Shown here: positions 1 through 58,448 of the stretch, in pieces
Layout of the letters: every line of letters begins with the position of its first letter
Numbering within the stretch: the stretch's first letter is position 1
Virus record (IMG/VR): IMGVR_UViG_3300037454_000478
Coordinates: 1 to 58,448 of that record
Length of the DNA: 58,448 bases
Direction: 5' to 3' (one strand)
Source: a virus
Lineage: Duplodnaviria; Heunggongvirae; Uroviricota; Caudoviricetes
Notes under the pieces: generated by a model
What the model was told of the DNA's origin: nothing
The model's input: the letters and a program-made list of their open reading frames with translations, nothing else
Databases searched by the model: none
Made by a program: the position numbers and the translations under genes

Positions 1-52
1 CCCGGTACAAAATATTACTGTATACGACTTGGAAAACGAATAATTTAAATAT

Positions 53-277
53 ATGCCAACGAAACAAATAAACCAAACTCCGGTTGAAAAACTCGATCAT
101 GCTGCTGTGGCATTCGATTCAACTGATTGCATATGCACCACTAATAATGGTAAAGTGCATATAAATGCACGTGTGGACTTCGCTAATTTTAATGAGATTA
201 TCGAATGTAACCTTGTATATATAATTGATTATCTCAAGTCGAAAAATTTTAACATATCAGTAAATGACAAACATTGA
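53..277 (+). CDS. hypothetical protein
   Basis: 74 aa ORF; stop overlaps the ligase start. Confidence 0.55.
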   Translation: MPTKQINQTPVEKLDHAAVAFDSTDCICTTNNGKVHINARVDFANFNEIIECNLVYIIDYLKSKNFNISVNDKH

Positions 278-1640
278 GAAAAACCGCAATTATCTCCACA
301 TAATCGCCACGGTTTGTGGATACCTGAACGAAACCAACAGTTCGGCTGAAAAGACCCGCCGGCTGATGTTCCTGAACGAAAACCGCGAGATCCTTGGATT
401 GGATATGGGGTCAACGACCGTGTTTCAAAAGGCACTCCGCATGACGTACTCGCCGTATGAAAAGTACGGTGTGACAAGCGATAACATCCGGAAGATGATG
501 AACCAACAGCCGGAAATCTCCTTCGAAGAGGATGAGGATATGTTCAACCTATTGGATGATCTTTCACTCAACCCATCCTCGAGCCACGCCACAATCAAGC
601 GTATTGTTCATTTCCTGAACAGCTTGGAAAACGAGGTGTATGTGGAAACATTCCTCAACATCATCGACAAGAACCTGAAAATCCGCATGGATTCCAAATC
701 CATCAATAAGGCTTTTCCGGAACTTATCCCGGTATTCGAAGTATCCTTATGTAAGGTGTATGACGAATACAAGGCCAAGGTGAGATTCGAAAGAGACCTG
801 TGGTATGCGAGCCGGAAACTGGATGGTTGCCGCTGCGTAGTTATCATCAAGGATGGCCATGTTACCAGCTGGAGTCGCCAAGGTAAGATGTTCGAAACCC
901 TTCGCGTACTGGAAAATGAACTCCTCGAACTCAGCCGCAATAACGGTAATTTCATCAACTACAAGGTGTTAGATGGTGAGATTTGCATCGTTGACAGCCT
1001 TGGCAATGAGGACTTCAAGTCCATTATGAAGGAGATCCGCCGTAAGGATCATACGATTTCCAACCCCATGTACCTCATGTATGACATGATGACTGTTGAC
1101 GAATTTGAAAAGGGTTACACCACCCGTACGTTTGGTGAACGTTTGACTGAACTTTGTTCCTCACTGGAGGATAAAGGCAAGCACTTCAGGGTTCTTGAAC
1201 AGATCCGCATCACCAGTCAGGAACAATTTGATCAACTCTTTGCGGAGGCACAGGAGAAGGGATGGGAAGGATTGGTCATCCGCAAGAATGATAACGTCAT
1301 TTGCCGCCGCACGGATTCCATGCTCAAACGTAAGGCGTTCAAGGATGCGGAATACATCGTCACCTCCGTGGAAACCGGCCCATTCCGTTGCATTGTTAAC
1401 GGCAAGGAGGTCGAGGAAAATGTGGTCACTAACTTCCACATCACTCACCGTGGCAATGATGTGAGTGTTGGATCGGGTCTCTCCCTCGAACAGCGCCGCT
1501 ATTTCAAGGAACACCCGGAGGAGCTGATCGGCAAGACCGTTACCATCCAGTATTTCGAGGAAACCGAAAATACGAAGGGCGAATTTAGCCTTCGCTTCCC
1601 GACCCTCAAGTACATTTATGAAAACGGTAGGGATGTCTAA
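264..1640 (+). CDS. lig: ATP-dependent DNA ligase
   Basis: Ligase motifs RKLDGCR (I), VLDGEI (III), EGLVIR (IV), LKRK (V), and OB-fold SLRFP (VI). Confidence 0.93.
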   Translation: MTNIEKNRNYLHIIATVCGYLNETNSSAEKTRRLMFLNENREILGLDMGSTTVFQKALRMTYSPYEKYGVTSDNIRKMMNQQPEISFEEDEDMFNLLDDLSLNPSSSHATIKRIVHFLNSLENEVYVETFLNIIDKNLKIRMDSKSINKAFPELIPVFEVSLCKVYDEYKAKVRFERDLWYASRKLDGCRCVVIIKDGHVTSWSRQGKMFETLRVLENELLELSRNNGNFINYKVLDGEICIVDSLGNEDFKSIMKEIRRKDHTISNPMYLMYDMMTVDEFEKGYTTRTFGERLTELCSSLEDKGKHFRVLEQIRITSQEQFDQLFAEAQEKGWEGLVIRKNDNVICRRTDSMLKRKAFKDAEYIVTSVETGPFRCIVNGKEVEENVVTNFHITHRGNDVSVGSGLSLEQRRYFKEHPEELIGKTVTIQYFEETENTKGEFSLRFPTLKYIYENGRDV

Positions 1641-1656
1641 AACACCCGGCCAAAAT

Positions 1657-1687
1657 AAAAAAAGGCCTCTCGCGAGAGGCCTTTTTT
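1657..1687. terminator. bidirectional intrinsic terminator
   Basis: Palindrome AAAAAAAGGCCTCTCGCGAGAGGCCTTTTTT between convergent genes. Confidence 0.85.
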
Positions 1688-1706
1688 CTTATATGTTGTT
1701 TGCGGA

Positions 1707-2132
1707 TTATTCCTCCGTGAAAAACGATTCCTTGATATAATCAAACAACGGACGCATGCCACCGAACCTTGATTCACCAAGTTCCTTGAGTTGATAAAGG
1801 GTCGAGGCGATTTGACCACGGATGGAATCCACATCGCTGGAGAGATCGGATTCGTCCTCGAAAAATTCCTTTTGACCGGCCTTTGTAAATTCGAGAAGTT
1901 CCTCAAGGTATTTGACGGCATCCTTACCATCAGCCTCGATGGTATTCTTATAGTTTTCGACCTTGCCATGGGTGCCCTGATAGTGTTCAATTAAGGCATC
2001 AACGAGTTTAGGCATTTCGTCATAAAACTCATTGAGGGCTTTATGGTCGGAGTATTTGCCGGTCATGAGGTGCTTTTTATGAGTTTCCGTCACGCTTTGA
2101 AGTAACGTACCAAAATATTCTTCAATATTCAT
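1707..2132 (-). CDS. ferritin/Dps-like four-helix protein with C-terminal CTS-like peptide
   Basis: ETHKKHL..HKALNEFYDEMPKLVDALIEHYQG resembles phage ferritin-like proteins; ends GGMRPLFDYIKESFFTEE. Confidence 0.65.
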   Translation of the reverse strand: MNIEEYFGTLLQSVTETHKKHLMTGKYSDHKALNEFYDEMPKLVDALIEHYQGTHGKVENYKNTIEADGKDAVKYLEELLEFTKAGQKEFFEDESDLSSDVDSIRGQIASTLYQLKELGESRFGGMRPLFDYIKESFFTEE

Positions 2133-2235
2133 GTCATTTGAGTTTATTTGAAATCGGTTTCGATTCCTTTATATAATAACCATCTAAAATATCAAACAAA
2201 AATTATTATATTCCAATGTACAAACTCTTTGGATA

Positions 2236-2499
2236 ATGACAAACCTTATACTCATATATATTGGAAAGGTGATGCTCACCGGATTGTTGATATGTGTCAT
2301 TGTTAACTTGGTTAATAATTTCATATCGACATATGACCACATGAAAAACAAATATAAGATATGCCGTACATTGACCGGCAAGTACATGAAGGTACCGGTT
2401 TTCCCGGTTTTCCCGTTTGATAATAAGATACTGGTGATGGTAAGCTCCATGATATTTGTATATATCTTTGTGGGCATCATCGTGTATATTTGGAGGTAA
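2236..2499 (+). CDS. small membrane protein
   Basis: Two hydrophobic stretches; abuts the next ORF. Confidence 0.55.
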   Translation: MTNLILIYIGKVMLTGLLICVIVNLVNNFISTYDHMKNKYKICRTLTGKYMKVPVFPVFPFDNKILVMVSSMIFVYIFVGIIVYIWR

Positions 2500-2733
2500 A
2501 TGACTGAATTTTTTCAAACGGTTGTCAGCTCGTTATTGGTATGGGTAGGACTCGTGTTTTGGATAGCAATAAAATCGGAGTTGATCCCCGATATCAAACA
2601 AATGAGTTGGAAATGTAGGCAAAAGTGGTTTTGGATATTGATAATCATCTCGTTTTACATCGCCATCATAATCCTATTGTTGTATGTGTGGTGTCCGCTT
2701 GTTTATTTCGATGATAAATTAAATATATTATAG
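2500..2733 (+). CDS. small membrane protein
   Basis: Two hydrophobic stretches. Confidence 0.6.
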   Translation: MTEFFQTVVSSLLVWVGLVFWIAIKSELIPDIKQMSWKCRQKWFWILIIISFYIAIIILLLYVWCPLVYFDDKLNIL

Positions 2734-2734
2734 C

Positions 2735-2983
2735 ATGATTACGTTAATGAATTTGGGAAATTTGGTGGTACTGTCAATCCAACTGATTGCTACAGCCGTG
2801 GTAATTCTTTTCATCGGGTATATATGTCATGTAATCCGGGATGTGATATGGTGTGGCTTCCGGTTATATCCATGGTATAAAAAGATTGCCATCATACTGA
2901 TTACCCCTCCAGTCATATTTGCCATCGTGTGGTTTGTTATATTCATATGGCTCGGGCCGGAAAATTGTCACCTCATAATGTAA
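2735..2983 (+). CDS. small membrane protein
   Basis: Two hydrophobic stretches. Confidence 0.6.
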   Translation: MITLMNLGNLVVLSIQLIATAVVILFIGYICHVIRDVIWCGFRLYPWYKKIAIILITPPVIFAIVWFVIFIWLGPENCHLIM

Positions 2984-2989
2984 ATATAA

Positions 2990-4771
2990 ATGAATAAGGA
3001 TATGCCAAAGATAATCACATGTATCGCCGAGAAACCTTCCGTGGCGAAGGATATTGCCAAAGTTCTTGGCTGTAAAGACGTAAAGGACGGATATTATGAA
3101 GGTTTTTCCGTTATTCTTGATGCTGTTACCCGTGTAACATGGACATTTGGTCATTTGTGTGAATTGAAACTTCCACACGACTACAATCCGGCATGGAAAC
3201 AATGGAATATGCAACAACTACCGCTTATTCCGGATCGTTTCCAAATCAAACTCAAACCAAATGACGGCGTGAAACACCAGTTCCGTATCATCAAGGAACT
3301 GTTCAATACCAGTGACGAAATCATCAACTGCGGTGATGCCGGGCAGGAGGGCGAACTTATCCAACGTTGGGTTCTTCAACAGACCGGTGCCAAGTGTCCG
3401 GTGAAACGTTTGTGGATCTCATCCATGACCGATGAAGCCATCCGGGATGGATTCAAGCATCTCGAGGATCAATCCAAATACCAACACCTATACGAAGCCG
3501 GGTTGGCCAGGGCCTGCGGCGATTGGCTTATCGGTATGTCCGCAAGTAGATATTATACCCTTCTCGGTCGTGGCCATGGAGCCCAATCAACACTTTCAAT
3601 TGGTCGTGTACAGACCCCAACCTTGGCTATGATCGTGAAACGTCAGGAAGAGATTGACAACTTTGTACCGGAGGATTACTACGTCCTTTCAACGATTTAT
3701 AGGGATGTTGTATTTCAGGCAACCAAAGGTTCATACTCCGATAAGAGTGAAGCAACCGAGGATCTCAACGCCATTAAAAAGGATGATTTCGTTGTAACCG
3801 GAGTTACCACAAAGAAGGCCTCCGAATTACCTCCCCGCCTATACGACCTCACAAGCCTGCAGGTGGATATGAACAAGAAATATGGATATTCCGCCGAGTT
3901 CACCCTGGAGACCCTTCAAAAATTGTATGAGAACAAACTGGTTACATATCCGCGTGTGGATACCACATATCTTCCGGATGATGTATACGGTGACTGCCCG
4001 AGGATCCTTCGTGGATTAACCGGATACACTGATTATGTTAACGAGTTGAATCTCAACAAGTTGCGTAAAGATAAGAAGGTGTTTGACTCTTCAAAGGTCA
4101 CGGATCACCACGCCATCATCCCAACCGGAAAGACCCCGTCCATGCTTTCCGACTCAGAAATCAATCTTTACGATGATATTGTCAAACATTTCATTGCCGT
4201 ATTTTATCCGGATTGCGTCAAATCCGTCACCACGGTAACCGGCAAAGTCGGTAAGGTGGAATTTAGGGCAACCGGTAATCAAATCCTTGACATTGGATGG
4301 TATTCCGTGTTTGGCCGGTCACCGGAGGGCAAGCTTCTTCCGGATTTCAAGAAGGGCAAACATGGCCCCCATAAACCGACCCTTACCACACGTACAACCA
4401 CTCCGCCACCACTTTATACGGAAGCCACTCTTCTCCGTGCCATGGAAACCGCCGGAAATGAGGTTGAAGACGAGGAAATGAGAGCCGCCATGAAAGCCAA
4501 TGGTATCGGACGTCCATCCACGCGTGCTGCCATTATCGAACTCTTATTCAAACGCGGATACATTGCCCATCAAAAGAAAAACATCATCCCAACAAGTATC
4601 GGTATCAATTTGATCGGCGCGGTCAATAATCCGCTTTTGAAATCGCCGGAACTCACCGGCCAATGGGAACGTAAACTCCGCGAAATCGAAGCCGGCAAGT
4701 ATCCGGTTGGGTCATTCATTGATGAGTTAAAGGATATGACGTATCAAATCGTTGGAAAGAAAAGAGCATAA
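2990..4771 (+). CDS. topB: DNA topoisomerase III (type IA)
   Basis: TOPRIM motifs IAEKPSVA and DAGQEGE; SIGRVQTPTL; catalytic TYPR; HHAIIPT; GIGRPSTRA. Confidence 0.95.
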   Translation: MNKDMPKIITCIAEKPSVAKDIAKVLGCKDVKDGYYEGFSVILDAVTRVTWTFGHLCELKLPHDYNPAWKQWNMQQLPLIPDRFQIKLKPNDGVKHQFRIIKELFNTSDEIINCGDAGQEGELIQRWVLQQTGAKCPVKRLWISSMTDEAIRDGFKHLEDQSKYQHLYEAGLARACGDWLIGMSASRYYTLLGRGHGAQSTLSIGRVQTPTLAMIVKRQEEIDNFVPEDYYVLSTIYRDVVFQATKGSYSDKSEATEDLNAIKKDDFVVTGVTTKKASELPPRLYDLTSLQVDMNKKYGYSAEFTLETLQKLYENKLVTYPRVDTTYLPDDVYGDCPRILRGLTGYTDYVNELNLNKLRKDKKVFDSSKVTDHHAIIPTGKTPSMLSDSEINLYDDIVKHFIAVFYPDCVKSVTTVTGKVGKVEFRATGNQILDIGWYSVFGRSPEGKLLPDFKKGKHGPHKPTLTTRTTTPPPLYTEATLLRAMETAGNEVEDEEMRAAMKANGIGRPSTRAAIIELLFKRGYIAHQKKNIIPTSIGINLIGAVNNPLLKSPELTGQWERKLREIEAGKYPVGSFIDELKDMTYQIVGKKRA

Positions 4772-4773
4772 AT

Positions 4774-5322
4774 ATGATACCATCAACCAACATAACAAAA
4801 GAAGAGTTTCGAAAACTGGAACTACCGATAGGTGTTATATTTAAGGACATCCCTACCGGCACAAATCTCAAAGTGGTGGCCACATGTTGTGGTTCACATA
4901 TGTGTGACGATTGTTTCTATAAGGATACGGAATGCCTACCCAATGGCAAGTGGGCCAATGCCCCTCTATGTAGTTGGGTTGACCGTAATGACGGACAAAA
5001 TGTTAAGTTTGTAAAGGTTTCCGGAGACCCGGATGAATCCGAGATTCCAACATCACAACCCATGGCGAAAAATGCAATAAAGGAATATCTTGAGGATAAC
5101 TATCCGGATAGTTATTTGTTTGACGACTTGGATGATGCCATTGTCGGTGTATCAACATCGGATAATATCGTATATGAATTTGACAAGATAGTCCAAATCC
5201 TGATGGAACGCGATGGCATGACCTACGAAGAGGCTGTTGAATATATTGATCATAATATAGACAGGGTATTACCATACATGAGTGAAGGATTCCCGATTAT
5301 AATGAAAAATATTGAAATATAA
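4774..5322 (+). CDS. hypothetical two-domain phage protein
   Basis: Cys-rich N-half; C-half DDAIVG...MTYEEAVEYIDHN resembles a common phage family. Confidence 0.7.
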   Translation: MIPSTNITKEEFRKLELPIGVIFKDIPTGTNLKVVATCCGSHMCDDCFYKDTECLPNGKWANAPLCSWVDRNDGQNVKFVKVSGDPDESEIPTSQPMAKNAIKEYLEDNYPDSYLFDDLDDAIVGVSTSDNIVYEFDKIVQILMERDGMTYEEAVEYIDHNIDRVLPYMSEGFPIIMKNIEI

Positions 5323-5765
5323 TGGATACCATAACCGAACAAGAATACCTGTTAACTGATCAGGAACACGAACGAGTGCTTCGTTTTATCAGGGAACAAC
5401 TTGAAAATCCATTTATATACTACCGGATGTGGCTGGAAGGTTATAGGAGTTTATTTGATCCGGATACGTATATGCCAATGCAAATTGTTAAATTCTATGT
5501 ATTGAGTGGTCGGGAGATCATTGAATATTCATATGCATGTGATACTCAAGTCACCTCACTTAATGATTTCAAAAATAGAATCACACATGATGGCTGCAAA
5601 GGCAATGTTGCACAATTTATCGGCCCATGGGTACCAGCGGATAGCTCAATCAAGGAGATGGCTGCAATTATCAAGATTTATGAAGATATTCAATATGCAA
5701 AACACAGAAGCCTCCCGCGTTTATCCAAGAAACATATCGAACCACAAGTATCAAATCTCATATGA
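5322..5765 (+). CDS. hypothetical protein
   Basis: TAATG coupling to the upstream gene. Confidence 0.7.
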   Translation: MDTITEQEYLLTDQEHERVLRFIREQLENPFIYYRMWLEGYRSLFDPDTYMPMQIVKFYVLSGREIIEYSYACDTQVTSLNDFKNRITHDGCKGNVAQFIGPWVPADSSIKEMAAIIKIYEDIQYAKHRSLPRLSKKHIEPQVSNLI

Positions 5766-6517
5766 TGGAGGTCAATCGTATATATAATGAAGATTGCCTT
5801 GAAGGGATGAAGAAAATACCTGACGGAGTCGTGGATGCCATCATCTGCGACTTACCGTATGGTACAACCTCATGTCAATGGGATGTCGTGATACCATTCG
5901 ACCAATTATGGGAGCAATACCACCGGATATGTAAGCCGAACGCGGCAATCATATTATTCGGTAGTGAACCATTCTCGTCATTTTTAAGGATGAGTAATTT
6001 GGATGAATACAGGTATGATATTTACTGGGAGAAGGAGCGTCTCACCAACATAAACCAAGTCAAAAGACGGGTTGGAAAAACCGTGGAGACTATCTCCATA
6101 TTTTACAAATCCCAATGTACCTATAATCCACAAATGACCATTTATACCGGCACGCCAAGGACTAACAAGGTAAAGAACGGTAAACTTGGAAAATTAACCG
6201 ATGGTAGTGAAAAACCGGTTTTTGAATATAAGGACAATGGGCTCCGTTACCCAACACAGGTTTGGAAGTTTCAACGGGACTGTCTTACCAGCAACATACA
6301 TCCTACCCAAAAACCGGTGGCCTTAATTCAACAACTCATAAAAACATACACCAACGAAGGCGAGTTGATCCTTGATAATTGTATGGGATCCGGTACCACG
6401 GCGATAGCCACAATACTTGAAAACCGCCGGTTTATTGGGTTTGAATTGGATAAGGAGTACTACGATAAAGCAAACGAGCGTATCGCCGACTATTATAGGC
6501 ATGAAAAGGAAAATTGA
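5762..6517 (+). CDS. DNA amino-methyltransferase (N6A/N4C, beta class), copy 1
   Basis: DLPY motif IV before DNCMGSGTT motif I; HPTQKP. Confidence 0.92.
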   Translation: MMEVNRIYNEDCLEGMKKIPDGVVDAIICDLPYGTTSCQWDVVIPFDQLWEQYHRICKPNAAIILFGSEPFSSFLRMSNLDEYRYDIYWEKERLTNINQVKRRVGKTVETISIFYKSQCTYNPQMTIYTGTPRTNKVKNGKLGKLTDGSEKPVFEYKDNGLRYPTQVWKFQRDCLTSNIHPTQKPVALIQQLIKTYTNEGELILDNCMGSGTTAIATILENRRFIGFELDKEYYDKANERIADYYRHEKEN

Positions 6518-6779
6518 AAGACAGGATAAGCTAACTGCATGTTATAAATTTGACAAGGAATCCAACATGTATGATATCGTGGTAAATTTTCCACTTGGAA
6601 AATTAACCGGCAGTGATGCAAATTATCTTCTCAGTCACGTTTTTACCCAAGAGTTCAAATTGGAGATGGAAAGGCGTGGATACGACATATCAACCTTCAA
6701 ATTTGAAATTTCCCCAAAAATTCCTACGAATAGACCGGATAAATTCGAAACTCTTAACAAAAAGTACAACAATGATTGA
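6501..6779 (+). CDS. hypothetical protein between the two MTases
   Basis: ATG at 6501 (MKRKIERQ) overlaps the MTase 1 end; stop overlaps the MTase 2 start. Confidence 0.65.
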   Translation: MKRKIERQDKLTACYKFDKESNMYDIVVNFPLGKLTGSDANYLLSHVFTQEFKLEMERRGYDISTFKFEISPKIPTNRPDKFETLNKKYNND

Positions 6780-7512
6780 ACTTGACCGCATATATAATGA
6801 AGATTGTCTTGAGGGAATGAGGAATATACCGGATGGATCCGTTGATGCCATCATATGCGATCTACCGTATGGTACAACGGCTTGTTCGTGGGATGTGATA
6901 ATACCTTTTGAGCCATTATGGGAGCAATACAATAGGATATGCAAAGGTAATATTGTTTTGTTCTCTTCGGGTTTATTCACTCACAAGTTGATTGAGAGTA
7001 ACATATCGAAATTCAAATACAAACTCATTTGGAAGAAAAACGTACCAACCGGGATGGCCTCATCAAAATATAGGCCGATGAAATATTATGAGGAGATTTG
7101 TATCTTCAATGGAGGTACATACAATCCCATAATGAAGGAACGGGTTGGTGTAGGAAAGGCATGCTACAATTACGACCATTATTGTGGTGAATCAAACCAC
7201 TTGACCCTTGGAAAGAAACCAATAAGATATAATCCTGATTTTGTACAACCTTCGGATGTTTTGGAGTTCAATGTTGTGCCAAACAGAAACGGCAAATTGC
7301 ACCCAACACAGAAGCCGGTTGAATTGTTACAATGGTTGGTAAAGACCTATACAAATGAAGGCGATTTGATCCTTGATAACTGTATGGGCTCCGGTACCAC
7401 AGCAATTGCAGCAATCCGGGAAAATCGGCATTTTGTTGGATTTGAATTGGATGAAACGTACTATATGCGTGCAATGAACCGTATCGGTGATGAACTTGGG
7501 GATCGTTGTTAA
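6772..7512 (+). CDS. DNA amino-methyltransferase (N6A/N4C, beta class), copy 2
   Basis: Start trimmed to MIELDRIYNED by analogy with copy 1; DLPYGTT, HPTQKP, DNCMGSGTT. Confidence 0.92.
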   Translation: MIELDRIYNEDCLEGMRNIPDGSVDAIICDLPYGTTACSWDVIIPFEPLWEQYNRICKGNIVLFSSGLFTHKLIESNISKFKYKLIWKKNVPTGMASSKYRPMKYYEEICIFNGGTYNPIMKERVGVGKACYNYDHYCGESNHLTLGKKPIRYNPDFVQPSDVLEFNVVPNRNGKLHPTQKPVELLQWLVKTYTNEGDLILDNCMGSGTTAIAAIRENRHFVGFELDETYYMRAMNRIGDELGDRC

Positions 7513-7536
7513 TTATCCCGGATTTTCCATTATATA
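7508..7536 (+). promoter_or_regulatory. phage promoter-like motif GTTAAN-N17-TATATA
   Basis: GTTAAT 7508-7513, 17 nt spacer, TATATA 7531-7536; upstream of 7564. Confidence 0.65.
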
Positions 7537-7563
7537 TTCATGTAACCAGTAAAATGTTTTATA

Positions 7564-7803
7564 ATGACCATATGCCATGTATATTCCGAGCAGGCGAACT
7601 ACGATAAGGAATTTTATTCAGTAGCCGCCGCAAAAAAGGAAATGAAGCGCCTTATCAGGGAAGGATATACGGATGTTCATGGTAATAAAACCAAGGTTTG
7701 GGCCAATGGTGATTGGGAAAACTGCGGTGAGATCACATTAACCGGTAGTAATGCGGCATTTATAGCCAACTCCCCCCGAAATATGAAGCATTCAAACTAT
7801 TAA
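7564..7803 (+). CDS. hypothetical protein
   Basis: 79 aa ORF downstream of a promoter motif. Confidence 0.7.
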   Translation: MTICHVYSEQANYDKEFYSVAAAKKEMKRLIREGYTDVHGNKTKVWANGDWENCGEITLTGSNAAFIANSPRNMKHSNY

Positions 7804-7806
7804 GCG

Positions 7807-8343
7807 ATGAAAAGAATACCACCTTTACAAAACAGGGATTTCGAACCTACGTACCGTGAAAATGGTACCCAATGCCCTGCATATGATCACACGGTAAACG
7901 AATCATTCGTTCCCGGCAAGACCCAGTGTGATAACTGTAGTCTATGTAGACAACAGGTCATCCAATCCCAATCCAAGGAATCCTGTGGCGTAATGTGTAT
8001 GTGGCGTAAGGATCCTCCATTCGAACCCCTTTATAAGGTCGGTGAGGAGAAGTGGTATCTTTACACATACCATTGTCCGGTAAAAAAGAAAATCCGCAAG
8101 GTCGAGTGGTCTCCAAGGAACGGATGTTGGATGTATACTTTTGCGCGAGAACAACATAGGTATGAGGAATCCCATGTATTTAATACACTCAAGGAAAGCG
8201 ATGAATATATCCTGTTATACAAAGCCGCAAGCCTTTTGGATGATCTCGCCAATCACCGTGATCGTTACGGTTCCTTGCCGGAAGCATTAAGGGAACTTTC
8301 GCTCCCGGTGGAAAACAAATTATTACCTCCAGCGGAGGATTGA
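7807..8343 (+). CDS. hypothetical protein with Cys-rich N-terminus
   Basis: CxxC-type clusters; in operon position. Confidence 0.65.
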   Translation: MKRIPPLQNRDFEPTYRENGTQCPAYDHTVNESFVPGKTQCDNCSLCRQQVIQSQSKESCGVMCMWRKDPPFEPLYKVGEEKWYLYTYHCPVKKKIRKVEWSPRNGCWMYTFAREQHRYEESHVFNTLKESDEYILLYKAASLLDDLANHRDRYGSLPEALRELSLPVENKLLPPAED

Positions 8344-8344
8344 T

Positions 8345-8373
8345 GTTAAGATACCTCAAAATTCCTTTATATA
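8345..8373 (+). promoter_or_regulatory. phage promoter-like motif
   Basis: GTTAAG-N17-TATATA. Confidence 0.7.
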
Positions 8374-8399
8374 TGGTTGTAATATAAAGGAATTTTTTT

Positions 8400-9038
8400 A
8401 TGCAATATACACCTAATATGATCGAGATATCCGAGGAGCCACTATATGAGCTTAACGAGACTCTTATTAACCGTGCATACGATGATCGGTTATTGGAGCC
8501 CTTTCCGCTCGATAGCCGGAATCTTTTTCGTATAACGTTTGAAAACCGAACCGGTAAGTTATACGTACCGGATATACCCAGTCACCGGGCAATGTGTGAA
8601 GATAACACCATCGAACGTGTATGCTTTGCAGATACCGTGGAAGGTTGCTTCCGGGCCATCCCTGAGGGATCACGGTTTATTGATAGAGGACAGTATTTAT
8701 ACCCGGAAGTAGCCCATGCCCATATTTATGTACATGTTCCTATTTTCGACAATTATTTCTTGAGGGCCATCAGGGACGGATTCGTTGCCTATCCACACAC
8801 CCAACTGGTGCCGGATTCCTATATCACACAGGAGGTATGGGTGATGGACAGTGTAACCGTGAAATGTGTTGCTGAAATGTATGCGTGGTACGATGCAAAG
8901 GAAAACCCAAATTTCACTTCCCTGGATGAACTTCCGGTTCGCCTTGAACTCATCAACTGCGATTATGAGGATCCGGATTTGTTTGTTGACAGTTTATTCG
9001 AACATCCGGAATATACCCTTCCAATGTATGAGCTGTAG
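8400..9038 (+). CDS. conserved phage protein, possible ADP-ribosyltransferase fold
   Basis: LFRI..., RVCFADTVEGCFRAI and VPDSYITQEVW; the fold is inferred. Confidence 0.6.
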   Translation: MQYTPNMIEISEEPLYELNETLINRAYDDRLLEPFPLDSRNLFRITFENRTGKLYVPDIPSHRAMCEDNTIERVCFADTVEGCFRAIPEGSRFIDRGQYLYPEVAHAHIYVHVPIFDNYFLRAIRDGFVAYPHTQLVPDSYITQEVWVMDSVTVKCVAEMYAWYDAKENPNFTSLDELPVRLELINCDYEDPDLFVDSLFEHPEYTLPMYEL

Positions 9039-9066
9039 TTAACAATCGCAAAATATTTTTTATATA
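9038..9066 (+). promoter_or_regulatory. phage promoter-like motif
   Basis: GTTAAC-N17-TATATA. Confidence 0.65.
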
Positions 9067-9091
9067 TAATTGAATCGAAATTTTAAGCAAT

Positions 9092-9337
9092 ATGAACAAG
9101 ATCAAAGCAAGATGCATTAAGGAGTCGTATACTTGGGACGGCGACAACGAGCAACACACATTTGCTCCGGTAAAACTTGGATTAACTTACTCATTTGAGA
9201 ACATGAACGGCACATACTGGCTCGATTTGTCCGATCTTCCGAATCCCGGTGATTTTGTTGACGAAAAAGGGTTCTGCTACGAGTCTGCAAGAGGCGTTGA
9301 GGAAAAGTACTTCAACGAGATGTTTGAAATCATTTGA
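9092..9337 (+). CDS. hypothetical protein
   Basis: 81 aa ORF downstream of a promoter motif. Confidence 0.7.
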   Translation: MNKIKARCIKESYTWDGDNEQHTFAPVKLGLTYSFENMNGTYWLDLSDLPNPGDFVDEKGFCYESARGVEEKYFNEMFEII

Positions 9338-9358
9338 TCCCACCAAAATCATTAGAAA

Positions 9359-9832
9359 ATGACAAAAAACAAATGTATCCGCCTTATAAAGGATCTCGTT
9401 GAGAAATACGGGGATGTTGATATCGCGTATTTGTACGATTACTATGCTTCTCGGTTAATCAAACCTGATGGAACATACGCCGATGATGTTGTTGTTGGTA
9501 CCATCAAGCTTTCCGATGCGACTGAAATCGTTACCTGTAGAAGTGATTACGATCTCATTGTCAAAATTGTTGAAGGAAAGATCGAACCACAGAGACAGTA
9601 TGTGGTGGTACCGGAATCCAAGGAGAAGTATGATTCAAAAGAACAGGAGGCAGCACGAGCCCAACATCGCCGTGGTTTGAATGCCTTTTTGGCCTCGAGC
9701 AGTTTGTTCCACAACTATGAAAGCATCTCAAGAATATACGATGCCAGTACGTTGATGAAACCACATACAACTCCAAAGGAGTTCGGCATGGCAATGGATA
9801 ATTGCAGGAAACGCAAGAAAAAACAAAAGTAA
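9359..9832 (+). CDS. hypothetical protein
   Basis: 157 aa ORF with basic C-terminus. Confidence 0.7.
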   Translation: MTKNKCIRLIKDLVEKYGDVDIAYLYDYYASRLIKPDGTYADDVVVGTIKLSDATEIVTCRSDYDLIVKIVEGKIEPQRQYVVVPESKEKYDSKEQEAARAQHRRGLNAFLASSSLFHNYESISRIYDASTLMKPHTTPKEFGMAMDNCRKRKKKQK

Positions 9833-9833
9833 T

Positions 9834-10151
9834 ATGTCTTCGGAAAGAAACAAACCTTCACCCGCTACCAAACCAATTACGAAAGACACCGTCCCGAATA
9901 CCCCCGAGGAGGCAATTCAGGTTCTCGATATCATACTTGATGAGGAGGATAAGGAGTTCCTTCGTACTGAAGAAAATGCCGCTATCAAGGTACATCATGA
10001 TCTTGGTCGGTGGATTCGTAACAACTGGAGTTTGTGGGGAGATTATTCTCCACTCAAAAAGTATTTCATTGAGCATGGGATAATGCATCCGGACGATATG
10101 TCCAACAACATAATTGAAGCATACATTCGTTACCTAAAATCCACAGAATAA
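9834..10151 (+). CDS. DUF6794-like protein
   Basis: HHDLGRWIRNNWSLW ... HPDDMS motif. Confidence 0.7.
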   Translation: MSSERNKPSPATKPITKDTVPNTPEEAIQVLDIILDEEDKEFLRTEENAAIKVHHDLGRWIRNNWSLWGDYSPLKKYFIEHGIMHPDDMSNNIIEAYIRYLKSTE

Positions 10152-10555
10152 TGACAAAAGAAGATCTTGCCAAGGTTCTCCCGGAACCATTTAATTTTTT
10201 CGCACTTAATGGTAGTATTGATTACCGGTGCAAAGGTGGACGAGACCACGATTATATAAGGAAACTCGGTTATGAAGCCCATATGGGAAGAGACTGCGGT
10301 ATGCGTTGTAAGGATATTCCGTGGTTTGAATTTAGCAGCTACGGGGATTGGGGCACCATGTTCGATGATACAACTGATCTTGGCCGTCAAATCTTTCATG
10401 ATATGTGGAAGGCCGGAATCATCACTTTGTGGCGCGGACGCACATATACACCGGATGGAAGAACAATCGATTATGAGGATGGTAAATTTACGATGTGTGA
10501 TGAAAACCATAAGTGGGTCGAGATAAATAATCCGTTTGAAACCACCAATAAGTAA
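10151..10555 (+). CDS. hypothetical protein
   Basis: TAATG coupling. Confidence 0.7.
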   Translation: MTKEDLAKVLPEPFNFFALNGSIDYRCKGGRDHDYIRKLGYEAHMGRDCGMRCKDIPWFEFSSYGDWGTMFDDTTDLGRQIFHDMWKAGIITLWRGRTYTPDGRTIDYEDGKFTMCDENHKWVEINNPFETTNK

Positions 10556-10583
10556 GTTAAGATCCCATAAGTTTGTTTATATA
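10556..10583 (+). promoter_or_regulatory. phage promoter-like motif (16 nt spacer)
   Basis: GTTAAG-N16-TATATA. Confidence 0.6.
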
Positions 10584-10607
10584 TAAACGAACATAAAATC
10601 ATTGATC

Positions 10608-11192
10608 ATGAACGAATCAGCAGCAGAAGCCAAACGTTTGATTATCAACGCGTTCCCTGAGTATGACTTTGAAAACCTTGATTGCCATGGTGAAATTGAG
10701 GAGGCTCTTGCCAAAAACATAGAGACCTTCACGAGGGAACAATGGGAAGTTATTCTTTCGCACAGCACGGACTATGCGTTCCAAAGTGGAGTCCCACATA
10801 TCAGCTGGAACACGGATAGATGCCGTATCTTTAGGGAGATCGGACGGAAATTCAAGCGTTTGTCCAGTTGGTCCTCGCGTGGAACATGGAGTGATACCAC
10901 CACGGTTGAATATGCCGCACCTAACGGAATGTTTTTCCGATTGACTGAAGAAACTCCACATGCTTTTTCCGGCGGAAATTATCATTATCACATCCGGATT
11001 ATCAATGCGGATGATGTGACCCCTATATTCACACATACTGCCGTCATCCTTTCATTAAACATTGATGGAACCGCATATATCCGGAGCCAAAAGACCGGCA
11101 CCCTTGCGGATTGTGAGAAATTTGTGGAACAAAACATGGGATCCGGTATGTTTTTCAAAATAATGGAAAGAAACAATGTTACAGAAATGTGA
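10608..11192 (+). CDS. hypothetical protein
   Basis: ATG at 10608 downstream of a promoter motif. Confidence 0.7.
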   Translation: MNESAAEAKRLIINAFPEYDFENLDCHGEIEEALAKNIETFTREQWEVILSHSTDYAFQSGVPHISWNTDRCRIFREIGRKFKRLSSWSSRGTWSDTTTVEYAAPNGMFFRLTEETPHAFSGGNYHYHIRIINADDVTPIFTHTAVILSLNIDGTAYIRSQKTGTLADCEKFVEQNMGSGMFFKIMERNNVTEM

Positions 11193-11745
11193 TAAATTTG
11201 ACATCATTGTGGTGGATTCCCAGCCGGATTGTGCGGATTTCCGTGGCATATATGATGGACTTGATGGGGATATCCTTGTCAATCCGTCTGCCGGAAAAGT
11301 CCGTACAATGCTCCGCTCACATCCGGAACGTCCACTAATCATTACCGGCCACGGAACTGAACGTGGCTTACTCAATAAGGATTGGAACGGATTTGTCGTT
11401 GACAGCCGGATGGTGGATATGCTCCGGAAACGTTCCTGTATCATTGGTGTGTGGTGCTATGCCGGAAACTTTGCGGACAAATACGGATTACACGGATTTT
11501 TCACTTCCATGTTCATTTCCACCGTATCGGAAGCCCTGGAATGTGGTTTTCCGGAAGCAAATCAGGAGGATATCACCCGGGAGAACATTCTATTCTCCAA
11601 ACGGCTCAACAAATTACTCAAAGAGAACCTGTATATGTTGGATGGAAAACCTCTGATCCATGACTGGCCATGGCTCATATCAAGGAAAGCCGATATTTCC
11701 AAGAGATTTGTCCGATATAACTATGAGGCAATGTCGGTGTTCTAA
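11176..11745 (+). CDS. conserved phage protein, possible caspase-like (His-Cys) peptidase fold
   Basis: IITGHGT and GVWCYA motifs on predicted strands. Confidence 0.55.
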   Translation: MLQKCDKFDIIVVDSQPDCADFRGIYDGLDGDILVNPSAGKVRTMLRSHPERPLIITGHGTERGLLNKDWNGFVVDSRMVDMLRKRSCIIGVWCYAGNFADKYGLHGFFTSMFISTVSEALECGFPEANQEDITRENILFSKRLNKLLKENLYMLDGKPLIHDWPWLISRKADISKRFVRYNYEAMSVF

Positions 11746-11767
11746 ATCCAAACCATGCGGATATAAG

Positions 11768-11806
11768 ACCGGAATCTGTTAAGATCCCGGTTTTTCCGTT
11801 TATATA
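11768..11806 (+). promoter_or_regulatory. promoter-like motif embedded in a terminator-like hairpin
   Basis: GTTAAG 11778, TATATA 11801; stem ACCGG-ATCT/AGAT-CCGGT followed by a T run. Confidence 0.7.
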
Positions 11807-11830
11807 TAACCGTAATAAATACAATTTATC

Positions 11831-11974
11831 ATGGAACCACTTGAAGACTTTATATCAAAATTCCTCGACCGCATAGATGACACCAGGGTTTTGTCAGCTA
11901 TATACATATTTTTCCGCCCCGTGATCATCTTTGTCGCGGTATGTCTTCTTGGCAAGTATATTTTAGGAATGTAA
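11831..11974 (+). CDS. small membrane protein (not in ORF track)
   Basis: 47 aa, MEPLEDFISKFLDRIDDTRVLSAIYIFFRPVIIFVAVCLLGKYILGM; first ATG after the promoter motif. Confidence 0.55.
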   Translation: MEPLEDFISKFLDRIDDTRVLSAIYIFFRPVIIFVAVCLLGKYILGM

Positions 11975-11991
11975 AATCAATACATAATAAT

Positions 11992-13401
11992 ATGGCACAA
12001 GTACATATGACAATCGATCCTTCATTTACCCACCGCGTGGTCGAAATCCTGAATGAAAAATTATGGGATGGCGATATCGATGGAATCAACAGATTTATGG
12101 AGGAAAGTTTCGGCCTTACCAACCGGAAACTCAATGCCGAGATCCTTTCCGGCAAGTACGTGATGGTATTCAATGAAGATGGCAGCGGAAACATTAAACC
12201 CCGTGAGGAACTGACCCCCGGAGAGATCAAGGCCATGGGTGGTATTCCCCGTGAATTGACAATCAATGATATCCGCAGTCTCATCCGTATCCGCATTTGT
12301 GGTGAAACCGGTTTGTTGGAACGTCAAAAGTACGTTATCCTGAACTTCCGCGATATCTTTGACATTAACAAGGTACATACCGTGGAGTTTGATTCAAACG
12401 TGGTGAAGTCCGAAGTTGCCGAGGCCTTGGGTAAAATGGACTCGGAAATGTACATTTCAACTGCAATAACCACCGGGGATATCATTAATATATATAAAAC
12501 CGCCCGTGAAAACAAGGTGTCCCACGATATACTTGAAAGCATCCGGGAAACGGATAAGAGTGCCGCCCGATTGGTACATATCATGGAGGAGACCGATAAA
12601 TTATTCCATATTCAGGCCATTCTCATCAAGGCCATGGATTATATTAAGGAGTTTATTTTTGAGGACATCCGTAATATCGATATGTACAAGGAAAATGGCA
12701 TGAAAGCCTCGTTGGACGAGCAGATGGAAAATCCCGGCAGATACTTTTGGATGCAGGATTTCTTCAGTAGATGTAACGAAATCAACGAATACTACCAGTA
12801 CATTATCACGGATCCGGATCATCAGGAGATCATAGCAAAAACCGTAATTGCCAACGAGTCCATCACCCATGCCGCTGTCCATAGTCTTACGGATTTCAAT
12901 CAGGATACCCGCGAAATGAAACGCCACAATACTGGTAATCCACTTCTTGATGCATACCTTGAATCCGCATTATCCAAACACCCCACCGGCCCGGTGAAGC
13001 CGGATGGTGATAAGTGGGATGCCGGATGGATTTCACCTGAAGGTGCATTTTGGGCCGACAAAGGTACCAAGGCGAATTTCATCCACATAACCCTTGCGGA
13101 GGAGATCCAAAAGTATTACGCTGACAGTTTTGAATGGATTGTCGAGGCCAAGAACGTTGACCGTGAGCTCGAAAAACATGGATGGTTGAAATTCCATGGT
13201 AACGAGGTGTCCTTCACCGGTTACAGCAGTTGGAACGCCGGTAAGCAAAGACGTATTACCAACCGTCAAATCGACAAGCTCCATGATTATGCCAAACATA
13301 TGGGTTTTGAAGCCATGTATGTTACCGTCACCAATAAGAAAATTGTGGTCAAGGAGATGTACAACTATTCCGCCGAAGAATGGCAGGAGATATTTGAATG
13401 A
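11992..13401 (+). CDS. hypothetical protein
   Basis: Long ORF, likely start MAQVHM; C-terminal WDAGWISPEG...H...A...GWLK block seen in phage proteins. Confidence 0.8.
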   Translation: MAQVHMTIDPSFTHRVVEILNEKLWDGDIDGINRFMEESFGLTNRKLNAEILSGKYVMVFNEDGSGNIKPREELTPGEIKAMGGIPRELTINDIRSLIRIRICGETGLLERQKYVILNFRDIFDINKVHTVEFDSNVVKSEVAEALGKMDSEMYISTAITTGDIINIYKTARENKVSHDILESIRETDKSAARLVHIMEETDKLFHIQAILIKAMDYIKEFIFEDIRNIDMYKENGMKASLDEQMENPGRYFWMQDFFSRCNEINEYYQYIITDPDHQEIIAKTVIANESITHAAVHSLTDFNQDTREMKRHNTGNPLLDAYLESALSKHPTGPVKPDGDKWDAGWISPEGAFWADKGTKANFIHITLAEEIQKYYADSFEWIVEAKNVDRELEKHGWLKFHGNEVSFTGYSSWNAGKQRRITNRQIDKLHDYAKHMGFEAMYVTVTNKKIVVKEMYNYSAEEWQEIFE

Positions 13402-13438
13402 TGAATGAGATTAGATATATTTATTAAACATTATCAAT

Positions 13439-14014
13439 ATGATTTTAGCAGATTCTTTACAAATCCTTGAAAATGAAGTGGTTCAAGATGCTATTTCGCG
13501 AGCCCATGGTACCGGTATGCTCCTTGGAGCTGCCATTATGGCGGTTATGATGTTCATCGTCATACTCCTTGTCCTACACATGAATAAATGCGAACAGGAA
13601 CAGGCCGAGAAAAATCATGCCATATCAAAATACATCCGCTTAAAAATGGAAATGAGCTGGATTGAAATGGTGGATATATGTAAACGATGTATTGAAGGGG
13701 ATATCCGAATCGCCAACCCGGTAATCACATTGTTTAATGAATTTCCCACTTATAATGCCGAACGTCAGGCCAAGGAAATGGAGTTCTTCCCCAATATAGC
13801 AAATCAATACGGGGTACTCATTAACGATCGGACTTCGGTTGTTGGAACCATTGACGAAATCATCAACCGGGATATTGAAACCATATATAATGAAATGAGG
13901 GCCATTGAAAGAAAATACCCGGAAGAAATCACTGAACACAATAAAGCACATGACGAACAAAAGGAACAAATATTAAAGAAAATCAACACCAACGATGGAA
14001 ACACTGAATCTTAA
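13439..14014 (+). CDS. membrane-anchored hypothetical protein
   Basis: One hydrophobic segment near the N-terminus. Confidence 0.7.
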   Translation: MILADSLQILENEVVQDAISRAHGTGMLLGAAIMAVMMFIVILLVLHMNKCEQEQAEKNHAISKYIRLKMEMSWIEMVDICKRCIEGDIRIANPVITLFNEFPTYNAERQAKEMEFFPNIANQYGVLINDRTSVVGTIDEIINRDIETIYNEMRAIERKYPEEITEHNKAHDEQKEQILKKINTNDGNTES

Positions 14015-14804
14015 AATAACGGCCAAGATAGACGAACGAATGTTCAAAGCCGGGGATTCCATTGAACTCAATCTCATACCACGCGCCATCAATTACATGG
14101 TTGGTCCAAATGGGTGTGGTAAGTCAACCGTTCTCCATGCAATCCGCGCATATAAAGATTCAATCCATGAATCATTATCACCGGATCGTAAAATGGATTT
14201 TGGACGTGGCCACGACTTATTGCTCTATAAAGGAGTATTTGACATTGAAGGATTGGATCAATTCGAGCATGTATTCGCTTTGGATGCTGTGGAGGATAAC
14301 CCGGTAAGCTTTGAAAAAGCTTCCACAGCTACTGCACTTCTCGATGGGGGAGGATATTGGTTCATGCATCACTCCCGTGGCGAAGGTAGCAAGATGTTGA
14401 TTTCCCGATTCATCAGTGGCTTGCAAAAACTCACCGGAGCAACCATCGACAAGGAAACGAAGAAACCGGTAAACTTGCCGGAAAAGAAATCGTTGATCAT
14501 TATCGATGAGATGGATGAAGGCCTCGATTTGCAATCCCAATCAACCTTCCATCGTTTATTGAGCAACCTGTGCTCCATCTTTAACGCCACGGTAATATGC
14601 GTATGCCATAACCCAATATGTATCCTATTCGATATGTTCAGTGAAATCAATCCGGTATTCGATATGTCGGATAGAACATACAAGGATATTGACCAATACA
14701 TCAACGAACAAACCGACAAACATATCCTGATCATGGATCCGGAAAAATATAAGGAATACAACACATGGGAGACCAGCAAAAACAAAACGGATTTAAAAAA
14801 GTAA
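13995..14804 (+). CDS. ABC-type/AAA ATPase
   Basis: Walker A GPNGCGKST, signature-like SRGE, Walker B IIIDEMDEGLD, H-loop VCHNP. Confidence 0.88.
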   Translation: METLNLKITAKIDERMFKAGDSIELNLIPRAINYMVGPNGCGKSTVLHAIRAYKDSIHESLSPDRKMDFGRGHDLLLYKGVFDIEGLDQFEHVFALDAVEDNPVSFEKASTATALLDGGGYWFMHHSRGEGSKMLISRFISGLQKLTGATIDKETKKPVNLPEKKSLIIIDEMDEGLDLQSQSTFHRLLSNLCSIFNATVICVCHNPICILFDMFSEINPVFDMSDRTYKDIDQYINEQTDKHILIMDPEKYKEYNTWETSKNKTDLKK

Positions 14805-15178
14805 CCGTTACCGAAAATAAGCAGGATAAAAAGGATGTCATCATCAGCAAGTACGTTGCCGAGGGTAAGATCCTCAAGCTTATCAACCGCATGTGTAACG
14901 GTGAGTTATTGAATACTAACCAATTTGATACCATCTTCGATTATGTGAAGAAAAAAGGTTATTTGAGCACCATACAGGAGGAATGGTACCACCCAGTATG
15001 GGAGAATGGCAATTTGGTTAGACACGAAAAGCGGATCCGTGAGGCTCCCGGATACCGGTATCTCGGTATATTCGCCAAGGTGGAGGACATGGAAAATGTT
15101 TTGGTATTCGGTGATACCCGTAGGGGAAAGATCTCATCCATTAAAAGGTATAAATCCGGTCAAATAATTTATCATTGA
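14765..15178 (+). CDS. hypothetical protein
   Basis: 137 aa ORF overlapping its neighbours. Confidence 0.65.
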   Translation: MGDQQKQNGFKKVTVTENKQDKKDVIISKYVAEGKILKLINRMCNGELLNTNQFDTIFDYVKKKGYLSTIQEEWYHPVWENGNLVRHEKRIREAPGYRYLGIFAKVEDMENVLVFGDTRRGKISSIKRYKSGQIIYH

Positions 15179-15801
15179 TGAACTGTCGTAGATTCATATT
15201 CCTTGATATTGATGGGGTATTAAACCACAACGAGTGGTATGAATACCTTCATCAAACATACCCGCGTGAAGAGTTATGTAAATGGGATATGAACAAATAT
15301 CATATGTCACCTTTTACCACCCAACTACTTAACCAGCTTGAAGGATGCGAGGTGGTCATATCAAGTTCATGGGGTTACGATGAAAAAACTATCCAGGGAT
15401 TGAGGGATGCCGGTTTGAAACTTCCGATTATCGGCGGTACAATCCATAAAAGCCTCAATGACAGATCCCTTTGCCGGGGTAATGATATTGCCCGGTGGTT
15501 CATTGAAAATGATATCGATCAATGTCCCCCACAGGATGTATTTTTACACCTCCGTAACAGTTTTGTATGCAATGAAGGTAAACCGGAGGATAACTGGTAT
15601 CATACCAAATGCCATCACAATATCATTAATGGTGAGGAGCAATTTGTTGTGGAAGAAGGGGATATGTCCTACACGTATGTGATTTTTGATGATGACAACG
15701 ACATGTTGGTTCAACAATTGGAACATTTTATACATGTAGACAGCACGGTAGGTATCACCCAAGATGATATTGATACCGCGAAAAAAATACTTATGTTATG
15801 A
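15175..15801 (+). CDS. HAD-family phosphatase (Swiss-army-knife RNA-repair type)
   Basis: FLDIDGVLN, VVISSSW, VIFDD. Confidence 0.82.
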   Translation: MMNCRRFIFLDIDGVLNHNEWYEYLHQTYPREELCKWDMNKYHMSPFTTQLLNQLEGCEVVISSSWGYDEKTIQGLRDAGLKLPIIGGTIHKSLNDRSLCRGNDIARWFIENDIDQCPPQDVFLHLRNSFVCNEGKPEDNWYHTKCHHNIINGEEQFVVEEGDMSYTYVIFDDDNDMLVQQLEHFIHVDSTVGITQDDIDTAKKILML

Positions 15802-16475
15802 AAATAACGGATATTAAAGGCGATGTTGGTAAGAGTATGGCGTATTGGGCGCAGGACTATGTGAATAACCTTGTATTTGGTGAAATCAACAAATTAGTCC
15901 CTTCCCTGGTATTTCACGATCATATATCGTTTAGCCGTATGGAGGACTTTAAAAAACTACTTTCCGGCAAGCGCATCGGTTACATTACTCATGGTTGTGA
16001 AGATTTTGAATTACCATGGGAGAGTTGGTACATGGGTAAACCTCAAAGTGTTTATTGTAAAGATCCTATAAAGATCAACAATCAAAGCATTGATGTGAAT
16101 GATGATGAGGGGTTGTTCAAAATTGAGGTTGACCTCGTAGATAGATATGGAGATGGGCATTATTGGCAGGTGGTGTGGAGTATCAAGGCCAACCGGTCGG
16201 ATCTATTGAAGAAGCTGGAAGACCTATTTGGTAAGGAGGTTGAGAAGGTTAAAACCGCCATTCATAAGGACTATAAAGGCCAAACAATGAAAGTGGGAGA
16301 TATCATATGTTATTCCACAACAGTTGATAATGGGATCCGCCTTGGTACCATCGATAAATTCAACGATTGTAGCATGGTTGTGGATGGCCATGATGTACAA
16401 TATGATGCCCGGGTTTTGGTTGTAAACAAGGAAATCAGGTATAACGAACAAACAAAGAAATATGAGCACAGGTAA
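15798..16475 (+). CDS. hypothetical protein, C-terminal SH3/KOW-like motif
   Basis: DYKGQTMKVGDIICY. Confidence 0.7.
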   Translation: MKITDIKGDVGKSMAYWAQDYVNNLVFGEINKLVPSLVFHDHISFSRMEDFKKLLSGKRIGYITHGCEDFELPWESWYMGKPQSVYCKDPIKINNQSIDVNDDEGLFKIEVDLVDRYGDGHYWQVVWSIKANRSDLLKKLEDLFGKEVEKVKTAIHKDYKGQTMKVGDIICYSTTVDNGIRLGTIDKFNDCSMVVDGHDVQYDARVLVVNKEIRYNEQTKKYEHR

Positions 16476-17130
16476 GTTAAAAATATCACATGTACGTGGC
16501 TCCACCGCAGTTAAAGTATGTGCGAAGGTTTCACAAGTTATGAAGGATGCAATGACGGCATTCTATAAGGAGCATGTTCCCGGCCTTATTACCGGTGGTG
16601 AAGATGCTCGTCTCCTTCCGTGGATCATTATGTCCAACCAATCGGATCTCACCAGTTTTCTCCAGCCTTGGCGCGATGGCAAAGAGATAATTGGCCGGGT
16701 ATATTCATCCACACCGGTGGAACAATTCCCCCAACAAAAATTCAACGATTTCATCCTTTTATTCAATGATACTGTACGCGTTGATTTTGAATGTACTGTG
16801 GAGAAATACGATTACCCATACGTTCCGCTTGCAGTTTCTTGGGTTCTCGTTAAAGCACATGCCGTCTGCCTTGATAGGCAAAAATTCCTCGACTCCCTCG
16901 ATATAGAACCGGAATTAGAGATACCCAAATATGTTGATATTCTTGGCAATCCGGTATCCATCGGTGATATTGTATGCGTATCCTGTAGGGATGCGGCCCG
17001 GCTCTATATTGATAAAGTCAAAAACCTTACACCATACTCAATTGTATTGGAAAATGGCCGTTGTATTACCCACAAAACCGGCTACGATAATGAGCTCGTA
17101 GTTGTTACCGATTTCACCGTATCGATTTGA
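16462..17130 (+). CDS. hypothetical protein, C-terminal SH3/KOW-like motif
   Basis: DILGNPVSIGDIVCV, similar to the C-terminus of the preceding gene. Confidence 0.7.
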   Translation: MSTGKLKISHVRGSTAVKVCAKVSQVMKDAMTAFYKEHVPGLITGGEDARLLPWIIMSNQSDLTSFLQPWRDGKEIIGRVYSSTPVEQFPQQKFNDFILLFNDTVRVDFECTVEKYDYPYVPLAVSWVLVKAHAVCLDRQKFLDSLDIEPELEIPKYVDILGNPVSIGDIVCVSCRDAARLYIDKVKNLTPYSIVLENGRCITHKTGYDNELVVVTDFTVSI

Positions 17131-17158
17131 AATATAATTAGAAATAAACATAACCAAT

Positions 17159-17881
17159 ATGCTTTCTTATTACCAATTTTCACCATCACAAATAATCGTT
17201 CCAAGTACGAATGGAGCATATTTCGTCCGGGATTTTGAAGCAAAATGGCTCTGCAGAAATGAAATTCATAATCCTGAATGGTACATTCAACAGAAGATCG
17301 ACAGGAATGAGGATGGGTACTTTGACTTCTCAAAGAATATGATAGATATCGGGGCATGTTATGGTACATATAGTTTTGTGCTCCGATTCCAACATTCATT
17401 TATGTTCGAACCAAACAAGGAGTTTTTTGCATATTGCCAAACCAATATGCTCCTACACGGTAAGATTTATGATGCTGACCTGTTTAACATGGCCGTATCC
17501 AATGAAACCGGTGTGATTCAATTTGATGGGTTCAAATGTGGTGACAGAGCCGCTGAATTTAATGACTGGACACATACACCGCGGGTGGAGGTTCCATGTA
17601 TAAGGCTGGATGACATGGCGGATAAACTCACCAACATCGGTTTCATCAAAATAGATATTGAAGGCATGGAGCCGTATGCCATCATGGGTGCCAAGCAAGT
17701 CATCAAAAACAACAATTACCCCCCGATTTTATTTGAAAGCTGGGAAGAAGGTAGTTCGGAAGAAACTCCGGAACAATACAATACCCGCATTGTATTGCTT
17801 AAAGAAGTACTCGATGAACTTGGATATGATGTGATTTGGGGTTGGGGAGATAGTATCAATCACCTTGCAATCCACGATTAA
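17159..17881 (+). CDS. FkbM-family methyltransferase
   Basis: IDIGACYG, FEPN, FIKIDIEGME, ILFE. Confidence 0.88.
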   Translation: MLSYYQFSPSQIIVPSTNGAYFVRDFEAKWLCRNEIHNPEWYIQQKIDRNEDGYFDFSKNMIDIGACYGTYSFVLRFQHSFMFEPNKEFFAYCQTNMLLHGKIYDADLFNMAVSNETGVIQFDGFKCGDRAAEFNDWTHTPRVEVPCIRLDDMADKLTNIGFIKIDIEGMEPYAIMGAKQVIKNNNYPPILFESWEEGSSEETPEQYNTRIVLLKEVLDELGYDVIWGWGDSINHLAIHD

Positions 17882-17896
17882 CAGGTAATATTTCTT

Positions 17897-17925
17897 GTTA
17901 ATATTCTACAGGTCTCCTTTATATA
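17897..17925 (+). promoter_or_regulatory. phage promoter-like motif
   Basis: GTTAAT-N17-TATATA. Confidence 0.65.
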
Positions 17926-17949
17926 TATTCGAATCAACAAATAACAATT

Positions 17950-18267
17950 ATGACTTGGAGCGAATATATGTTGGAGACCTGTGGTTATGTAACGAAAACC
18001 ACATTCTATGATGACTTTACCATTGCCGATCATTTTGGTATCAAGGCCATCAAGGACACGTACAACCGTGCATTCAATGAATGGAAGAATAATGTCGAGT
18101 ACATCACGGAGTTTGTGATGGTACTCAACCACAAGATGTGGCATCATCATCAATCCAACCCTGAAATCGCCAAAGTTTATTACGAACTATATGAAAAGGC
18201 GAATGACTGGTGTATGGACAACCTCAAAGGCGAGGATCTCGATTACTTTTATAAAACCACGGATTAA
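17950..18267 (+). CDS. conserved phage hypothetical protein
   Basis: TTFYDDFTIADHFG...TEFVMVLNHKMW motif. Confidence 0.78.
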   Translation: MTWSEYMLETCGYVTKTTFYDDFTIADHFGIKAIKDTYNRAFNEWKNNVEYITEFVMVLNHKMWHHHQSNPEIAKVYYELYEKANDWCMDNLKGEDLDYFYKTTD

Positions 18268-18818
18268 TGGACAACATTTCACTATATAGTGATTCCATGA
18301 CGGCCAACACCCGGCTGAATTGTGCAAAACAGCGTGCGGAGAATCTTGCTATCCTCCTTCAGCCGGGTGCCAAGGTACTGGAAATGTGTGTTGGACCAAG
18401 TCTCCGCCGGCTGGAAATCGAATACGCAAAGTATGGCATCACTTGTTTTGGAAATGATATCGATCCGCGTTGGGAGACCTATTACCCCGGTGGTAAGTGG
18501 ATGATCGGCGATGCATTAAACCTTGATGTATCCGGATTCGATGCAATTATATTCGCCCCTCCGTTATCCAAGGGGTGTTCCGGTCGCCGCGAGGATTCAC
18601 TTTCACTCGAGCAAGTCAACCCATCTTACCGGAGTTTCCTGTATGCATATAGAGGATTTAGGGGTGTCAAGACCATGGTACTTCCGGGCCGCACCCTTTC
18701 ATTGCGACATGATAGAGATGAACTGTACAAACTCCTCAATGATATTCCTGATTATGACTTGGTTCCATTGCGTGATAAAGTTGTGAAATACGTGGATATT
18801 TATATAACTGCCGGTTAA
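18267..18818 (+). CDS. class I SAM-dependent methyltransferase-like protein
   Basis: VLEMCVGP, GNDID, GDA, IIFAPP. Confidence 0.6.
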   Translation: MDNISLYSDSMTANTRLNCAKQRAENLAILLQPGAKVLEMCVGPSLRRLEIEYAKYGITCFGNDIDPRWETYYPGGKWMIGDALNLDVSGFDAIIFAPPLSKGCSGRREDSLSLEQVNPSYRSFLYAYRGFRGVKTMVLPGRTLSLRHDRDELYKLLNDIPDYDLVPLRDKVVKYVDIYITAG

Positions 18819-18842
18819 TATTCGGTGAGTTTCATTTATATA
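18814..18842 (+). promoter_or_regulatory. phage promoter-like motif
   Basis: GTTAAT-N17-TATATA overlapping the upstream stop. Confidence 0.65.
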
Positions 18843-18870
18843 TATTTGTAATGTTTCAATACATAACGGT

Positions 18871-19146
18871 ATGACAATCACAACCAAATTCAATCCATTT
18901 CAGGTGGTATTTATCCTTCACGAAAACCAACTCGTGAGATGCACGGTTAATGAGGTCATAACCTCATCCGTGGATAGTGGGCGTAGTGAGGATCCATATA
19001 TCACCACGATCACCTATAAACTCCGTCCTCAATATGGGAATGGTCTTCCATCCGAGGTTTGCAAACCGGAAAGGGAGGTTTGGAAGGATAGCGAAGATTT
19101 CCTTGAATGCATGACTAAAATTTCGCAAAACTTAAATTTCAAGTAA
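18871..19146 (+). CDS. hypothetical protein
   Basis: 91 aa ORF downstream of a promoter motif. Confidence 0.7.
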   Translation: MTITTKFNPFQVVFILHENQLVRCTVNEVITSSVDSGRSEDPYITTITYKLRPQYGNGLPSEVCKPEREVWKDSEDFLECMTKISQNLNFK

Positions 19147-19147
19147 T

Positions 19148-19441
19148 ATGGCCAACGAATCAAAGAATACCGAAAAAACCTTGCCACCAACCCCGTGGCG
19201 TGAAACCTCCTTGTATCAACACCTTTATGAGGTCAACGAAGAAGGATACAGGGCAATGCTCGAATACGAAAAGGCCGGTGGCGTACTCGATGTGCGTGAA
19301 AAATCCGCCAAAAAGTACTACGAGATCTACCTGAAGCGCCACAAGAAAAAGGCAAACCGTTCCCTCAAGGAGAAGTACGCCGAGGACATGGTCAAGGATA
19401 TCAGTGGCGATGTTGAAATTGACGATTCATGGGAGGAATAA
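19148..19441 (+). CDS. hypothetical protein
   Basis: 97 aa ORF, charged. Confidence 0.7.
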   Translation: MANESKNTEKTLPPTPWRETSLYQHLYEVNEEGYRAMLEYEKAGGVLDVREKSAKKYYEIYLKRHKKKANRSLKEKYAEDMVKDISGDVEIDDSWEE

Positions 19442-19443
19442 TC

Positions 19444-19839
19444 ATGTCTTGGCAGGAAATTTTAGACATCCTTAAAGAGTGTGCCCATTTTGAACTGGAA
19501 GAAGCCAGTTACGGGCTCACAGGATTCGGGGCTATCAATATGTGTCCGGAATGCCGGGAAATGTCCGTGGAACATTATCGCATGGTGCATTATCCACATG
19601 CCGTACAAAAATTGGAATCTTTACCCTGGACAAAAATCGTCAAGGATCCACGCTCACCAAAGGCCGGCGAATATCCGACCAAAAATGGAACCTACATCAC
19701 CATGATGGATTGCAACGAACATGAGGTATGTACCAATATGTTCTATGATGGCCACTTTGGTTGGATGAATAAGACCCATGTTAAGTGGTGGATGCCGTTA
19801 CCGGATATATCGGAAATCAAACATTTAATTAAGCATTGA
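19444..19839 (+). CDS. hypothetical protein with DUF551-like C-terminus
   Basis: Ends VKWWMPLP; CPEC motif. Confidence 0.65.
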   Translation: MSWQEILDILKECAHFELEEASYGLTGFGAINMCPECREMSVEHYRMVHYPHAVQKLESLPWTKIVKDPRSPKAGEYPTKNGTYITMMDCNEHEVCTNMFYDGHFGWMNKTHVKWWMPLPDISEIKHLIKH

Positions 19840-19840
19840 T

Positions 19841-20302
19841 ATGACTACGCAGCAAATTGACTTTTTCTTAATAACCACAGCGTTCAAGAAGGAACACCCG
19901 GTCATTTTATGGTTGGATGATGAACGTGATCCCAACGGCCGTTACTATGATTCGTATGATGATGACAACCCAAATAAGACATGGGTTGAATACATCACCG
20001 GCAGAACCAACCGTGGTAATTGGGAGGTTGTATGGGTGAAGAACTATGCAGAGTTCGTCAACCATATCGAAACCGCCGGTATCCCGGATGTGGTATGTTT
20101 CGACCATGACCTTGGTGAACAAAAGACCGGCAAGGATTGCGCTTGGTACCTTGTTGACACCCTTGTGGATTGTAACTCCATCGGCCCGGCAGTCCGTAGT
20201 CAGTCGTATAATCCCGGTGGTGCTGCCAGTATTTTGGACCTATTCAATGGATGGCATACCGAGTGGCTGAAACGCAATCCGGATAAAAACCCAATAAAAT
20301 AG
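19841..20302 (+). CDS. cyclic-phosphate-processing receiver (cREC)-like protein
   Basis: LWLDDERDP, FDHDLG, TGKDCAWYL, SYNPGG. Confidence 0.75.
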   Translation: MTTQQIDFFLITTAFKKEHPVILWLDDERDPNGRYYDSYDDDNPNKTWVEYITGRTNRGNWEVVWVKNYAEFVNHIETAGIPDVVCFDHDLGEQKTGKDCAWYLVDTLVDCNSIGPAVRSQSYNPGGAASILDLFNGWHTEWLKRNPDKNPIK

Positions 20303-20309
20303 TCATAAT

Positions 20310-20528
20310 ATGAACAAGCATCTTTTTCTTTTCTTATGGTTCACTGTAACAGCCATCCTGTTATTCGTATGGGATAGTTACAAGATCAAACATAACAAAT
20401 ACGACATACCAGTTCATACGGACTGGCGGTACGGCGGTGTATGGAGATGGGTATATAATTGGGGGTGGATGACCGTTGGCATGGCAGTGACCGAATTTAA
20501 CAAGTTTGTGGGTCTAACATCGGACTAA
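20310..20528 (+). CDS. small membrane protein
   Basis: Hydrophobic N-terminus, Trp-rich. Confidence 0.6.
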   Translation: MNKHLFLFLWFTVTAILLFVWDSYKIKHNKYDIPVHTDWRYGGVWRWVYNWGWMTVGMAVTEFNKFVGLTSD

Positions 20529-20541
20529 TAAAAATCGCGTA

Positions 20542-20600
20542 TAACGCGAGATCTTGCGCATCTCATATAGTTATATCGGGGCATCCGGGATCTCGCGTTA
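20542..20600. repeat. palindromic intergenic element, copy A
   Basis: 12 bp inverted repeat TAACGCGAGATC / GATCTCGCGTTA around a central TATAGTTAT. Confidence 0.7.
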
Positions 20601-20633
20601 AATCGCATAAAAACGCGCAAAAAACAGATTTTT

Positions 20634-20870
20634 ATGAGTGAAGTACATCTTACAAGGAAATCCTACACGAAATTGATTTATCAGGATATAGATTGGCTGA
20701 TACAAAACACCCGATCCGGTATCGAACGTGCCCATATCATCCAAGTCCTCAAGGATTCGATAAACCTATATTATGGAGACCCGAAGGAAACTCCATCGGA
20801 GGAGGTAAATACCGGTATAGGTAATGGCCTCATAATAAGTATTGATAAAGGTCATGGCACTGGTTTATAA
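20634..20870 (+). CDS. hypothetical protein
   Basis: 78 aa ORF. Confidence 0.6.
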   Translation: MSEVHLTRKSYTKLIYQDIDWLIQNTRSGIERAHIIQVLKDSINLYYGDPKETPSEEVNTGIGNGLIISIDKGHGTGL

Positions 20871-21420
20871 AGTTGGTAATATATTTGATAGTAATTGTCA
20901 AACCCTCGTTAATACCGTTAATTGTCAAGGTGTGATGGGTAAGGGACTTGCGTTGCAATTTAAGACGCAGTACCCATTAATGTTTGTGGCATATAAAAAA
21001 GCATGCCGCTGTGGAGATATCCGGCAGGGTGGAGATATATGGATATATACCTATCATAACATACCTCAACCCAATCTATTTGAGTTGGAAGATAAAGGTG
21101 TCCGGATGGGGATGCCATTAAAGATACTTTGTTTCGCCACAAAAGAACATTGGAAGAACAAATCACAATACAACTGGATAATCCGGGGATTGCAAACCTT
21201 CCGTGCGAAATATAAGGAATGGGGTATCACAAGTATTGCATTTCCAAAATTAGGATGCACTAATGGTGGGCTCGACTGGTGGAAAGTGCAATACTATATG
21301 GAAACATTTTTAAGAGACTTGGATATCCGTGTGGAAATATGGGTTCCGGAAAAATCCGACCTGCCAAAAATGGCCCACGAAATTCAGGTTGTTAAGAATA
21401 CAGGAGATTTCATTATATAA
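20854..21420 (+). CDS. macrodomain protein (DarG-like ADP-ribosylhydrolase)
   Basis: VNTVNCQGVMGKGLALQFK, FATKEHW, SIAFPKLGCTNGGL. Confidence 0.88.
   Translation: MALVYKVGNIFDSNCQTLVNTVNCQGVMGKGLALQFKTQYPLMFVAYKKACRCGDIRQGGDIWIYTYHNIPQPNLFELEDKGVRMGMPLKILCFATKEHWKNKSQYNWIIRGLQTFRAKYKEWGITSIAFPKLGCTNGGLDWWKVQYYMETFLRDLDIRVEIWVPEKSDLPKMAHEIQVVKNTGDFII
21391..21419 (+). promoter_or_regulatory. phage promoter-like motif inside the macrodomain gene end
   Basis: GTTAAG-N17-TATATA, 25 nt upstream of ATG 21445. Confidence 0.65.
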
Positions 21421-21444
21421 TATCGAACAATAATTCAAATACAT

Positions 21445-22593
21445 ATGGGTTGTTTTAATCACAAAGCCAATTTTTCGCAACTGCCCGTCCGATACGGTGA
21501 TCGTGCTGTGGTTATTATAGGTATTTCGCCCATGGCACCCCTGCCCTCGAGCGAATCATTTTCACCGGGCCATTCGTTTACACCGATTTCAGTGCCCATC
21601 CGGGGCATATACAATGATTACGGTGGCCTTGAAAAGGTCGATAAGACCCCGGGAGTTGAAGCCCTGGAAAAATTCTTTGAAATGGATGTTGAATCCATTA
21701 TTGACGCAGCTGAACGTATATGTTGTGGCTGTGATGAAGCGACCGAGAAGGTCAGGGAGGCCATCGCAAAGCTTATGAGCATCTACAAATCAAACCCATT
21801 CCACAGCGAGGATCAGGTACATTTATCGTACATCATGGAACACGAGTCCATATTCGATTATCTCGTGAATATGTCCAACGTATCCATTGCGGATCGTTCG
21901 CATTGGCAGATCCCACAGGAATACCTTGTCGCCCTTGGGTACTCGGAGGAAAACCGCCACAAACACGATGGGTATGATGATATTATATGGATCCACAATA
22001 CCCTTCCGAAACTCCATGAACAATGTTACGTGTGGAAGGCCGAGGAGTTTGGTGATTTTGGTAAGGTTGTACATACGTTACGTGAACTGTGTGCAGTGAT
22101 TGGATGTGAAGTTCCCGAGGAATTCAATGCATCATTCTATGAGGATTGTTTCAAAAAGGATATGGACGCCATTCACAGTGTTGACATCGAATCCGAAAAA
22201 GCCAAATACATGCATCTCGTGGCCGAGAATAAAATCACCGAGGAGAAACTCGATGAAATGGTCGAGATGCTGACCAGCCACGACAGTGGAAATAAGATGT
22301 ACTCATTCATTCGCAAAAGTTTCAATCATGGTCTTTTCAGTTTCCGTGATGGGCTTTACTTCAATGAACTCATCCTTGGCACCATGGGAAGAGATAACGA
22401 GCATCTCAAACCTGAATATATGGATGATGTGGTCGCCATTACATGTCTCATGGACTCGATGTCAGCACTTGAGATGACTTGGGGAGTTACCAATTATTAC
22501 CGTCAGGATGTGAATTATGACCAACATATTGGCTTCTTGCAAAAGTGCCTTGATGTGGCTATGGATAAGAAAAAAGAATCAACCGAAGAATAA
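21445..22593 (+). CDS. hypothetical protein
   Basis: 382 aa; MGCFN...PIRGIYNDYG start seen in large phages. Confidence 0.82.
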   Translation: MGCFNHKANFSQLPVRYGDRAVVIIGISPMAPLPSSESFSPGHSFTPISVPIRGIYNDYGGLEKVDKTPGVEALEKFFEMDVESIIDAAERICCGCDEATEKVREAIAKLMSIYKSNPFHSEDQVHLSYIMEHESIFDYLVNMSNVSIADRSHWQIPQEYLVALGYSEENRHKHDGYDDIIWIHNTLPKLHEQCYVWKAEEFGDFGKVVHTLRELCAVIGCEVPEEFNASFYEDCFKKDMDAIHSVDIESEKAKYMHLVAENKITEEKLDEMVEMLTSHDSGNKMYSFIRKSFNHGLFSFRDGLYFNELILGTMGRDNEHLKPEYMDDVVAITCLMDSMSALEMTWGVTNYYRQDVNYDQHIGFLQKCLDVAMDKKKESTEE

Positions 22594-22603
22594 AAATCAA
22601 CTC

Positions 22604-23047
22604 ATGAAAGCAGAAACAAGATACATTACGTACGATGGTGTGGCATTTGTCTACGCAGAGGACGCCAAATACTATGAAATCAGCCATCGATTGCAGGCTA
22701 AACGCCGTGCCGTTGCCGGTATGGTCAGCCATTACATGGGCGAACTGTACCAAACCCGTTATCGCATCAGATCGATCCAAAACATTTTAGCGGATCTCAA
22801 CCAAAAACTCCGTAACCCGGAAGTTTACAAAACCACGGAACATATCAAGCTCATGGTCGAACGCATCAAGTACCGTGCAGACCTCCACAGCAATATTCAT
22901 CGGGCCCAGTACCTCAAGGAGGCTCGAGCAAAGTACAACATTTATTTGTCGAGGATAGATTCCGATATCAAAAGATATGCGGAGGCCCATGACGCTCTCG
23001 TAAAGAGTAGAAAAGAATCCTCGACCACCGAAAAAACCAAAAGCTAA
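22604..23047 (+). CDS. hypothetical coiled-coil protein
   Basis: Likely start MKAETRY. Confidence 0.65.
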   Translation: MKAETRYITYDGVAFVYAEDAKYYEISHRLQAKRRAVAGMVSHYMGELYQTRYRIRSIQNILADLNQKLRNPEVYKTTEHIKLMVERIKYRADLHSNIHRAQYLKEARAKYNIYLSRIDSDIKRYAEAHDALVKSRKESSTTEKTKS

Positions 23048-23049
23048 CC

Positions 23050-23280
23050 ATGTCGGAAAAACTTACAACAACGTCCATAGTTAATATTCGAGAAATCCTC
23101 GTTGGCGACAAGGTATGTGAGAAGGGTCATGATAAACCATTATTTGTGGTGGCTGCGTTTGCAGATCCCGGCGAATTGGTACCTTCCGACCATTCCGGTA
23201 CCGTATATTGTGACTTTGAAGGTAACCCCGGAGATGTCCTTGAATTTAATATTGATGAAATCGATAAAATTCTTGAGTGA
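23050..23280 (+). CDS. hypothetical protein
   Basis: 76 aa ORF in operon position. Confidence 0.65.
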   Translation: MSEKLTTTSIVNIREILVGDKVCEKGHDKPLFVVAAFADPGELVPSDHSGTVYCDFEGNPGDVLEFNIDEIDKILE

Positions 23281-23810
23281 TGTGGATTCATGGAGATAAC
23301 AATAGGGTTCTCATCCTTGATATGGATGGAACAATCGCGGACACATACAATTATCCGGATTGGGCAGGTATCCTTCGTGGACATGTGAAAGATCCATGGA
23401 CGGAATGCGGTGTTGTCGATCCCAAAGAGGTGTACCGTATGTTTGCGGATGTTAATCCAATGATTACCCCCAAAGAACTCAAGGCATTTTGTGCAGCTTG
23501 GGATGAAACCGTTGTATATTCGATGGTACCTTGGGATGCAACCGATGAGGTGGTGGAAGCCACGGTAAAAGGCAAACTATTTTGGCTCCACAAACATTAC
23601 CCATTCCTCAATAATATCGTTATCACGAAATACAAACACGAGAAGAATCGTATTGATCCGGTGGATGTCAAATACATCCATTTTGAGACTGTTCCTACAT
23701 GGTGGCAACCCAGCAAGTGGGATACCTTGGTGGATGATAACGAAAACCTATTGAAAAGTTTTGAGGGCCACACCCTACCACCGCCGTGGGCCGACCGATT
23801 AAAGCTTTAA
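23277..23810 (+). CDS. HAD-family (deoxy)nucleotidase-like protein
   Basis: LILDMDGTIAD, K..WL, TLVDDN. Confidence 0.8.
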   Translation: MMWIHGDNNRVLILDMDGTIADTYNYPDWAGILRGHVKDPWTECGVVDPKEVYRMFADVNPMITPKELKAFCAAWDETVVYSMVPWDATDEVVEATVKGKLFWLHKHYPFLNNIVITKYKHEKNRIDPVDVKYIHFETVPTWWQPSKWDTLVDDNENLLKSFEGHTLPPPWADRLKL

Positions 23811-23814
23811 GTAT

Positions 23815-23985
23815 ATGGATAAGGAGAGAATTTCAAAAGAAGAATTTAAGGAAAGGCTCGAAAACCTTATCCGGGAATACGATTGGAGTTATGAAGGTGC
23901 ATGGACATTCTTTTCAACGGATGAAAGACAACATGCCAAGTATGACATTCAAATCAATATCGATCGATCATTTAGGTTAGAATAA
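23815..23985 (+). CDS. small hypothetical protein (not in ORF track)
   Basis: 56 aa, MDKERISKEEF...RSFRLE, directly after the preceding stop. Confidence 0.55.
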   Translation: MDKERISKEEFKERLENLIREYDWSYEGAWTFFSTDERQHAKYDIQINIDRSFRLE

Positions 23986-24017
23986 AAAAGAAAAGGAGGC
24001 CCGGAGGTCTCCTTTTC
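23984..24017. terminator. intrinsic terminator downstream of the capsid gene (likely bidirectional)
   Basis: GAAAAGGAGGCC-CGGA-GGTCTCCTTTTC with a flanking A run. Confidence 0.75.
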
Positions 24018-24046
24018 AGGTATTCTATTCAGTACTTACGCACCGA

Positions 24047-25879
24047 TTAGATAAGGGTAGATTCGTCAAAGTCCACCATGAAGGTGTAGTAGTTCTGCTC
24101 CGGATACCATCCAGTATCAACAATAGCGAAGCGGCTGTTGATGAGGATCTTTGGAGACATAGTACCTTCGGCGATGATCTGAACTTGGTCGGCGAGGATG
24201 TATGGCATGAATACCACACCACTACCTTGGACACGGTTGTTGTTGACAACAGCCTTACGGCCAACGCAGATACGAGTGTCGTCCCACTTCATGTAAGGAT
24301 CAACGTAGATCTTGAGGCCGGCGAGCGTACCAGCGAAGTAGAGGGACTCTTCACCACCTTGTACGAGGTCATTCACCATTGGGGCAGGAACGAAACCAGC
24401 GCAGTCCTGAAGTGCGGTGAGGATTTGAGCGTTGGTGACGGCCCACTGACCACGGCCACGGCGAGTCACGGAAGCGATGAGGTTCGAAGCGGCAAGCATA
24501 CGGCTCATGATACGGCGTTGGTGAGTGATAACGTTTTCGGCGTTAGTGTTGACAATGGCGGGCTTGATGGTCACATTCTTGGCTTGGATGCCGTTGATGT
24601 TGACGAACTTCTTGTAAGGAGCACCACCCGAGAAATCGGCGAGAGTGTAGTCAGTACGAGTACCCATGTAGAGGTTGAGGTCAACATGTTGGATAGCACG
24701 TTGAGTTTCGTAGTTGGTTACACCAAGTTTGAACACGCGGTCAAGGATACGGTTGTTGAGAGCTTGAGAGATCTCGTTTTGGCAGGTTTCGATAACACCA
24801 CCAAGAACATCAATACCGTAGAGCGGCATGTCTTGGAGTTGCTGACGAGTTACACCACCGGTAGCTTCGTACGAACCCATACGGACAACCTTGGAGAACA
24901 TACGGGCACCGATCATGTTACCAGTACCGGTCTCGTTCTCGGCACGGCTCATCGGATCATCGGAAGGATTACCGTTGCCATCACCGAAGAAGTTGGAGAA
25001 GGACTGGATGTGGTCAGTCACACCCTTCACGAGTTCAGGAACCACAGCGTAGTAAGTAGCAGCAGCGGCTGGGACATAACCCGGTTCACCTTCAGTACCT
25101 TCAGCATTGGTAGCCGGGGTCTTGGTGTTGATGGTGTAACCATTGATGGTCACAGCGGCGTTTTGAGTACCACGGAAGCACTGTGCGATGGAAATGTTTG
25201 CGAAGTCACTACCGGTTTCACCATTGGTGCAAGACTTAACCTGCATGATAATGGCGCCGTTGATACGGGAAACACCCATGAAGAGACCAGTGAACACACC
25301 GTTATCAGTGGTAACACTATATTCAGCAAAATTCTCGAGGTGTTGAGCTGCTTCATAGAGGCCATCGAGGTCTTGTGAAGTAAGAGCAATGTAGATAGGC
25401 TTGTTGTCAGCACCATTACCCTTACCGTCCATGGCGGTTTCGTTGATGAGACCAAGCTTACCACCGGCGTATGGATAATCATTCCAAGTGAGGATGACCA
25501 TTGGGCCAGCGGCCGGAACAACAGGAACGAGGTCGAAACCGATAGTCACAGCGGCGATTTCAAGAGCGGTCGAAAGAGTGCTCATTGGAACATCACCGGA
25601 ACCCTTTACGTATGCAGGATCGTGGAAAGCTGCACCGTTAACAGGATCGAACTCGGCACCCGGGGTACCCTGTGGGAGCATAGGGTTAGCAATACCCATG
25701 GTGTTAAGCGGAGTCTGATTGATGGCGTTATAACCAGCTGCACCAGGAGTCTCAACACCTTCGTGGATGGCGTGGATCTGTGCATACTGGGCCATCCAGT
25801 TGACTTTCTGCTTGTCAGTTACGTGAAGCTCTTCAGTAATAAGAGCGGCGTACTTCTTTTGAGATTCGTTGAGTAACAT
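24047..25879 (-). CDS. major capsid protein, T4 gp23-like
   Basis: MLLNES reads from the reverse complement at 25879, so the track strand label is wrong; FDLVPVVPAAGP, EISQALNNRIL, RRGRGQWAV, FAGTLAGLKIYVDPY, VFMPYI, PKILINSRFA; strongly biased codon usage. Confidence 0.9.
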   Translation of the reverse strand: MLLNESQKKYAALITEELHVTDKQKVNWMAQYAQIHAIHEGVETPGAAGYNAINQTPLNTMGIANPMLPQGTPGAEFDPVNGAAFHDPAYVKGSGDVPMSTLSTALEIAAVTIGFDLVPVVPAAGPMVILTWNDYPYAGGKLGLINETAMDGKGNGADNKPIYIALTSQDLDGLYEAAQHLENFAEYSVTTDNGVFTGLFMGVSRINGAIIMQVKSCTNGETGSDFANISIAQCFRGTQNAAVTINGYTINTKTPATNAEGTEGEPGYVPAAAATYYAVVPELVKGVTDHIQSFSNFFGDGNGNPSDDPMSRAENETGTGNMIGARMFSKVVRMGSYEATGGVTRQQLQDMPLYGIDVLGGVIETCQNEISQALNNRILDRVFKLGVTNYETQRAIQHVDLNLYMGTRTDYTLADFSGGAPYKKFVNINGIQAKNVTIKPAIVNTNAENVITHQRRIMSRMLAASNLIASVTRRGRGQWAVTNAQILTALQDCAGFVPAPMVNDLVQGGEESLYFAGTLAGLKIYVDPYMKWDDTRICVGRKAVVNNNRVQGSGVVFMPYILADQVQIIAEGTMSPKILINSRFAIVDTGWYPEQNYYTFMVDFDESTLI

Positions 25880-26024
25880 AATGTTATTTCTTTGTTTTTT
25901 TTTCCTATACGGATACGAGGTTCTATGTTGAAAACCTCATATAAATAATGTAATCACATATAAATTATTGTTAATGATATGATAATCAAACAATTAACTG
26001 CAAAAAACTGTATGTAACTGCAAT

Positions 26025-26050
26025 AAAAAAGCCCGGTTTTCGCCGGACTT
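26025..26050 (-). terminator. probable intrinsic terminator
   Basis: Imperfect stem AAGCCCGG/CCGGACTT followed by a T run on the minus strand. Confidence 0.55.
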
Positions 26051-26089
26051 ATATAATAAAAGGTGTATTTTACGACATGGATTAGTCGC

Positions 26090-27010
26090 TTATAGAGGCA
26101 TATTATTGAAGGCTTCCAACAAATAGGTGGAAAGAGGTTCCATACACTCGGGTACATTAAGTGTTTGTTGCGCGAGTTTGATACCGGCCTCCTTGGCATC
26201 ACCCTTTGGAGTACCTACCTCACCCGGGCCTACCCGTATCATTGACTTCATAATACCCACGATTCTACGGCGGGAACGTTCGTCCTTGATGCGTTTGGCC
26301 ACAATATTAATAATGTCTTCGTATTCACTATCCATATCATAATCCTTGAGCAGCCACTTCACATCATCCCAATTATTCGAACGCCATACCTCTGTGCGGG
26401 ATATTTCCTTGAAATCACTGGAAAGGTTTACTAAACGTAACGATAGACCCGCAGTTGACAATACAAACTCGTATTCCTGCCCGGACTGTGGATCCGGCAA
26501 TTCGGTCAAATCAAAATGACGAAATATACCGGTTGGATTCTCATGTTGAAGCAATACACGCACCAAACCCTGGAAAAGAGCCTGTTTTTGGGCGTTAAGG
26601 TTAAGGAATGAACGTTGGAAAGTGGCATCATTCCTCGTTGTAACCAATATATTGTCAATCTGTACCGGGTCGGAAGTACCATGGATGGGGAAACCGCATG
26701 TTACGATGGCACCAAATAGTTGGGCCTTATCTCCTTGACGTTTACCCGCAGTGAATGGGATGGTAACGTCATCAGGTAGGTTATCGAGATAGGATTTGAA
26801 ATCCTTTTTAAGTTTCTTGATATCTTTGGCATCAATGTATACCACAAGGTCTATATCACCATGATCTTTCTTGGTACCGGCATTATACGATCCCGTGATC
26901 GAACAATCCTGAAAACCCGGGAATGGTTTAAGTACTTTCTCAATATAATCATTGAGTGTTGGCTGTACATCACCGCGATTAATTCTGTGTCCTCCTATTG
27001 AACCTGACAT
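26090..27010 (-). CDS. Pol-beta-superfamily nucleotidyltransferase with C-terminal CTS-like peptide
   Basis: ITGSY...HGDIDLVV and VQID; ends MEPLSTYLLEAF. Confidence 0.75.
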   Translation of the reverse strand: MSGSIGGHRINRGDVQPTLNDYIEKVLKPFPGFQDCSITGSYNAGTKKDHGDIDLVVYIDAKDIKKLKKDFKSYLDNLPDDVTIPFTAGKRQGDKAQLFGAIVTCGFPIHGTSDPVQIDNILVTTRNDATFQRSFLNLNAQKQALFQGLVRVLLQHENPTGIFRHFDLTELPDPQSGQEYEFVLSTAGLSLRLVNLSSDFKEISRTEVWRSNNWDDVKWLLKDYDMDSEYEDIINIVAKRIKDERSRRRIVGIMKSMIRVGPGEVGTPKGDAKEAGIKLAQQTLNVPECMEPLSTYLLEAFNNMPL

Positions 27011-27026
27011 ATTCGATTATGTTTAA

Positions 27027-27419
27027 TTAACAATCCTGCCATCCGGCATTCATATTATTCCTTGTAGCCCTCTTAATAGCGTGTGATTTGTTTATCCAAT
27101 CAGCATCGTAAAGACCGGATGGCCCCTCCACCATTTCAAGGGTCTCGGCATTTTTGAATTTTTTGAAAACATCCGAGATAAACGATTCACTATCCACATA
27201 TTTTGCAACTTCATATCCATTGAATCCGGATTTGCGAGTCATGTTTTTCAGTACAGTACCACTAAACTCAATCAAATTCCCGGAGGAATCTTTCATGACG
27301 AGTGCCACTTGTCCTCGAGAGGTACCGTTATCCCCGGTAAAGTACAAATGATATAAATTTGTATTATTTGAGGCTTCAGCCACAAGGGATTCATTTATAA
27401 AATCCATAAGTGATTTCAT
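27027..27419 (-). CDS. putative internal virion protein (CTS-like N-terminus)
   Basis: Starts MKSLMDFINESLVAEA. Confidence 0.72.
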   Translation of the reverse strand: MKSLMDFINESLVAEASNNTNLYHLYFTGDNGTSRGQVALVMKDSSGNLIEFSGTVLKNMTRKSGFNGYEVAKYVDSESFISDVFKKFKNAETLEMVEGPSGLYDADWINKSHAIKRATRNNMNAGWQDC

Positions 27420-27428
27420 AACGCGTTA

Positions 27429-27755
27429 TTAGTCAATTTTTTGAAGCTCCGTACTCTCCTTGCTATAGACATCACGTTGCTTTATAATGAGTTTATCTCC
27501 GGTTTTTTCGTTCCACAAACCAGTAATTATTGAGTGGGAACCTTTGCTGGTGTACTGCAATTTCCATGCTTGATACGTGACGGAGTATTCAACACACCAT
27601 ACCTGTGCGGCTTTTTGGGAGGTACATATTTCCATGATTTCCGTTGGGAAATGTCCGGACGGATTTGAAGGCTGCATCTCGATCACCCACATAACACGGG
27701 TTGCTTCGTTTATAGAGATATTACCCAAATATTCGGATAAATTTTTCATATTCAT
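27429..27755 (-). CDS. putative internal virion protein (CTS-like N-terminus)
   Basis: Starts (MN)MKNLSEYLGNISINEA. Confidence 0.7.
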   Translation of the reverse strand: MNMKNLSEYLGNISINEATRVMWVIEMQPSNPSGHFPTEIMEICTSQKAAQVWCVEYSVTYQAWKLQYTSKGSHSIITGLWNEKTGDKLIIKQRDVYSKESTELQKID

Positions 27756-27762
27756 TTAGGCT

Positions 27763-29097
27763 TTATTTTCCCAACGGGGCTAACTGGCTATCTTTTGGAA
27801 GGAACTTACCGGTGAGTCCCAAACGTGCTTGGTTCTCCACCCAGTATGGTTGAAGGTCTTCCGGAATATCGCAGCGGGTGCTATCCAGTGTTTTCAAGTA
27901 GATATCATATACATGATTGAGAGTGACCTTATCAACATGGGCACGGAGATACTCCTGAAGTTTGTGGTAGTTGGATAATGTCTTTTCATCAATATTGAAA
28001 TTATACAATTCGTTGAGTTTATCAATGGCTTCTTTCGGATTTGTGGCGACCCATTCAAGAGTTTCCTTGTTTTGGATACCTTTATTGTGTTTGAACATAA
28101 ATCCCTTGGCTGCAAAGAGGTGGAGCATCAATTGGGTACGATGTAACCCCTTAACATTACCCGCATAAGAATCGCTGTAGTATGCGAATTTCAACCAGTC
28201 GATATTGCCAAAATTGGTATCAATCTGCACGGTCTTACCGTTGGGTTTGCCATCCTGACCTATTTGATCGAATAGGCTAAACAATACACCGTTGCCGGAT
28301 GATTTCGAATCGGTAGTAATGAGTTTGGAATTTGCATTGATGTAATCACCAATACCTTTGATAATTGCCCTACGCATAACATCTTGTGGAGTGGCGGTAC
28401 GGGCACGCTTGAGCATAGTATTGTAATCTGCGGAGATTTTTTGTGGATCGAGACCCCAATCCTCCGGATTTTTAAGACCGGCTTCATCGATGGCAATATC
28501 AATATCACCGGAGAAATCCTTTTTACCTACAGAACCGAGGGTAACAGGATTATCCCAATACTGGGCGACTTTTGGGAATAAACGTTTGATTTCAGCCAAC
28601 CATGCATCAAGTGTTGGTTTGATATCCTCCTTTGCGATAGGATCAGAACCTTCTCCAAACACATGGCCACCTTCATTGAGGTTGGTAACTTCACAACAGG
28701 TCTTAACGTTAAGTATACGACCTTCGGTGAGGTTCATGTTGATCGTAGGAGTGACACGGCCCACCAAATAGGTACGATCATTATCACGTTCGAGACCATG
28801 AACCCATATGCTTTCACCAACCATCATATTGTTCAACGCTTCATTGAGGGAAGTGGTTTCAAAAGCAACCTCAAAGAATCCCTCTGTAAGCTCTTCGGGG
28901 ATCAAACGTTCATTAAGGCCGAAAACAGTGTTATGGGTATCGTAATGTTCAACAAAATTGCTGACAAATTCTTTAAGCTCGGCCATCTTATTGTTGGATT
29001 CCATGATTTGTTGAATCGTGGATTTTTGCTGGGTATAACCAATACCCTGACCGGCACGATTACGGTTCATTAGGTGGAAAGCGAGATAGTTATTCAT
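27763..29097 (-). CDS. Pol-beta-superfamily nucleotidyltransferase with N-terminal extension
   Basis: LGSVGKKDFSGDIDIAID and VQID; N-terminal region has several L/I-x-E sites. Confidence 0.75.
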   Translation of the reverse strand: MNNYLAFHLMNRNRAGQGIGYTQQKSTIQQIMESNNKMAELKEFVSNFVEHYDTHNTVFGLNERLIPEELTEGFFEVAFETTSLNEALNNMMVGESIWVHGLERDNDRTYLVGRVTPTINMNLTEGRILNVKTCCEVTNLNEGGHVFGEGSDPIAKEDIKPTLDAWLAEIKRLFPKVAQYWDNPVTLGSVGKKDFSGDIDIAIDEAGLKNPEDWGLDPQKISADYNTMLKRARTATPQDVMRRAIIKGIGDYINANSKLITTDSKSSGNGVLFSLFDQIGQDGKPNGKTVQIDTNFGNIDWLKFAYYSDSYAGNVKGLHRTQLMLHLFAAKGFMFKHNKGIQNKETLEWVATNPKEAIDKLNELYNFNIDEKTLSNYHKLQEYLRAHVDKVTLNHVYDIYLKTLDSTRCDIPEDLQPYWVENQARLGLTGKFLPKDSQLAPLGK

Positions 29098-29102
29098 ATA
29101 TA

Positions 29103-29840
29103 TTATGTTCTCTTTTTCTTGTTATAATTACTTGAATTCTTTGAACGCAACTCATTTATGATGATATTTTCAATGCGGCTACCACAGGTTGTTACAGCAC
29201 CATAATCAACCATGTCCTCATTTGCATACATGAACATCATGGTACCTGCACATATTCCATCAATGGTTATGTTGTAAAATACAATATATTGCGTATGCTC
29301 GTTTGGGTGAATCCTGCCCAACATACCCGGGTCAATCGCAAACGCGTCCTCCAGCGATATAGAGGTCATCTTGTGGTTCATTACGGCATCCGTAAGCAAC
29401 ATATCCCATTTCCATATTGTTTCGTCCTTGAAATCTTCGACCGGTAATACTGGAACGGTGTCGCTACGAACACTGATGGATACATCGAATTTGCAGTATT
29501 GATATCCGGTTGAAATGTTTTCGCTACCGTTATGGTAATCCAAAAACAGAATGTAATCTGCATTTGTACGTGGTCGTTCCGCTCTCATCATTGATTTTAC
29601 CGAGGAGTACAAATCGCGGGACTCCATCCAAAGATTTTGGTGAATTTCAAATTGTTCGACTTTATCGTCTTGGATTTCCTGTCCTACACCACGGATTATT
29701 CTATCCGCATAACCGGTTAAAAAGGAAATCATTATAATAACAAGGGCGACAGATACAAAAGTGCGGTAAACCCCCTCTTTACTCACTTTCTTGGACATCC
29801 AATCCACAAGATTTTTAAAAAACTCAACTAATTGATGCAT
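29103..29840 (-). CDS. single-TM protein with predicted periplasmic domain, possible T4 gpT-type holin
   Basis: One TM segment (FVSVALVIIMISFL) followed by a soluble domain with YHNG; role inferred from topology. Confidence 0.5.
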   Translation of the reverse strand: MHQLVEFFKNLVDWMSKKVSKEGVYRTFVSVALVIIMISFLTGYADRIIRGVGQEIQDDKVEQFEIHQNLWMESRDLYSSVKSMMRAERPRTNADYILFLDYHNGSENISTGYQYCKFDVSISVRSDTVPVLPVEDFKDETIWKWDMLLTDAVMNHKMTSISLEDAFAIDPGMLGRIHPNEHTQYIVFYNITIDGICAGTMMFMYANEDMVDYGAVTTCGSRIENIIINELRSKNSSNYNKKKRT

Positions 29841-30007
29841 GTTTTTCGTTTTTTTCCTTCATTGTTTTTGTTGATAAAATAATAAGTGAATTTTTTGGTA
29901 ACCAAAAACCACCAAAAAACCATATATGTATAATACGAAAATAAGTTTCATAAATTCATATATTGTTAATAGGAGTAATCCAAGGCTCAAAAGAAACATG
30001 ATATCAT

Positions 30008-30607
30008 ATGTCAAAACTCATAACGGTCGAAAAGGTACTCGGTGTAGATCAATCCATTAACTGCACCGGAGTATGTCTCCACACAATAGAAACAGACCAT
30101 TCCGGAAAAAAACCTCAAGAGTTCCATTCGTATCAATATTGGTTGATCCCGGCAAATACCAAATGCACAAAGAAAATGGCGGCTTTCAGTAATCCATGGA
30201 TCACCATCGATCCGTATAAGAAAATGGAAGGTGAGGATTATTCCGGTAAAGAAGCGGCGAAGACCATGAATATTTATGCGATTTGTGACATTATCGAATC
30301 CATAATTCAAACGGAAAAACCGGATACATTGGTCATGGAAGGTATCTCATACGGTAGCCGTGGTAGTGCATCATTGGTGGATCTTGCTGGTCTCAATTAT
30401 TGCATCCGTATGATGGCCATCCGCCGGGGTCTCGGTATGGTTATTGTATCACCAACCAGCCTTAAAACCCGGGCTACCGGTAACGGAGGAGCTGAAAAGG
30501 AGGAAATGGTATGGGCATGGAAGCAATGCGACAAAAATATAGCGAATGTAAAGGAAATCAAAATTGATGACCTTGCTGATGCATTCTTTTTAAGTAATTG
30601 TCAATAA
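30008..30607 (+). CDS. ruvC: RuvC-like Holliday junction resolvase
   Basis: VLGVDQSINCTG, VMEG, DDLADAF catalytic acidic set. Confidence 0.85.
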   Translation: MSKLITVEKVLGVDQSINCTGVCLHTIETDHSGKKPQEFHSYQYWLIPANTKCTKKMAAFSNPWITIDPYKKMEGEDYSGKEAAKTMNIYAICDIIESIIQTEKPDTLVMEGISYGSRGSASLVDLAGLNYCIRMMAIRRGLGMVIVSPTSLKTRATGNGGAEKEEMVWAWKQCDKNIANVKEIKIDDLADAFFLSNCQ

Positions 30608-30622
30608 ATAAATTATATTCAT

Positions 30623-31600
30623 ATGGGAGACGAAAACACAAAAGGGATAACCACAGTTAATGGTGGCTCCCCAAAATTAGGCCCGGGTTCAAATATACAT
30701 GGTGAACAATGTTGGCCCGGCCCACAAGGTCAACCAGGGAAAGTTGATCCCGATTTTGATTATACAAAATTATCGAAGTTCCGTTGTGTACTCGTTGGCA
30801 ATAAGCAATATGATCAACTTGTTGATGGAAACTTATATCTTGTATATCGTAAACATGAGCAAACCGGCGAACCAACATATTCATTATGTACGTATGAAAA
30901 TGGATGTTGGATCCCTTACGGTATCATCGAATCAGTCAAGAGACTACCGTGGTTTACCGGTGTACCTGTCGATGATACGGATTACTGGATTGGTGTGAAT
31001 GAATTGTTCCAAAACATCGATAATCCCGAGGAACCGGAAGAACCTGAAAAACAAAATCCCGAAGAGGAATCCGAGAAAAAGGAAACCGTCCAAGAATACG
31101 TCCAGCGCCGTCTCGATGAAATTGATAAAGAGGAAACGGAGCGAGCCCGTCAGGCCAAAGAAGATGAAATGAAACGAGAAATGGCCGGCGAATTTATACC
31201 GAGGGGTATGCCTATAACTCCAAGTCCGGAAAGCCAAGGTATTAGAGCCCTTGATAGAAAGTTTGAGGTATTGATGGAGTTCATCCAAAAAATGTACGAT
31301 GAGATAATCGATGATCCGGTAATCGAAAAGAATTGGGAACACATCAAGACGCTTACGAATGATATGCTTGATCGCATCAGTGAACTTGAAGAAAAAGCGA
31401 AAAATCAGCCATTCATTCCGTTCCCATGTATTCCGGTTGAACCTATATCGCCGATAACACCCGGCTATCCAAACCCTAATCCATCTGTACCCGGATATCC
31501 GTTTGGCCCGATCATCACCTATAGTGTTCCCGGCCAAGGCCCAATGTGTTCATTTACATCCACGCCATCGGTTGGATTTGGTGTACCCGGTAAGAAATGA
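30623..31600 (+). CDS. hypothetical protein with E/K-rich middle and Pro-rich C-terminus
   Basis: EEPEEPEKQNPEEESEKKE; PIS PIT PGY PNP NPS VPG YPF. Confidence 0.72.
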   Translation: MGDENTKGITTVNGGSPKLGPGSNIHGEQCWPGPQGQPGKVDPDFDYTKLSKFRCVLVGNKQYDQLVDGNLYLVYRKHEQTGEPTYSLCTYENGCWIPYGIIESVKRLPWFTGVPVDDTDYWIGVNELFQNIDNPEEPEEPEKQNPEEESEKKETVQEYVQRRLDEIDKEETERARQAKEDEMKREMAGEFIPRGMPITPSPESQGIRALDRKFEVLMEFIQKMYDEIIDDPVIEKNWEHIKTLTNDMLDRISELEEKAKNQPFIPFPCIPVEPISPITPGYPNPNPSVPGYPFGPIITYSVPGQGPMCSFTSTPSVGFGVPGKK

Positions 31601-31708
31601 CCTGTTACATACATTTTTTGTGGGTAACCGGTAATTTATGACCTGTTATATATAAAAAAGGCATAACTATTATTAATTAGGAAAACGCACAAATAAACTT
31701 TTTTAGTT

Positions 31709-32065
31709 ATGAGTCTTCAAACATTTTTAGTGTACTTTGGTACATTTGCTGCATTCGTAGCCGGTGTAACTACTTTTACGGAGTTCTTCAAGAACCTTTT
31801 TAAGGTCACCAAGAAGGGTTGGATGATCGCTATTGCATGGATCCTCGCTATCGCCGGTTCCGTGGCTGGTTTCTACTTCCAACTTGGTTTCTTCGCTGAA
31901 TATGGTACTCCTGACATGTGGCAAGGATGGTTAATGACTGGTCTTACCGGTATTGGTGCAGGTATTGCTGCTAACGGTCTCTACGACCAAGACGCCATCG
32001 AATCAATTGTGAAGTGGATTTGGTCGTTCATGAAACCAAAGCAATCACAGATCATCAACGAGTAA
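31709..32065 (+). CDS. putative holin (3 TM)
   Basis: Three hydrophobic helices; GIGAGIAANGLYD end resembles phage holins. Confidence 0.6.
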   Translation: MSLQTFLVYFGTFAAFVAGVTTFTEFFKNLFKVTKKGWMIAIAWILAIAGSVAGFYFQLGFFAEYGTPDMWQGWLMTGLTGIGAGIAANGLYDQDAIESIVKWIWSFMKPKQSQIINE

Positions 32066-32089
32066 CCAGCGGCAACACATCAAAAAAAG

Positions 32090-32120
32090 AAAAGACCATC
32101 GGGAAACCGGTGGTTTTTTA
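32090..32120 (+). terminator. intrinsic terminator
   Basis: AAGACCATCGG-GAAA-CCGGTGGTTTT followed by T. Confidence 0.7.
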
Positions 32121-32170
32121 TTTTGTTGTATTTTGTTGTATTTTATAGAAAAAGTACATCGCGAGCGAAT

Positions 32171-32542
32171 ATGAAATCACTACATGAATATCTTGATGAA
32201 TCGGTCACAGAATCCAAAGCAACATTTACCGCAAAAGAAATGGATAAAATCTGCAAAGATCAATCCAACATCAAAAAGATTGCCAATGAAATTGGCGTAC
32301 CCGAGGATTTTGTAAAGGATGTTTTGGGATACATTTCTGCAATTTGTCATGATACGGAAAAATATGCAGGTATCACCAACCAATCGAAAGAAGAATTTAT
32401 CGATTATCTCAAGGATGAGGATGAATTTGTTGAGAATTGCATGGGAGAATATGATATCTATAACACATGGGGGAAGAAAATTGACCTTGAGGATAAACTT
32501 GCAAAACTTGGAAACTATTTTGCTGATACTTTCCTCCAGTAA
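32171..32542 (+). CDS. putative internal virion protein (CTS-like N-terminus)
   Basis: Likely start MKSLHEYLDESVTES at 32171. Confidence 0.7.
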   Translation: MKSLHEYLDESVTESKATFTAKEMDKICKDQSNIKKIANEIGVPEDFVKDVLGYISAICHDTEKYAGITNQSKEEFIDYLKDEDEFVENCMGEYDIYNTWGKKIDLEDKLAKLGNYFADTFLQ

Positions 32543-32567
32543 ACATTGTTAGATAAGTAATTCGGAT

Positions 32568-32613
32568 AAAATGGGTGGGATCGTGTTAAGATTCCGCCCA
32601 TTTTCTTTATCTA
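32568..32613 (+). promoter_or_regulatory. promoter-like motif embedded in a terminator-like hairpin
   Basis: GTTAAG 32585-N17-TATCTA; stem AAAATGGGTGGGA/TTCCGCCCATTTT. Confidence 0.7.
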
Positions 32614-32640
32614 TAAATGTAAAACTTAAACATCTAAATC

Positions 32641-33213
32641 ATGACAAGAAACGAAGCCCTGGATAAAATCCGCAAAGTGTACGAACTGGCCAACCGTGGT
32701 GTTGGTGGCGAAAAGGATGCTGCTAAAGCTCGCTTGGATGAGCTCATGAAGAAATATGGTATCACGTTAGAGGAACTCGATAGCGAGGCTGAAACTGTCC
32801 ATTATTACCACCTCCACGGAAATAGCAATCACGAGATTTTTGCGCAGGTATCTGCCACTCGTGGATGTACGCATTTCGTATTTGTTGGACCACATGATAA
32901 CACCAAGGCATCAAAACAACTCAAGGGCATGCTGCACGATAAACCACATGGTGCAAATGTAGCGTTCGTGTGTTCGCCAATTAAGTTTGTGGAGATCACA
33001 ACCGCCTACGAGGTTTATCAGCGTTCTTTCGATGAACATTTTGAATCCTTCTTCTATGCATTTCTTGCGGAAAATGATCTATTCTACGGCACCGCCGATA
33101 AAAATAGGGAGATTACCGAGAAGGAACGCCGCATGCTCAATCGTGCACAAATGATGATGCTTGGAATCGAAAGAGCAGAGGTTCACAAACAACTGCAGGA
33201 GAAAAACGAATAA
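32641..33213 (+). CDS. DUF2786-domain protein
   Basis: KIRKVYELANRGVGGEKDAAKARLDELMKKYGI. Confidence 0.8.
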   Translation: MTRNEALDKIRKVYELANRGVGGEKDAAKARLDELMKKYGITLEELDSEAETVHYYHLHGNSNHEIFAQVSATRGCTHFVFVGPHDNTKASKQLKGMLHDKPHGANVAFVCSPIKFVEITTAYEVYQRSFDEHFESFFYAFLAENDLFYGTADKNREITEKERRMLNRAQMMMLGIERAEVHKQLQEKNE

Positions 33214-33237
33214 AAAAGGCCCTCGAGAGGGCCTTTT
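33212..33237. terminator. bidirectional intrinsic terminator
   Basis: AAAAGGCCCT-CGAG-AGGGCCTTTT between convergent genes. Confidence 0.85.
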
Positions 33238-33257
33238 GTTTTTATAGTTATTGACGT

Positions 33258-33620
33258 TTACTTGTTGTCCTGCATATTCTGCCGGTTTTTTAGATTCCAA
33301 GTTAAATCCCAAGCGTTGAATGTGCAGAACACGATAACACTGCCTCCCGGATCCAATTCGGAAGCCTTGTATTCGGTCTGCAACTCCTTGATTGATTTTG
33401 TTGTTGAGAAACCAAAGATCGATTTCATGGTCTTATCAACCCAATTCAATACCTTTTCATCATCGGTGAGTACATGGACATGATATACGGTTGGTCTCGT
33501 CCGGAAGCATGCTAACTTAACCACATTTTCGAGATGGGCGGCTTTGACACATTTTGTGAATTTAGCCGTTTTTGCGGACGATTCAGCCGATTCGATAATA
33601 TATTCAAATAGTGTCTTCAT
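33258..33620 (-). CDS. putative internal virion protein (CTS-like N-terminus)
   Basis: Starts MKTLFEYIIESAES. Confidence 0.72.
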   Translation of the reverse strand: MKTLFEYIIESAESSAKTAKFTKCVKAAHLENVVKLACFRTRPTVYHVHVLTDDEKVLNWVDKTMKSIFGFSTTKSIKELQTEYKASELDPGGSVIVFCTFNAWDLTWNLKNRQNMQDNK

Positions 33621-34108
33621 TACTTTAACGATTCAGTTACCACAAGGTTGGCTTGGGCTTCCGCCTCGTCTTTTTGTTTATAAAGGGCGGCAAGTTCTGC
33701 TTCTTTACCTTCGATAGCCTTCAATAGGCCCGGAAGACGAGTGTTACCAAGATTATTGACGTATTGTTGGATGGCCTCTTTTGATGTACCAATGTAGAAA
33801 TCTTCGCCATATTCACGAAGGCTTATTACTTGACAACGATCATCACTATAATCGATCGTTGAAAAATGGTGTTGACCGTAACTTTCAAGACCGTATTTAT
33901 TTGAGGAAAGTTTGATTTCTGCAACGAAACTTTTGTTACCTCCTCCATACATTTTTGTGCGGATGATTTCAGTAACACTGGCCGGAACAGCAACCGAATC
34001 ACCAAACTTTAGGATATATACGGTAGAACCTTTGCGTGGAAGGTGTGCATTCTTTGCGGCGGCTTCCGTAATAAGATTTTCCGAAATGTGTTCTTGTAAT
34101 GTTTTCAT
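33620..34108 (-). CDS. putative internal virion protein (CTS-like N-terminus)
   Basis: Starts MKTLQEHISENLITEA; ends LVVTESLK. Confidence 0.72.
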   Translation of the reverse strand: MKTLQEHISENLITEAAAKNAHLPRKGSTVYILKFGDSVAVPASVTEIIRTKMYGGGNKSFVAEIKLSSNKYGLESYGQHHFSTIDYSDDRCQVISLREYGEDFYIGTSKEAIQQYVNNLGNTRLPGLLKAIEGKEAELAALYKQKDEAEAQANLVVTESLK

Positions 34109-34140
34109 AATTATTTGATGTAAATTTTTTCACAAAATAT

Positions 34141-34659
34141 TTATTTAATATCCTTTACTGGTTCCTTACTTGTCATACCATTGCTACGCATGATATGTTT
34201 ACCGGAAACATTTTCGATATCAAGACCATGTTGGGCATCCACCATCTTTGGAAGGTTATCGTATGTGAGGGTAAGTTTTTTGTTTTTGTCAATGTAGGAC
34301 ATTTGTCCACCTTTTCCATCACTAAACATTTGATAACCACCAAATTCAAGTTTTTCAAGATTTACGTTTTTACGGATTGAACAAAACATATTATCGCCGG
34401 ATCCACCGATGATCTCCACGAGTTTATTACATTGGATGACATCTATACGGATTGTCTTACATTGACATCCGGTAAAATCGATGACTTCAACTTTGGTATC
34501 CTTATCAATATACACTTCCGCATAATCGGCTTGGCCTGTTACAACGATTTTCTTTGCATTACCCGAGTATATATTTTTACCGTTTTTAATCTCAAACGTG
34601 GTTTCCTGTTCAACCGCCTCGTTTAATTGCTCCGTGATATATTCCACTAATGTTTTCAT
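34141..34659 (-). CDS. putative internal virion protein, possible LRR/beta-solenoid
   Basis: Starts MKTLVEYITEQLNEA; repeated hydrophobic-strand/Cys/Asn pattern. Confidence 0.7.
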   Translation of the reverse strand: MKTLVEYITEQLNEAVEQETTFEIKNGKNIYSGNAKKIVVTGQADYAEVYIDKDTKVEVIDFTGCQCKTIRIDVIQCNKLVEIIGGSGDNMFCSIRKNVNLEKLEFGGYQMFSDGKGGQMSYIDKNKKLTLTYDNLPKMVDAQHGLDIENVSGKHIMRSNGMTSKEPVKDIK

Positions 34660-34680
34660 CGTATTTGAATCCGATATTTT

Positions 34681-35121
34681 TTATTGGAGTTTATCAAGCA
34701 TATCAGCAAATAATGCGAGCTTTTCCTTATCGCACATGATTACACTTATTGCCAAGTCACCGGAGCGATCATTATTGAATTTGCCGGTAACATCCTTGTC
34801 ATCAATTTTGATGTATGCAAATGGATTGGCAAAGAAACTGTTGAATATGAATTCAATCACGTGGTTATTGAGTTCATATAAAATGGAGTATCTCTTTGCA
34901 TCTATACGGGAGTAACCCATCTTTATATCTTCCGTTCTAACCTCCCGGAACTTAATAGGGAGTTTCCACATCAAATCAATCATGAGGTAATCACTCAAAC
35001 CCTTGAAATATTCCAGGGTGTTATATCCATACCTCTGTTTGATTTCTTGGTTAAACTGCTTCCAGTTGGTTACCTTCTGTTTACGGCCTTCAGTGATGAT
35101 ATAATCTATGAGTGATTTCAT
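34681..35121 (-). CDS. putative internal virion protein (CTS-like N-terminus)
   Basis: Starts MKSLIDYIITEG. Confidence 0.72.
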   Translation of the reverse strand: MKSLIDYIITEGRKQKVTNWKQFNQEIKQRYGYNTLEYFKGLSDYLMIDLMWKLPIKFREVRTEDIKMGYSRIDAKRYSILYELNNHVIEFIFNSFFANPFAYIKIDDKDVTGKFNNDRSGDLAISVIMCDKEKLALFADMLDKLQ

Positions 35122-35456
35122 ATATTAAGGTCTTTTTTATTTAATTTAACCACCTTGTTACAAGATATTTGTTCAAGGTATTGGGATGAATCTTCTTCAG
35201 TCTCACCCAAATTAGGATTGGCCGACCATAACTGGCAGAATTTTCCACGTTTCTTGGTATATACACCAATACGAAGGCCATTTTCGGAGAAAACCAACAC
35301 CGGATCACCTTGCTGAAGTGGCTGTCCCAAACAATCCGCTCCACCATCAGTGGTATTGTATTGATGGTCTTTCAAAGACTTTGCAATTTCGAATGGTGTA
35401 AGGTCTTCGTTTATGTTGAATGTACCTTCATTAAGATATTCCTGTAAGGGTTTCAT
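35118..35456 (-). CDS. putative internal virion protein with SH3/KOW-like domain
   Basis: Starts MKPLQEYLNEG; DCLGQPLQQGDPVLV. Confidence 0.72.
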   Translation of the reverse strand: MKPLQEYLNEGTFNINEDLTPFEIAKSLKDHQYNTTDGGADCLGQPLQQGDPVLVFSENGLRIGVYTKKRGKFCQLWSANPNLGETEEDSSQYLEQISCNKVVKLNKKDLNI

Positions 35457-35457
35457 A

Positions 35458-37146
35458 TTAGATGATCTTTAATTTATCAATTTCCTGTGTAAGGATATGG
35501 GTTTGATATGGCGATACAAGGTATCCAAGCCAAGCCATCATCTCACGGTTGAGAAGTACGTTGGATGATTTACCGTCACGGTTTTCCACAAGGGCCATCG
35601 GTACATCGTTGAGTTTACGAAGTCCGAGCTTGATGGATTTAATATGGATGATCGGACGGTTATTCTTTTGGGTTCCGGTTACAGCCTTGCTGTATCCATA
35701 AATCTTTTCCGTATACTTCTTACCATTGAAGGTAAATGTTACGTTTTCGCCATTTGTTTCCATATTACCAACCTCCATGTGGGAAGCTATAGCACCGTTT
35801 CCGGTATCGAGTTTGGCAAGGAGTGAAAGTGGCTTACCGTCACCGATTGTGATATCCACAGTTTCCATATATCCGGCGGTTTTATCCTGTAGATAGAACT
35901 CTTTAGGTTCATCCAATTCATTCAATAGGATGTTAATGAAGTTATGCTTGATGACCTCCGAGATACCATCGGTACCCGGGCTGGCATTCAATTCAAGAAC
36001 CACATTATCTCCGATTTCCGGATTGGAACCCTTTACAAGCGGCATAATATCCACGGCACACCATGGAAGGTGGGAGATCTTTGCGGCCTTGAGGGCGATC
36101 TGCTCCTGTTCCGGGGTGAGTTTCACCGGCTCGGCTTCCGCACCCAGGGATACGTTGGAACGGAAATCACCACCAATCTTAACACGTTTCATGGCAGCAA
36201 GTATAAGCTGACGGTCGCGAAGGGTAAGCACATGGACACGGATATCACCTCCATCGGCCTCCTCCTTCTTTTGTATAATGAGCTGACGTTCTTCATCAAT
36301 GGCGAATATTGCCTGAAGGATGGCTATGAGTTTCTTTCCGTCACAGGTGAATACACCGGTACCACCATGGCCATCAAGAATCTTAACCACCAAGTCAAAT
36401 TCCTCATTTTTATCAGAATCCTTGTCCCATTTTGGATATACCTGTTTCATGTTCTCCATGAATAGTTTTTCATCATAGAGAATATCCTTGGTCATCAGGC
36501 AGAAATTCGGTTGAGGAATCTCGGCTTTTTGAAGGAGAACCGCGGTATCGTATTTGTTGGATGCAAGTTCCGAATAACGAACCGGATTCAACACAAGGAA
36601 ACCACGATCCTGAAGCATACCAACCACATGTTCGCAGTTGTCCTCACCTTGAACTCCGAGACGGGAGAATACCAAGGTATTGGTGTTGTTGAGGTCTTCG
36701 AAATCCAACGTGTTATCACCATCGGTAATCGAGAGGATGTTATCATCATCCGTATCGAATGTCATATTTTCCGCGATAAATACGTGAACTTTTGGAGTAA
36801 CTGCGGAGGTTTTCTTCAATGCTGCAACTGCATCGTAAAGGTTTTTGAGGGTCTTGTTGTTTTTCGGGTCATCATCGTTTGTGAAAATAATGATGTGCTC
36901 AAAAATATTGGTCAATTCCTTATCAAGATCCGCATATTTTACTTCAAGTTCATCATTTGGATTGTTTGGATTGCCTTTTTCGTCATCCTTGTTGGCGGGT
37001 TTATCTTTGCCTTCGGTTTCCTCCTCTTCCGGTTTCTTCTTTGACTCATCAAGTTTCGCGCGGGAAGCTTCATTTACGGATTCAACCAAACGGCGAGCTT
37101 CATCCTCATCCTTAATTTGATCGTAACGTATTTCGTTAATGTCCAT
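35458..37146 (-). CDS. rimK: RimK-like ATP-grasp ligase fused to a C-terminal retropepsin-like (RimK/LysX-associated) protease domain
   Basis: SNKY, VVKILDGHGGTGV, GDIRVHV, DFRSNVSLG, AVDI, VLELNASPG; C-terminal AKLDTGN. Confidence 0.85.
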   Translation of the reverse strand: MDINEIRYDQIKDEDEARRLVESVNEASRAKLDESKKKPEEEETEGKDKPANKDDEKGNPNNPNDELEVKYADLDKELTNIFEHIIIFTNDDDPKNNKTLKNLYDAVAALKKTSAVTPKVHVFIAENMTFDTDDDNILSITDGDNTLDFEDLNNTNTLVFSRLGVQGEDNCEHVVGMLQDRGFLVLNPVRYSELASNKYDTAVLLQKAEIPQPNFCLMTKDILYDEKLFMENMKQVYPKWDKDSDKNEEFDLVVKILDGHGGTGVFTCDGKKLIAILQAIFAIDEERQLIIQKKEEADGGDIRVHVLTLRDRQLILAAMKRVKIGGDFRSNVSLGAEAEPVKLTPEQEQIALKAAKISHLPWCAVDIMPLVKGSNPEIGDNVVLELNASPGTDGISEVIKHNFINILLNELDEPKEFYLQDKTAGYMETVDITIGDGKPLSLLAKLDTGNGAIASHMEVGNMETNGENVTFTFNGKKYTEKIYGYSKAVTGTQKNNRPIIHIKSIKLGLRKLNDVPMALVENRDGKSSNVLLNREMMAWLGYLVSPYQTHILTQEIDKLKII

Positions 37147-37211
37147 ATATAAATTATGTCTTTTATTCCGTAGTTAAATAATAAAAAAATTCATCACAAA
37201 TCAAAAAGCAA

Positions 37212-37240
37212 CTTAAAATTGATATCCGGTCGTCTATATT
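37212..37240 (+). promoter_or_regulatory. variant promoter-like motif upstream of SSB
   Basis: CTTAAA-N17-TATATT. Confidence 0.4.
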
Positions 37241-37304
37241 ATTGTGTTAAGATAAACTTGCAAGTATCTTCACAAATAACTTTTCAAAAAAACTCTTTTC
37301 AAGT

Positions 37305-38438
37305 ATGGCAAAGCAACAAGCTGAAAAACAGAACCAGGAATTTGTCGATGAACTTATGGGATTTGATCCTTCACAAGTCGCCGCATTCAACGAACCCGAA
37401 CAAAAGTCGAATCAAAACCAAAACCTTTACAAGACCAATCCGTTGAAGGTTGATTCGAAGATTTCCCCCGATGGTCACTACCACGCAAAGATCCGTATCC
37501 TTTACAACCCGCATGACATGAAGATGTCCATCGTGAACAACGCCCATTACTCAATGAGTGACGCTCAAGGTTTCTTCATGGTCGACAGCCGCCTCGCCTT
37601 CGGTGACCGCAACTGCTTCATGTTCAAGGCATGGAAGAAACTCCACTTTGACGAGAGCCCTGACAAGATCACTGTCGATGGCAAGCAGTACACGAAGAAG
37701 GAGTGGGGCGACCACATGTTCGACAAGGGTGAGGAACGTTTCTGCCTCGTTCAAGTCATTGAGGATGCTAACCAGCCTGACAAAGTTGGTAAGTTCCTTG
37801 GCTGGCGTCTACCAAAGGCCATCTACGATGTCCTTGAGGCAAAGATGCACCCAACCGACAAGTCCAAGGCTCCGCAGGATATGATGAACTACCTCTTCGG
37901 CCCGGTGCTCGAACTCGATGTCACTCCCGGCCCGGAAGATCCTGCCGCCCCTGAACGCAGACAGCGTGAAATCAAGTACACACTCTGTGCTTTCGAATCC
38001 GATCCTACGCCTATCCTTTCCGTGACCGGCGAAGAGCTCTTCAATGACGACGAACGTGATATGATCACGGACTATGCAGCCGCCAAGAAGATCATCATGG
38101 ACGCCAAGGCCACAGCCAAGAAGAAGGATGAAGCCACTGCCAAGTGCAAGGAGCTTGTGGAACCTCTTAAAAAGCTCATGCAGAGAGCAATGGATTACGT
38201 CAAGGAAAACGCTATCAACATCGTAGACGAGTTCGGTTACCACGAACCAAACGATGTCCTCCGCGCACGTGCCGAGAAGTGGGTTGACATTGTCGTCAAC
38301 AAGCTTCAAAACCCTCAAACCTACACCGATGAGACATCGGAATCGGAGAAGAAGTCCGAGAAGAAGGGCAATGGCGGCGAAACTGCGCACGAAGCTCCAA
38401 TGCCATCGGAGAACCCGGCAGACGACCTTCCGTTCTAA
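37305..38438 (+). CDS. single-stranded DNA-binding protein, T4 gp32-like
   Basis: KIRIL, NCFMFKAWKKL, VQVIEDANQPDKVGK, acidic tail ending DDLPF; strong codon bias. Confidence 0.8.
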   Translation: MAKQQAEKQNQEFVDELMGFDPSQVAAFNEPEQKSNQNQNLYKTNPLKVDSKISPDGHYHAKIRILYNPHDMKMSIVNNAHYSMSDAQGFFMVDSRLAFGDRNCFMFKAWKKLHFDESPDKITVDGKQYTKKEWGDHMFDKGEERFCLVQVIEDANQPDKVGKFLGWRLPKAIYDVLEAKMHPTDKSKAPQDMMNYLFGPVLELDVTPGPEDPAAPERRQREIKYTLCAFESDPTPILSVTGEELFNDDERDMITDYAAAKKIIMDAKATAKKKDEATAKCKELVEPLKKLMQRAMDYVKENAINIVDEFGYHEPNDVLRARAEKWVDIVVNKLQNPQTYTDETSESEKKSEKKGNGGETAHEAPMPSENPADDLPF

Positions 38439-38477
38439 ACGCAGCTTTCCAGTAGCCGGCAACTAAACCGGCAAACA

Positions 38478-38521
38478 AAACCACCCGGAGTTGTTAAGAT
38501 TCCGAGTGGTTTCTTTATATA
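38478..38521 (+). promoter_or_regulatory. promoter-like motif embedded in a terminator-like hairpin
   Basis: GTTAAG 38493-N17-TATATA 38516; stem AAACCAC-CGGA/TCCG-GTGGTTT. Confidence 0.72.
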
Positions 38522-38548
38522 TGGGTGTAAATAGGAAAGGAGTACACT

Positions 38549-38719
38549 ATGAACACAATTCTTGCATTTTTGATTTACTTCGCTATCATGATCATTCTCG
38601 TCCCCGGAATCATTTATGGCGTGTATAGGATGTTCTTTTGGGAATCCGATGAGGAATACCAAATTCATAAACTTGAACGAGAACAACGAATGTATAATCC
38701 GAATATTGTCGAATTTTAA
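38549..38719 (+). CDS. small membrane protein (not in ORF track)
   Basis: 56 aa, MNTILAFLIYFAIMIILVPGIIYG...; preceded by AGGAAAGGAG. Confidence 0.65.
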   Translation: MNTILAFLIYFAIMIILVPGIIYGVYRMFFWESDEEYQIHKLEREQRMYNPNIVEF

Positions 38720-38742
38720 ATAACAAAGGAAAGGGGTTCAAA

Positions 38743-39051
38743 ATGAAAACCACAATGAGAACAAGGGTATCCATTGGGATGCTGATAATTGGCGCCGCCA
38801 TTTTTATCGGAGGTATTCAACTGGGAAACGTTGGGGATGGAATCCCTCGTATTCCGGCAGAGCAAGTGGCTCCGGCACATGATGAATGGAGAACCGGCCC
38901 ATTTGGCCCTCATATTGTAACCGTTGGTGGTGATGATACCCCGGGCGAAGCCAAATTGTGTTATATCGGATCCCTGATATTGGTGACCTTTGGTGGTATT
39001 TTTGCCGCAGCCGGTGTGGTTGATATCATTAAAACCATTCGGGATTGTTAA
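38743..39051 (+). CDS. small membrane protein
   Basis: Two TM segments; preceded by AGGAAAGGGG. Confidence 0.65.
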   Translation: MKTTMRTRVSIGMLIIGAAIFIGGIQLGNVGDGIPRIPAEQVAPAHDEWRTGPFGPHIVTVGGDDTPGEAKLCYIGSLILVTFGGIFAAAGVVDIIKTIRDC

Positions 39052-39075
39052 GATTCCCGATGGTTTGTTTATATA
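39032..39075 (+). promoter_or_regulatory. promoter-like motif embedded in a terminator-like hairpin
   Basis: GTTAAG 39047-N17-TATATA 39070; stem AAACCAT-CGGGA/TCCCG-ATGGTTT. Confidence 0.72.
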
Positions 39076-39101
39076 TAGACGTAAACAGGAAAGGAATATA
39101 T

Positions 39102-39347
39102 ATGAACGCACTTGGAAATAACCTCTTTAACGAACTCAAAAACGCCGGTTGGAATGTTGATGGAACGTTCGCATTCATTGAGAAGGCTGATTACACTATG
39201 ACGGCCGTTTGGAGAGAATATATGGACGGTACCTCCGCGGATATCCACGTGTCCAAATCATCCAATCATGCCGGACAGAGTGAAAAACACATATCCACCG
39301 AAGGAAAAACTGTGAAGGGCCTGATGAAGGAAATTGAAAAATTATAA
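39102..39347 (+). CDS. hypothetical protein
   Basis: Start MNALGN preceded by AGGAAAGGA. Confidence 0.7.
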   Translation: MNALGNNLFNELKNAGWNVDGTFAFIEKADYTMTAVWREYMDGTSADIHVSKSSNHAGQSEKHISTEGKTVKGLMKEIEKL

Positions 39348-39361
39348 ATAAGTACAACAAT

Positions 39362-39781
39362 ATGATCTCTTTAGAAACATTTATCGAAAAATACAACGAA
39401 CGTATCGGTTGGAACAAGGAACTTCGGAGCACCATGAACATTGATGTTCTTGAGGGTAATCCGGCAACCAAGCGTATACTCGGCGACTATTTGAGTGACT
39501 TCGAAATCCGGCCGGAGGATTATGAGCCGGAAACCGCCAAGATCTATAAGTATGAGGAAAGCAATACTTACGAACTTCAAATCTATAGCTTCGAGTCATA
39601 CCACACGGTCTACTTTTGGTGCGATCCGGATATCACAAAGGATGAATATATCAAGGAAAGGGTGTCCATTATATCCCGGGAGGCCAAAACACAACTTGAG
39701 GAAACTCAAGATAAAATAAAGGAACTTGAAGGCATTGCCACAAGCATGAATATACTATTACAGGACATTAACAGGAAATAA
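39362..39781 (+). CDS. hypothetical protein
   Basis: 139 aa; coiled-coil C-terminus. Confidence 0.7.
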   Translation: MISLETFIEKYNERIGWNKELRSTMNIDVLEGNPATKRILGDYLSDFEIRPEDYEPETAKIYKYEESNTYELQIYSFESYHTVYFWCDPDITKDEYIKERVSIISREAKTQLEETQDKIKELEGIATSMNILLQDINRK

Positions 39782-39782
39782 T

Positions 39783-40049
39783 ATGTTGTTTAATCGTTTC
39801 GATATTAGCGAGCAGGCACTTCCAAAAAGCAAACGTTCGGAACGCGTCACCATTGAGATGAGCCGTTACGACCTCGAGATCATTATGAGATCTCTTGAAG
39901 AGTCATACTTTAGTGAATTAAGCAAAACACCTTGGATCAACCTGACTCCGGACACATATCCCCCGCAGTACGGTTACAAGGGTAACAACATCACCAACCG
40001 TCTAAAAAGCACACTTGCATACATTAAAAGACAACTCTTAAAGGATTAA
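39783..40049 (+). CDS. hypothetical protein
   Basis: 88 aa ORF in operon position. Confidence 0.65.
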   Translation: MLFNRFDISEQALPKSKRSERVTIEMSRYDLEIIMRSLEESYFSELSKTPWINLTPDTYPPQYGYKGNNITNRLKSTLAYIKRQLLKD

Positions 40050-40054
40050 ATATC

Positions 40055-40669
40055 ATGGTAACACTTAACGAAATCAAAGGATTATCGAATATCCATAACA
40101 TCCCAAAGGAAATCCATTGCAACGAAAACGTTGTCCTCGATCCGTTCCTTTCGGATAACTTATCGGATACACCAAAAACATGCACGTATGATTTTGATGT
40201 ATTTCTTGAGAAATATGGCGTCAATCTTCAACGCCCATATGTGTGGAATCTGATCCAGCAGCAGGAGTTTATCCTTTCAATCCTTTTGGATAAGCCAATT
40301 CCCCCGGTGGTGGTGGTTGATATCGATTCACCGTATAATGAAGGCAAACTTCGCCGTACTTTGGTTATTGACGGCAAACAACGCCTGATGACCATCAAGC
40401 GTTTCCTGAACAATGAGTTTGCCGTAATAATCAATGACCACCCGGCATACTTCAAGGATTTTGATGTTGATGCCCATTGGTTCTTCATTCGTCAAATCCA
40501 GTACCTCACGGCAACCACGTACTACGCCTCGGATGATAGCCGAGATAAGTGGTACCTCTCGGACGACATGAAAATCATCCTGTTTAACTTCTATAACTTT
40601 GCCGGTACCCCACAGGAGGAGACCCATAAGGAAATGTTACAAGATTTTCTCAACAAAAACGAAATTTAA
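40055..40669 (+). CDS. DUF262 (GmrS N-terminal, ParB-like) domain protein
   Basis: LQRPYVWN, FILSILL..PIP, VIDGKQRLMTI. Confidence 0.85.
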   Translation: MVTLNEIKGLSNIHNIPKEIHCNENVVLDPFLSDNLSDTPKTCTYDFDVFLEKYGVNLQRPYVWNLIQQQEFILSILLDKPIPPVVVVDIDSPYNEGKLRRTLVIDGKQRLMTIKRFLNNEFAVIINDHPAYFKDFDVDAHWFFIRQIQYLTATTYYASDDSRDKWYLSDDMKIILFNFYNFAGTPQEETHKEMLQDFLNKNEI

Positions 40670-40670
40670 C

Positions 40671-41003
40671 ATGGATTACAGTAAGATAAAGGAAAGAATC
40701 AGCGAACTCAATAAAGAAATCTTCGAGTTACGTTCGGAGGCCCTTATTGACTACGTGAAGACTCATGGTGAAAAGATGAACCACTTTGTGGATACCCTCA
40801 TCCTGAAGGTTACCGATTTTGAGATCAATATAAGTGCCGATCCATCATGGGATGTTGTAATTGATGAACTCTATGTGAATAAGGCCGGAAAACTATGCTT
40901 CCGCGTATACAACGAGTCGGATAATAGCATCCACATCGATCGTGAGTTCAAACCAAGTGACTCATCAATCATGGAGATATTTTTCAGTTATTTATGTAAA
41001 TAA
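40671..41003 (+). CDS. hypothetical protein
   Basis: Start MDYSKI directly after the upstream stop. Confidence 0.65.
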   Translation: MDYSKIKERISELNKEIFELRSEALIDYVKTHGEKMNHFVDTLILKVTDFEINISADPSWDVVIDELYVNKAGKLCFRVYNESDNSIHIDREFKPSDSSIMEIFFSYLCK

Positions 41004-41012
41004 GTATGCCCT

Positions 41013-41279
41013 ATGACATTCAATGAAGCAATAGAACACCTTATGAATGGGCAAAAAGTCCGTTCCGTATTATGGCACCCATGCTATTACATCGAAATCG
41101 ATAACGACAAGGAATCCTGTTATAAAATTATCAGGGAGGTGTACAACGATATTGACAGGAAATACCGTGAAATAACCAAGGAAACCCTCGATTATAAGGC
41201 ATATTTCAGCCTGAAGGATATCTCCAGTGAATGGGAAATCTATTCGGACAATCTCATGCCTTTGAGAAATAAAAACTAA
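41013..41279 (+). CDS. hypothetical protein (DUF2829-like start)
   Basis: MTFNEAIEHLMNGQKVRSVLW. Confidence 0.65.
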   Translation: MTFNEAIEHLMNGQKVRSVLWHPCYYIEIDNDKESCYKIIREVYNDIDRKYREITKETLDYKAYFSLKDISSEWEIYSDNLMPLRNKN

Positions 41280-41283
41280 CACT

Positions 41284-41640
41284 ATGGCCAAATTTTCAGT
41301 AGAATATACAATCCACTTGGGTGATAAGGTATCCTTCATAGTTCACCGCGATGGATACGAGTACGTACAATTCGGTATTGTTCAGGATATATCACAGATA
41401 CCGGATATATTCGTTGAAGGAATTGATAATGAGACTCGCCGATATACTCGTTGGAAAAGGGATATCATGAATCTCGATATGATCGACTCCAAGTATGACG
41501 ATGCCGGAAAGACCTATAAAACCGAATTTGAGAAAGATGAGGAGGTTGAGTTTGTCCATAAAGGTGACTTGGGTACTCCGGAGTTCGATGAAATCGAATA
41601 CGTCAAACATCCGATAAACCCGAGTAATCTCATGGGATAA
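41284..41640 (+). CDS. hypothetical protein
   Basis: 118 aa ORF. Confidence 0.65.
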   Translation: MAKFSVEYTIHLGDKVSFIVHRDGYEYVQFGIVQDISQIPDIFVEGIDNETRRYTRWKRDIMNLDMIDSKYDDAGKTYKTEFEKDEEVEFVHKGDLGTPEFDEIEYVKHPINPSNLMG

Positions 41641-41674
41641 AATACTGTATTTAACCGCGAAAATCTTCGCCCTA

Positions 41675-41744
41675 ATAAAGGATCTCGCCGACCCCTTCAT
41701 AACTATAAGGAGCCGGCGAGATCTCGCTTTATATCGCAAATATG
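41675..41744. repeat. palindromic intergenic element, copy B
   Basis: GATCTCGCCG / CGGCGAGATC arms, central ATAACTATA, tail TTTATATCGCAAATATG; between convergent genes. Confidence 0.7.
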
Positions 41745-41785
41745 CGTGTTTTATAATGTAATTGTACGTGTGTTTTCAAAGGATT

Positions 41786-42307
41786 TTAGAATCCACGGGG
41801 AAGACACTTATGTAGGTTTTTTGGATCGGCCTTGATTTTTGCAAGGCGTTTTTCCATATCCTTACGGGAGCCAAACCCACTATATTCGTTAGTCACGTGA
41901 ACTTTGAAACCTTTTGTATCTTTACCGGCACCATCTTTAATCACATCAATGATGAAATCCTTAACATTGTCATCCAAAAACCGATCGGATTTAACATGCT
42001 CGATCTCTAACTTAACTGCATCGCCGTAACTTGCACCATCGACAAGTTGATGAGCAATAACATTAAGGACAGAGTGTGCAAGCGACCTGTAGTCACTGTC
42101 TTCCGGGTTATCCTTGTATTTAGATTTGAGGTCGTTTATAACGGCATCAAACATACGGGGGCCGGATGATGTACCAAGTTCAAGCATACTATATCCGAGT
42201 AGACGATCCGAGGTAAAACTACGTCTTATGATGAGTTTATCCTCCTCCGACCAATCGGATATATCCGTATACTTTTCGTTAACGAGATATTCGTATAGTG
42301 ATTTCAT
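41786..42307 (-). CDS. putative internal virion protein (CTS-like N-terminus)
   Basis: Starts MKSLYEYLVNE. Confidence 0.72.
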   Translation of the reverse strand: MKSLYEYLVNEKYTDISDWSEEDKLIIRRSFTSDRLLGYSMLELGTSSGPRMFDAVINDLKSKYKDNPEDSDYRSLAHSVLNVIAHQLVDGASYGDAVKLEIEHVKSDRFLDDNVKDFIIDVIKDGAGKDTKGFKVHVTNEYSGFGSRKDMEKRLAKIKADPKNLHKCLPRGF

Positions 42308-42309
42308 GG

Positions 42310-42537
42310 TTAATTAAGACTTGTTTTGTTATCGCGGCGATTTCCGGATTCGTCACTTGAATATCCGAACCATTTTCTACCATCGGATTCGATTTCTATG
42401 ACGATTCTCTTTTCGTTCTTATTTTTCATATCTGTTATGAAGTCCAAAAGTTTGTCATAATCAATCTCTTTCATGTTCAAAACAAGAGATTTCTTTACTC
42501 CCAAGGCTTCATTGATGCTTTCCGTAAGTGAAACCAT
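42310..42537 (-). CDS. putative internal virion protein (degenerate CTS-like N-terminus)
   Basis: Starts MVSLTESINEA. Confidence 0.65.
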   Translation of the reverse strand: MVSLTESINEALGVKKSLVLNMKEIDYDKLLDFITDMKNKNEKRIVIEIESDGRKWFGYSSDESGNRRDNKTSLN

Positions 42538-42554
42538 ATTTGTATAATGTTTAT

Positions 42555-43187
42555 TTATTCTTCTTTTGAAAAACGATTCTTGATCGGATCATAATAACCC
42601 CAATTCATATCGCGGGTTTGGGCGGACATTTGCTTGGCAAGATCCATATATAACGGATCGCCCTGTGGAATACCAACCGGAACTTCCACGGTAATCGGCC
42701 GGGTGGATACCCATGAGATCTCATTATCCGACTTGTATACCGGAGTCTCGATATTGATGGAGAGTTTGGCCACACCATCCGGCTTGTCCTTATCAAAGTA
42801 CTTTTCCGGTTCGTTGACATGCACCTTGAATGTGAAACGGGCAAGCAATCCGGCATACCATTTATCGGATACCACCACCACTGCCTTATAGTTACGCGAA
42901 TCTTGTTGATAATCAATGTCTTTAACCTTTGCAAGTGTAAAGGAACCATCCTTGGCGGAAATATAGTTTCCGAAGTACATTTCAACAAAATCCGATATAC
43001 GGCGGCGGCGATCCACCTTGGTCATATTGGTACCAACCAACGCATTGATAAGCGGACGGATATAATGGTTTCCGGTTAGCTCACCATTGTAATACTCCGG
43101 TGTGGATACCTTTTGGCGCCATGTGGAAAGTGGCCCGGTGGATATCGGTTTAAGGGATTCGTTTATATATTCCAATAGTGGTCTCAT
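42555..43187 (-). CDS. putative internal virion protein (CTS-like N-terminus)
   Basis: Starts MRPLLEYINES. Confidence 0.72.
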   Translation of the reverse strand: MRPLLEYINESLKPISTGPLSTWRQKVSTPEYYNGELTGNHYIRPLINALVGTNMTKVDRRRRISDFVEMYFGNYISAKDGSFTLAKVKDIDYQQDSRNYKAVVVVSDKWYAGLLARFTFKVHVNEPEKYFDKDKPDGVAKLSINIETPVYKSDNEISWVSTRPITVEVPVGIPQGDPLYMDLAKQMSAQTRDMNWGYYDPIKNRFSKEE

Positions 43188-43198
43188 ATGCGGATCAT

Positions 43199-43570
43199 TT
43201 AATTATCACGGAGATGCGAGATTATGGCGCGAATCACCGTGGCAATAACTTCGATCTTCGATTGTTTACCGCTGTGGGCAAGACTATATGCGGCAACGAT
43301 ATCCTTTGGTGTGAGGTTGATATCCTTTAACCAACCGGTGACATAATCGAAGTAATCGTCAACACGATCCTTATATTCACCGTTCCAAAAAAGTTGTTCG
43401 ATTTCCTCAAAGGTAGGAATCGTATTGTGGCCGGGTAGATACCTTTCGATATCCTGAATGCGTTCACGGTCGTCAATCAAAAGACCTTTATATAATTCGG
43501 CACTCTTTTTGGAAGTAAGCCAGCCTTTTGGCCCGGCAACTTCATTGATGTATTCTTCAAGTGATTTCAT
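43199..43570 (-). CDS. putative internal virion protein (CTS-like N-terminus)
   Basis: Starts MKSLEEYINEVA. Confidence 0.72.
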   Translation of the reverse strand: MKSLEEYINEVAGPKGWLTSKKSAELYKGLLIDDRERIQDIERYLPGHNTIPTFEEIEQLFWNGEYKDRVDDYFDYVTGWLKDINLTPKDIVAAYSLAHSGKQSKIEVIATVIRAIISHLRDN

Positions 43571-43571
43571 A

Positions 43572-43814
43572 TTAATAGATTAAATCGTTAATTTCTTCAA
43601 GTATTTTATCGATACAATTGATGCATCTTTCTTGAAATTTTGGATCATCGGATTTATGTTGTTCCATTCCGGATTTTACACCTTTTATAAATTCCGAAAG
43701 AATGTTTCCACAGAAGTCTGCACCCCACTCCCCGATCCAAGCCTTTCCGTAGTTAGCAATATCCTTGAATTTTGTCTTTGATTCCTCAATAATGCATTCT
43801 TGTAGTGATTTCAT
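43572..43814 (-). CDS. putative internal virion protein (CTS-like N-terminus)
   Basis: Likely start MKSLQECIIEES at 43814. Confidence 0.7.
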   Translation of the reverse strand: MKSLQECIIEESKTKFKDIANYGKAWIGEWGADFCGNILSEFIKGVKSGMEQHKSDDPKFQERCINCIDKILEEINDLIY

Positions 43815-43831
43815 ATTGTATATGGTTTTAT

Positions 43832-44086
43832 TTAACGGATAATCTCCCATTCCTCCTCGGAAAGGTTGTATCTGTATTCGTCATCATCGGCAAATGCCAC
43901 GAAATCTTTCTTGAACGTGATGTTGGTTGGTGGAGTATCGGAATCATCAAGGATGTCAAGAGCCTTGTATGCTTGTTTGAGGGTGATCTTCCAAGCTTTC
44001 ACCATGGCATCGGCGTCTTTCGGGCCGTATGTGCCATTGCCGGATTTCCACATTGATTCATTTATGTATTCCTGTAATGTTTTCAT
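43832..44086 (-). CDS. putative internal virion protein (CTS-like N-terminus)
   Basis: Likely start MKTLQEYINES at 44086. Confidence 0.7.
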   Translation of the reverse strand: MKTLQEYINESMWKSGNGTYGPKDADAMVKAWKITLKQAYKALDILDDSDTPPTNITFKKDFVAFADDDEYRYNLSEEEWEIIR

Positions 44087-44099
44087 ATTGCGTGTAATT

Positions 44100-44510
44100 T
44101 TATTTATCGAATATCCATTCTTTCGTGTTCGGATCAAACCAAATGCTTTTATAGAAGCCGAAGTCATGTCCGTTACTGCCACTCTTATGGGCGTAGTTCC
44201 AAGTGAATTTAGGGTCGAACCAAATCTTACCGTCCTTGGTGAATTTACCACCCCAAGTCTCAAAACGGACATCATCAAACATTACACCCCAAAGACCATC
44301 CTTGAGCTGTGGAAGGAGATTGTCGGATTCAATGGCAATCTTTTGAGGCATTACAATTACATTAAGCTTGAGGTTACGGATACCGATAACACTGCCAATT
44401 GCATCCTCAAGTTCCTTGATGCATTCTCTTGCGATCTTACCGGCTTCTTTGTAATCATCCGGCTTATGATCACCTTCGTTGATATTTATATATTCCATTA
44501 ATGGTTTCAT
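44100..44510 (-). CDS. putative internal virion protein (CTS-like N-terminus)
   Basis: Starts MKPLMEYININEG. Confidence 0.72.
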   Translation of the reverse strand: MKPLMEYININEGDHKPDDYKEAGKIARECIKELEDAIGSVIGIRNLKLNVIVMPQKIAIESDNLLPQLKDGLWGVMFDDVRFETWGGKFTKDGKIWFDPKFTWNYAHKSGSNGHDFGFYKSIWFDPNTKEWIFDK

Positions 44511-44553
44511 AGTGTTAAAATATTTTTAATACCACGTGTTTTTCGATTTCGGT

Positions 44554-45081
44554 TTACATGAATTCATCAATGATATTCCAAATGTATGGTCTATCAATGG
44601 ATACAATACCGAAGAAACCGCTTGATTTAACCCCAAAATACATGGATGGATTTTCAATGAATGATAATTGTTGTTTCTTTAGCTTCAATGCATCCGCCAC
44701 CTTGAAACGGAATACCTTTACGGTATATACATGATCATTATTACCCATCTTAACCTGTCCACGTTGTGGGAATCCATCCGATGTGAACTCATACTCATCA
44801 ATCTGTTTACCACCCAAGGCTTTAATAAATGAATCCACCGGGGTTTTTGAAGTTGCACCCTTAAATTTCATAAACGAATATGTGTTGTGGACATTAAATG
44901 GAATTATCATGGATGAATAACGTCCAATTTCGTTGTCGAAATCCGTGGATTTATCATTATTGATGAACTGGAAGATGATACCAACTCCCTTGCTATCGCA
45001 TTTTGCATTTTCAATACGATTCATGAACTCCTCATAATGAGAATCACTTGCTTCAGATATGTAATCAAATAGGGATTTCAT
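44554..45081 (-). CDS. putative internal virion protein (CTS-like N-terminus)
   Basis: Starts MKSLFDYISEAS. Confidence 0.72.
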   Translation of the reverse strand: MKSLFDYISEASDSHYEEFMNRIENAKCDSKGVGIIFQFINNDKSTDFDNEIGRYSSMIIPFNVHNTYSFMKFKGATSKTPVDSFIKALGGKQIDEYEFTSDGFPQRGQVKMGNNDHVYTVKVFRFKVADALKLKKQQLSFIENPSMYFGVKSSGFFGIVSIDRPYIWNIIDEFM

Positions 45082-45208
45082 AACGTTTTTATTTTTTATA
45101 GTTTAATAATAAAAAAATTTCCTGCACACCAAAAACCAGGGGTGAATTTAGTATTTTATTCCGAGGGGTCGCCTTGCTGACCAAAAAAACGACAAGGGTT
45201 GTTTTTAT

Positions 45209-48200
45209 ATGAACGAACTTGAGAAATCACTACAACAATATAGAATACTGCATACTCCAACCCAGTTATCAGTATATCAATTTTGGGCCAACCAAACGTT
45301 TTCGCACGATAACCTGTTTGATTGTTCCGCGGAAGAGCGGGAACAGTTCCGCAGCCGTTTGGAAGAATCCACACTGACATTCTGTCCTAATATTAAAGCA
45401 AAGGACGGTAAAATTGGTACGTTACATACGCTTGTAACCATGTTGACGGATCCAAAACGTAAAGATGTGCCAAAAATTGAACGTAACGTCCTTTATACAT
45501 CCACGGATGGTTCCCGTCCTATTGGTTCGAAGGCATTTGACCAATGGGGTGGTCTACAGATCATTGATATGGATATTAAGGACAGGGTACTTGCGGAACA
45601 ACTCAAATCCGGTATATTCCACCGGCTCGTCAAATACAACTGGTTCCTTGGAGTGGCATTTTCGTCATCCGGAAAGGGTCTTCATGTATATACCAAAATC
45701 CGCGTGCCGGAAGATATTGAATCACAAACGAGAAAACTATTATATCTCGCTAATTTCCGCCATAAATATTCATTTGTATACCTTGCGTGTACAAAAATAA
45801 TTCCCGAATTGAGTAATCCGGATGGTACGGAAGTTACCAAAGACCAGTTGATGAAGTGGATGGACTTTGCCATGTTCAAACCACAACAGGGTGCATTCAT
45901 CGGATATGACCCGGAGCCGCTTATCAATACCCATTTCTTTGAAGACTTTATTTATGTGAACTTCGATAACGTGGAGGATATGGGACACCCGGACGTGGAC
46001 TGGGTGACCTACCCGGATCTCCGTGAAGCATTCAAGCGCTGGGAATGGTTTGAGGAGGATGACCAACCGGCAACCATTGAAGTCAAGGATGCCCCACTCC
46101 TCGCGGTGGATACCCATAATAAAGTCCACTATAAACACTTTGAGCGCTGGCGTCTTGCAAATACCTTGGTGTCACTATATGGATTGGAACAAGGTGCCAA
46201 ATATATGAGAATGATTTGTTCCAATGAGATTCCTACGAAGGAAATCCAAGCGGACTGTGTCACTGCCGGTCGTCATCAAAAACCTATCGATCCGTGGGCC
46301 GTCAATACCCTTAATAAAACACACGGATTCAATATCAAGGTTAATGTTGACCAACAGGAGAAGGACTTGTCCGTATTGGATAGTCGGTTGGAAGGTATTA
46401 CTAATCCGACACTTATCAAGGAATCACCGAATACCATCACGTTCCATATCAAGAAAAATGAATATCTCGGCACCATCAAACACGAAATCCTCCGGAATAT
46501 GGGGATGATCACACTTATTGATGCCGGTGCCGGTGTCGGAAAAACGGAAATGGTGAAATCCCTGGTAAATGCCGATGGTAAAAGAGTGATGCTTGTGATG
46601 CCATTTACATCCACCATAAAATCCAAGGTGGAAGGTGATGAAAAATGGGATTACTCATACGGAAACAAAAAGATTAACCTTGACAGCAAGCCGGGTATTG
46701 CACTTACCATTGATAAGTTCTCCCGTCTTAACCTGATGGATTTGAAGGAGTCCGGGTTCGATTATATATTTATTGACGAATCCCACTTAATGTTCCAGTC
46801 GGAATACCGTCCGGTTATGGCCAAGGTGATTGAAATGATCCGTAATACGGAAGTTCCGATCATTCTTATGTCCGGCACTCCGGTCGGAGAAACCGTATTT
46901 TTTGACGATATCGTCCACATCAAGGTTATCAAGGAGGATGTTCGTCAAAAGGAATTCAAAGTATTCCTTACCGATAAACCCATTGATAACTTGTGTCATA
47001 TGTGTGATATGATGGCACATGATGTATCCGAGGGGCGTAGGGTGCTTTTCCCCACCAACAAGGGAAGTATTTTCAAGGCACAGATCGAGGCCCTCGTGGG
47101 GTATTTCTTGAAGAACAAATATCATATTGACGAACCTCCGGTTGTGAATTACTATAAAAAGTCAAATATCGGTGAGGACTTTATGGATGATGTTAACGTT
47201 CGCAAAACAGTGGCCAAAACAAATATCCTTCTCTGCTCCACATACCTTTCCGTGGGTGTGGATATCCTTGATCAGTTCGAGTTCAATGTATACTTTAACA
47301 ATCTATGGATGCCACAGGAGATTGAACAATTTGCCAACCGCCTCCGTAGCCATGATTTGTTCATCCGTATTTTCATCAACCGCAGAAATGCCGTAGGTGA
47401 TTCACTGGACATTATTAATTATAAGCCTTGCAACTTTAAGCTGGATGAGGATGAAATCAAGAATGTTCACTCCATCATACGTTCATGTAACGCCATGATC
47501 GAACGTAACCCAATCGAATATCGTTATAATAGCCTTGTTGCAAGTATTATCCGTGACAATAAATTCGTGGAATACAATGAGATAGAGAATAAATACTATC
47601 TTAATGAGATAGCATATAAGACCATCATGTTTGAACGTAAGTACCGTGAATACGTCCAGCAGCTTCCGGTGTTGGCCAAAGGTATGATGGGTTATGGTTA
47701 TAAATACGATAGTGTTGATCTTGGGGTATATAAAGGTATCATCTCCGAGGATTTCATAGTATCCGATGATATAAACAACCTCATTACCTCCGTAAAGGCT
47801 TCCGAGCAGGCCAAGTCGGCACATCTCGTTGATGAGTTGCTTGAATGGATTTCATCCGATAAATTGGAAGGTGTATGTAAGGATGTGATGAAGGGTCTCT
47901 ATGATATCCGTAAGGGTGATGAATGGAAGGAGGATACTTTGGCCAAGAAGTTGATAGTAAAGAATATCGAGGTATTTGAAAAGGTGATACCATTGGTTAC
48001 TTCCATGGGCCGATACTTTGACCTTGATGATATCAAATCAATATTCACATACTGTCAAAACAGCAACGGTACATACAGTTTTTCCGCCATCAAGCGGGTA
48101 AAACTATTCATGAATATGTACTTCAATGCCAAGCTTAACCGTCTTGACCTACCTATCAAGGAGTTCATGGATGATACTTATAAATTGGTGCAAATGTATC

Positions 48201-48586
48201 AGGAAACCAATGGTGGTGATTGTCCGGTTGCGGAGTTCCGTCAATTTATCGCCGATAAAACCCTCGAGTATGCCCGCCGGGATTCCACGGATACGATCAT
48301 CATAGAGTATTCACCTCTCACCATGGAATCGTACACACAAACCCTGGATGATATTTTCAAGTGCTTGGTTCATGTAAGCCGTCCACGCGGCCCACGTAAC
48401 GCCAGGGTGGTACACCTCGAACCATACGAGATGATGTGGAAGGACAAACATGAGAAATATACCTCGTTCATGGAACAGGTTGAATACCTTTCGGAGTTCC
48501 TTGATAAAATGCATGTTGATGAGTCCCGTATAACGTACGAGGACATTGATGATGGGGCTGTTCAAAGATCCATTCCAAACACCTAA
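45209..48586 (+). CDS. primase-polymerase (BT4734/VirE-N-like AEP) fused to an SF2 helicase
   Basis: QIIDMD and SSSGKGLHVY (AEP-like); DAGAGVGKT, IFIDESH, MSGTP, STYLSVGVD, QFANRLR (SF2). Confidence 0.8.
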   Translation: MNELEKSLQQYRILHTPTQLSVYQFWANQTFSHDNLFDCSAEEREQFRSRLEESTLTFCPNIKAKDGKIGTLHTLVTMLTDPKRKDVPKIERNVLYTSTDGSRPIGSKAFDQWGGLQIIDMDIKDRVLAEQLKSGIFHRLVKYNWFLGVAFSSSGKGLHVYTKIRVPEDIESQTRKLLYLANFRHKYSFVYLACTKIIPELSNPDGTEVTKDQLMKWMDFAMFKPQQGAFIGYDPEPLINTHFFEDFIYVNFDNVEDMGHPDVDWVTYPDLREAFKRWEWFEEDDQPATIEVKDAPLLAVDTHNKVHYKHFERWRLANTLVSLYGLEQGAKYMRMICSNEIPTKEIQADCVTAGRHQKPIDPWAVNTLNKTHGFNIKVNVDQQEKDLSVLDSRLEGITNPTLIKESPNTITFHIKKNEYLGTIKHEILRNMGMITLIDAGAGVGKTEMVKSLVNADGKRVMLVMPFTSTIKSKVEGDEKWDYSYGNKKINLDSKPGIALTIDKFSRLNLMDLKESGFDYIFIDESHLMFQSEYRPVMAKVIEMIRNTEVPIILMSGTPVGETVFFDDIVHIKVIKEDVRQKEFKVFLTDKPIDNLCHMCDMMAHDVSEGRRVLFPTNKGSIFKAQIEALVGYFLKNKYHIDEPPVVNYYKKSNIGEDFMDDVNVRKTVAKTNILLCSTYLSVGVDILDQFEFNVYFNNLWMPQEIEQFANRLRSHDLFIRIFINRRNAVGDSLDIINYKPCNFKLDEDEIKNVHSIIRSCNAMIERNPIEYRYNSLVASIIRDNKFVEYNEIENKYYLNEIAYKTIMFERKYREYVQQLPVLAKGMMGYGYKYDSVDLGVYKGIISEDFIVSDDINNLITSVKASEQAKSAHLVDELLEWISSDKLEGVCKDVMKGLYDIRKGDEWKEDTLAKKLIVKNIEVFEKVIPLVTSMGRYFDLDDIKSIFTYCQNSNGTYSFSAIKRVKLFMNMYFNAKLNRLDLPIKEFMDDTYKLVQMYQETNGGDCPVAEFRQFIADKTLEYARRDSTDTIIIEYSPLTMESYTQTLDDIFKCLVHVSRPRGPRNARVVHLEPYEMMWKDKHEKYTSFMEQVEYLSEFLDKMHVDESRITYEDIDDGAVQRSIPNT

Positions 48587-48632
48587 AAACCAACGGATAT
48601 AGGGTTATTTTTGACTAAATAATCCTATATCC

Positions 48633-48953
48633 ATGGGCTATGTATATCTCATATGTGATCCTGCAACAGACCGGTTCAAAATCGGAGTCACTCGAGACCT
48701 CAAAAGTAACCGCGTGAAGAAATTGCAGACCGGCAATTCCACGGAGTTGTTTATCATGGATATATACGAAACGGAATGGCCCTTCCGGCTGGAAACTTTG
48801 TTGCATAAACACTTTATCAACAAACGCGTTCTTAATGAATGGTTTGCCCTGGATGTCAATGATGTGGTTGGGTTCCGTAAGATATGTGAACAGCTTGAAA
48901 ACAACATTCAAATACTAAAGGATAATCCGTTTTTTGGGAAGGATCTAAAATAA
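48633..48953 (+). CDS. GIY-YIG superfamily (MUG113/T5orf172-like) protein
   Basis: GYVYLI..FKIGVT..RVKKLQTGN..E..LHKHF..NEWF. Confidence 0.85.
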   Translation: MGYVYLICDPATDRFKIGVTRDLKSNRVKKLQTGNSTELFIMDIYETEWPFRLETLLHKHFINKRVLNEWFALDVNDVVGFRKICEQLENNIQILKDNPFFGKDLK

Positions 48954-49070
48954 GTGAATGAAAAAAATTTAATTTTTTAACCACATTCATGTAAAAATCA
49001 TTTTTTTGGTGCTATATTATCCCGAAGTTTCGAAGGGAAGAAACCCCTTATAAAGAAACTTAACTTTTAC

Positions 49071-50060
49071 ATGAATTGGACAGGAACCTTTGAAAATGAA
49101 GAGAATATATCAATTCAAGGTACAGAACAAACAAACACACAACGTTATTTTAAGGACGTTGGGAAGGCGTATAAACGCAACAATAATGATTATGAGATAG
49201 AATACACGCCGGAGAATCGTGAAAAGCTCATCGAGATGAACCTTAAATGTGTCATCAAGGTGGCTAAACGATACCTCGGTCAAGGTCTTACCCTGGACGA
49301 AATTGTTTGTGCCGGTAATGAGGGTCTATGCAAGGCATGGGAGAAATTCAATCCCGATAGTTCAAAATTCCGTGCGGATTTATTGAAAGAAATTGACGAA
49401 TTTCCCGGCGATGTGCCGATTCTTTGGATTCAGGATAGAATTGCACCGGCATGCGAATATGGTACACCGTTGGCCAAATACAACAAATCATTTGCCGGGC
49501 CCAAGGCCAAAAAGGCATATAATAAGGAATGGCTGAAAAATTGGGTGGATAAAACGATTAAGAACGCCTCATTCAATTCGGTGGCCATGCTTTGGGTGAA
49601 TGCATATATCCGTCAGGAACTTACCAATAACTCACGGCTTATCCGTAAGCCGGTATCCCTTATTAAAAAGGAAAAGACCGGTGAAAGTGAAAAGGAGGTT
49701 ATTCTTGATATTACCCGTCCAATTTCCGAAGATGGCAACAATACGTTTGTCGATACCTTATATATCCCGGACGACAGTGATACGGATATGGAGATTGAGG
49801 ATCAATACGAATACCTCCACGAAATCATCAAAAAACTTTTTGTTGGCGTAAAACTTCGTGACAGACGTATTGTCATGAAGCGTTTTGGTATTGGGTATCT
49901 TCGACCGCTTCAACCAAAGGAGATCGCCGACATGGAACATATCTCGGTGGCCAGGGTATCCCAAATCATCAACATTGCCATGGAGAAGATGCGTGAAAAT
50001 GCGGAGGCTCTTGGAATCAATAAAAATGAACTATACCGTATGTTTGAGCCGGAAGATTAA
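49071..50060 (+). CDS. phage-encoded sigma70-family factor
   Basis: Region 2 NLKCVIKVAKRYLGQGLTLDEIVCAGNEGLCKAWEKFNP and FNSVAMLWVNAYIRQEL; region 4 RDRRIVMKRFG..EIADMEHISVARVSQI. Confidence 0.85.
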   Translation: MNWTGTFENEENISIQGTEQTNTQRYFKDVGKAYKRNNNDYEIEYTPENREKLIEMNLKCVIKVAKRYLGQGLTLDEIVCAGNEGLCKAWEKFNPDSSKFRADLLKEIDEFPGDVPILWIQDRIAPACEYGTPLAKYNKSFAGPKAKKAYNKEWLKNWVDKTIKNASFNSVAMLWVNAYIRQELTNNSRLIRKPVSLIKKEKTGESEKEVILDITRPISEDGNNTFVDTLYIPDDSDTDMEIEDQYEYLHEIIKKLFVGVKLRDRRIVMKRFGIGYLRPLQPKEIADMEHISVARVSQIINIAMEKMRENAEALGINKNELYRMFEPED

Positions 50061-50076
50061 ACCGGCTGTTTGTTTT
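50047..50076 (+). terminator. intrinsic terminator overlapping the sigma stop codon
   Basis: AGCCGG-AAGATTAA-CCGGCT followed by GTTTGTTTTT. Confidence 0.55.
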
Positions 50077-50105
50077 TAGATATTCCATAAAGAACATCAA
50101 TATCC

Positions 50106-51221
50106 ATGATTAAACAACAAGGAAATAATGTTATAGTTACGCCATCAGGTCATACACTGAATACCTTGATTGACTATAATAAGTTCAGGCCCACACTTAT
50201 CTCTCATGAAGTACCACAAAGCATGTTGGAAATGAGCCGTGCATTTAACGACTACGACTATGCGTTAGTACATTTGTTCATGGGTAATCCCCAGTATTTC
50301 AATTTCTACAAGGAGTCAGTCAAAATGGGACGTAGAGTTATCCTTGATAATTCCCTATACGAACTCGGTGAAGCCTTCGATATGAAGGAATATGCGGAAT
50401 GGATCGAAAGACTTAAACCAACATATTATATCATTCCGGATACATTTTGGGATTCCCAAGCCACCATTAATCAGGCAATGGAATGGATGGTTAAATACGG
50501 GAATGATATCGATCCAAAGATCCGTAGAATTGGCGTGGCCCAGGGTTCCACATATAACGAGATTAAAACCACCTACAAGTTCCTTGCTGCCATATGTGAC
50601 TGTATTGCATTTACATTCAAGTTCTCACCAAAGATGCTTGAGGATCCGGATCTCAAGCTGGATGAATTTCTCGATACCTTGGTTGTTAGATATCCGGGTA
50701 TTCAGATTTCCGGCCCGGATCTTACCGTGGAAGATAAGCAAGCTGCATGTAGATACCTCGTTCTCAAGAAATTAGAAGAAGATGGTGTTATTGATTACCG
50801 CAAGGAGCATCACCTTCTCGGTCTTCAAAACACAACCCTTCTTTACGAGGCATGTTTGTTCCCGTGGGTGACATCCATCGATACGAGTAATCCGGTCATT
50901 AACGGATTCGAAGGTAATGCATATTACTTCAATGAAACCATCATGGGATACGATACCAATAAATGCTTTGAACATGCGTTCATCGGAAATTCCGGCCACC
51001 CAAAACCGGAAACTCAGCTCAAGGATGTGTTTTACAAGACCCCGTATGATTCGGATTGGCAATACGTGATTGACGACATCCTGTATAACATAAGATCCTT
51101 CCGGGAAGTGGTTAATCCTTCGCATTTAACTGCTATATTTAATGGACATCGGTGTATGAACGAAAAATATATCGCTCCACACATACTCGCGTTTATGAAT
51201 GAAAATAACAAACAGGAATAA
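50106..51221 (+). CDS. TGT/DpdA-like TIM-barrel transglycosylase
   Basis: VILDNSLYELG, IIPD, GVAQG, HHLLG, SIDTSNP pattern resembles tRNA-guanine transglycosylase-family barrels. Confidence 0.6.
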   Translation: MIKQQGNNVIVTPSGHTLNTLIDYNKFRPTLISHEVPQSMLEMSRAFNDYDYALVHLFMGNPQYFNFYKESVKMGRRVILDNSLYELGEAFDMKEYAEWIERLKPTYYIIPDTFWDSQATINQAMEWMVKYGNDIDPKIRRIGVAQGSTYNEIKTTYKFLAAICDCIAFTFKFSPKMLEDPDLKLDEFLDTLVVRYPGIQISGPDLTVEDKQAACRYLVLKKLEEDGVIDYRKEHHLLGLQNTTLLYEACLFPWVTSIDTSNPVINGFEGNAYYFNETIMGYDTNKCFEHAFIGNSGHPKPETQLKDVFYKTPYDSDWQYVIDDILYNIRSFREVVNPSHLTAIFNGHRCMNEKYIAPHILAFMNENNKQE

Positions 51222-51949
51222 TGGATAGCAAAGAATCTCTCGAAAACAAAAAGTTGCTTGAAAACCTATACAAGGAATGTGCAGCTTTTTTAGGCCCAAT
51301 ATTGGATAATGAGGAGGCCAAATACGACCGTATCGTATTCATTGGTTCACACGGAACCGGAAAATCAACCTTGGCTAATGAGTTGTCTCGTATACTCGAT
51401 ATGCCGGTGGTGGAAAGTGTTGCCCGCGAGGCTGCAAAGAACTTTACACTTCTTGAGGATGCCGGTGTTATTGAAATCAATAACATTCCGGAATCCGTCC
51501 GTAAGAATGCATATCAAAAGGTCATTTGTTCCATGGCACATTGGGACTTTATGCGCTGGGTTGGCGCAGATGTACCATGCATTATGACTCGCTGCCCCTT
51601 GGATACAATCGCATACGCCATGGCGGATAAGGATATCGCCGGTGATACGACTTCGGAATGCCTACGCAATTTGCAGGATGATGATGAGTTCCTGCTCGCA
51701 CTTGAACGCAGTCTTTTCGTATATCTTCCGATTGAGTTTGGTATCGAGAATGATGGTGTCCGCCCAACGGATACGGATTACCAAAAACAAGTGGATGAGG
51801 CGATGCGTAAGTTGATATATGTGTTTGGTATTGCCCCGATTGTGGTTTCCGGCACGGTCGATGAACGATTGAAGTCGATACTCAAATTCATATTCGATGA
51901 AGACACCGCGAATGTGATTATGAACAACTACAGAAACGAACGAGTTTGA
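51221..51949 (+). CDS. P-loop kinase (AAA_28/NadR-type nucleotide kinase)
   Basis: FIGSHGTGKSTL, TRCPLDTIAY, ENDGVR. Confidence 0.78.
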   Translation: MDSKESLENKKLLENLYKECAAFLGPILDNEEAKYDRIVFIGSHGTGKSTLANELSRILDMPVVESVAREAAKNFTLLEDAGVIEINNIPESVRKNAYQKVICSMAHWDFMRWVGADVPCIMTRCPLDTIAYAMADKDIAGDTTSECLRNLQDDDEFLLALERSLFVYLPIEFGIENDGVRPTDTDYQKQVDEAMRKLIYVFGIAPIVVSGTVDERLKSILKFIFDEDTANVIMNNYRNERV

Positions 51950-51970
51950 TCCTCACAACACATCAAGTAT

Positions 51971-51997
51971 AAGGCACCTCCGGGTGCCTTTATTATT
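51971..51997 (+). terminator. intrinsic terminator
   Basis: AAGGCACC-TCCG-GGTGCCTT followed by TATTATT. Confidence 0.7.
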
Positions 51998-52025
51998 TAA
52001 TTACAAAAACATTTAGCGTTGAACC

Positions 52026-52637
52026 ATGGAAAAGGTAAACATTATTATAGGTCGTTTTCAGCCGTTCACACTTGGTCATCTCAAGTGTACCCAAGAAGCC
52101 CAAAAGAAACTTGGTGTAAAATCAGTACTGTTGGTCATCAATACGGTTAAGCAGGATGGTCGTCATCCATTCCTTACCAAGCAGATCGAAAAGATCCTTG
52201 ACAAAATGTGTAAGGAGGAACCATCCATTACCGGATATGTATTGGTCAAGAATGCCGATATTGTGAAGAATACCGAGATCCTCCGGGATGCCGGTTATGA
52301 GCCAATCGCATGGACATGTGGTACTGATAGGTTTGAACCCTATAATACCATGGTTAAAAAATATGGAAAGGATATCGGTCTTGACCCGGACTTCGAAATG
52401 ATTGAGGTTAAACGTGGTGATGAGGATATCTCTGCAACCGCCGTCCGTAAGGCCCTCCGTGATAATGATGAGGCGACTTATGTTGGATTGGTTCCGGACT
52501 CATGGAAGAAACAATTTGCATTCCTCCGTGATATCATCATGGATGTTAAGGAGGATGATGCTGGTAACTGTAACCGTTACGGCACGCAAGGGGCTCGTCC
52601 TATGAAATCACTCTACGAATATCTCATGATGAAATAA
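52026..52637 (+). CDS. (H/T)xGH nucleotidyltransferase (cytidylyltransferase/NMNAT-like) with C-terminal CTS-like peptide
   Basis: IIGRFQPFTLGH, CGTDR, ISATAVRKAL; ends MKSLYEYLMMK. Confidence 0.8.
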   Translation: MEKVNIIIGRFQPFTLGHLKCTQEAQKKLGVKSVLLVINTVKQDGRHPFLTKQIEKILDKMCKEEPSITGYVLVKNADIVKNTEILRDAGYEPIAWTCGTDRFEPYNTMVKKYGKDIGLDPDFEMIEVKRGDEDISATAVRKALRDNDEATYVGLVPDSWKKQFAFLRDIIMDVKEDDAGNCNRYGTQGARPMKSLYEYLMMK

Positions 52638-52651
52638 CGCACAAAACTCGC

Positions 52652-52725
52652 ATATAAAAGGAGATCTCCCGTGACCTTTGTAACTTATAAGGGCATGAGA
52701 GATCTCCTTTTATATCGCAAATATG
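52652..52725. repeat. palindromic intergenic element, copy C
   Basis: Perfect 17 bp inverted repeat ATATAAAAGGAGATCTC / GAGATCTCCTTTTATAT; tail TTTATATCGCAAATATG; between convergent genes. Confidence 0.75.
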
Positions 52726-52732
52726 ATAGGGT

Positions 52733-53794
52733 TTAGCTGATTTTTTGCTCGCCCGGGAGCCGGTCGCCTCCGTTGGGTACCTTATAGAATGGATAATATT
52801 GGTTTCCTTCAATTGGTCTCGTTATTCTTGGCTTGGTTAACATGGACGCAACCTGTACCAATTTATCCACTACCAAATCAAGGTCTCTTCCATTTGTCAG
52901 CATCTCCGGTGTTGCATCGGTGCCAAACACCCAGTGAATACATGGAAGGTGATCAAAAATCCAATGTCGATTCTCATAGAGCATATCAAGCAATGTCCAT
53001 GAAATCTCCACAAGAATATTATTTGGGAGTTTGGATATTTTGATAAGCCAATCCCGTATATCGTCACCTTTTTCATATCCTCCATGGCATAACATGATAT
53101 TTGCATGTGGATTTTTCCTTGCCCATCCAACAAGATCATTATATGCAGCATCATCACCAATCCAATAGTGGATCTGTACTATTGGGTGCAACTCGTGTTT
53201 TTCGGAAAACTCAATGAGTTCCGGGATAGGGTCTAAAGGTGTTTTACCGGCATATAGGGAAAGTTCATCCTCGTATGCCTTACGTTTTGGATTGTAATAG
53301 ATAATCTCACCAAATCCACACCACGGAAAATAACTGTTATTAAACATATCCGCGGCGGTCATAACGGCAAGTTCCTTGAAATTATGAGGTTCGAATGCGA
53401 ATGGTTTATTGGCATTCTCATATGTTTTTGTCATAAAATCCACATCATACCCGGCAAGGAATGGATATATATGTGGAACACCCGGAAGCAATTGTCCGCC
53501 GTATGGAAGATTGCGGCTAAACTGTTGTCCGAGTTGATCAATCACGTGGATAGTAATATCATATATGCCGAGTTTTGATGGCCAAAAAGCCTGTGGCACA
53601 AGTGTTTCCCTGCAATCCGCATGGACACAATATCCATTGAACCGGGCCGTATAGAGCAGATTATTCAATGGAAGAAAATGTCCACGGGAAAATAACATAA
53701 CATTATAGTCCACGTAGTATGGAAGGATGTTATTCGTAATCCCCGTGCGTTGGGGAGCCGGTGTGACATTATATATAGTGTTTGTGTAATCCAT
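52733..53794 (-). CDS. amidohydrolase-superfamily (TIM barrel) protein
   Basis: GFGEI, PIVQIH, IMLCHGG, VEISW, VFGTD; no clear N-terminal HxH. Confidence 0.6.
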   Translation of the reverse strand: MDYTNTIYNVTPAPQRTGITNNILPYYVDYNVMLFSRGHFLPLNNLLYTARFNGYCVHADCRETLVPQAFWPSKLGIYDITIHVIDQLGQQFSRNLPYGGQLLPGVPHIYPFLAGYDVDFMTKTYENANKPFAFEPHNFKELAVMTAADMFNNSYFPWCGFGEIIYYNPKRKAYEDELSLYAGKTPLDPIPELIEFSEKHELHPIVQIHYWIGDDAAYNDLVGWARKNPHANIMLCHGGYEKGDDIRDWLIKISKLPNNILVEISWTLLDMLYENRHWIFDHLPCIHWVFGTDATPEMLTNGRDLDLVVDKLVQVASMLTKPRITRPIEGNQYYPFYKVPNGGDRLPGEQKIS

Positions 53795-55047
53795 TATTTG
53801 AGCGAGAATTGAATACCTTTGCCGGTAAAATTGTTTAGTTCATTTTGCATAGCATGAATATGGAAACGATCGCTTGCAAACTCATTATAAATTGTTTCAA
53901 GAAGTCTGCCGTTTTTATTCGATGTATCAACACATGCAAAATCACCGGTTGTTTTATTAAATACAAGAAATCTATCAAAGTCCTCCGAGCCGGAATAACA
54001 GAATAAACAAATTGTGGCAACAATATTGTTGACTGCTTTCGTATCGATATCATTACCGCTAAAGAGATGTTTTGATACAAAGGATTTCATTATACCTTCA
54101 TATTGCACCATATCCTCGGGCCACTGGCTGATATACGAATGTGTGAATATTTCCGTCAATGATTCTTTTGCGTTCTTATCCATCTCAACCAATATATCAT
54201 AAAGGCCCTCGAAGAAACGACCGGGAACTTTCATACCACCATTACCATTGAAATCCTTGTTGGATATTACTGGTGCCTGATTCCCATATTTATCGTGTAA
54301 CATTTTATTAAGGGTTGACCTGATGGTTTCCGCAGGTTTTGTACTTGCACCCGTGATACGTGGTTCACCGGATTTCACCTCAACCACTATTCCATCGGCT
54401 GTTACATCACCACGCTTACAGGTAATCGTCTCGGAGGCATTGTCCACCATTAAGCGAAGAAGGAACTCATATTCACCTACCTGTACGCCGGTGGATGTTG
54501 ATTTTTCACGAGCGAGACGTTGAAGTGTTGGACGACTAATTGGAGTGTTCTTTTCACATATATCGAAGATATTGCCGTTCTTTTTGTCGACAATTGTCTT
54601 GATTTTCATCATTTTACCGCTCGAAATATATCTGAGATAATTTATGAGATCATCATTTTTCTCAAAGATATTTAGAATGTTGTCCTGAATGAATGTTAGT
54701 CCAACACCTTCCATAAATGAATCAATCTGTTGCTTGGCCTGCGGTGAAACCGAATTGATGATATTATAGATCTTGTTAATGGTCTCGTGATCGAGTTCCT
54801 CAACTTGGTCTTTAATGAATTGCTTTTTGGCATCAAGTGATGCCTCCACGATATAATCAAAAAGTGATCTCATTGTGTGTTTGTTATTTTCTTTTAATAC
54901 GGTAAACTCCTCAATCTCCTTATCTGTCATATTCGAATCCACGATATCCAATACGGATTTATAAACATCACTACGTTTAAGGTCACCCCTGCGTACGGCG
55001 AGAGCCATGCTAAATAAACGCTGTTGAGATTTTGAGGTTGCTGGCAT
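53794..55047 (-). CDS. DUF3008-like N-terminus, internal CTS-like peptide, putative PD-(D/E)xK nuclease domain
   Basis: Start trimmed to MPATSKSQQRLFSMALAVRRG; MRSLFDYIVEAS at 54873; GEYE..GDV..VVEVKSG. Confidence 0.65.
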   Translation of the reverse strand: MPATSKSQQRLFSMALAVRRGDLKRSDVYKSVLDIVDSNMTDKEIEEFTVLKENNKHTMRSLFDYIVEASLDAKKQFIKDQVEELDHETINKIYNIINSVSPQAKQQIDSFMEGVGLTFIQDNILNIFEKNDDLINYLRYISSGKMMKIKTIVDKKNGNIFDICEKNTPISRPTLQRLAREKSTSTGVQVGEYEFLLRLMVDNASETITCKRGDVTADGIVVEVKSGEPRITGASTKPAETIRSTLNKMLHDKYGNQAPVISNKDFNGNGGMKVPGRFFEGLYDILVEMDKNAKESLTEIFTHSYISQWPEDMVQYEGIMKSFVSKHLFSGNDIDTKAVNNIVATICLFCYSGSEDFDRFLVFNKTTGDFACVDTSNKNGRLLETIYNEFASDRFHIHAMQNELNNFTGKGIQFSLK

Positions 55048-55101
55048 TGATATATCTTTGTTTAATACCTTAATAATAGGTAAAAGTAGACCCACCGGAA
55101 A

Positions 55102-56904
55102 TCACCGGTGGATAATCTTGTACTCAAAATTCTTTTCCCTATATCGCTTGGTCTTGGCTTCACCTTGTTTCTTTATACATTCCGTGGGGAAACAATCAAT
55201 GATATCGTAAAGGTAAAATTTATCCTTCGTTTCCGTCTTTAACAAACCTCTACCCAATGACTGGAGTACGATAAATTGGGACTTGAATGATTGGGCGAAA
55301 ATGGCGTAATCTATGTTTTTGAAGGTCAAACCCGTTGATACAACGCCATAACTCGCCACAAGAATGGCATCCGTATCGGTGGTATTCATGGCCGTGATGA
55401 TTTTCTCGCGTTTCTTCTGCGCGGTCTGTCCTTTAATCTTATATACAGTTCTGTTGGGGTATTGTTCCTGAAAATATTTTTCAAGATAATCGACATATGC
55501 CTCGTTATGTGCAAAAATTACACCATTACTATTGCTCCACTCGAATGTGATGGCCCGCATAACCTCCAGCTTCTTTTCCGAGTGTTCCGCGATCATTTGC
55601 TCCAGTACCAACAGGTTGGAACCTTGGGCTTTACACATATCTATGATGTTTGCCGCATATGATTCCTTGGGAAGGAGACCCATTTCGACATTATCCATCA
55701 TCTGTTGGAGGACAATGGATGGCTTCTTCACATGAATCATGGTCATATCGCGTTGATCCTTGGGTCGGAGAATGCGCTTACCGTTTTCCGTCTCAAAATT
55801 CGAACAAAGGTACTCGCCATACTTGATGTATTTATCCGTGAGATCCTCATCATAATTGATACGGATCTGTGTGATAATCGGTTTGGCAAGGTAACCGGCG
55901 GCTACCAAATCCATGGTTTCAATCTTTTGGATACATGGACCGAGCAAGGCCTGACATGCGTATGATTCGATGGTGTTTTTATCCGGAAGGGTGCCGGAAA
56001 AACCGAATATCAACTTGGCATTTTTGATAAATGGTTGGGCCATAATCTGTTTGATGGATTCACAATCCGCTTTATGGCATTCATCTATGCAAACCACATC
56101 AAACTTATCGAAGAACTTTGGATTGTAATGTTTATTGAACTGTCCATGTTTACCCTTACAGCAACGTTTGACCAACGACTGAAACGTGCCAATGGTAAGG
56201 TTGGCACCTTCACAATACTCCCCCTTGGCCCATACGGATTCTGATGTAAAATATGGTTGGTATTCGTTCATATCATTAACACCCTGCTTAACAAGTGAAA
56301 TGGAAGGTACCACCATAAGTATATTATGGGCTCCGCCATGTTCCAGCATGTAACGGAATATAACATACGCCATGAGTGTTTTGCCGGAACGGGTGGCCAA
56401 CTCGGACATGGATTGATGATAGTGGAGGATCTTCCACGGTGCATCATATTGATAACCACGGAGTTCAAGGTTTAATCCCCAACTTTCCACCATCGATTTG
56501 AACTCTTCCAAACCCATATTGAATGGTGTGAGGATAAGGGATTGATCTTTTTCCTTATTAGGATTATCATAATCCTTGAGGTTGAATACACCGCGGCAAA
56601 CGATTTTCTTCTCGGCGCACCATGTCTTTATCTCATACCACAATCCAGTGAGACAGTAATATACAATACGGTCGTTGATTTTTTGTTTATCAAGAAACAC
56701 CACCGGTTTTGGGATACCGGCAAATGAAGCCATATATTGATAATCCGGCAACCGGTTAAGATGGTCTTCGAGGGCGGCTATTTCAAGAACCTCTTTTTCA
56801 TGGTATTTGTGGTCTTTACCAAGTGCCCGGATCGTGGTTGTTTGTGAATCGTGGGTGAGGAAAATATACCGTGGATCTCGGGGGTTATAGTATAGGTCTA
56901 TCAT
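55102..56904 (-). CDS. uvsW: UvsW-like SF2 DNA helicase
   Basis: LRGYQ, ATRSGKT, MVVPSISLVKQ, IDECH, FSGT, YGVVSTG, QSLGRGL. Confidence 0.87.
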   Translation of the reverse strand: MIDLYYNPRDPRYIFLTHDSQTTTIRALGKDHKYHEKEVLEIAALEDHLNRLPDYQYMASFAGIPKPVVFLDKQKINDRIVYYCLTGLWYEIKTWCAEKKIVCRGVFNLKDYDNPNKEKDQSLILTPFNMGLEEFKSMVESWGLNLELRGYQYDAPWKILHYHQSMSELATRSGKTLMAYVIFRYMLEHGGAHNILMVVPSISLVKQGVNDMNEYQPYFTSESVWAKGEYCEGANLTIGTFQSLVKRCCKGKHGQFNKHYNPKFFDKFDVVCIDECHKADCESIKQIMAQPFIKNAKLIFGFSGTLPDKNTIESYACQALLGPCIQKIETMDLVAAGYLAKPIITQIRINYDEDLTDKYIKYGEYLCSNFETENGKRILRPKDQRDMTMIHVKKPSIVLQQMMDNVEMGLLPKESYAANIIDMCKAQGSNLLVLEQMIAEHSEKKLEVMRAITFEWSNSNGVIFAHNEAYVDYLEKYFQEQYPNRTVYKIKGQTAQKKREKIITAMNTTDTDAILVASYGVVSTGLTFKNIDYAIFAQSFKSQFIVLQSLGRGLLKTETKDKFYLYDIIDCFPTECIKKQGEAKTKRYREKNFEYKIIHR

Positions 56905-56948
56905 TTATAAATTTGAAATTTTTATGTGAATGAATATCGCTAATTAAA

Positions 56949-56977
56949 GTTAAGGTTTTAATCATTTTGATTATATA
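56949..56977 (+). promoter_or_regulatory. phage promoter-like motif
   Basis: GTTAAG-N17-TATATA, 21 nt upstream of ATG 56999. Confidence 0.68.
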
Positions 56978-56998
56978 TTCTTGATAAATCGCAGCATT

Positions 56999-57571
56999 AT
57001 GAAAAACATAAACGGAAAAAAGGGATATCCCACCATTAAGGACACGAGTTGCATCACCTGTGGTTTCAACGAACTCATTGGCGTCATGTTGAAACGTAAA
57101 TCCGAATTACGCAATACCTATTACGATTACCGTGACCACATCCGTTACCTTGCCCACCTTGAACTCATCGACCGATGCTATGTGGCAAGGCTCCACGAAC
57201 TTCAAATGAACCATCAGGTATGGTTGGATGAAATCCGGAACATTAACAACCTCCGTAACCGGAACAAGCAGGATCGACTTTCGTGCATCCACAAGATCAC
57301 AGACATTAAGCGTGAAATCAAACGCCAAACATTGCTGATACATGACCTTCACAATGTTGTCAGGGATATTCACTTGAAATATAACGGTGAAAAATACCAA
57401 GATTTCAAGTACAACCTCCGTCTTACCACGTATTCCGATGGTCAAATGAAATTTGACGCGGTTGTGCTCCGCCCTATCCAGTTTATCGGTATCCCCGATA
57501 AAGCGATCCATGCGAGATTCGAACCTATTACGCCACGGGTAACCGTTGAGGAAAAGGACTCATCCAATTAA
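56999..57571 (+). CDS. hypothetical coiled-coil protein
   Basis: Likely start MKNING. Confidence 0.65.
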   Translation: MKNINGKKGYPTIKDTSCITCGFNELIGVMLKRKSELRNTYYDYRDHIRYLAHLELIDRCYVARLHELQMNHQVWLDEIRNINNLRNRNKQDRLSCIHKITDIKREIKRQTLLIHDLHNVVRDIHLKYNGEKYQDFKYNLRLTTYSDGQMKFDAVVLRPIQFIGIPDKAIHARFEPITPRVTVEEKDSSN

Positions 57572-57621
57572 TAGCGTGAACCACCTTATTATTATATATT
57601 AAAGGGAATTAAATTAAACTT

Positions 57622-58236
57622 ATGAAGGATTTACGCACTCACCTATATGAAGATCTCGGATTAGGAACCACCTTGGGTTTTACGATGGATGACGAATTGG
57701 CCGCTGATTACATATACGCTTTTGAAAATGACAAATGGGATGTTGGCGGACTTGAATTGAAGGACATTGACTTGTGGTGGAGTCTTGGTACAGATTATAT
57801 CAAATATGTGCTCAAAACTGCCCGGTTTACCGGCTGTTTAGGTGAAACAACTGATGAACTTGAGGTATATAAAATGAAGGATTTCGATACAATATTCCTG
57901 CAGGCTTGTGAGGTTGTTTCGAATGGTGAAGGTGGTAAAAACCGTATTGATGATGATTGGGGTCATTTTGTTCTTTGCTATAAAGGACATGAACCTTTTT
58001 CCCTTACAGATCTCAATGATACAGACTGGAAAGAATTTGATTATGCCATCAATCCTCGTGCCAAGTGGCGTAATATGATTAATAAAACAGGACTTGAGTG
58101 GATCATATGGAATGATGATGATTCCGTATGGATTCGCAATAGATCCTCATACGCATCCCTTCACAAATACACCGGTTGGAGTATATGGAGGAACGGCAAG
58201 TGCGAGCTTGGTAGGCTTGCCCATGAAATGAATTAA
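57622..58236 (+). CDS. putative internal virion protein (degenerate CTS-like N-terminus)
   Basis: Starts MKDLRTHLYED; TATTAT 30 nt upstream. Confidence 0.65.
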   Translation: MKDLRTHLYEDLGLGTTLGFTMDDELAADYIYAFENDKWDVGGLELKDIDLWWSLGTDYIKYVLKTARFTGCLGETTDELEVYKMKDFDTIFLQACEVVSNGEGGKNRIDDDWGHFVLCYKGHEPFSLTDLNDTDWKEFDYAINPRAKWRNMINKTGLEWIIWNDDDSVWIRNRSSYASLHKYTGWSIWRNGKCELGRLAHEMN

Positions 58237-58244
58237 CCAATTTT

Positions 58245-58448
58245 ATGAAAAAGGTACTTCTTACAATATTATCATCAAATCAGGATATATACCGTGAGTT
58301 GACAGAGGTTCAGGTAAAGGGGTATGAAATGTGGTTGGAACAACAACCCATGGATATCGATATACTTGTATATACCGCCGGTGAAAAAACCGAATTGGTT
58401 GGTAATACACCATATGTGGCATGTGATGACAGTAGTATATATGCGAAA
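58245..58448 (+). CDS. partial ORF running off the window, possibly a glycosyltransferase
   Basis: MKKVLLTILSS...YVACDDSSIYAK; resemblance to GT-A N-termini is weak. Confidence 0.4.
   Translation, partial: MKKVLLTILSSNQDIYRELTEVQVKGYEMWLEQQPMDIDILVYTAGEKTELVGNTPYVACDDSSIYAK

Follow-up and report, generated by a model that had tools for sequence, protein, structure and literature searches.

A large, uncultured T4-like phage raises the question why a short peptide that begins about 27 open reading frames (ORFs) of its genome also stands at the C-terminal end of three others. The DNA analyzed here, 58,448 nucleotides and hereafter the window, makes up the first 58 kb of G000, a record of 152 kb that is estimated to be 68% complete. 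The initial annotation suggested that the peptide may be a position-independent, scaffold-binding tag that is shuffled as a cassette onto enzymes and recruits them into the phage head.

Three proteins end in a leader-like peptide

The three ORFs are real, and each of them ends in frame with a leader-like peptide as had been described. The tags start at positions 1757 (minus strand), 26143 (minus strand), and 52602 (plus strand). Their first residues are 126 of 141, 290 of 306, and 193 of 203, respectively, i.e., none of them is N-terminal. The genes and their 3′ elements are as follows (a slash marks the putative cut).

1707–2132, minus strand: DUF5856 helical-bundle protein of the T4 rI.-1 family, 141 aa, with C-terminal tag (PF19174, phrog_858)
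1728–1757, minus strand: DUF5856 C-terminal tag M-R-P-L-F-D-Y-I-K-E, residues 126–135 (matrix score 18.4)
1773–1781, minus strand: candidate protease site L-G-E/S shortly before the DUF5856 tag; E120 does not vary among the aligned sequences
1658–1687, no strand assigned: two-way terminator hairpin directly 3′ of the DUF5856 gene
26090–27010, minus strand: NT1, a Pol-X-like (pol-beta superfamily) nucleotidyltransferase, 306 aa, with C-terminal tag (AlphaFold/Foldseek, motifs)
26114–26143, minus strand: NT1 C-terminal tag M-E-P-L-S-T-Y-L-L-E, residues 290–299, followed by seven residues (score 8.0)
26147–26155, minus strand: candidate protease site V-P-E/C before the NT1 tag; [VI]-x-E and a following S/G are kept in homologues
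26029–26050, minus strand: terminator hairpin 3′ of NT1
52026–52637, plus strand: NMNAT-like cytidylyltransferase, 203 aa, with C-terminal tag (PF01467, phrog_395)
52602–52634, plus strand: cytidylyltransferase C-terminal tag, residues 193–203 (score 17.8)
52545–52553, plus strand: candidate protease site V-K-E/D upstream of the cytidylyltransferase tag, followed by a G-N-[QC]-N-R-type linker
52644–52734, no strand assigned: long terminator-like hairpin 3′ of the cytidylyltransferase gene (−41.6 kcal/mol, z −7.4)
41786–42307, minus strand: ordinary N-terminal leader gene used for DNA comparison

The tag consensus is (M or hydrophobic)-(K/R)-(S/P)-L-x-(D/E)-Y-(I/L)-x-E. The DUF5856 tag ends with I-K-E, followed by six residues and the stop codon, and the NT1 tag with L-L-E; the cytidylyltransferase tag has no Glu at its position 10 and is followed immediately by the stop codon. 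A Met-independent scoring matrix, derived from 26 N-terminal leaders found across all 152 kb, was applied in a six-frame scan of the record. All hits scoring at least 17.8 were ORF starts, except the C-terminal tags at 1757 (18.4) and 52602 (17.8). The random rate at a score of 17.8 was 4e-7 per position, i.e., about 0.002 hits are expected in the last 20 residues of ~250 genes. The NT1 tail with its score of 8.0 is not significant alone; in its homologues, clear consensus tags are aligned with it.

The DUF5856 protein matched Pfam PF19174 (E 1.8e-18, 67.8 bits, cut-off 34.6) and phrog_858 (E 3e-26), with both matches confined to residues 2–118. By tblastn, it was found in 1267 T4-like phage records, with RB16 rI.-1 lying under one match. 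An AlphaFold model shows a bundle (residues 1–119), a disordered linker (120–127, pLDDT below 50), and the tag as a detached, low-confidence helix (129–138). Foldseek gave CopM and Dps as best matches (E at least 0.17, TM 0.5–0.6), i.e., a weak similarity to the Dps/ferritin/CopM fold. The label “enzyme-like” that this protein had received is hence doubtful, and in one cultured phage it is a module of a head-protease polyprotein (see below).

NT1 was modeled with a pLDDT of 88, and Foldseek matched it with Pol lambda and Pol mu (E 2e-6). It carries G-S and D-x-D motifs; its Pfam score is below the cut-off (19.2 vs 21). In the model the domain is followed by coil and then by a lower-confidence helix at 293–302. 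A flexible linker had been proposed in front of each tag, and the AlphaFold models bear this out for two of the three proteins, DUF5856 and NT1. The cytidylyltransferase was assigned by PF01467 (25.6 bits vs a cut-off of 21) and phrog_395 (E 2.5e-14); its nucleotide-binding motif, which comes after G-R-F-Q-P-F, reads T-L-G-H in place of H-x-G-H.

At the DNA level, the reported near-identity was confirmed: the cytidylyltransferase tag shares 23 of 24 bases with the leader at 42307. This near-identity arises because the residues are identical and codon usage is biased. Recent DNA exchange was rejected as its source, since the leader at 134982 matches at 22 of 24 positions and the bases upstream are unrelated. 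The other leaders match at 13–20 of 24. Among leaders, Leu4 is written with five codons, so conservation acts at the protein level; Ile/Leu8 is likewise written with five.

The tail is conserved and bracketed by putative cleavage sites

We collected 78 DUF5856, 120 NT1, and 120 cytidylyltransferase homologues. The strict matrix at a threshold of 10 called many diverged or very terminal homologue tags “none”; the tag state of homologues was classed by a core pattern anchored behind the domain. Alignment of homologues, the check that the initial annotation had asked for, showed that the tail is conserved while the adjoining linker drifts: the tail is kept down to ~50% identity in all three families, in more than 50 homologues per family; between domain and tag, the linker differs both in length (0 to 12 residues) and in sequence. 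In each of the three families, C-terminal as well as internal tags yield the consensus of the N-terminal leaders. Positions L4 and Y7 are best kept, followed by Ile/Leu8 and Glu10. In an alignment of 37 DUF5856 homologues, L129 and E135 are at least 90% conserved, and S-L-Y-E-Y-L is kept at 78–99% identity in the cytidylyltransferase clade.

Each tag was said to keep its Met. This holds for all three copies here; among homologues, Met is found in 53% of the DUF5856, 47% of the NT1, and 82% of the cytidylyltransferase tags and is mostly replaced by other hydrophobics (L, I, V, F, Y). We hence regard this residue as part of a hydrophobic face and not as a surviving start codon. The tag Met as start of a separate micro-ORF was rejected because Met is not conserved.

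A [LIVMF]-x-E motif was found at most 22 residues upstream of the tag in 73 of 75 DUF5856, 84 of 101 NT1, and 76 of 77 cytidylyltransferase homologues. With this conserved hydrophobic-x-Glu upstream, the tag is flanked by two sites in keeping with the L/I-x-E rule of gp21-type proteases. In the DUF5856 protein, L-G-E/S is collinear with the L-N-E/S joint after the DUF5856 module in the protease polyprotein of Chryseobacterium phage MA9V-2. The domain bodies were not depleted of hydrophobic-x-E sites (17 observed, 14 expected).

The invariant NT1 N-terminus, S-G-S-I-G-G, is reached in three ways: it follows the start Met immediately, comes behind an N-terminal tag whose last residue is Glu (P0188, P0194–P0198, and the IMG/VR record G001), or comes behind an L-x-E joint in single-chain forms. 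These three routes are the best indirect sign, as read from the sequences, that cutting after Glu really occurs in these phages. The three tagged proteins have a partner.

27763–29097, minus strand: NT2, second nucleotidyltransferase, 444 aa, with an N-terminal region of ~142 residues

This N-terminal region of NT2 holds a tag-like element near residue 38 (~28948–28986) and six hydrophobic-x-E-[SGA] sites. The last of these directly precedes G-G-H-V-F-G, the predicted mature start, which is also the module start in G001 and in single-chain forms. The region looks like a long propeptide with multiple cuts.

The tag changes its position and marks joints between modules

The tag position INDEPENDENCE: it is C-terminal in most NT1 and cytidylyltransferase relatives and N-terminal in some. 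In others the tag lies between the enzyme and a further domain (some), is doubled in tandem (a few), or is absent (some). A tree built from only the cytidylyltransferase domain requires no fewer than seven changes of tag state and the NT1 tree no fewer than 11; in the latter, N-tagged forms make up one clade. Tag-less NT1 forms, among them P0187 and P0168, arise repeatedly, and the tag is hence dispensable for the enzymes themselves.

Across the three families, at least 25 unrelated extension domains were found behind the tag. In eight cytidylyltransferases, the extension is a homologue of a gene that stands alone in the present genome and has its own leader (142817–143203 of the record). Residues 189–309 of P0283 align with residues 1–126 of the encoded protein (E 5e-33), and the alignment begins exactly at the tag Met. 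A separate leader gene, located immediately downstream of NT1 in G001, matches the extension of P0186. From these matches we conclude that internal tag, C-terminal tag, and N-terminal leader are one element in three contexts, and the tails probably share history with the leaders of downstream genes. The proposed position independence and cassette-like shuffling are thus well supported by sequence comparison, with the tag found C-terminally, N-terminally, between modules, or not at all.

In the cytidylyltransferase, the linker E-D-(D)-A-G-N-[QC]-N-R-Y (52551–52583, plus strand) recurs in distant clades of the family and in one DUF5856 protein (P0016). This recurrence hints that linker and tag may move together.

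The tagged proteins are linked to each other and to head genes

In marine phages, cytidylyltransferase, NT2, and NT1 are joined in one chain of 851 residues with only three hydrophobic-x-E-[SGA] sites, all of them at module joints. The single chains of leaderless marine phages have these joints and no recognisable tag; they are either targeted in another way or not packaged. P0300 is a fusion of cytidylyltransferase and DUF5856, and NT1 is fused with an HxGH-type transferase in other phages, including Flavobacterium phage immuto. Chains of 700–900 residues (immuto gp088, L002:4001–6724, and loci L007–L010) combine NT1, the HxGH-type transferase (P-P-H-x-x-H), and an H-E-x-x-H domain; immuto gp088 is annotated merely as NMNAT/NadR. 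Judged from fusion and gene order, DUF5856, NT1, the NMNAT-like transferase, and NT2 are one functional set and no random sample of proteins; the set is fused elsewhere and encoded by separate genes here.

The pairing of DUF5856 with a nucleotidyl- or cytidyltransferase looks old among T4-like phages. In T4 (L036, 55435–59205), DUF5856 is rI.-1 and lies within a few kb of nrdC.11, which is annotated as a nucleotidyltransferase, and in RB16 (L035) rI.-1 is two genes away from a cytidyltransferase. The DUF5856 proteins of T4 and RB16 are without C-terminal tag, and to our knowledge rI.-1 of these phages is not a known virion protein.

In this phage, NT1 is directly upstream of the major capsid gene and follows NT2 and two small leader genes.

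24047–25879, minus strand: gp23-type major capsid protein (Pfam Gp23, E 1.8e-22)
25757–25768, minus strand: candidate capsid maturation site I-H-E/G, residues 38–41 (motif)

A T4-type portal is encoded further along the record (138388–139659, Portal_T4, E 1e-75). The nearest cultured relatives of the capsid protein, at ~30% identity, are those of Sphingomonas phage PAU, Tenacibaculum phage pT24, the Lak phages, and Chryseobacterium phage MA9V-2. A DNA search with the capsid/NT1 region against cultured phages gave no match. The search for related loci with the single NT1 protein as query likewise gave none; they were recovered with the alignment as query.

Two relatives connect the set with the head protease. 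G001 has the three enzyme genes side by side, each with a tag, at a distance of ~8 kb upstream of the capsid gene and a probable protease-scaffold fusion. In MA9V-2 (L003:4862–8485), a 1207-residue gene between portal and capsid consists of Peptidase_S77, DUF5856, and further segments and contains ~19 [IL]-N-E/S sites, i.e., the same ending as the leaders of the phage studied here; it is annotated as protease only. The G001 gene (131382–133082, L031; 566 residues), which immediately precedes the capsid gene, encodes Peptidase_S77 together with an acidic repeat region of at least six copies of a unit like N-W-V-x-E-E-F-A-P-E-V-Q and is probably a protease-scaffold fusion. Peptidase_S77 was present in four of four related records tested. 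In the 68%-complete record of our phage, neither a profile search nor tblastn with the proteases of G001 and MA9V-2 found it, and no scaffold gene was recognised there. The 245-aa ORF upstream of NT2 (29103–29840) was rejected as scaffold, as it has no family match and is unlike a scaffold.

Relation to known targeting and cargo peptides

The capsid-targeting sequence (CTS) of T4 internal proteins was reportedly described by Mullaney and Black in 1996. In IPII and IPIII it reads M-K-T-Y-Q-E-F-I-A-E (PMC9026906, PMC8442874). Targeting depends on positions 4 and 7, processing on positions 8 and 10; Asp at position 10 stops processing but not targeting (PMC9026906). The tag described here is like the T4 CTS in its ten residues, consensus, best-kept positions 4 and 7, and I/L-x-E ending, and in its occurrence on unrelated proteins of a phage with gp23-type capsid and gp20-type portal. 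Glu10 was lost in 37 of 77 cytidylyltransferases, in the clade that ends at the tag, while positions 4, 7, and 8 were kept. By analogy, this fits the T4 tag, whose position 10 is used for processing but not for targeting.

In the papers cited here, T4-type targeting propeptides are N-terminal; exceptions are the C-terminal processing of T4 gp21 and Alt (PMC9026906, PMC10052503, PMC7411985). The protease of SPN3US has a C-terminal packaging signal (PMC7411985), and a C-terminal targeting region of the HK97 prohead protease is described by Duda et al. 2013, as cited in PMC7411985. In these proteins, as proposed here, a C-terminal part of a head protein is removed by the protease or needed for prohead incorporation. 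Unlike the tag, these regions are longer, protein-specific, not portable, and not copies of an N-terminal CTS. In contrast to the T4 CTS, which is known only from the N-terminus, the tags lie C-terminally after a linker that is preceded by a second, putative cut site, and in relatives also between modules. A portable C-terminal or internal copy of a T4-type tag would be new, as the targeting propeptides described in the cited papers are N-terminal.

Encapsulin cargo-loading peptides are short peptides on a C-terminal tether, sometimes N-terminal, that direct enzymes into a shell of the HK97 fold. The analogy extends to the flexible C-terminal tether and to the cargo, which includes four-helix-bundle (ferritin-like) proteins. 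Unlike the phage tag, however, the encapsulin peptide has an unrelated motif, binds the shell and not a scaffold, and is not removed by a protease. Moreover, encapsulin systems, unlike phage heads, are without DNA and injection. We saw no encapsulin-type motif in the tails read from homologues of the three families.

A working C-terminal targeting sequence as the proposed explanation

From the comparison of homologues and the analogy with T4, we propose, with a probability of roughly 0.6, that the tails are working C-terminal copies of the phage's T4-type CTS that also serve as a joint for gene fusion and fission. As far as the sequences indicate, the tag probably works wherever it is placed in a protein. 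The tail module would comprise a hydrophobic-x-Glu site, a variable disordered linker, an amphipathic ten-residue helix, and nought to few further residues. During prohead building the helix would bind the scaffolding core, and the protein would become enclosed. A gp21-type head protease would then cut at the upstream Glu and, where anything follows the tag, a second time after the tag's own Glu. Cleavage would free the protein inside the head, from which it may exit with the DNA at infection. We infer the whole sequence of steps, from core binding and packaging to cutting and injection, by analogy with T4. In evolution, the C-terminal tag would be a joint with nothing behind it, at which genes fuse and split, and with the genes separate as in this phage, each piece of the enzyme set would bear its own address.

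Among the alternatives, the tail might be selected for docking between the enzymes or to a cytoplasmic hub, or as a removable inactivating propeptide. In favor of this, the proteins with tags are precisely the ones joined into a single chain in other phages, and the tag forms an amphipathic helix at the end of a flexible tether. We nevertheless consider this unlikely, since the same peptide starts ~27 unrelated proteins, closely matches the T4 CTS, and ends in a head-protease motif. In addition, DUF5856 occurs within a head-protease polyprotein, and gp21-type proteases act inside proheads (PMC9026906). Far less probable are neutral remnants, i.e., leaders of lost downstream genes joined in frame by chance. 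This would explain why all three tagged genes are the last of their own transcription unit with a terminator hairpin immediately 3′, why fused forms with a downstream module exist, and why Met is kept in this genome. Yet the conservation of the tail in all three families next to a drifting linker contradicts functionless relics, the case that the initial annotation named as refuting its proposal. The exchange of Met for other hydrophobics and the co-conserved upstream Glu site speak against remnants as well, and the sequence upstream of the tag is coding-like and not an AT-rich intergenic spacer.

We give hardly any credence to the repeat as a DNA or RNA element (a recombination site, translation-start signal, or regulator site) with the peptide as by-product. 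The 23 of 24 bases shared with the 42307 leader would suit such an element, and fusion and fission at the tag suggest recombination there. But this match follows from identical residues and codon bias, with differing bases upstream, and other leaders share only 13–20 of 24 bases; Leu4 and Ile/Leu8 are each written with five codons, and it is the residues and not the bases that are conserved across relatives.

Returning to the tail as a working targeting sequence, a wider reading is tentative, and we would place it slightly below even odds. Here the T4-type tag would be an orientation-free address label and a universal joint, by which an injected enzyme kit is re-sorted through gene fusion and breakage, and C-terminal tagging would package enzymes whose N-terminus is constrained. 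The proposed kit would comprise the NAD-making transferase, two Pol-X-like nucleotidyltransferases, and the Dps-like bundle.

If the tag works C-terminally or internally, the rule for T4-type head loading would be simpler and more general than the model of an N-terminal propeptide. It would be usable for packaging proteins whose N-terminus must stay free, and cargo would become predictable from sequence in uncultured phages. The nucleotide-handling set (NMNAT-like and Pol-X-like transferases, DUF5856) would reach the host as finished proteins along with the DNA; as a speculation, it could plausibly counter host NAD depletion or RNA damage. Evolution of phage cargo genes might then be pictured as fusion and fission at a ten-residue joint.

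Further features of the window

In the capsid protein, I-H-E/G precedes a G-Y-N-A-x-N stretch and is a plausible maturation cut resembling that of T4 gp23. An ORF that runs off the window end (58245–58448 and onward, past position 58449 of the record, plus strand) contains a tag-like peptide (score 16.9) ~68 residues past its first Met with 213 residues after it, which may be an internal tag or a chance match.

The long hairpin at 52644–52734 lies between the cytidylyltransferase gene and a convergent gene for a 353-aa protein. The gene just upstream of the cytidylyltransferase (51221–51949, plus strand) has no tag and encodes an AAA_28 P-loop domain (E 1.9e-17), the kinase domain family of NadR. 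Together the two genes look like a split NadR, i.e., kinase and NMNAT.

Follow-up and report, generated by a model that had tools for sequence, protein, structure and literature searches.

A T4-like leader peptide on about 30 otherwise unrelated genes of a large phage, a probable label for loading proteins into the head

Why would a phage open gene after gene with nearly the same ten residues when the proteins that follow are unrelated? The question is raised by a 58,448-nt stretch of DNA (the window), the opening 58 kb of a viral record of 152,037 nt (~68% complete according to CheckV) from a large gut or rumen phage. A sequence-only reading of the window had listed about 17 such ORFs, described them as otherwise dissimilar and mostly confined to three minus-strand arrays, and compared their leaders with the capsid-targeting sequence (CTS) of T4. 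All 17 start coordinates and peptides proved right, as did the arrays (27027-27755 with 2 genes, 33258-35456 with 5 and 41786-45081 with 8), outside which the genes at 32171 and 57622, both on the plus strand, stand singly (Table 1). The count itself was short, since an 18th tagged ORF lies in the window at 54873 (minus strand) and ~12 further tagged genes lie in the remainder of the record, for a total of ~30, or roughly one gene in seven. Dissimilarity is borne out by blastp among the 30 mature parts, which gave no match at E ≤ 0.01. The leaders at 27749 (which lacks Glu at position 10), 57622, 59912 and 62246 are weak.

Table 1. Tagged genes and associated features, in positions of the window; a slash marks the putative cleavage site
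Feature	Position	Strand	Basis
DUF5856 protein, Dps-like helical bundle, C-terminal tag …GG-MRPLFDYIKE/SFFTEE; promoter-like motif 2170-2179	1707..2132	-	
Major capsid protein, gp23-like	24047..25879	-	homology
TTATTATWWA promoter-like motif, 171 nt 5' of capsid gene (other copies in window: 2170, 37175, 45103 (-); 51990, 57589 (+))	26050..26059	-	
Pol-beta-type nucleotidyltransferase-like protein, capsid operon, degenerate tag-like end …C-MEPLSTYLLE/AFNNMPL	26090..27010	-	
Tagged ORF, 130 aa, MKSLMDFINE/S, major capsid protein operon	27027..27419	-	matrix, 27.3 bits
Weakly tagged ORF, 106 aa, MKNLSEYLG, without Glu10	27429..27749	-	leader sequence
Tagged ORF, 123 aa, MKSLHEYLDE/S	32171..32542	+	leader, matrix
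Array 2, tagged ORF, 120 aa, MKTLFEYIIE/S	33258..33620	-	matrix, T4-derived pattern
Array 2, tagged ORF, 162 aa, MKTLQEHISE/N	33620..34108	-	leader, matrix
Array 2, tagged ORF, 172 aa, MKTLVEYITE/Q	34141..34659	-	matrix, T4-derived pattern
Array 2, tagged ORF, 146 aa, MKSLIDYIITE/G (Glu at position 11)	34681..35121	-	leader, matrix
Array 2, tagged ORF, 112 aa, MKPLQEYLNE/G	35118..35456	-	leader, matrix
RimK-like ATP-grasp protein, 562 aa, untagged; promoter-like motif 37175-37184	35458..37146	-	
Array 3, tagged ORF, 173 aa, MKSLYEYLVNE/K	41786..42307	-	leader, matrix
Array 3, tagged ORF, 75 aa, MVSLTESINE/A	42310..42537	-	leader, matrix
Array 3, tagged ORF, 210 aa, MRPLLEYINE/S	42555..43187	-	leader, matrix
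Array 3, tagged ORF, 123 aa, MKSLEEYINE/V	43199..43570	-	matrix, T4-derived pattern
Array 3, tagged ORF, 80 aa from leader Met, MKSLQECIIE/E	43572..43814	-	leader, matrix
Array 3, tagged ORF, 84 aa from leader Met, MKTLQEYINE/S	43832..44086	-	matrix, T4-derived pattern
Array 3, tagged ORF, 136 aa, MKPLMEYININE/G	44100..44510	-	leader, matrix
Array 3, first gene, tagged, 175 aa, MKSLFDYISE/A; promoter-like motif 45103-45112	44554..45081	-	matrix, T4-derived pattern
Cytidylyltransferase-like enzyme, ends in tag copy …ARP-MKSLYEYLMMK; promoter-like motif 51990-51999	52026..52637	+	
ORF with DUF3008 (residues 3-56), tag MRSLFDYIVE/A at 54873, 349-aa domain	53794..55047	-	
Weakly tagged ORF, 204 aa, MKDLRTHLYE/D; promoter-like motif 57589-57598	57622..58236	+	

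The leader has the consensus MK[ST]LxE[YF]IxE, followed by Ser, Ala or Gly. A profile scan of the whole record, as the sequence-only reading had proposed, shows clear enrichment: in six frames, a position matrix (≥12 bits) found 31 matches, 26 of them ORF starts, against a mean of 0.8 and a maximum of 3 in residue shuffles. A strict pattern built from T4 and not from the phage genome, M-K-x-x-x-[DE]-[FY]-I-x-E, fits 10 ORF starts here, none in a reversed control and 3 in T4. Chance is excluded by these two comparisons, matrix counts with shuffles and T4-derived pattern with reversed control. The strict pattern alone is not fully specific, since it also fits gp61.1 of T4, a protein not known from the virion. 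Beyond this phage, the exact leader DNA pattern occurs in at least 120 IMG/VR stretches, against ~2 expected by chance (a rough estimate), 75 of 79 pattern matches there being the 5' ends of ORFs, and 24 of 80 short IMG/VR stretches also contain a T4 core gene. For a tagged protein of 359 aa, at least 25 of 36 representative homologues (22-60% identity) open with a leader that fits this same pattern, and a relative at 62% identity keeps the leaders on a sigma factor gene and its neighbour.

Is it the peptide that is conserved, or the DNA that encodes it? Some leaders are near-identical in DNA (52602 and 42307 share 24 of 25 bases), the second codon is often AAA, and fusions of the form DUF5856-tag-X suggest exchange at the tag, all of which would suit a translation-initiation region or a recombination site for cassette shuffling, with the peptide as a by-product. 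This reading is scarcely credible, however, and is largely refuted by the codon data, since synonymous codons vary freely at Leu4 (TTA, CTA, CTT, TTG and CTC), Ile8 (three codons) and Tyr7. Moreover, no common DNA was seen upstream of the leaders, and the peptide is kept where another residue stands in for the Met, at C-terminal and internal sites (31 of 69 DUF5856 homologues), and even in homologues at just 22-46% identity. Selection is on the peptide rather than on the DNA, as the spread of Leu4 over five codons makes plain.

In T4, the internal proteins IPII and IPIII begin with the CTS MKTYQEFIAE, which is cut off by the prohead protease gp21 (Mullaney & Black 1996, reviewed in PMC9026906, PMC3012670), and genetic work has tied targeting to positions 4 and 7, and processing to 8 and 10 (PMC9026906). 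Once checked in the T4 sequence, this ipII/ipIII leader upholds the comparison: the phage leaders are alike at positions 1, 2, 3, 6, 7, 8 and 10 (M1, K2, T/S3, E6, an aromatic residue, I8 and E10), a small residue comes after the Glu, and the critical positions 4, 7, 8 and 10 are among the best conserved. In each of the 22 leaders with Glu at position 10, position 8 is taken by Ile or Leu, and in 15 of these 22 position 11 is Ser, Ala or Gly. Judged by sequence, this is the make-up of a gp21-type site (P3 Ile/Leu, P1 Glu, small P1'). In both phages a peptide of ~10 residues opens otherwise unrelated, fast-evolving proteins, whose genes cluster in variable arrays alongside head genes of gp23, gp20 and gp17 type. 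There are also differences. Tagged genes number ~30 in 152 kb here, against three internal proteins in T4; position 4 is Leu instead of Tyr/Phe; and classic internal proteins are basic, whereas most mature parts here are acidic or neutral (pI below 7 in 19 of 30). The putative cargo here also includes proteins of enzyme size, namely a sigma-70-family factor (record 143628-145067, opening MKLFTEIIAE/S), a kinase-like and a HAD phosphatase-like protein. The few mature domains that give a lead look like host-takeover enzymes.

The head genes are themselves of T4 type. With 31-36% identity, the capsid protein resembles those of PAU, pT24 and a metagenomic phage, and it also matches T4-like cyanophage records. 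The portal and large terminase match T4 gp20 and gp17. The N-terminal region of the capsid protein has [LI]-x-E sites (ALITE/E and AIHE/G), the first of which aligns with KLNE/S in PAU, QITE/S in PTm1 and LLRE/S in T4 gp24. The Sphingomonas (Sphingobacterium) phage PAU (JQ362498), with which the capsid identity is 31%, also has arrays of small unrelated genes with a common leader, as well as a gp21-family protease. Its leader, MKT[LI]xxL[YF]E/[AS], has the Glu at position 9 and opens 15 of 37 genes read across the head-gene region, among them gp152, annotated as scaffold, gp142 and gp154, named 'internal capsid proteins', and the two small genes ahead of the protease. Unlike here, the tagged genes of PAU encircle the portal, protease, scaffold and capsid genes, in a head module (gp131-133, gp142-146, gp149, gp150 and gp152-154) some of whose genes are annotated 'internal capsid protein' or 'scaffolding'. 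A literature search found no paper describing the PAU leaders and no virion proteomics for this phage, PAU, PTm1 or MA9V-1.

A second link to the head comes from transcription signals. The motif TTATTATWWA occurs 13 times, always upstream of a start (11 copies within 50 nt, the other two at 62 and 171 nt), and precedes the portal gene, the capsid gene and the terminase operon as well as seven N-terminally tagged genes or arrays and the two C-terminally tagged enzymes; the terminase-operon copy, directly 5' of a tagged 320-aa gene, counts in both groups. It also precedes genes of 419 and 791 aa, whose products have no family match and whose homologues adjoin the protease gene on a related contig. 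By contrast, the 28 GTTAAB-N17-TATATA promoters all lie on the plus strand, and not one is directly followed by a tagged gene. Tagged genes and structural operons have the promoter-like motif in common, and the tagged genes avoid the other promoter class. This bears on the idea that the peptide serves as a signal for regulation or instability, such as a site of timed proteolysis that confines proteins to one phase of infection, with no role in the virion. A short conserved terminal peptide across functionally unrelated proteins, with a conserved acidic cleavage-like site, is what such a signal might look like, but the promoter motif shared with structural genes, the phylogenetic association of the peptide with T4-type head genes and the tag on the PAU scaffold make it very improbable. 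We know of no degron with this leader pattern, which also counts against it.

That the tag also occurs at C-termini and in between domains had escaped the sequence-only reading. In the DUF5856 protein the copy sits behind a disordered linker, beyond which the predicted structure shows it as a separate, low-confidence helix. The tag at 54873 lies 76 codons into a DUF3008-led ORF, most homologues of which begin right at the tag, and the 349-aa domain after it gives a weak restriction-endonuclease-like lead; fusions take the forms DUF5856-tag-X and DUF3008-tag-X. Such conserved C-terminal and interdomain copies, exemplified by the Dps-like DUF5856 family, are new and go beyond the T4 paradigm.

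This portability as a linear motif (N-terminal, internal or C-terminal), together with the detached helix of the DUF5856 model, would also suit a docking or processing signal for a late-made partner other than the prohead core, in which case the proteins would not be packaged. Candidates for such a partner are a chaperone, an assembly factor for the tail or baseplate, and the RimK-like ATP-grasp protein, whose gene is the first of an operon with the five tagged genes of array 2, directly upstream of and co-oriented with them. Tagged genes are also found beside other modules, one in the baseplate block (106530-107291) and one directly 5' of the large terminase, which is the position of the T4 small terminase. 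Furthermore, in contrast to T4, the ~68% complete 152-kb record has no Peptidase_S77/gp21 homologue (PF03420) and no recognised scaffold gene (gp22, gp67 or gp68 type). With relatives of up to 245 kb, however, that level of completeness makes this an absence from the fragment, not from the phage. Protease-scaffold fusions adjoin homologues of its genes on metagenomic contigs of 204 and 210 kb, and T4 gp21 aligns with both PAU gp151 and PTm1 ORF300, each of which has PF03420. We regard a non-core partner as unlikely, since the pattern agrees at the decisive positions with the T4 sequence established by experiment, the invariant Glu and the small residue after it suit a gp21-type site, and PAU carries its tag on the annotated scaffold and head-module genes. 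The analysis turned up no other partner, and the RimK-like protein gave no family match in its C-terminal part.

Two further systems offer partial parallels. In phiKZ, 201phi2-1 and SPN3US, ejection or inner-body proteins carry long propeptides (PMC5694885, PMC7411985). Many head-internal proteins of these giant phages are packaged and ejected, and a gp21-related protease cuts after Glu, but these propeptides have 80-130 residues, no common decapeptide and an A/S/G-x-E motif. Encapsulins bring cargo into an HK97-fold shell by a short terminal peptide on a flexible linker, typically ferritin-like cargo, which recalls the Dps-like DUF5856 protein; the peptides are unrelated in sequence, however, and the shell here would be the phage capsid, so that the analogy is one of mechanism only. 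Identity as encapsulin cargo was considered and rejected, with no encapsulin annotated or seen near 1707-2132 and a peptide unlike the GSL-type loading peptide.

The best explanation, to which we give a probability of about 70%, is that the common peptide is this lineage's version of a T4-type CTS and loads cargo into the head. An amphipathic helix (Leu4, Tyr/Phe7, Ile/Leu8 and often Leu12) would dock each protein on the scaffolding core during prohead assembly, the prohead protease would cut after Glu10 at the gp21-type site (Ile/Leu-x-Glu, then Ser/Ala/Gly) and release the cargo inside the shell, and the cargo would stay in the head with the DNA and exit with it at infection. The sequence-only reading of a packaged arsenal is partly supported: the likeness to the T4 CTS holds, and what we infer is the docking, the loading into the head, the cut behind the Glu, the entry into the host and a possible part in countering host defences.

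What this would mean for the phage is that it probably takes an exceptionally large set of proteins into the head and injects them, drawn from ~30 unrelated genes with a T4-type head-loading peptide. A bolder version, which we offer as doubtful, is that the tag is a position-independent label that loads at least ~30 proteins, including the sigma-70-family factor, which would act at time zero. If so, (i) the injected sigma would steer host core RNA polymerase to the 28 plus-strand GTTAAB-N17-TATATA promoters, doing with a sigma factor what N4, phiKZ and crAss-like phages do with their virion RNA polymerases, and (ii) DUF5856-tag-X and DUF3008-tag-X would be small polyproteins, cut at the tag by the head protease.

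On re-reading the window, all 17 ORF starts listed by the sequence-only reading as carrying nearly the same ten-residue leader were borne out, most of them in three arrays (see the table), and one further site, MRSLFDYIVE, was found 76 codons within an ORF whose first 56 residues form a DUF3008 domain. Tagged genes number about 30 genome-wide (about one predicted gene in seven, four of them weak) in a record of 152,037 nt, of which the window forms the first 58,448 nt, with a G+C content of 42% and a CheckV completeness of about 68%. The proposed scan with a leader profile gave 31 six-frame matches of at least 12 bits, versus 0.8 in shuffles, and 26 of these 31 matches to a position matrix trained on the same genome lie at an ORF start. 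Since the matrix had been trained on this genome, a pattern taken from T4 only (M-K-x-x-x-[DE]-[FY]-I-x-E) was also used, which finds 10 ORF starts here, none in a reversed control and three in T4, namely ipII, ipIII and the hypothetical gp61.1. The latter, a 54-aa protein encoded beside the primase gene, starts MKTFKEFIKE and fits the pattern of the capsid-targeting sequence (CTS) of T4 internal proteins; we know of no report of it in the virion. The tagged proteins are indeed otherwise dissimilar, as blastp among 30 mature parts (the remainder beyond the leader) showed no similarity at E <= 0.01. Megablast of the 27-46 kb stretch against a phage collection gave no match.

Coordinates of tagged genes, head genes and other features (a slash marks the presumed cut after Glu)
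Feature	Position	Strand	Remarks
Tagged array	27027-27755	-	leader at ORF starts
Tagged array	33258-35456	-	leader at ORF starts
Tagged array	41786-45081	-	leader at ORF starts
Single tagged ORFs	32171 and 57622		
MRSLFDYIVE site	54873	-	within ORF 53794-55047; starts 359-aa protein
DUF5856 protein	1707-2132	-	tag at C-terminal end
Major capsid gene	24047-25879	-	610 aa
Pol-beta-type protein, smaller	26090-27010	-	capsid operon
Pol-beta-type protein, larger	27763-29097	-	capsid operon
RimK-like ATP-grasp protein	35458-37146	-	
GTTAAB-N17-TATATA sites	window 7508-56977 (e.g. 7508, 8345, 9038, 10556, 17897, 21391, 56949) and rest of genome	+	
Tagged 253-aa protein	genome 106530-107291	-	Gly-rich loop, protein-kinase-like predicted fold
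Large terminase	genome 125803-127800		matches T4 gp17
Portal	genome 138124-140073		matches T4 gp20
Sigma-70-family factor	genome 143628-145067	-	479 aa, phrog_351, Sigma70_r2, starts MKLFTEIIAE/S
End of record, near collagen-like gene	genome 151175-152037		
T4 gp61.1	NC_000866 18966-19130	-	

The leaders follow the consensus MK[ST]LxE[YF]IxE, with S/A/G next in 15/22, and the likeness to T4 drawn earlier stands, T4 ipII and ipIII both starting with MKTYQEFIAE, which fits. The first ten residues of IPIII are enough for packaging, residues 4 and 7 mattering in targeting and 8 and 10 in cleavage by the prohead protease gp21 (review of Black's work, PMC9026906), and T-even internal proteins are described as a diverse set with the CTS as sole common feature (PMC3012670). 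We consider it probable (about 0.7) that the peptide is a T4-type capsid-targeting and processing tag, used here on unusually many proteins, with enzymes well represented among them. That T-even phages carry a variable CTS-tagged cargo is already published; the new elements are the scale, the host lineage and the placement of the tag inside proteins or at their C-termini. In a literature search, such leaders were described only for T4 and giant-phage propeptides, with nothing on these three elements, and no virion proteomics was found for this clade.

Leaders are written with varied synonymous codons (five for Leu4, three for Ile8, two for Tyr7) and the DNA upstream is A+T-rich and not alignable; judged by codon use, the conserved signal is in the protein. 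It is also found away from protein starts. The DUF5856 protein, whose T4 homologue is rI.-1, has the tag at its C-terminal end, and among homologues in which the last core helix is retained the peptide lies 2-11 residues beyond it in 69/72, with strong conservation at unforced positions ([KR]2, [SP]3, [DE]6, S11, L12). Because the Met is retained in only 38 of these 69, the tag is not the start of a small ORF, and in 17 homologues a variable further domain lies beyond it. An AlphaFold model (pLDDT 84.6) shows the bundle up to residue 122, disorder over residues 120-126 and the tag as a helix of its own, predicted with low confidence. The fold of the bundle is similar to that of Dps proteins (TM 0.55-0.65, with weak E-values), and a Dps-like protein with a putative capsid-loading tag would recall the ferritin-like cargo of encapsulins. 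As for the 359-aa protein behind DUF3008, which has a weak restriction-endonuclease-like lead, at least 25 of 36 homologues (22-60% identity) have a leader that follows this pattern at their start, and in one DUF3008 precedes the leader, as here. Conserved at N-terminal, internal and C-terminal sites, the tag therefore behaves as a portable linear motif, which in fusion proteins would serve as a cleavage site between domains; the internal and C-terminal copies suggest a loading module more general than work on T4 showed.

The head genes are T4-like. The capsid protein is 31-36% identical to homologues in the phages PAU and pT24 and in a metagenomic phage and also matches T4-like cyanophage records, with no sequence match among solved structures, and a syntenic relative (ENA contig ERZ27298379:k141_847296, 245,397 nt) has Portal_T4, Phage_T4_gp2 and Terminase_6N in the same order. 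Near the capsid N-terminus, ALITE/E aligns with KLNE/S (PAU), QITE/S (PTm1) and LLRE/S (T4 gp24), which would fit a protease specificity of [LI]-x-E in this clade. The gp21 family domain, PF03420, is present in PAU gp151 and PTm1 ORF300, which both align with T4 gp21. In the present record, (i) a six-frame PF03420 search found nothing, (ii) tblastn with head proteins of PAU and PTm1 recovered the portal and no protease or scaffold and (iii) for a profile of the T4, PAU and PTm1 proteases the best E-value was 0.6. When the alignment of these three proteases was used to look for homologues, T-even gp21 swamped the results and the protease of this clade did not emerge; narrowed to fused forms, the search gave only more distant relatives. 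Contigs of 204 and 210 kb carry protease-scaffold fusions that adjoin genes homologous to those of this phage. About 95 kb are missing from the record, since the syntenic relative is 245 kb long. The 8.4 kb beyond the record's 5' end, as seen on a relative with a 93% identical DUF5856 protein, hold one more tagged gene and no protease. Both the record and the 245-kb relative (the latter at the start of its contig) stop a few kb past the sigma operon, close to a gene for a collagen-like protein with G-x-y repeats; this is either an assembly break at a repeat or a physical genome end.

Searches of Pfam and PHROGs gave almost none of the mature parts, which are mostly acidic or neutral, a family. 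Exceptions with a lead are a sigma-70-family factor, a HAD or polynucleotide-kinase-phosphatase-like protein and a kinase-like predicted fold. A relative with a DUF5856 protein of 62% identity keeps the sigma leader as MKLFTEILKE/S, and two co-oriented tagged genes lie just downstream of the sigma gene. The kinase-like gene (TM 0.42-0.49 to Pkinase-family clusters) belongs to the baseplate block, where a wedge gene lies immediately upstream of it, and another tagged gene occupies the place where T4 has its small terminase. The RimK-like protein, which heads an operon of five tagged genes, has a 190-aa acidic N-terminal extension and a 150-aa C-terminal part with an LDTGNGA motif, reminiscent of retropepsin-like peptidases and without a Pfam match. 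Between the two Pol-beta-type nucleotidyltransferase-like proteins there is weak similarity (E = 4e-4); a tag-like MAELKEFVSNFVE occurs 38 residues into the larger, and the smaller has a degenerate tag at its end.

Two promoter-like motifs are enriched. GTTAAB-N17-TATATA (28 copies versus 1.1 expected, mostly 20-36 nt upstream of a plus-strand gene start) has the spacing of a sigma-70-type -35/-10 pair, differs from the Bacteroidetes TAnnTTTG type, which showed no enrichment before starts, and is possibly recognized by the sigma factor that the phage encodes; none of its copies is directly followed by a tagged gene. TTATTATWWA, presumably a late motif, has 13 copies versus 5.2 expected; 11 of these lie no more than 50 nt ahead of a start, and the other two at 62 and 171 nt. 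It precedes the portal, the capsid gene (at 171 nt), the terminase operon (directly before a tagged 320-aa gene), seven tagged genes or arrays, two enzymes tagged at the C-terminus, and a 419-aa and a 791-aa gene, both without a family match, whose homologues on a related contig adjoin the protease gene. With tagged genes making up 14.5% of all genes, 7/13 copies would be about a one-in-a-thousand outcome by a binomial estimate, and this sharing of a motif supports expression of the tagged genes together with the structural ones.

In the stretch of PAU examined (record JQ362498), 15/37 genes start with MKT[LI]xxL[YF]E, among them the gene annotated as scaffold, two 'internal capsid proteins' and the pair of small genes that immediately precede the protease. 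The exact leader DNA pattern occurs in at least 120 IMG/VR stretches, versus about 2 by chance on a rough uniform-composition estimate. Among the matches listed, 75/79 matrix matches lie at ORF 5' ends, S/G/A follows Glu in 58% and a T4 core gene is also present in 24/80 short stretches. Spread in this way, the leader therefore belongs to the T4 superfamily at large, and what is unusual here is the frequency of its use.

If the tag acts as in T4, the injected proteome could be read from the genome, both here and in many uncultivated T4-related phages, yielding a short list of proteins whose action precedes all phage gene expression. The candidates (one sigma factor, one kinase-like and one phosphatase-like protein, and many without a known family) would be a natural place to search for anti-defence and host-takeover factors in phages of Bacteroidales, for which genetic tools are few, and a more general loading module would also bear on protein delivery by such phages.
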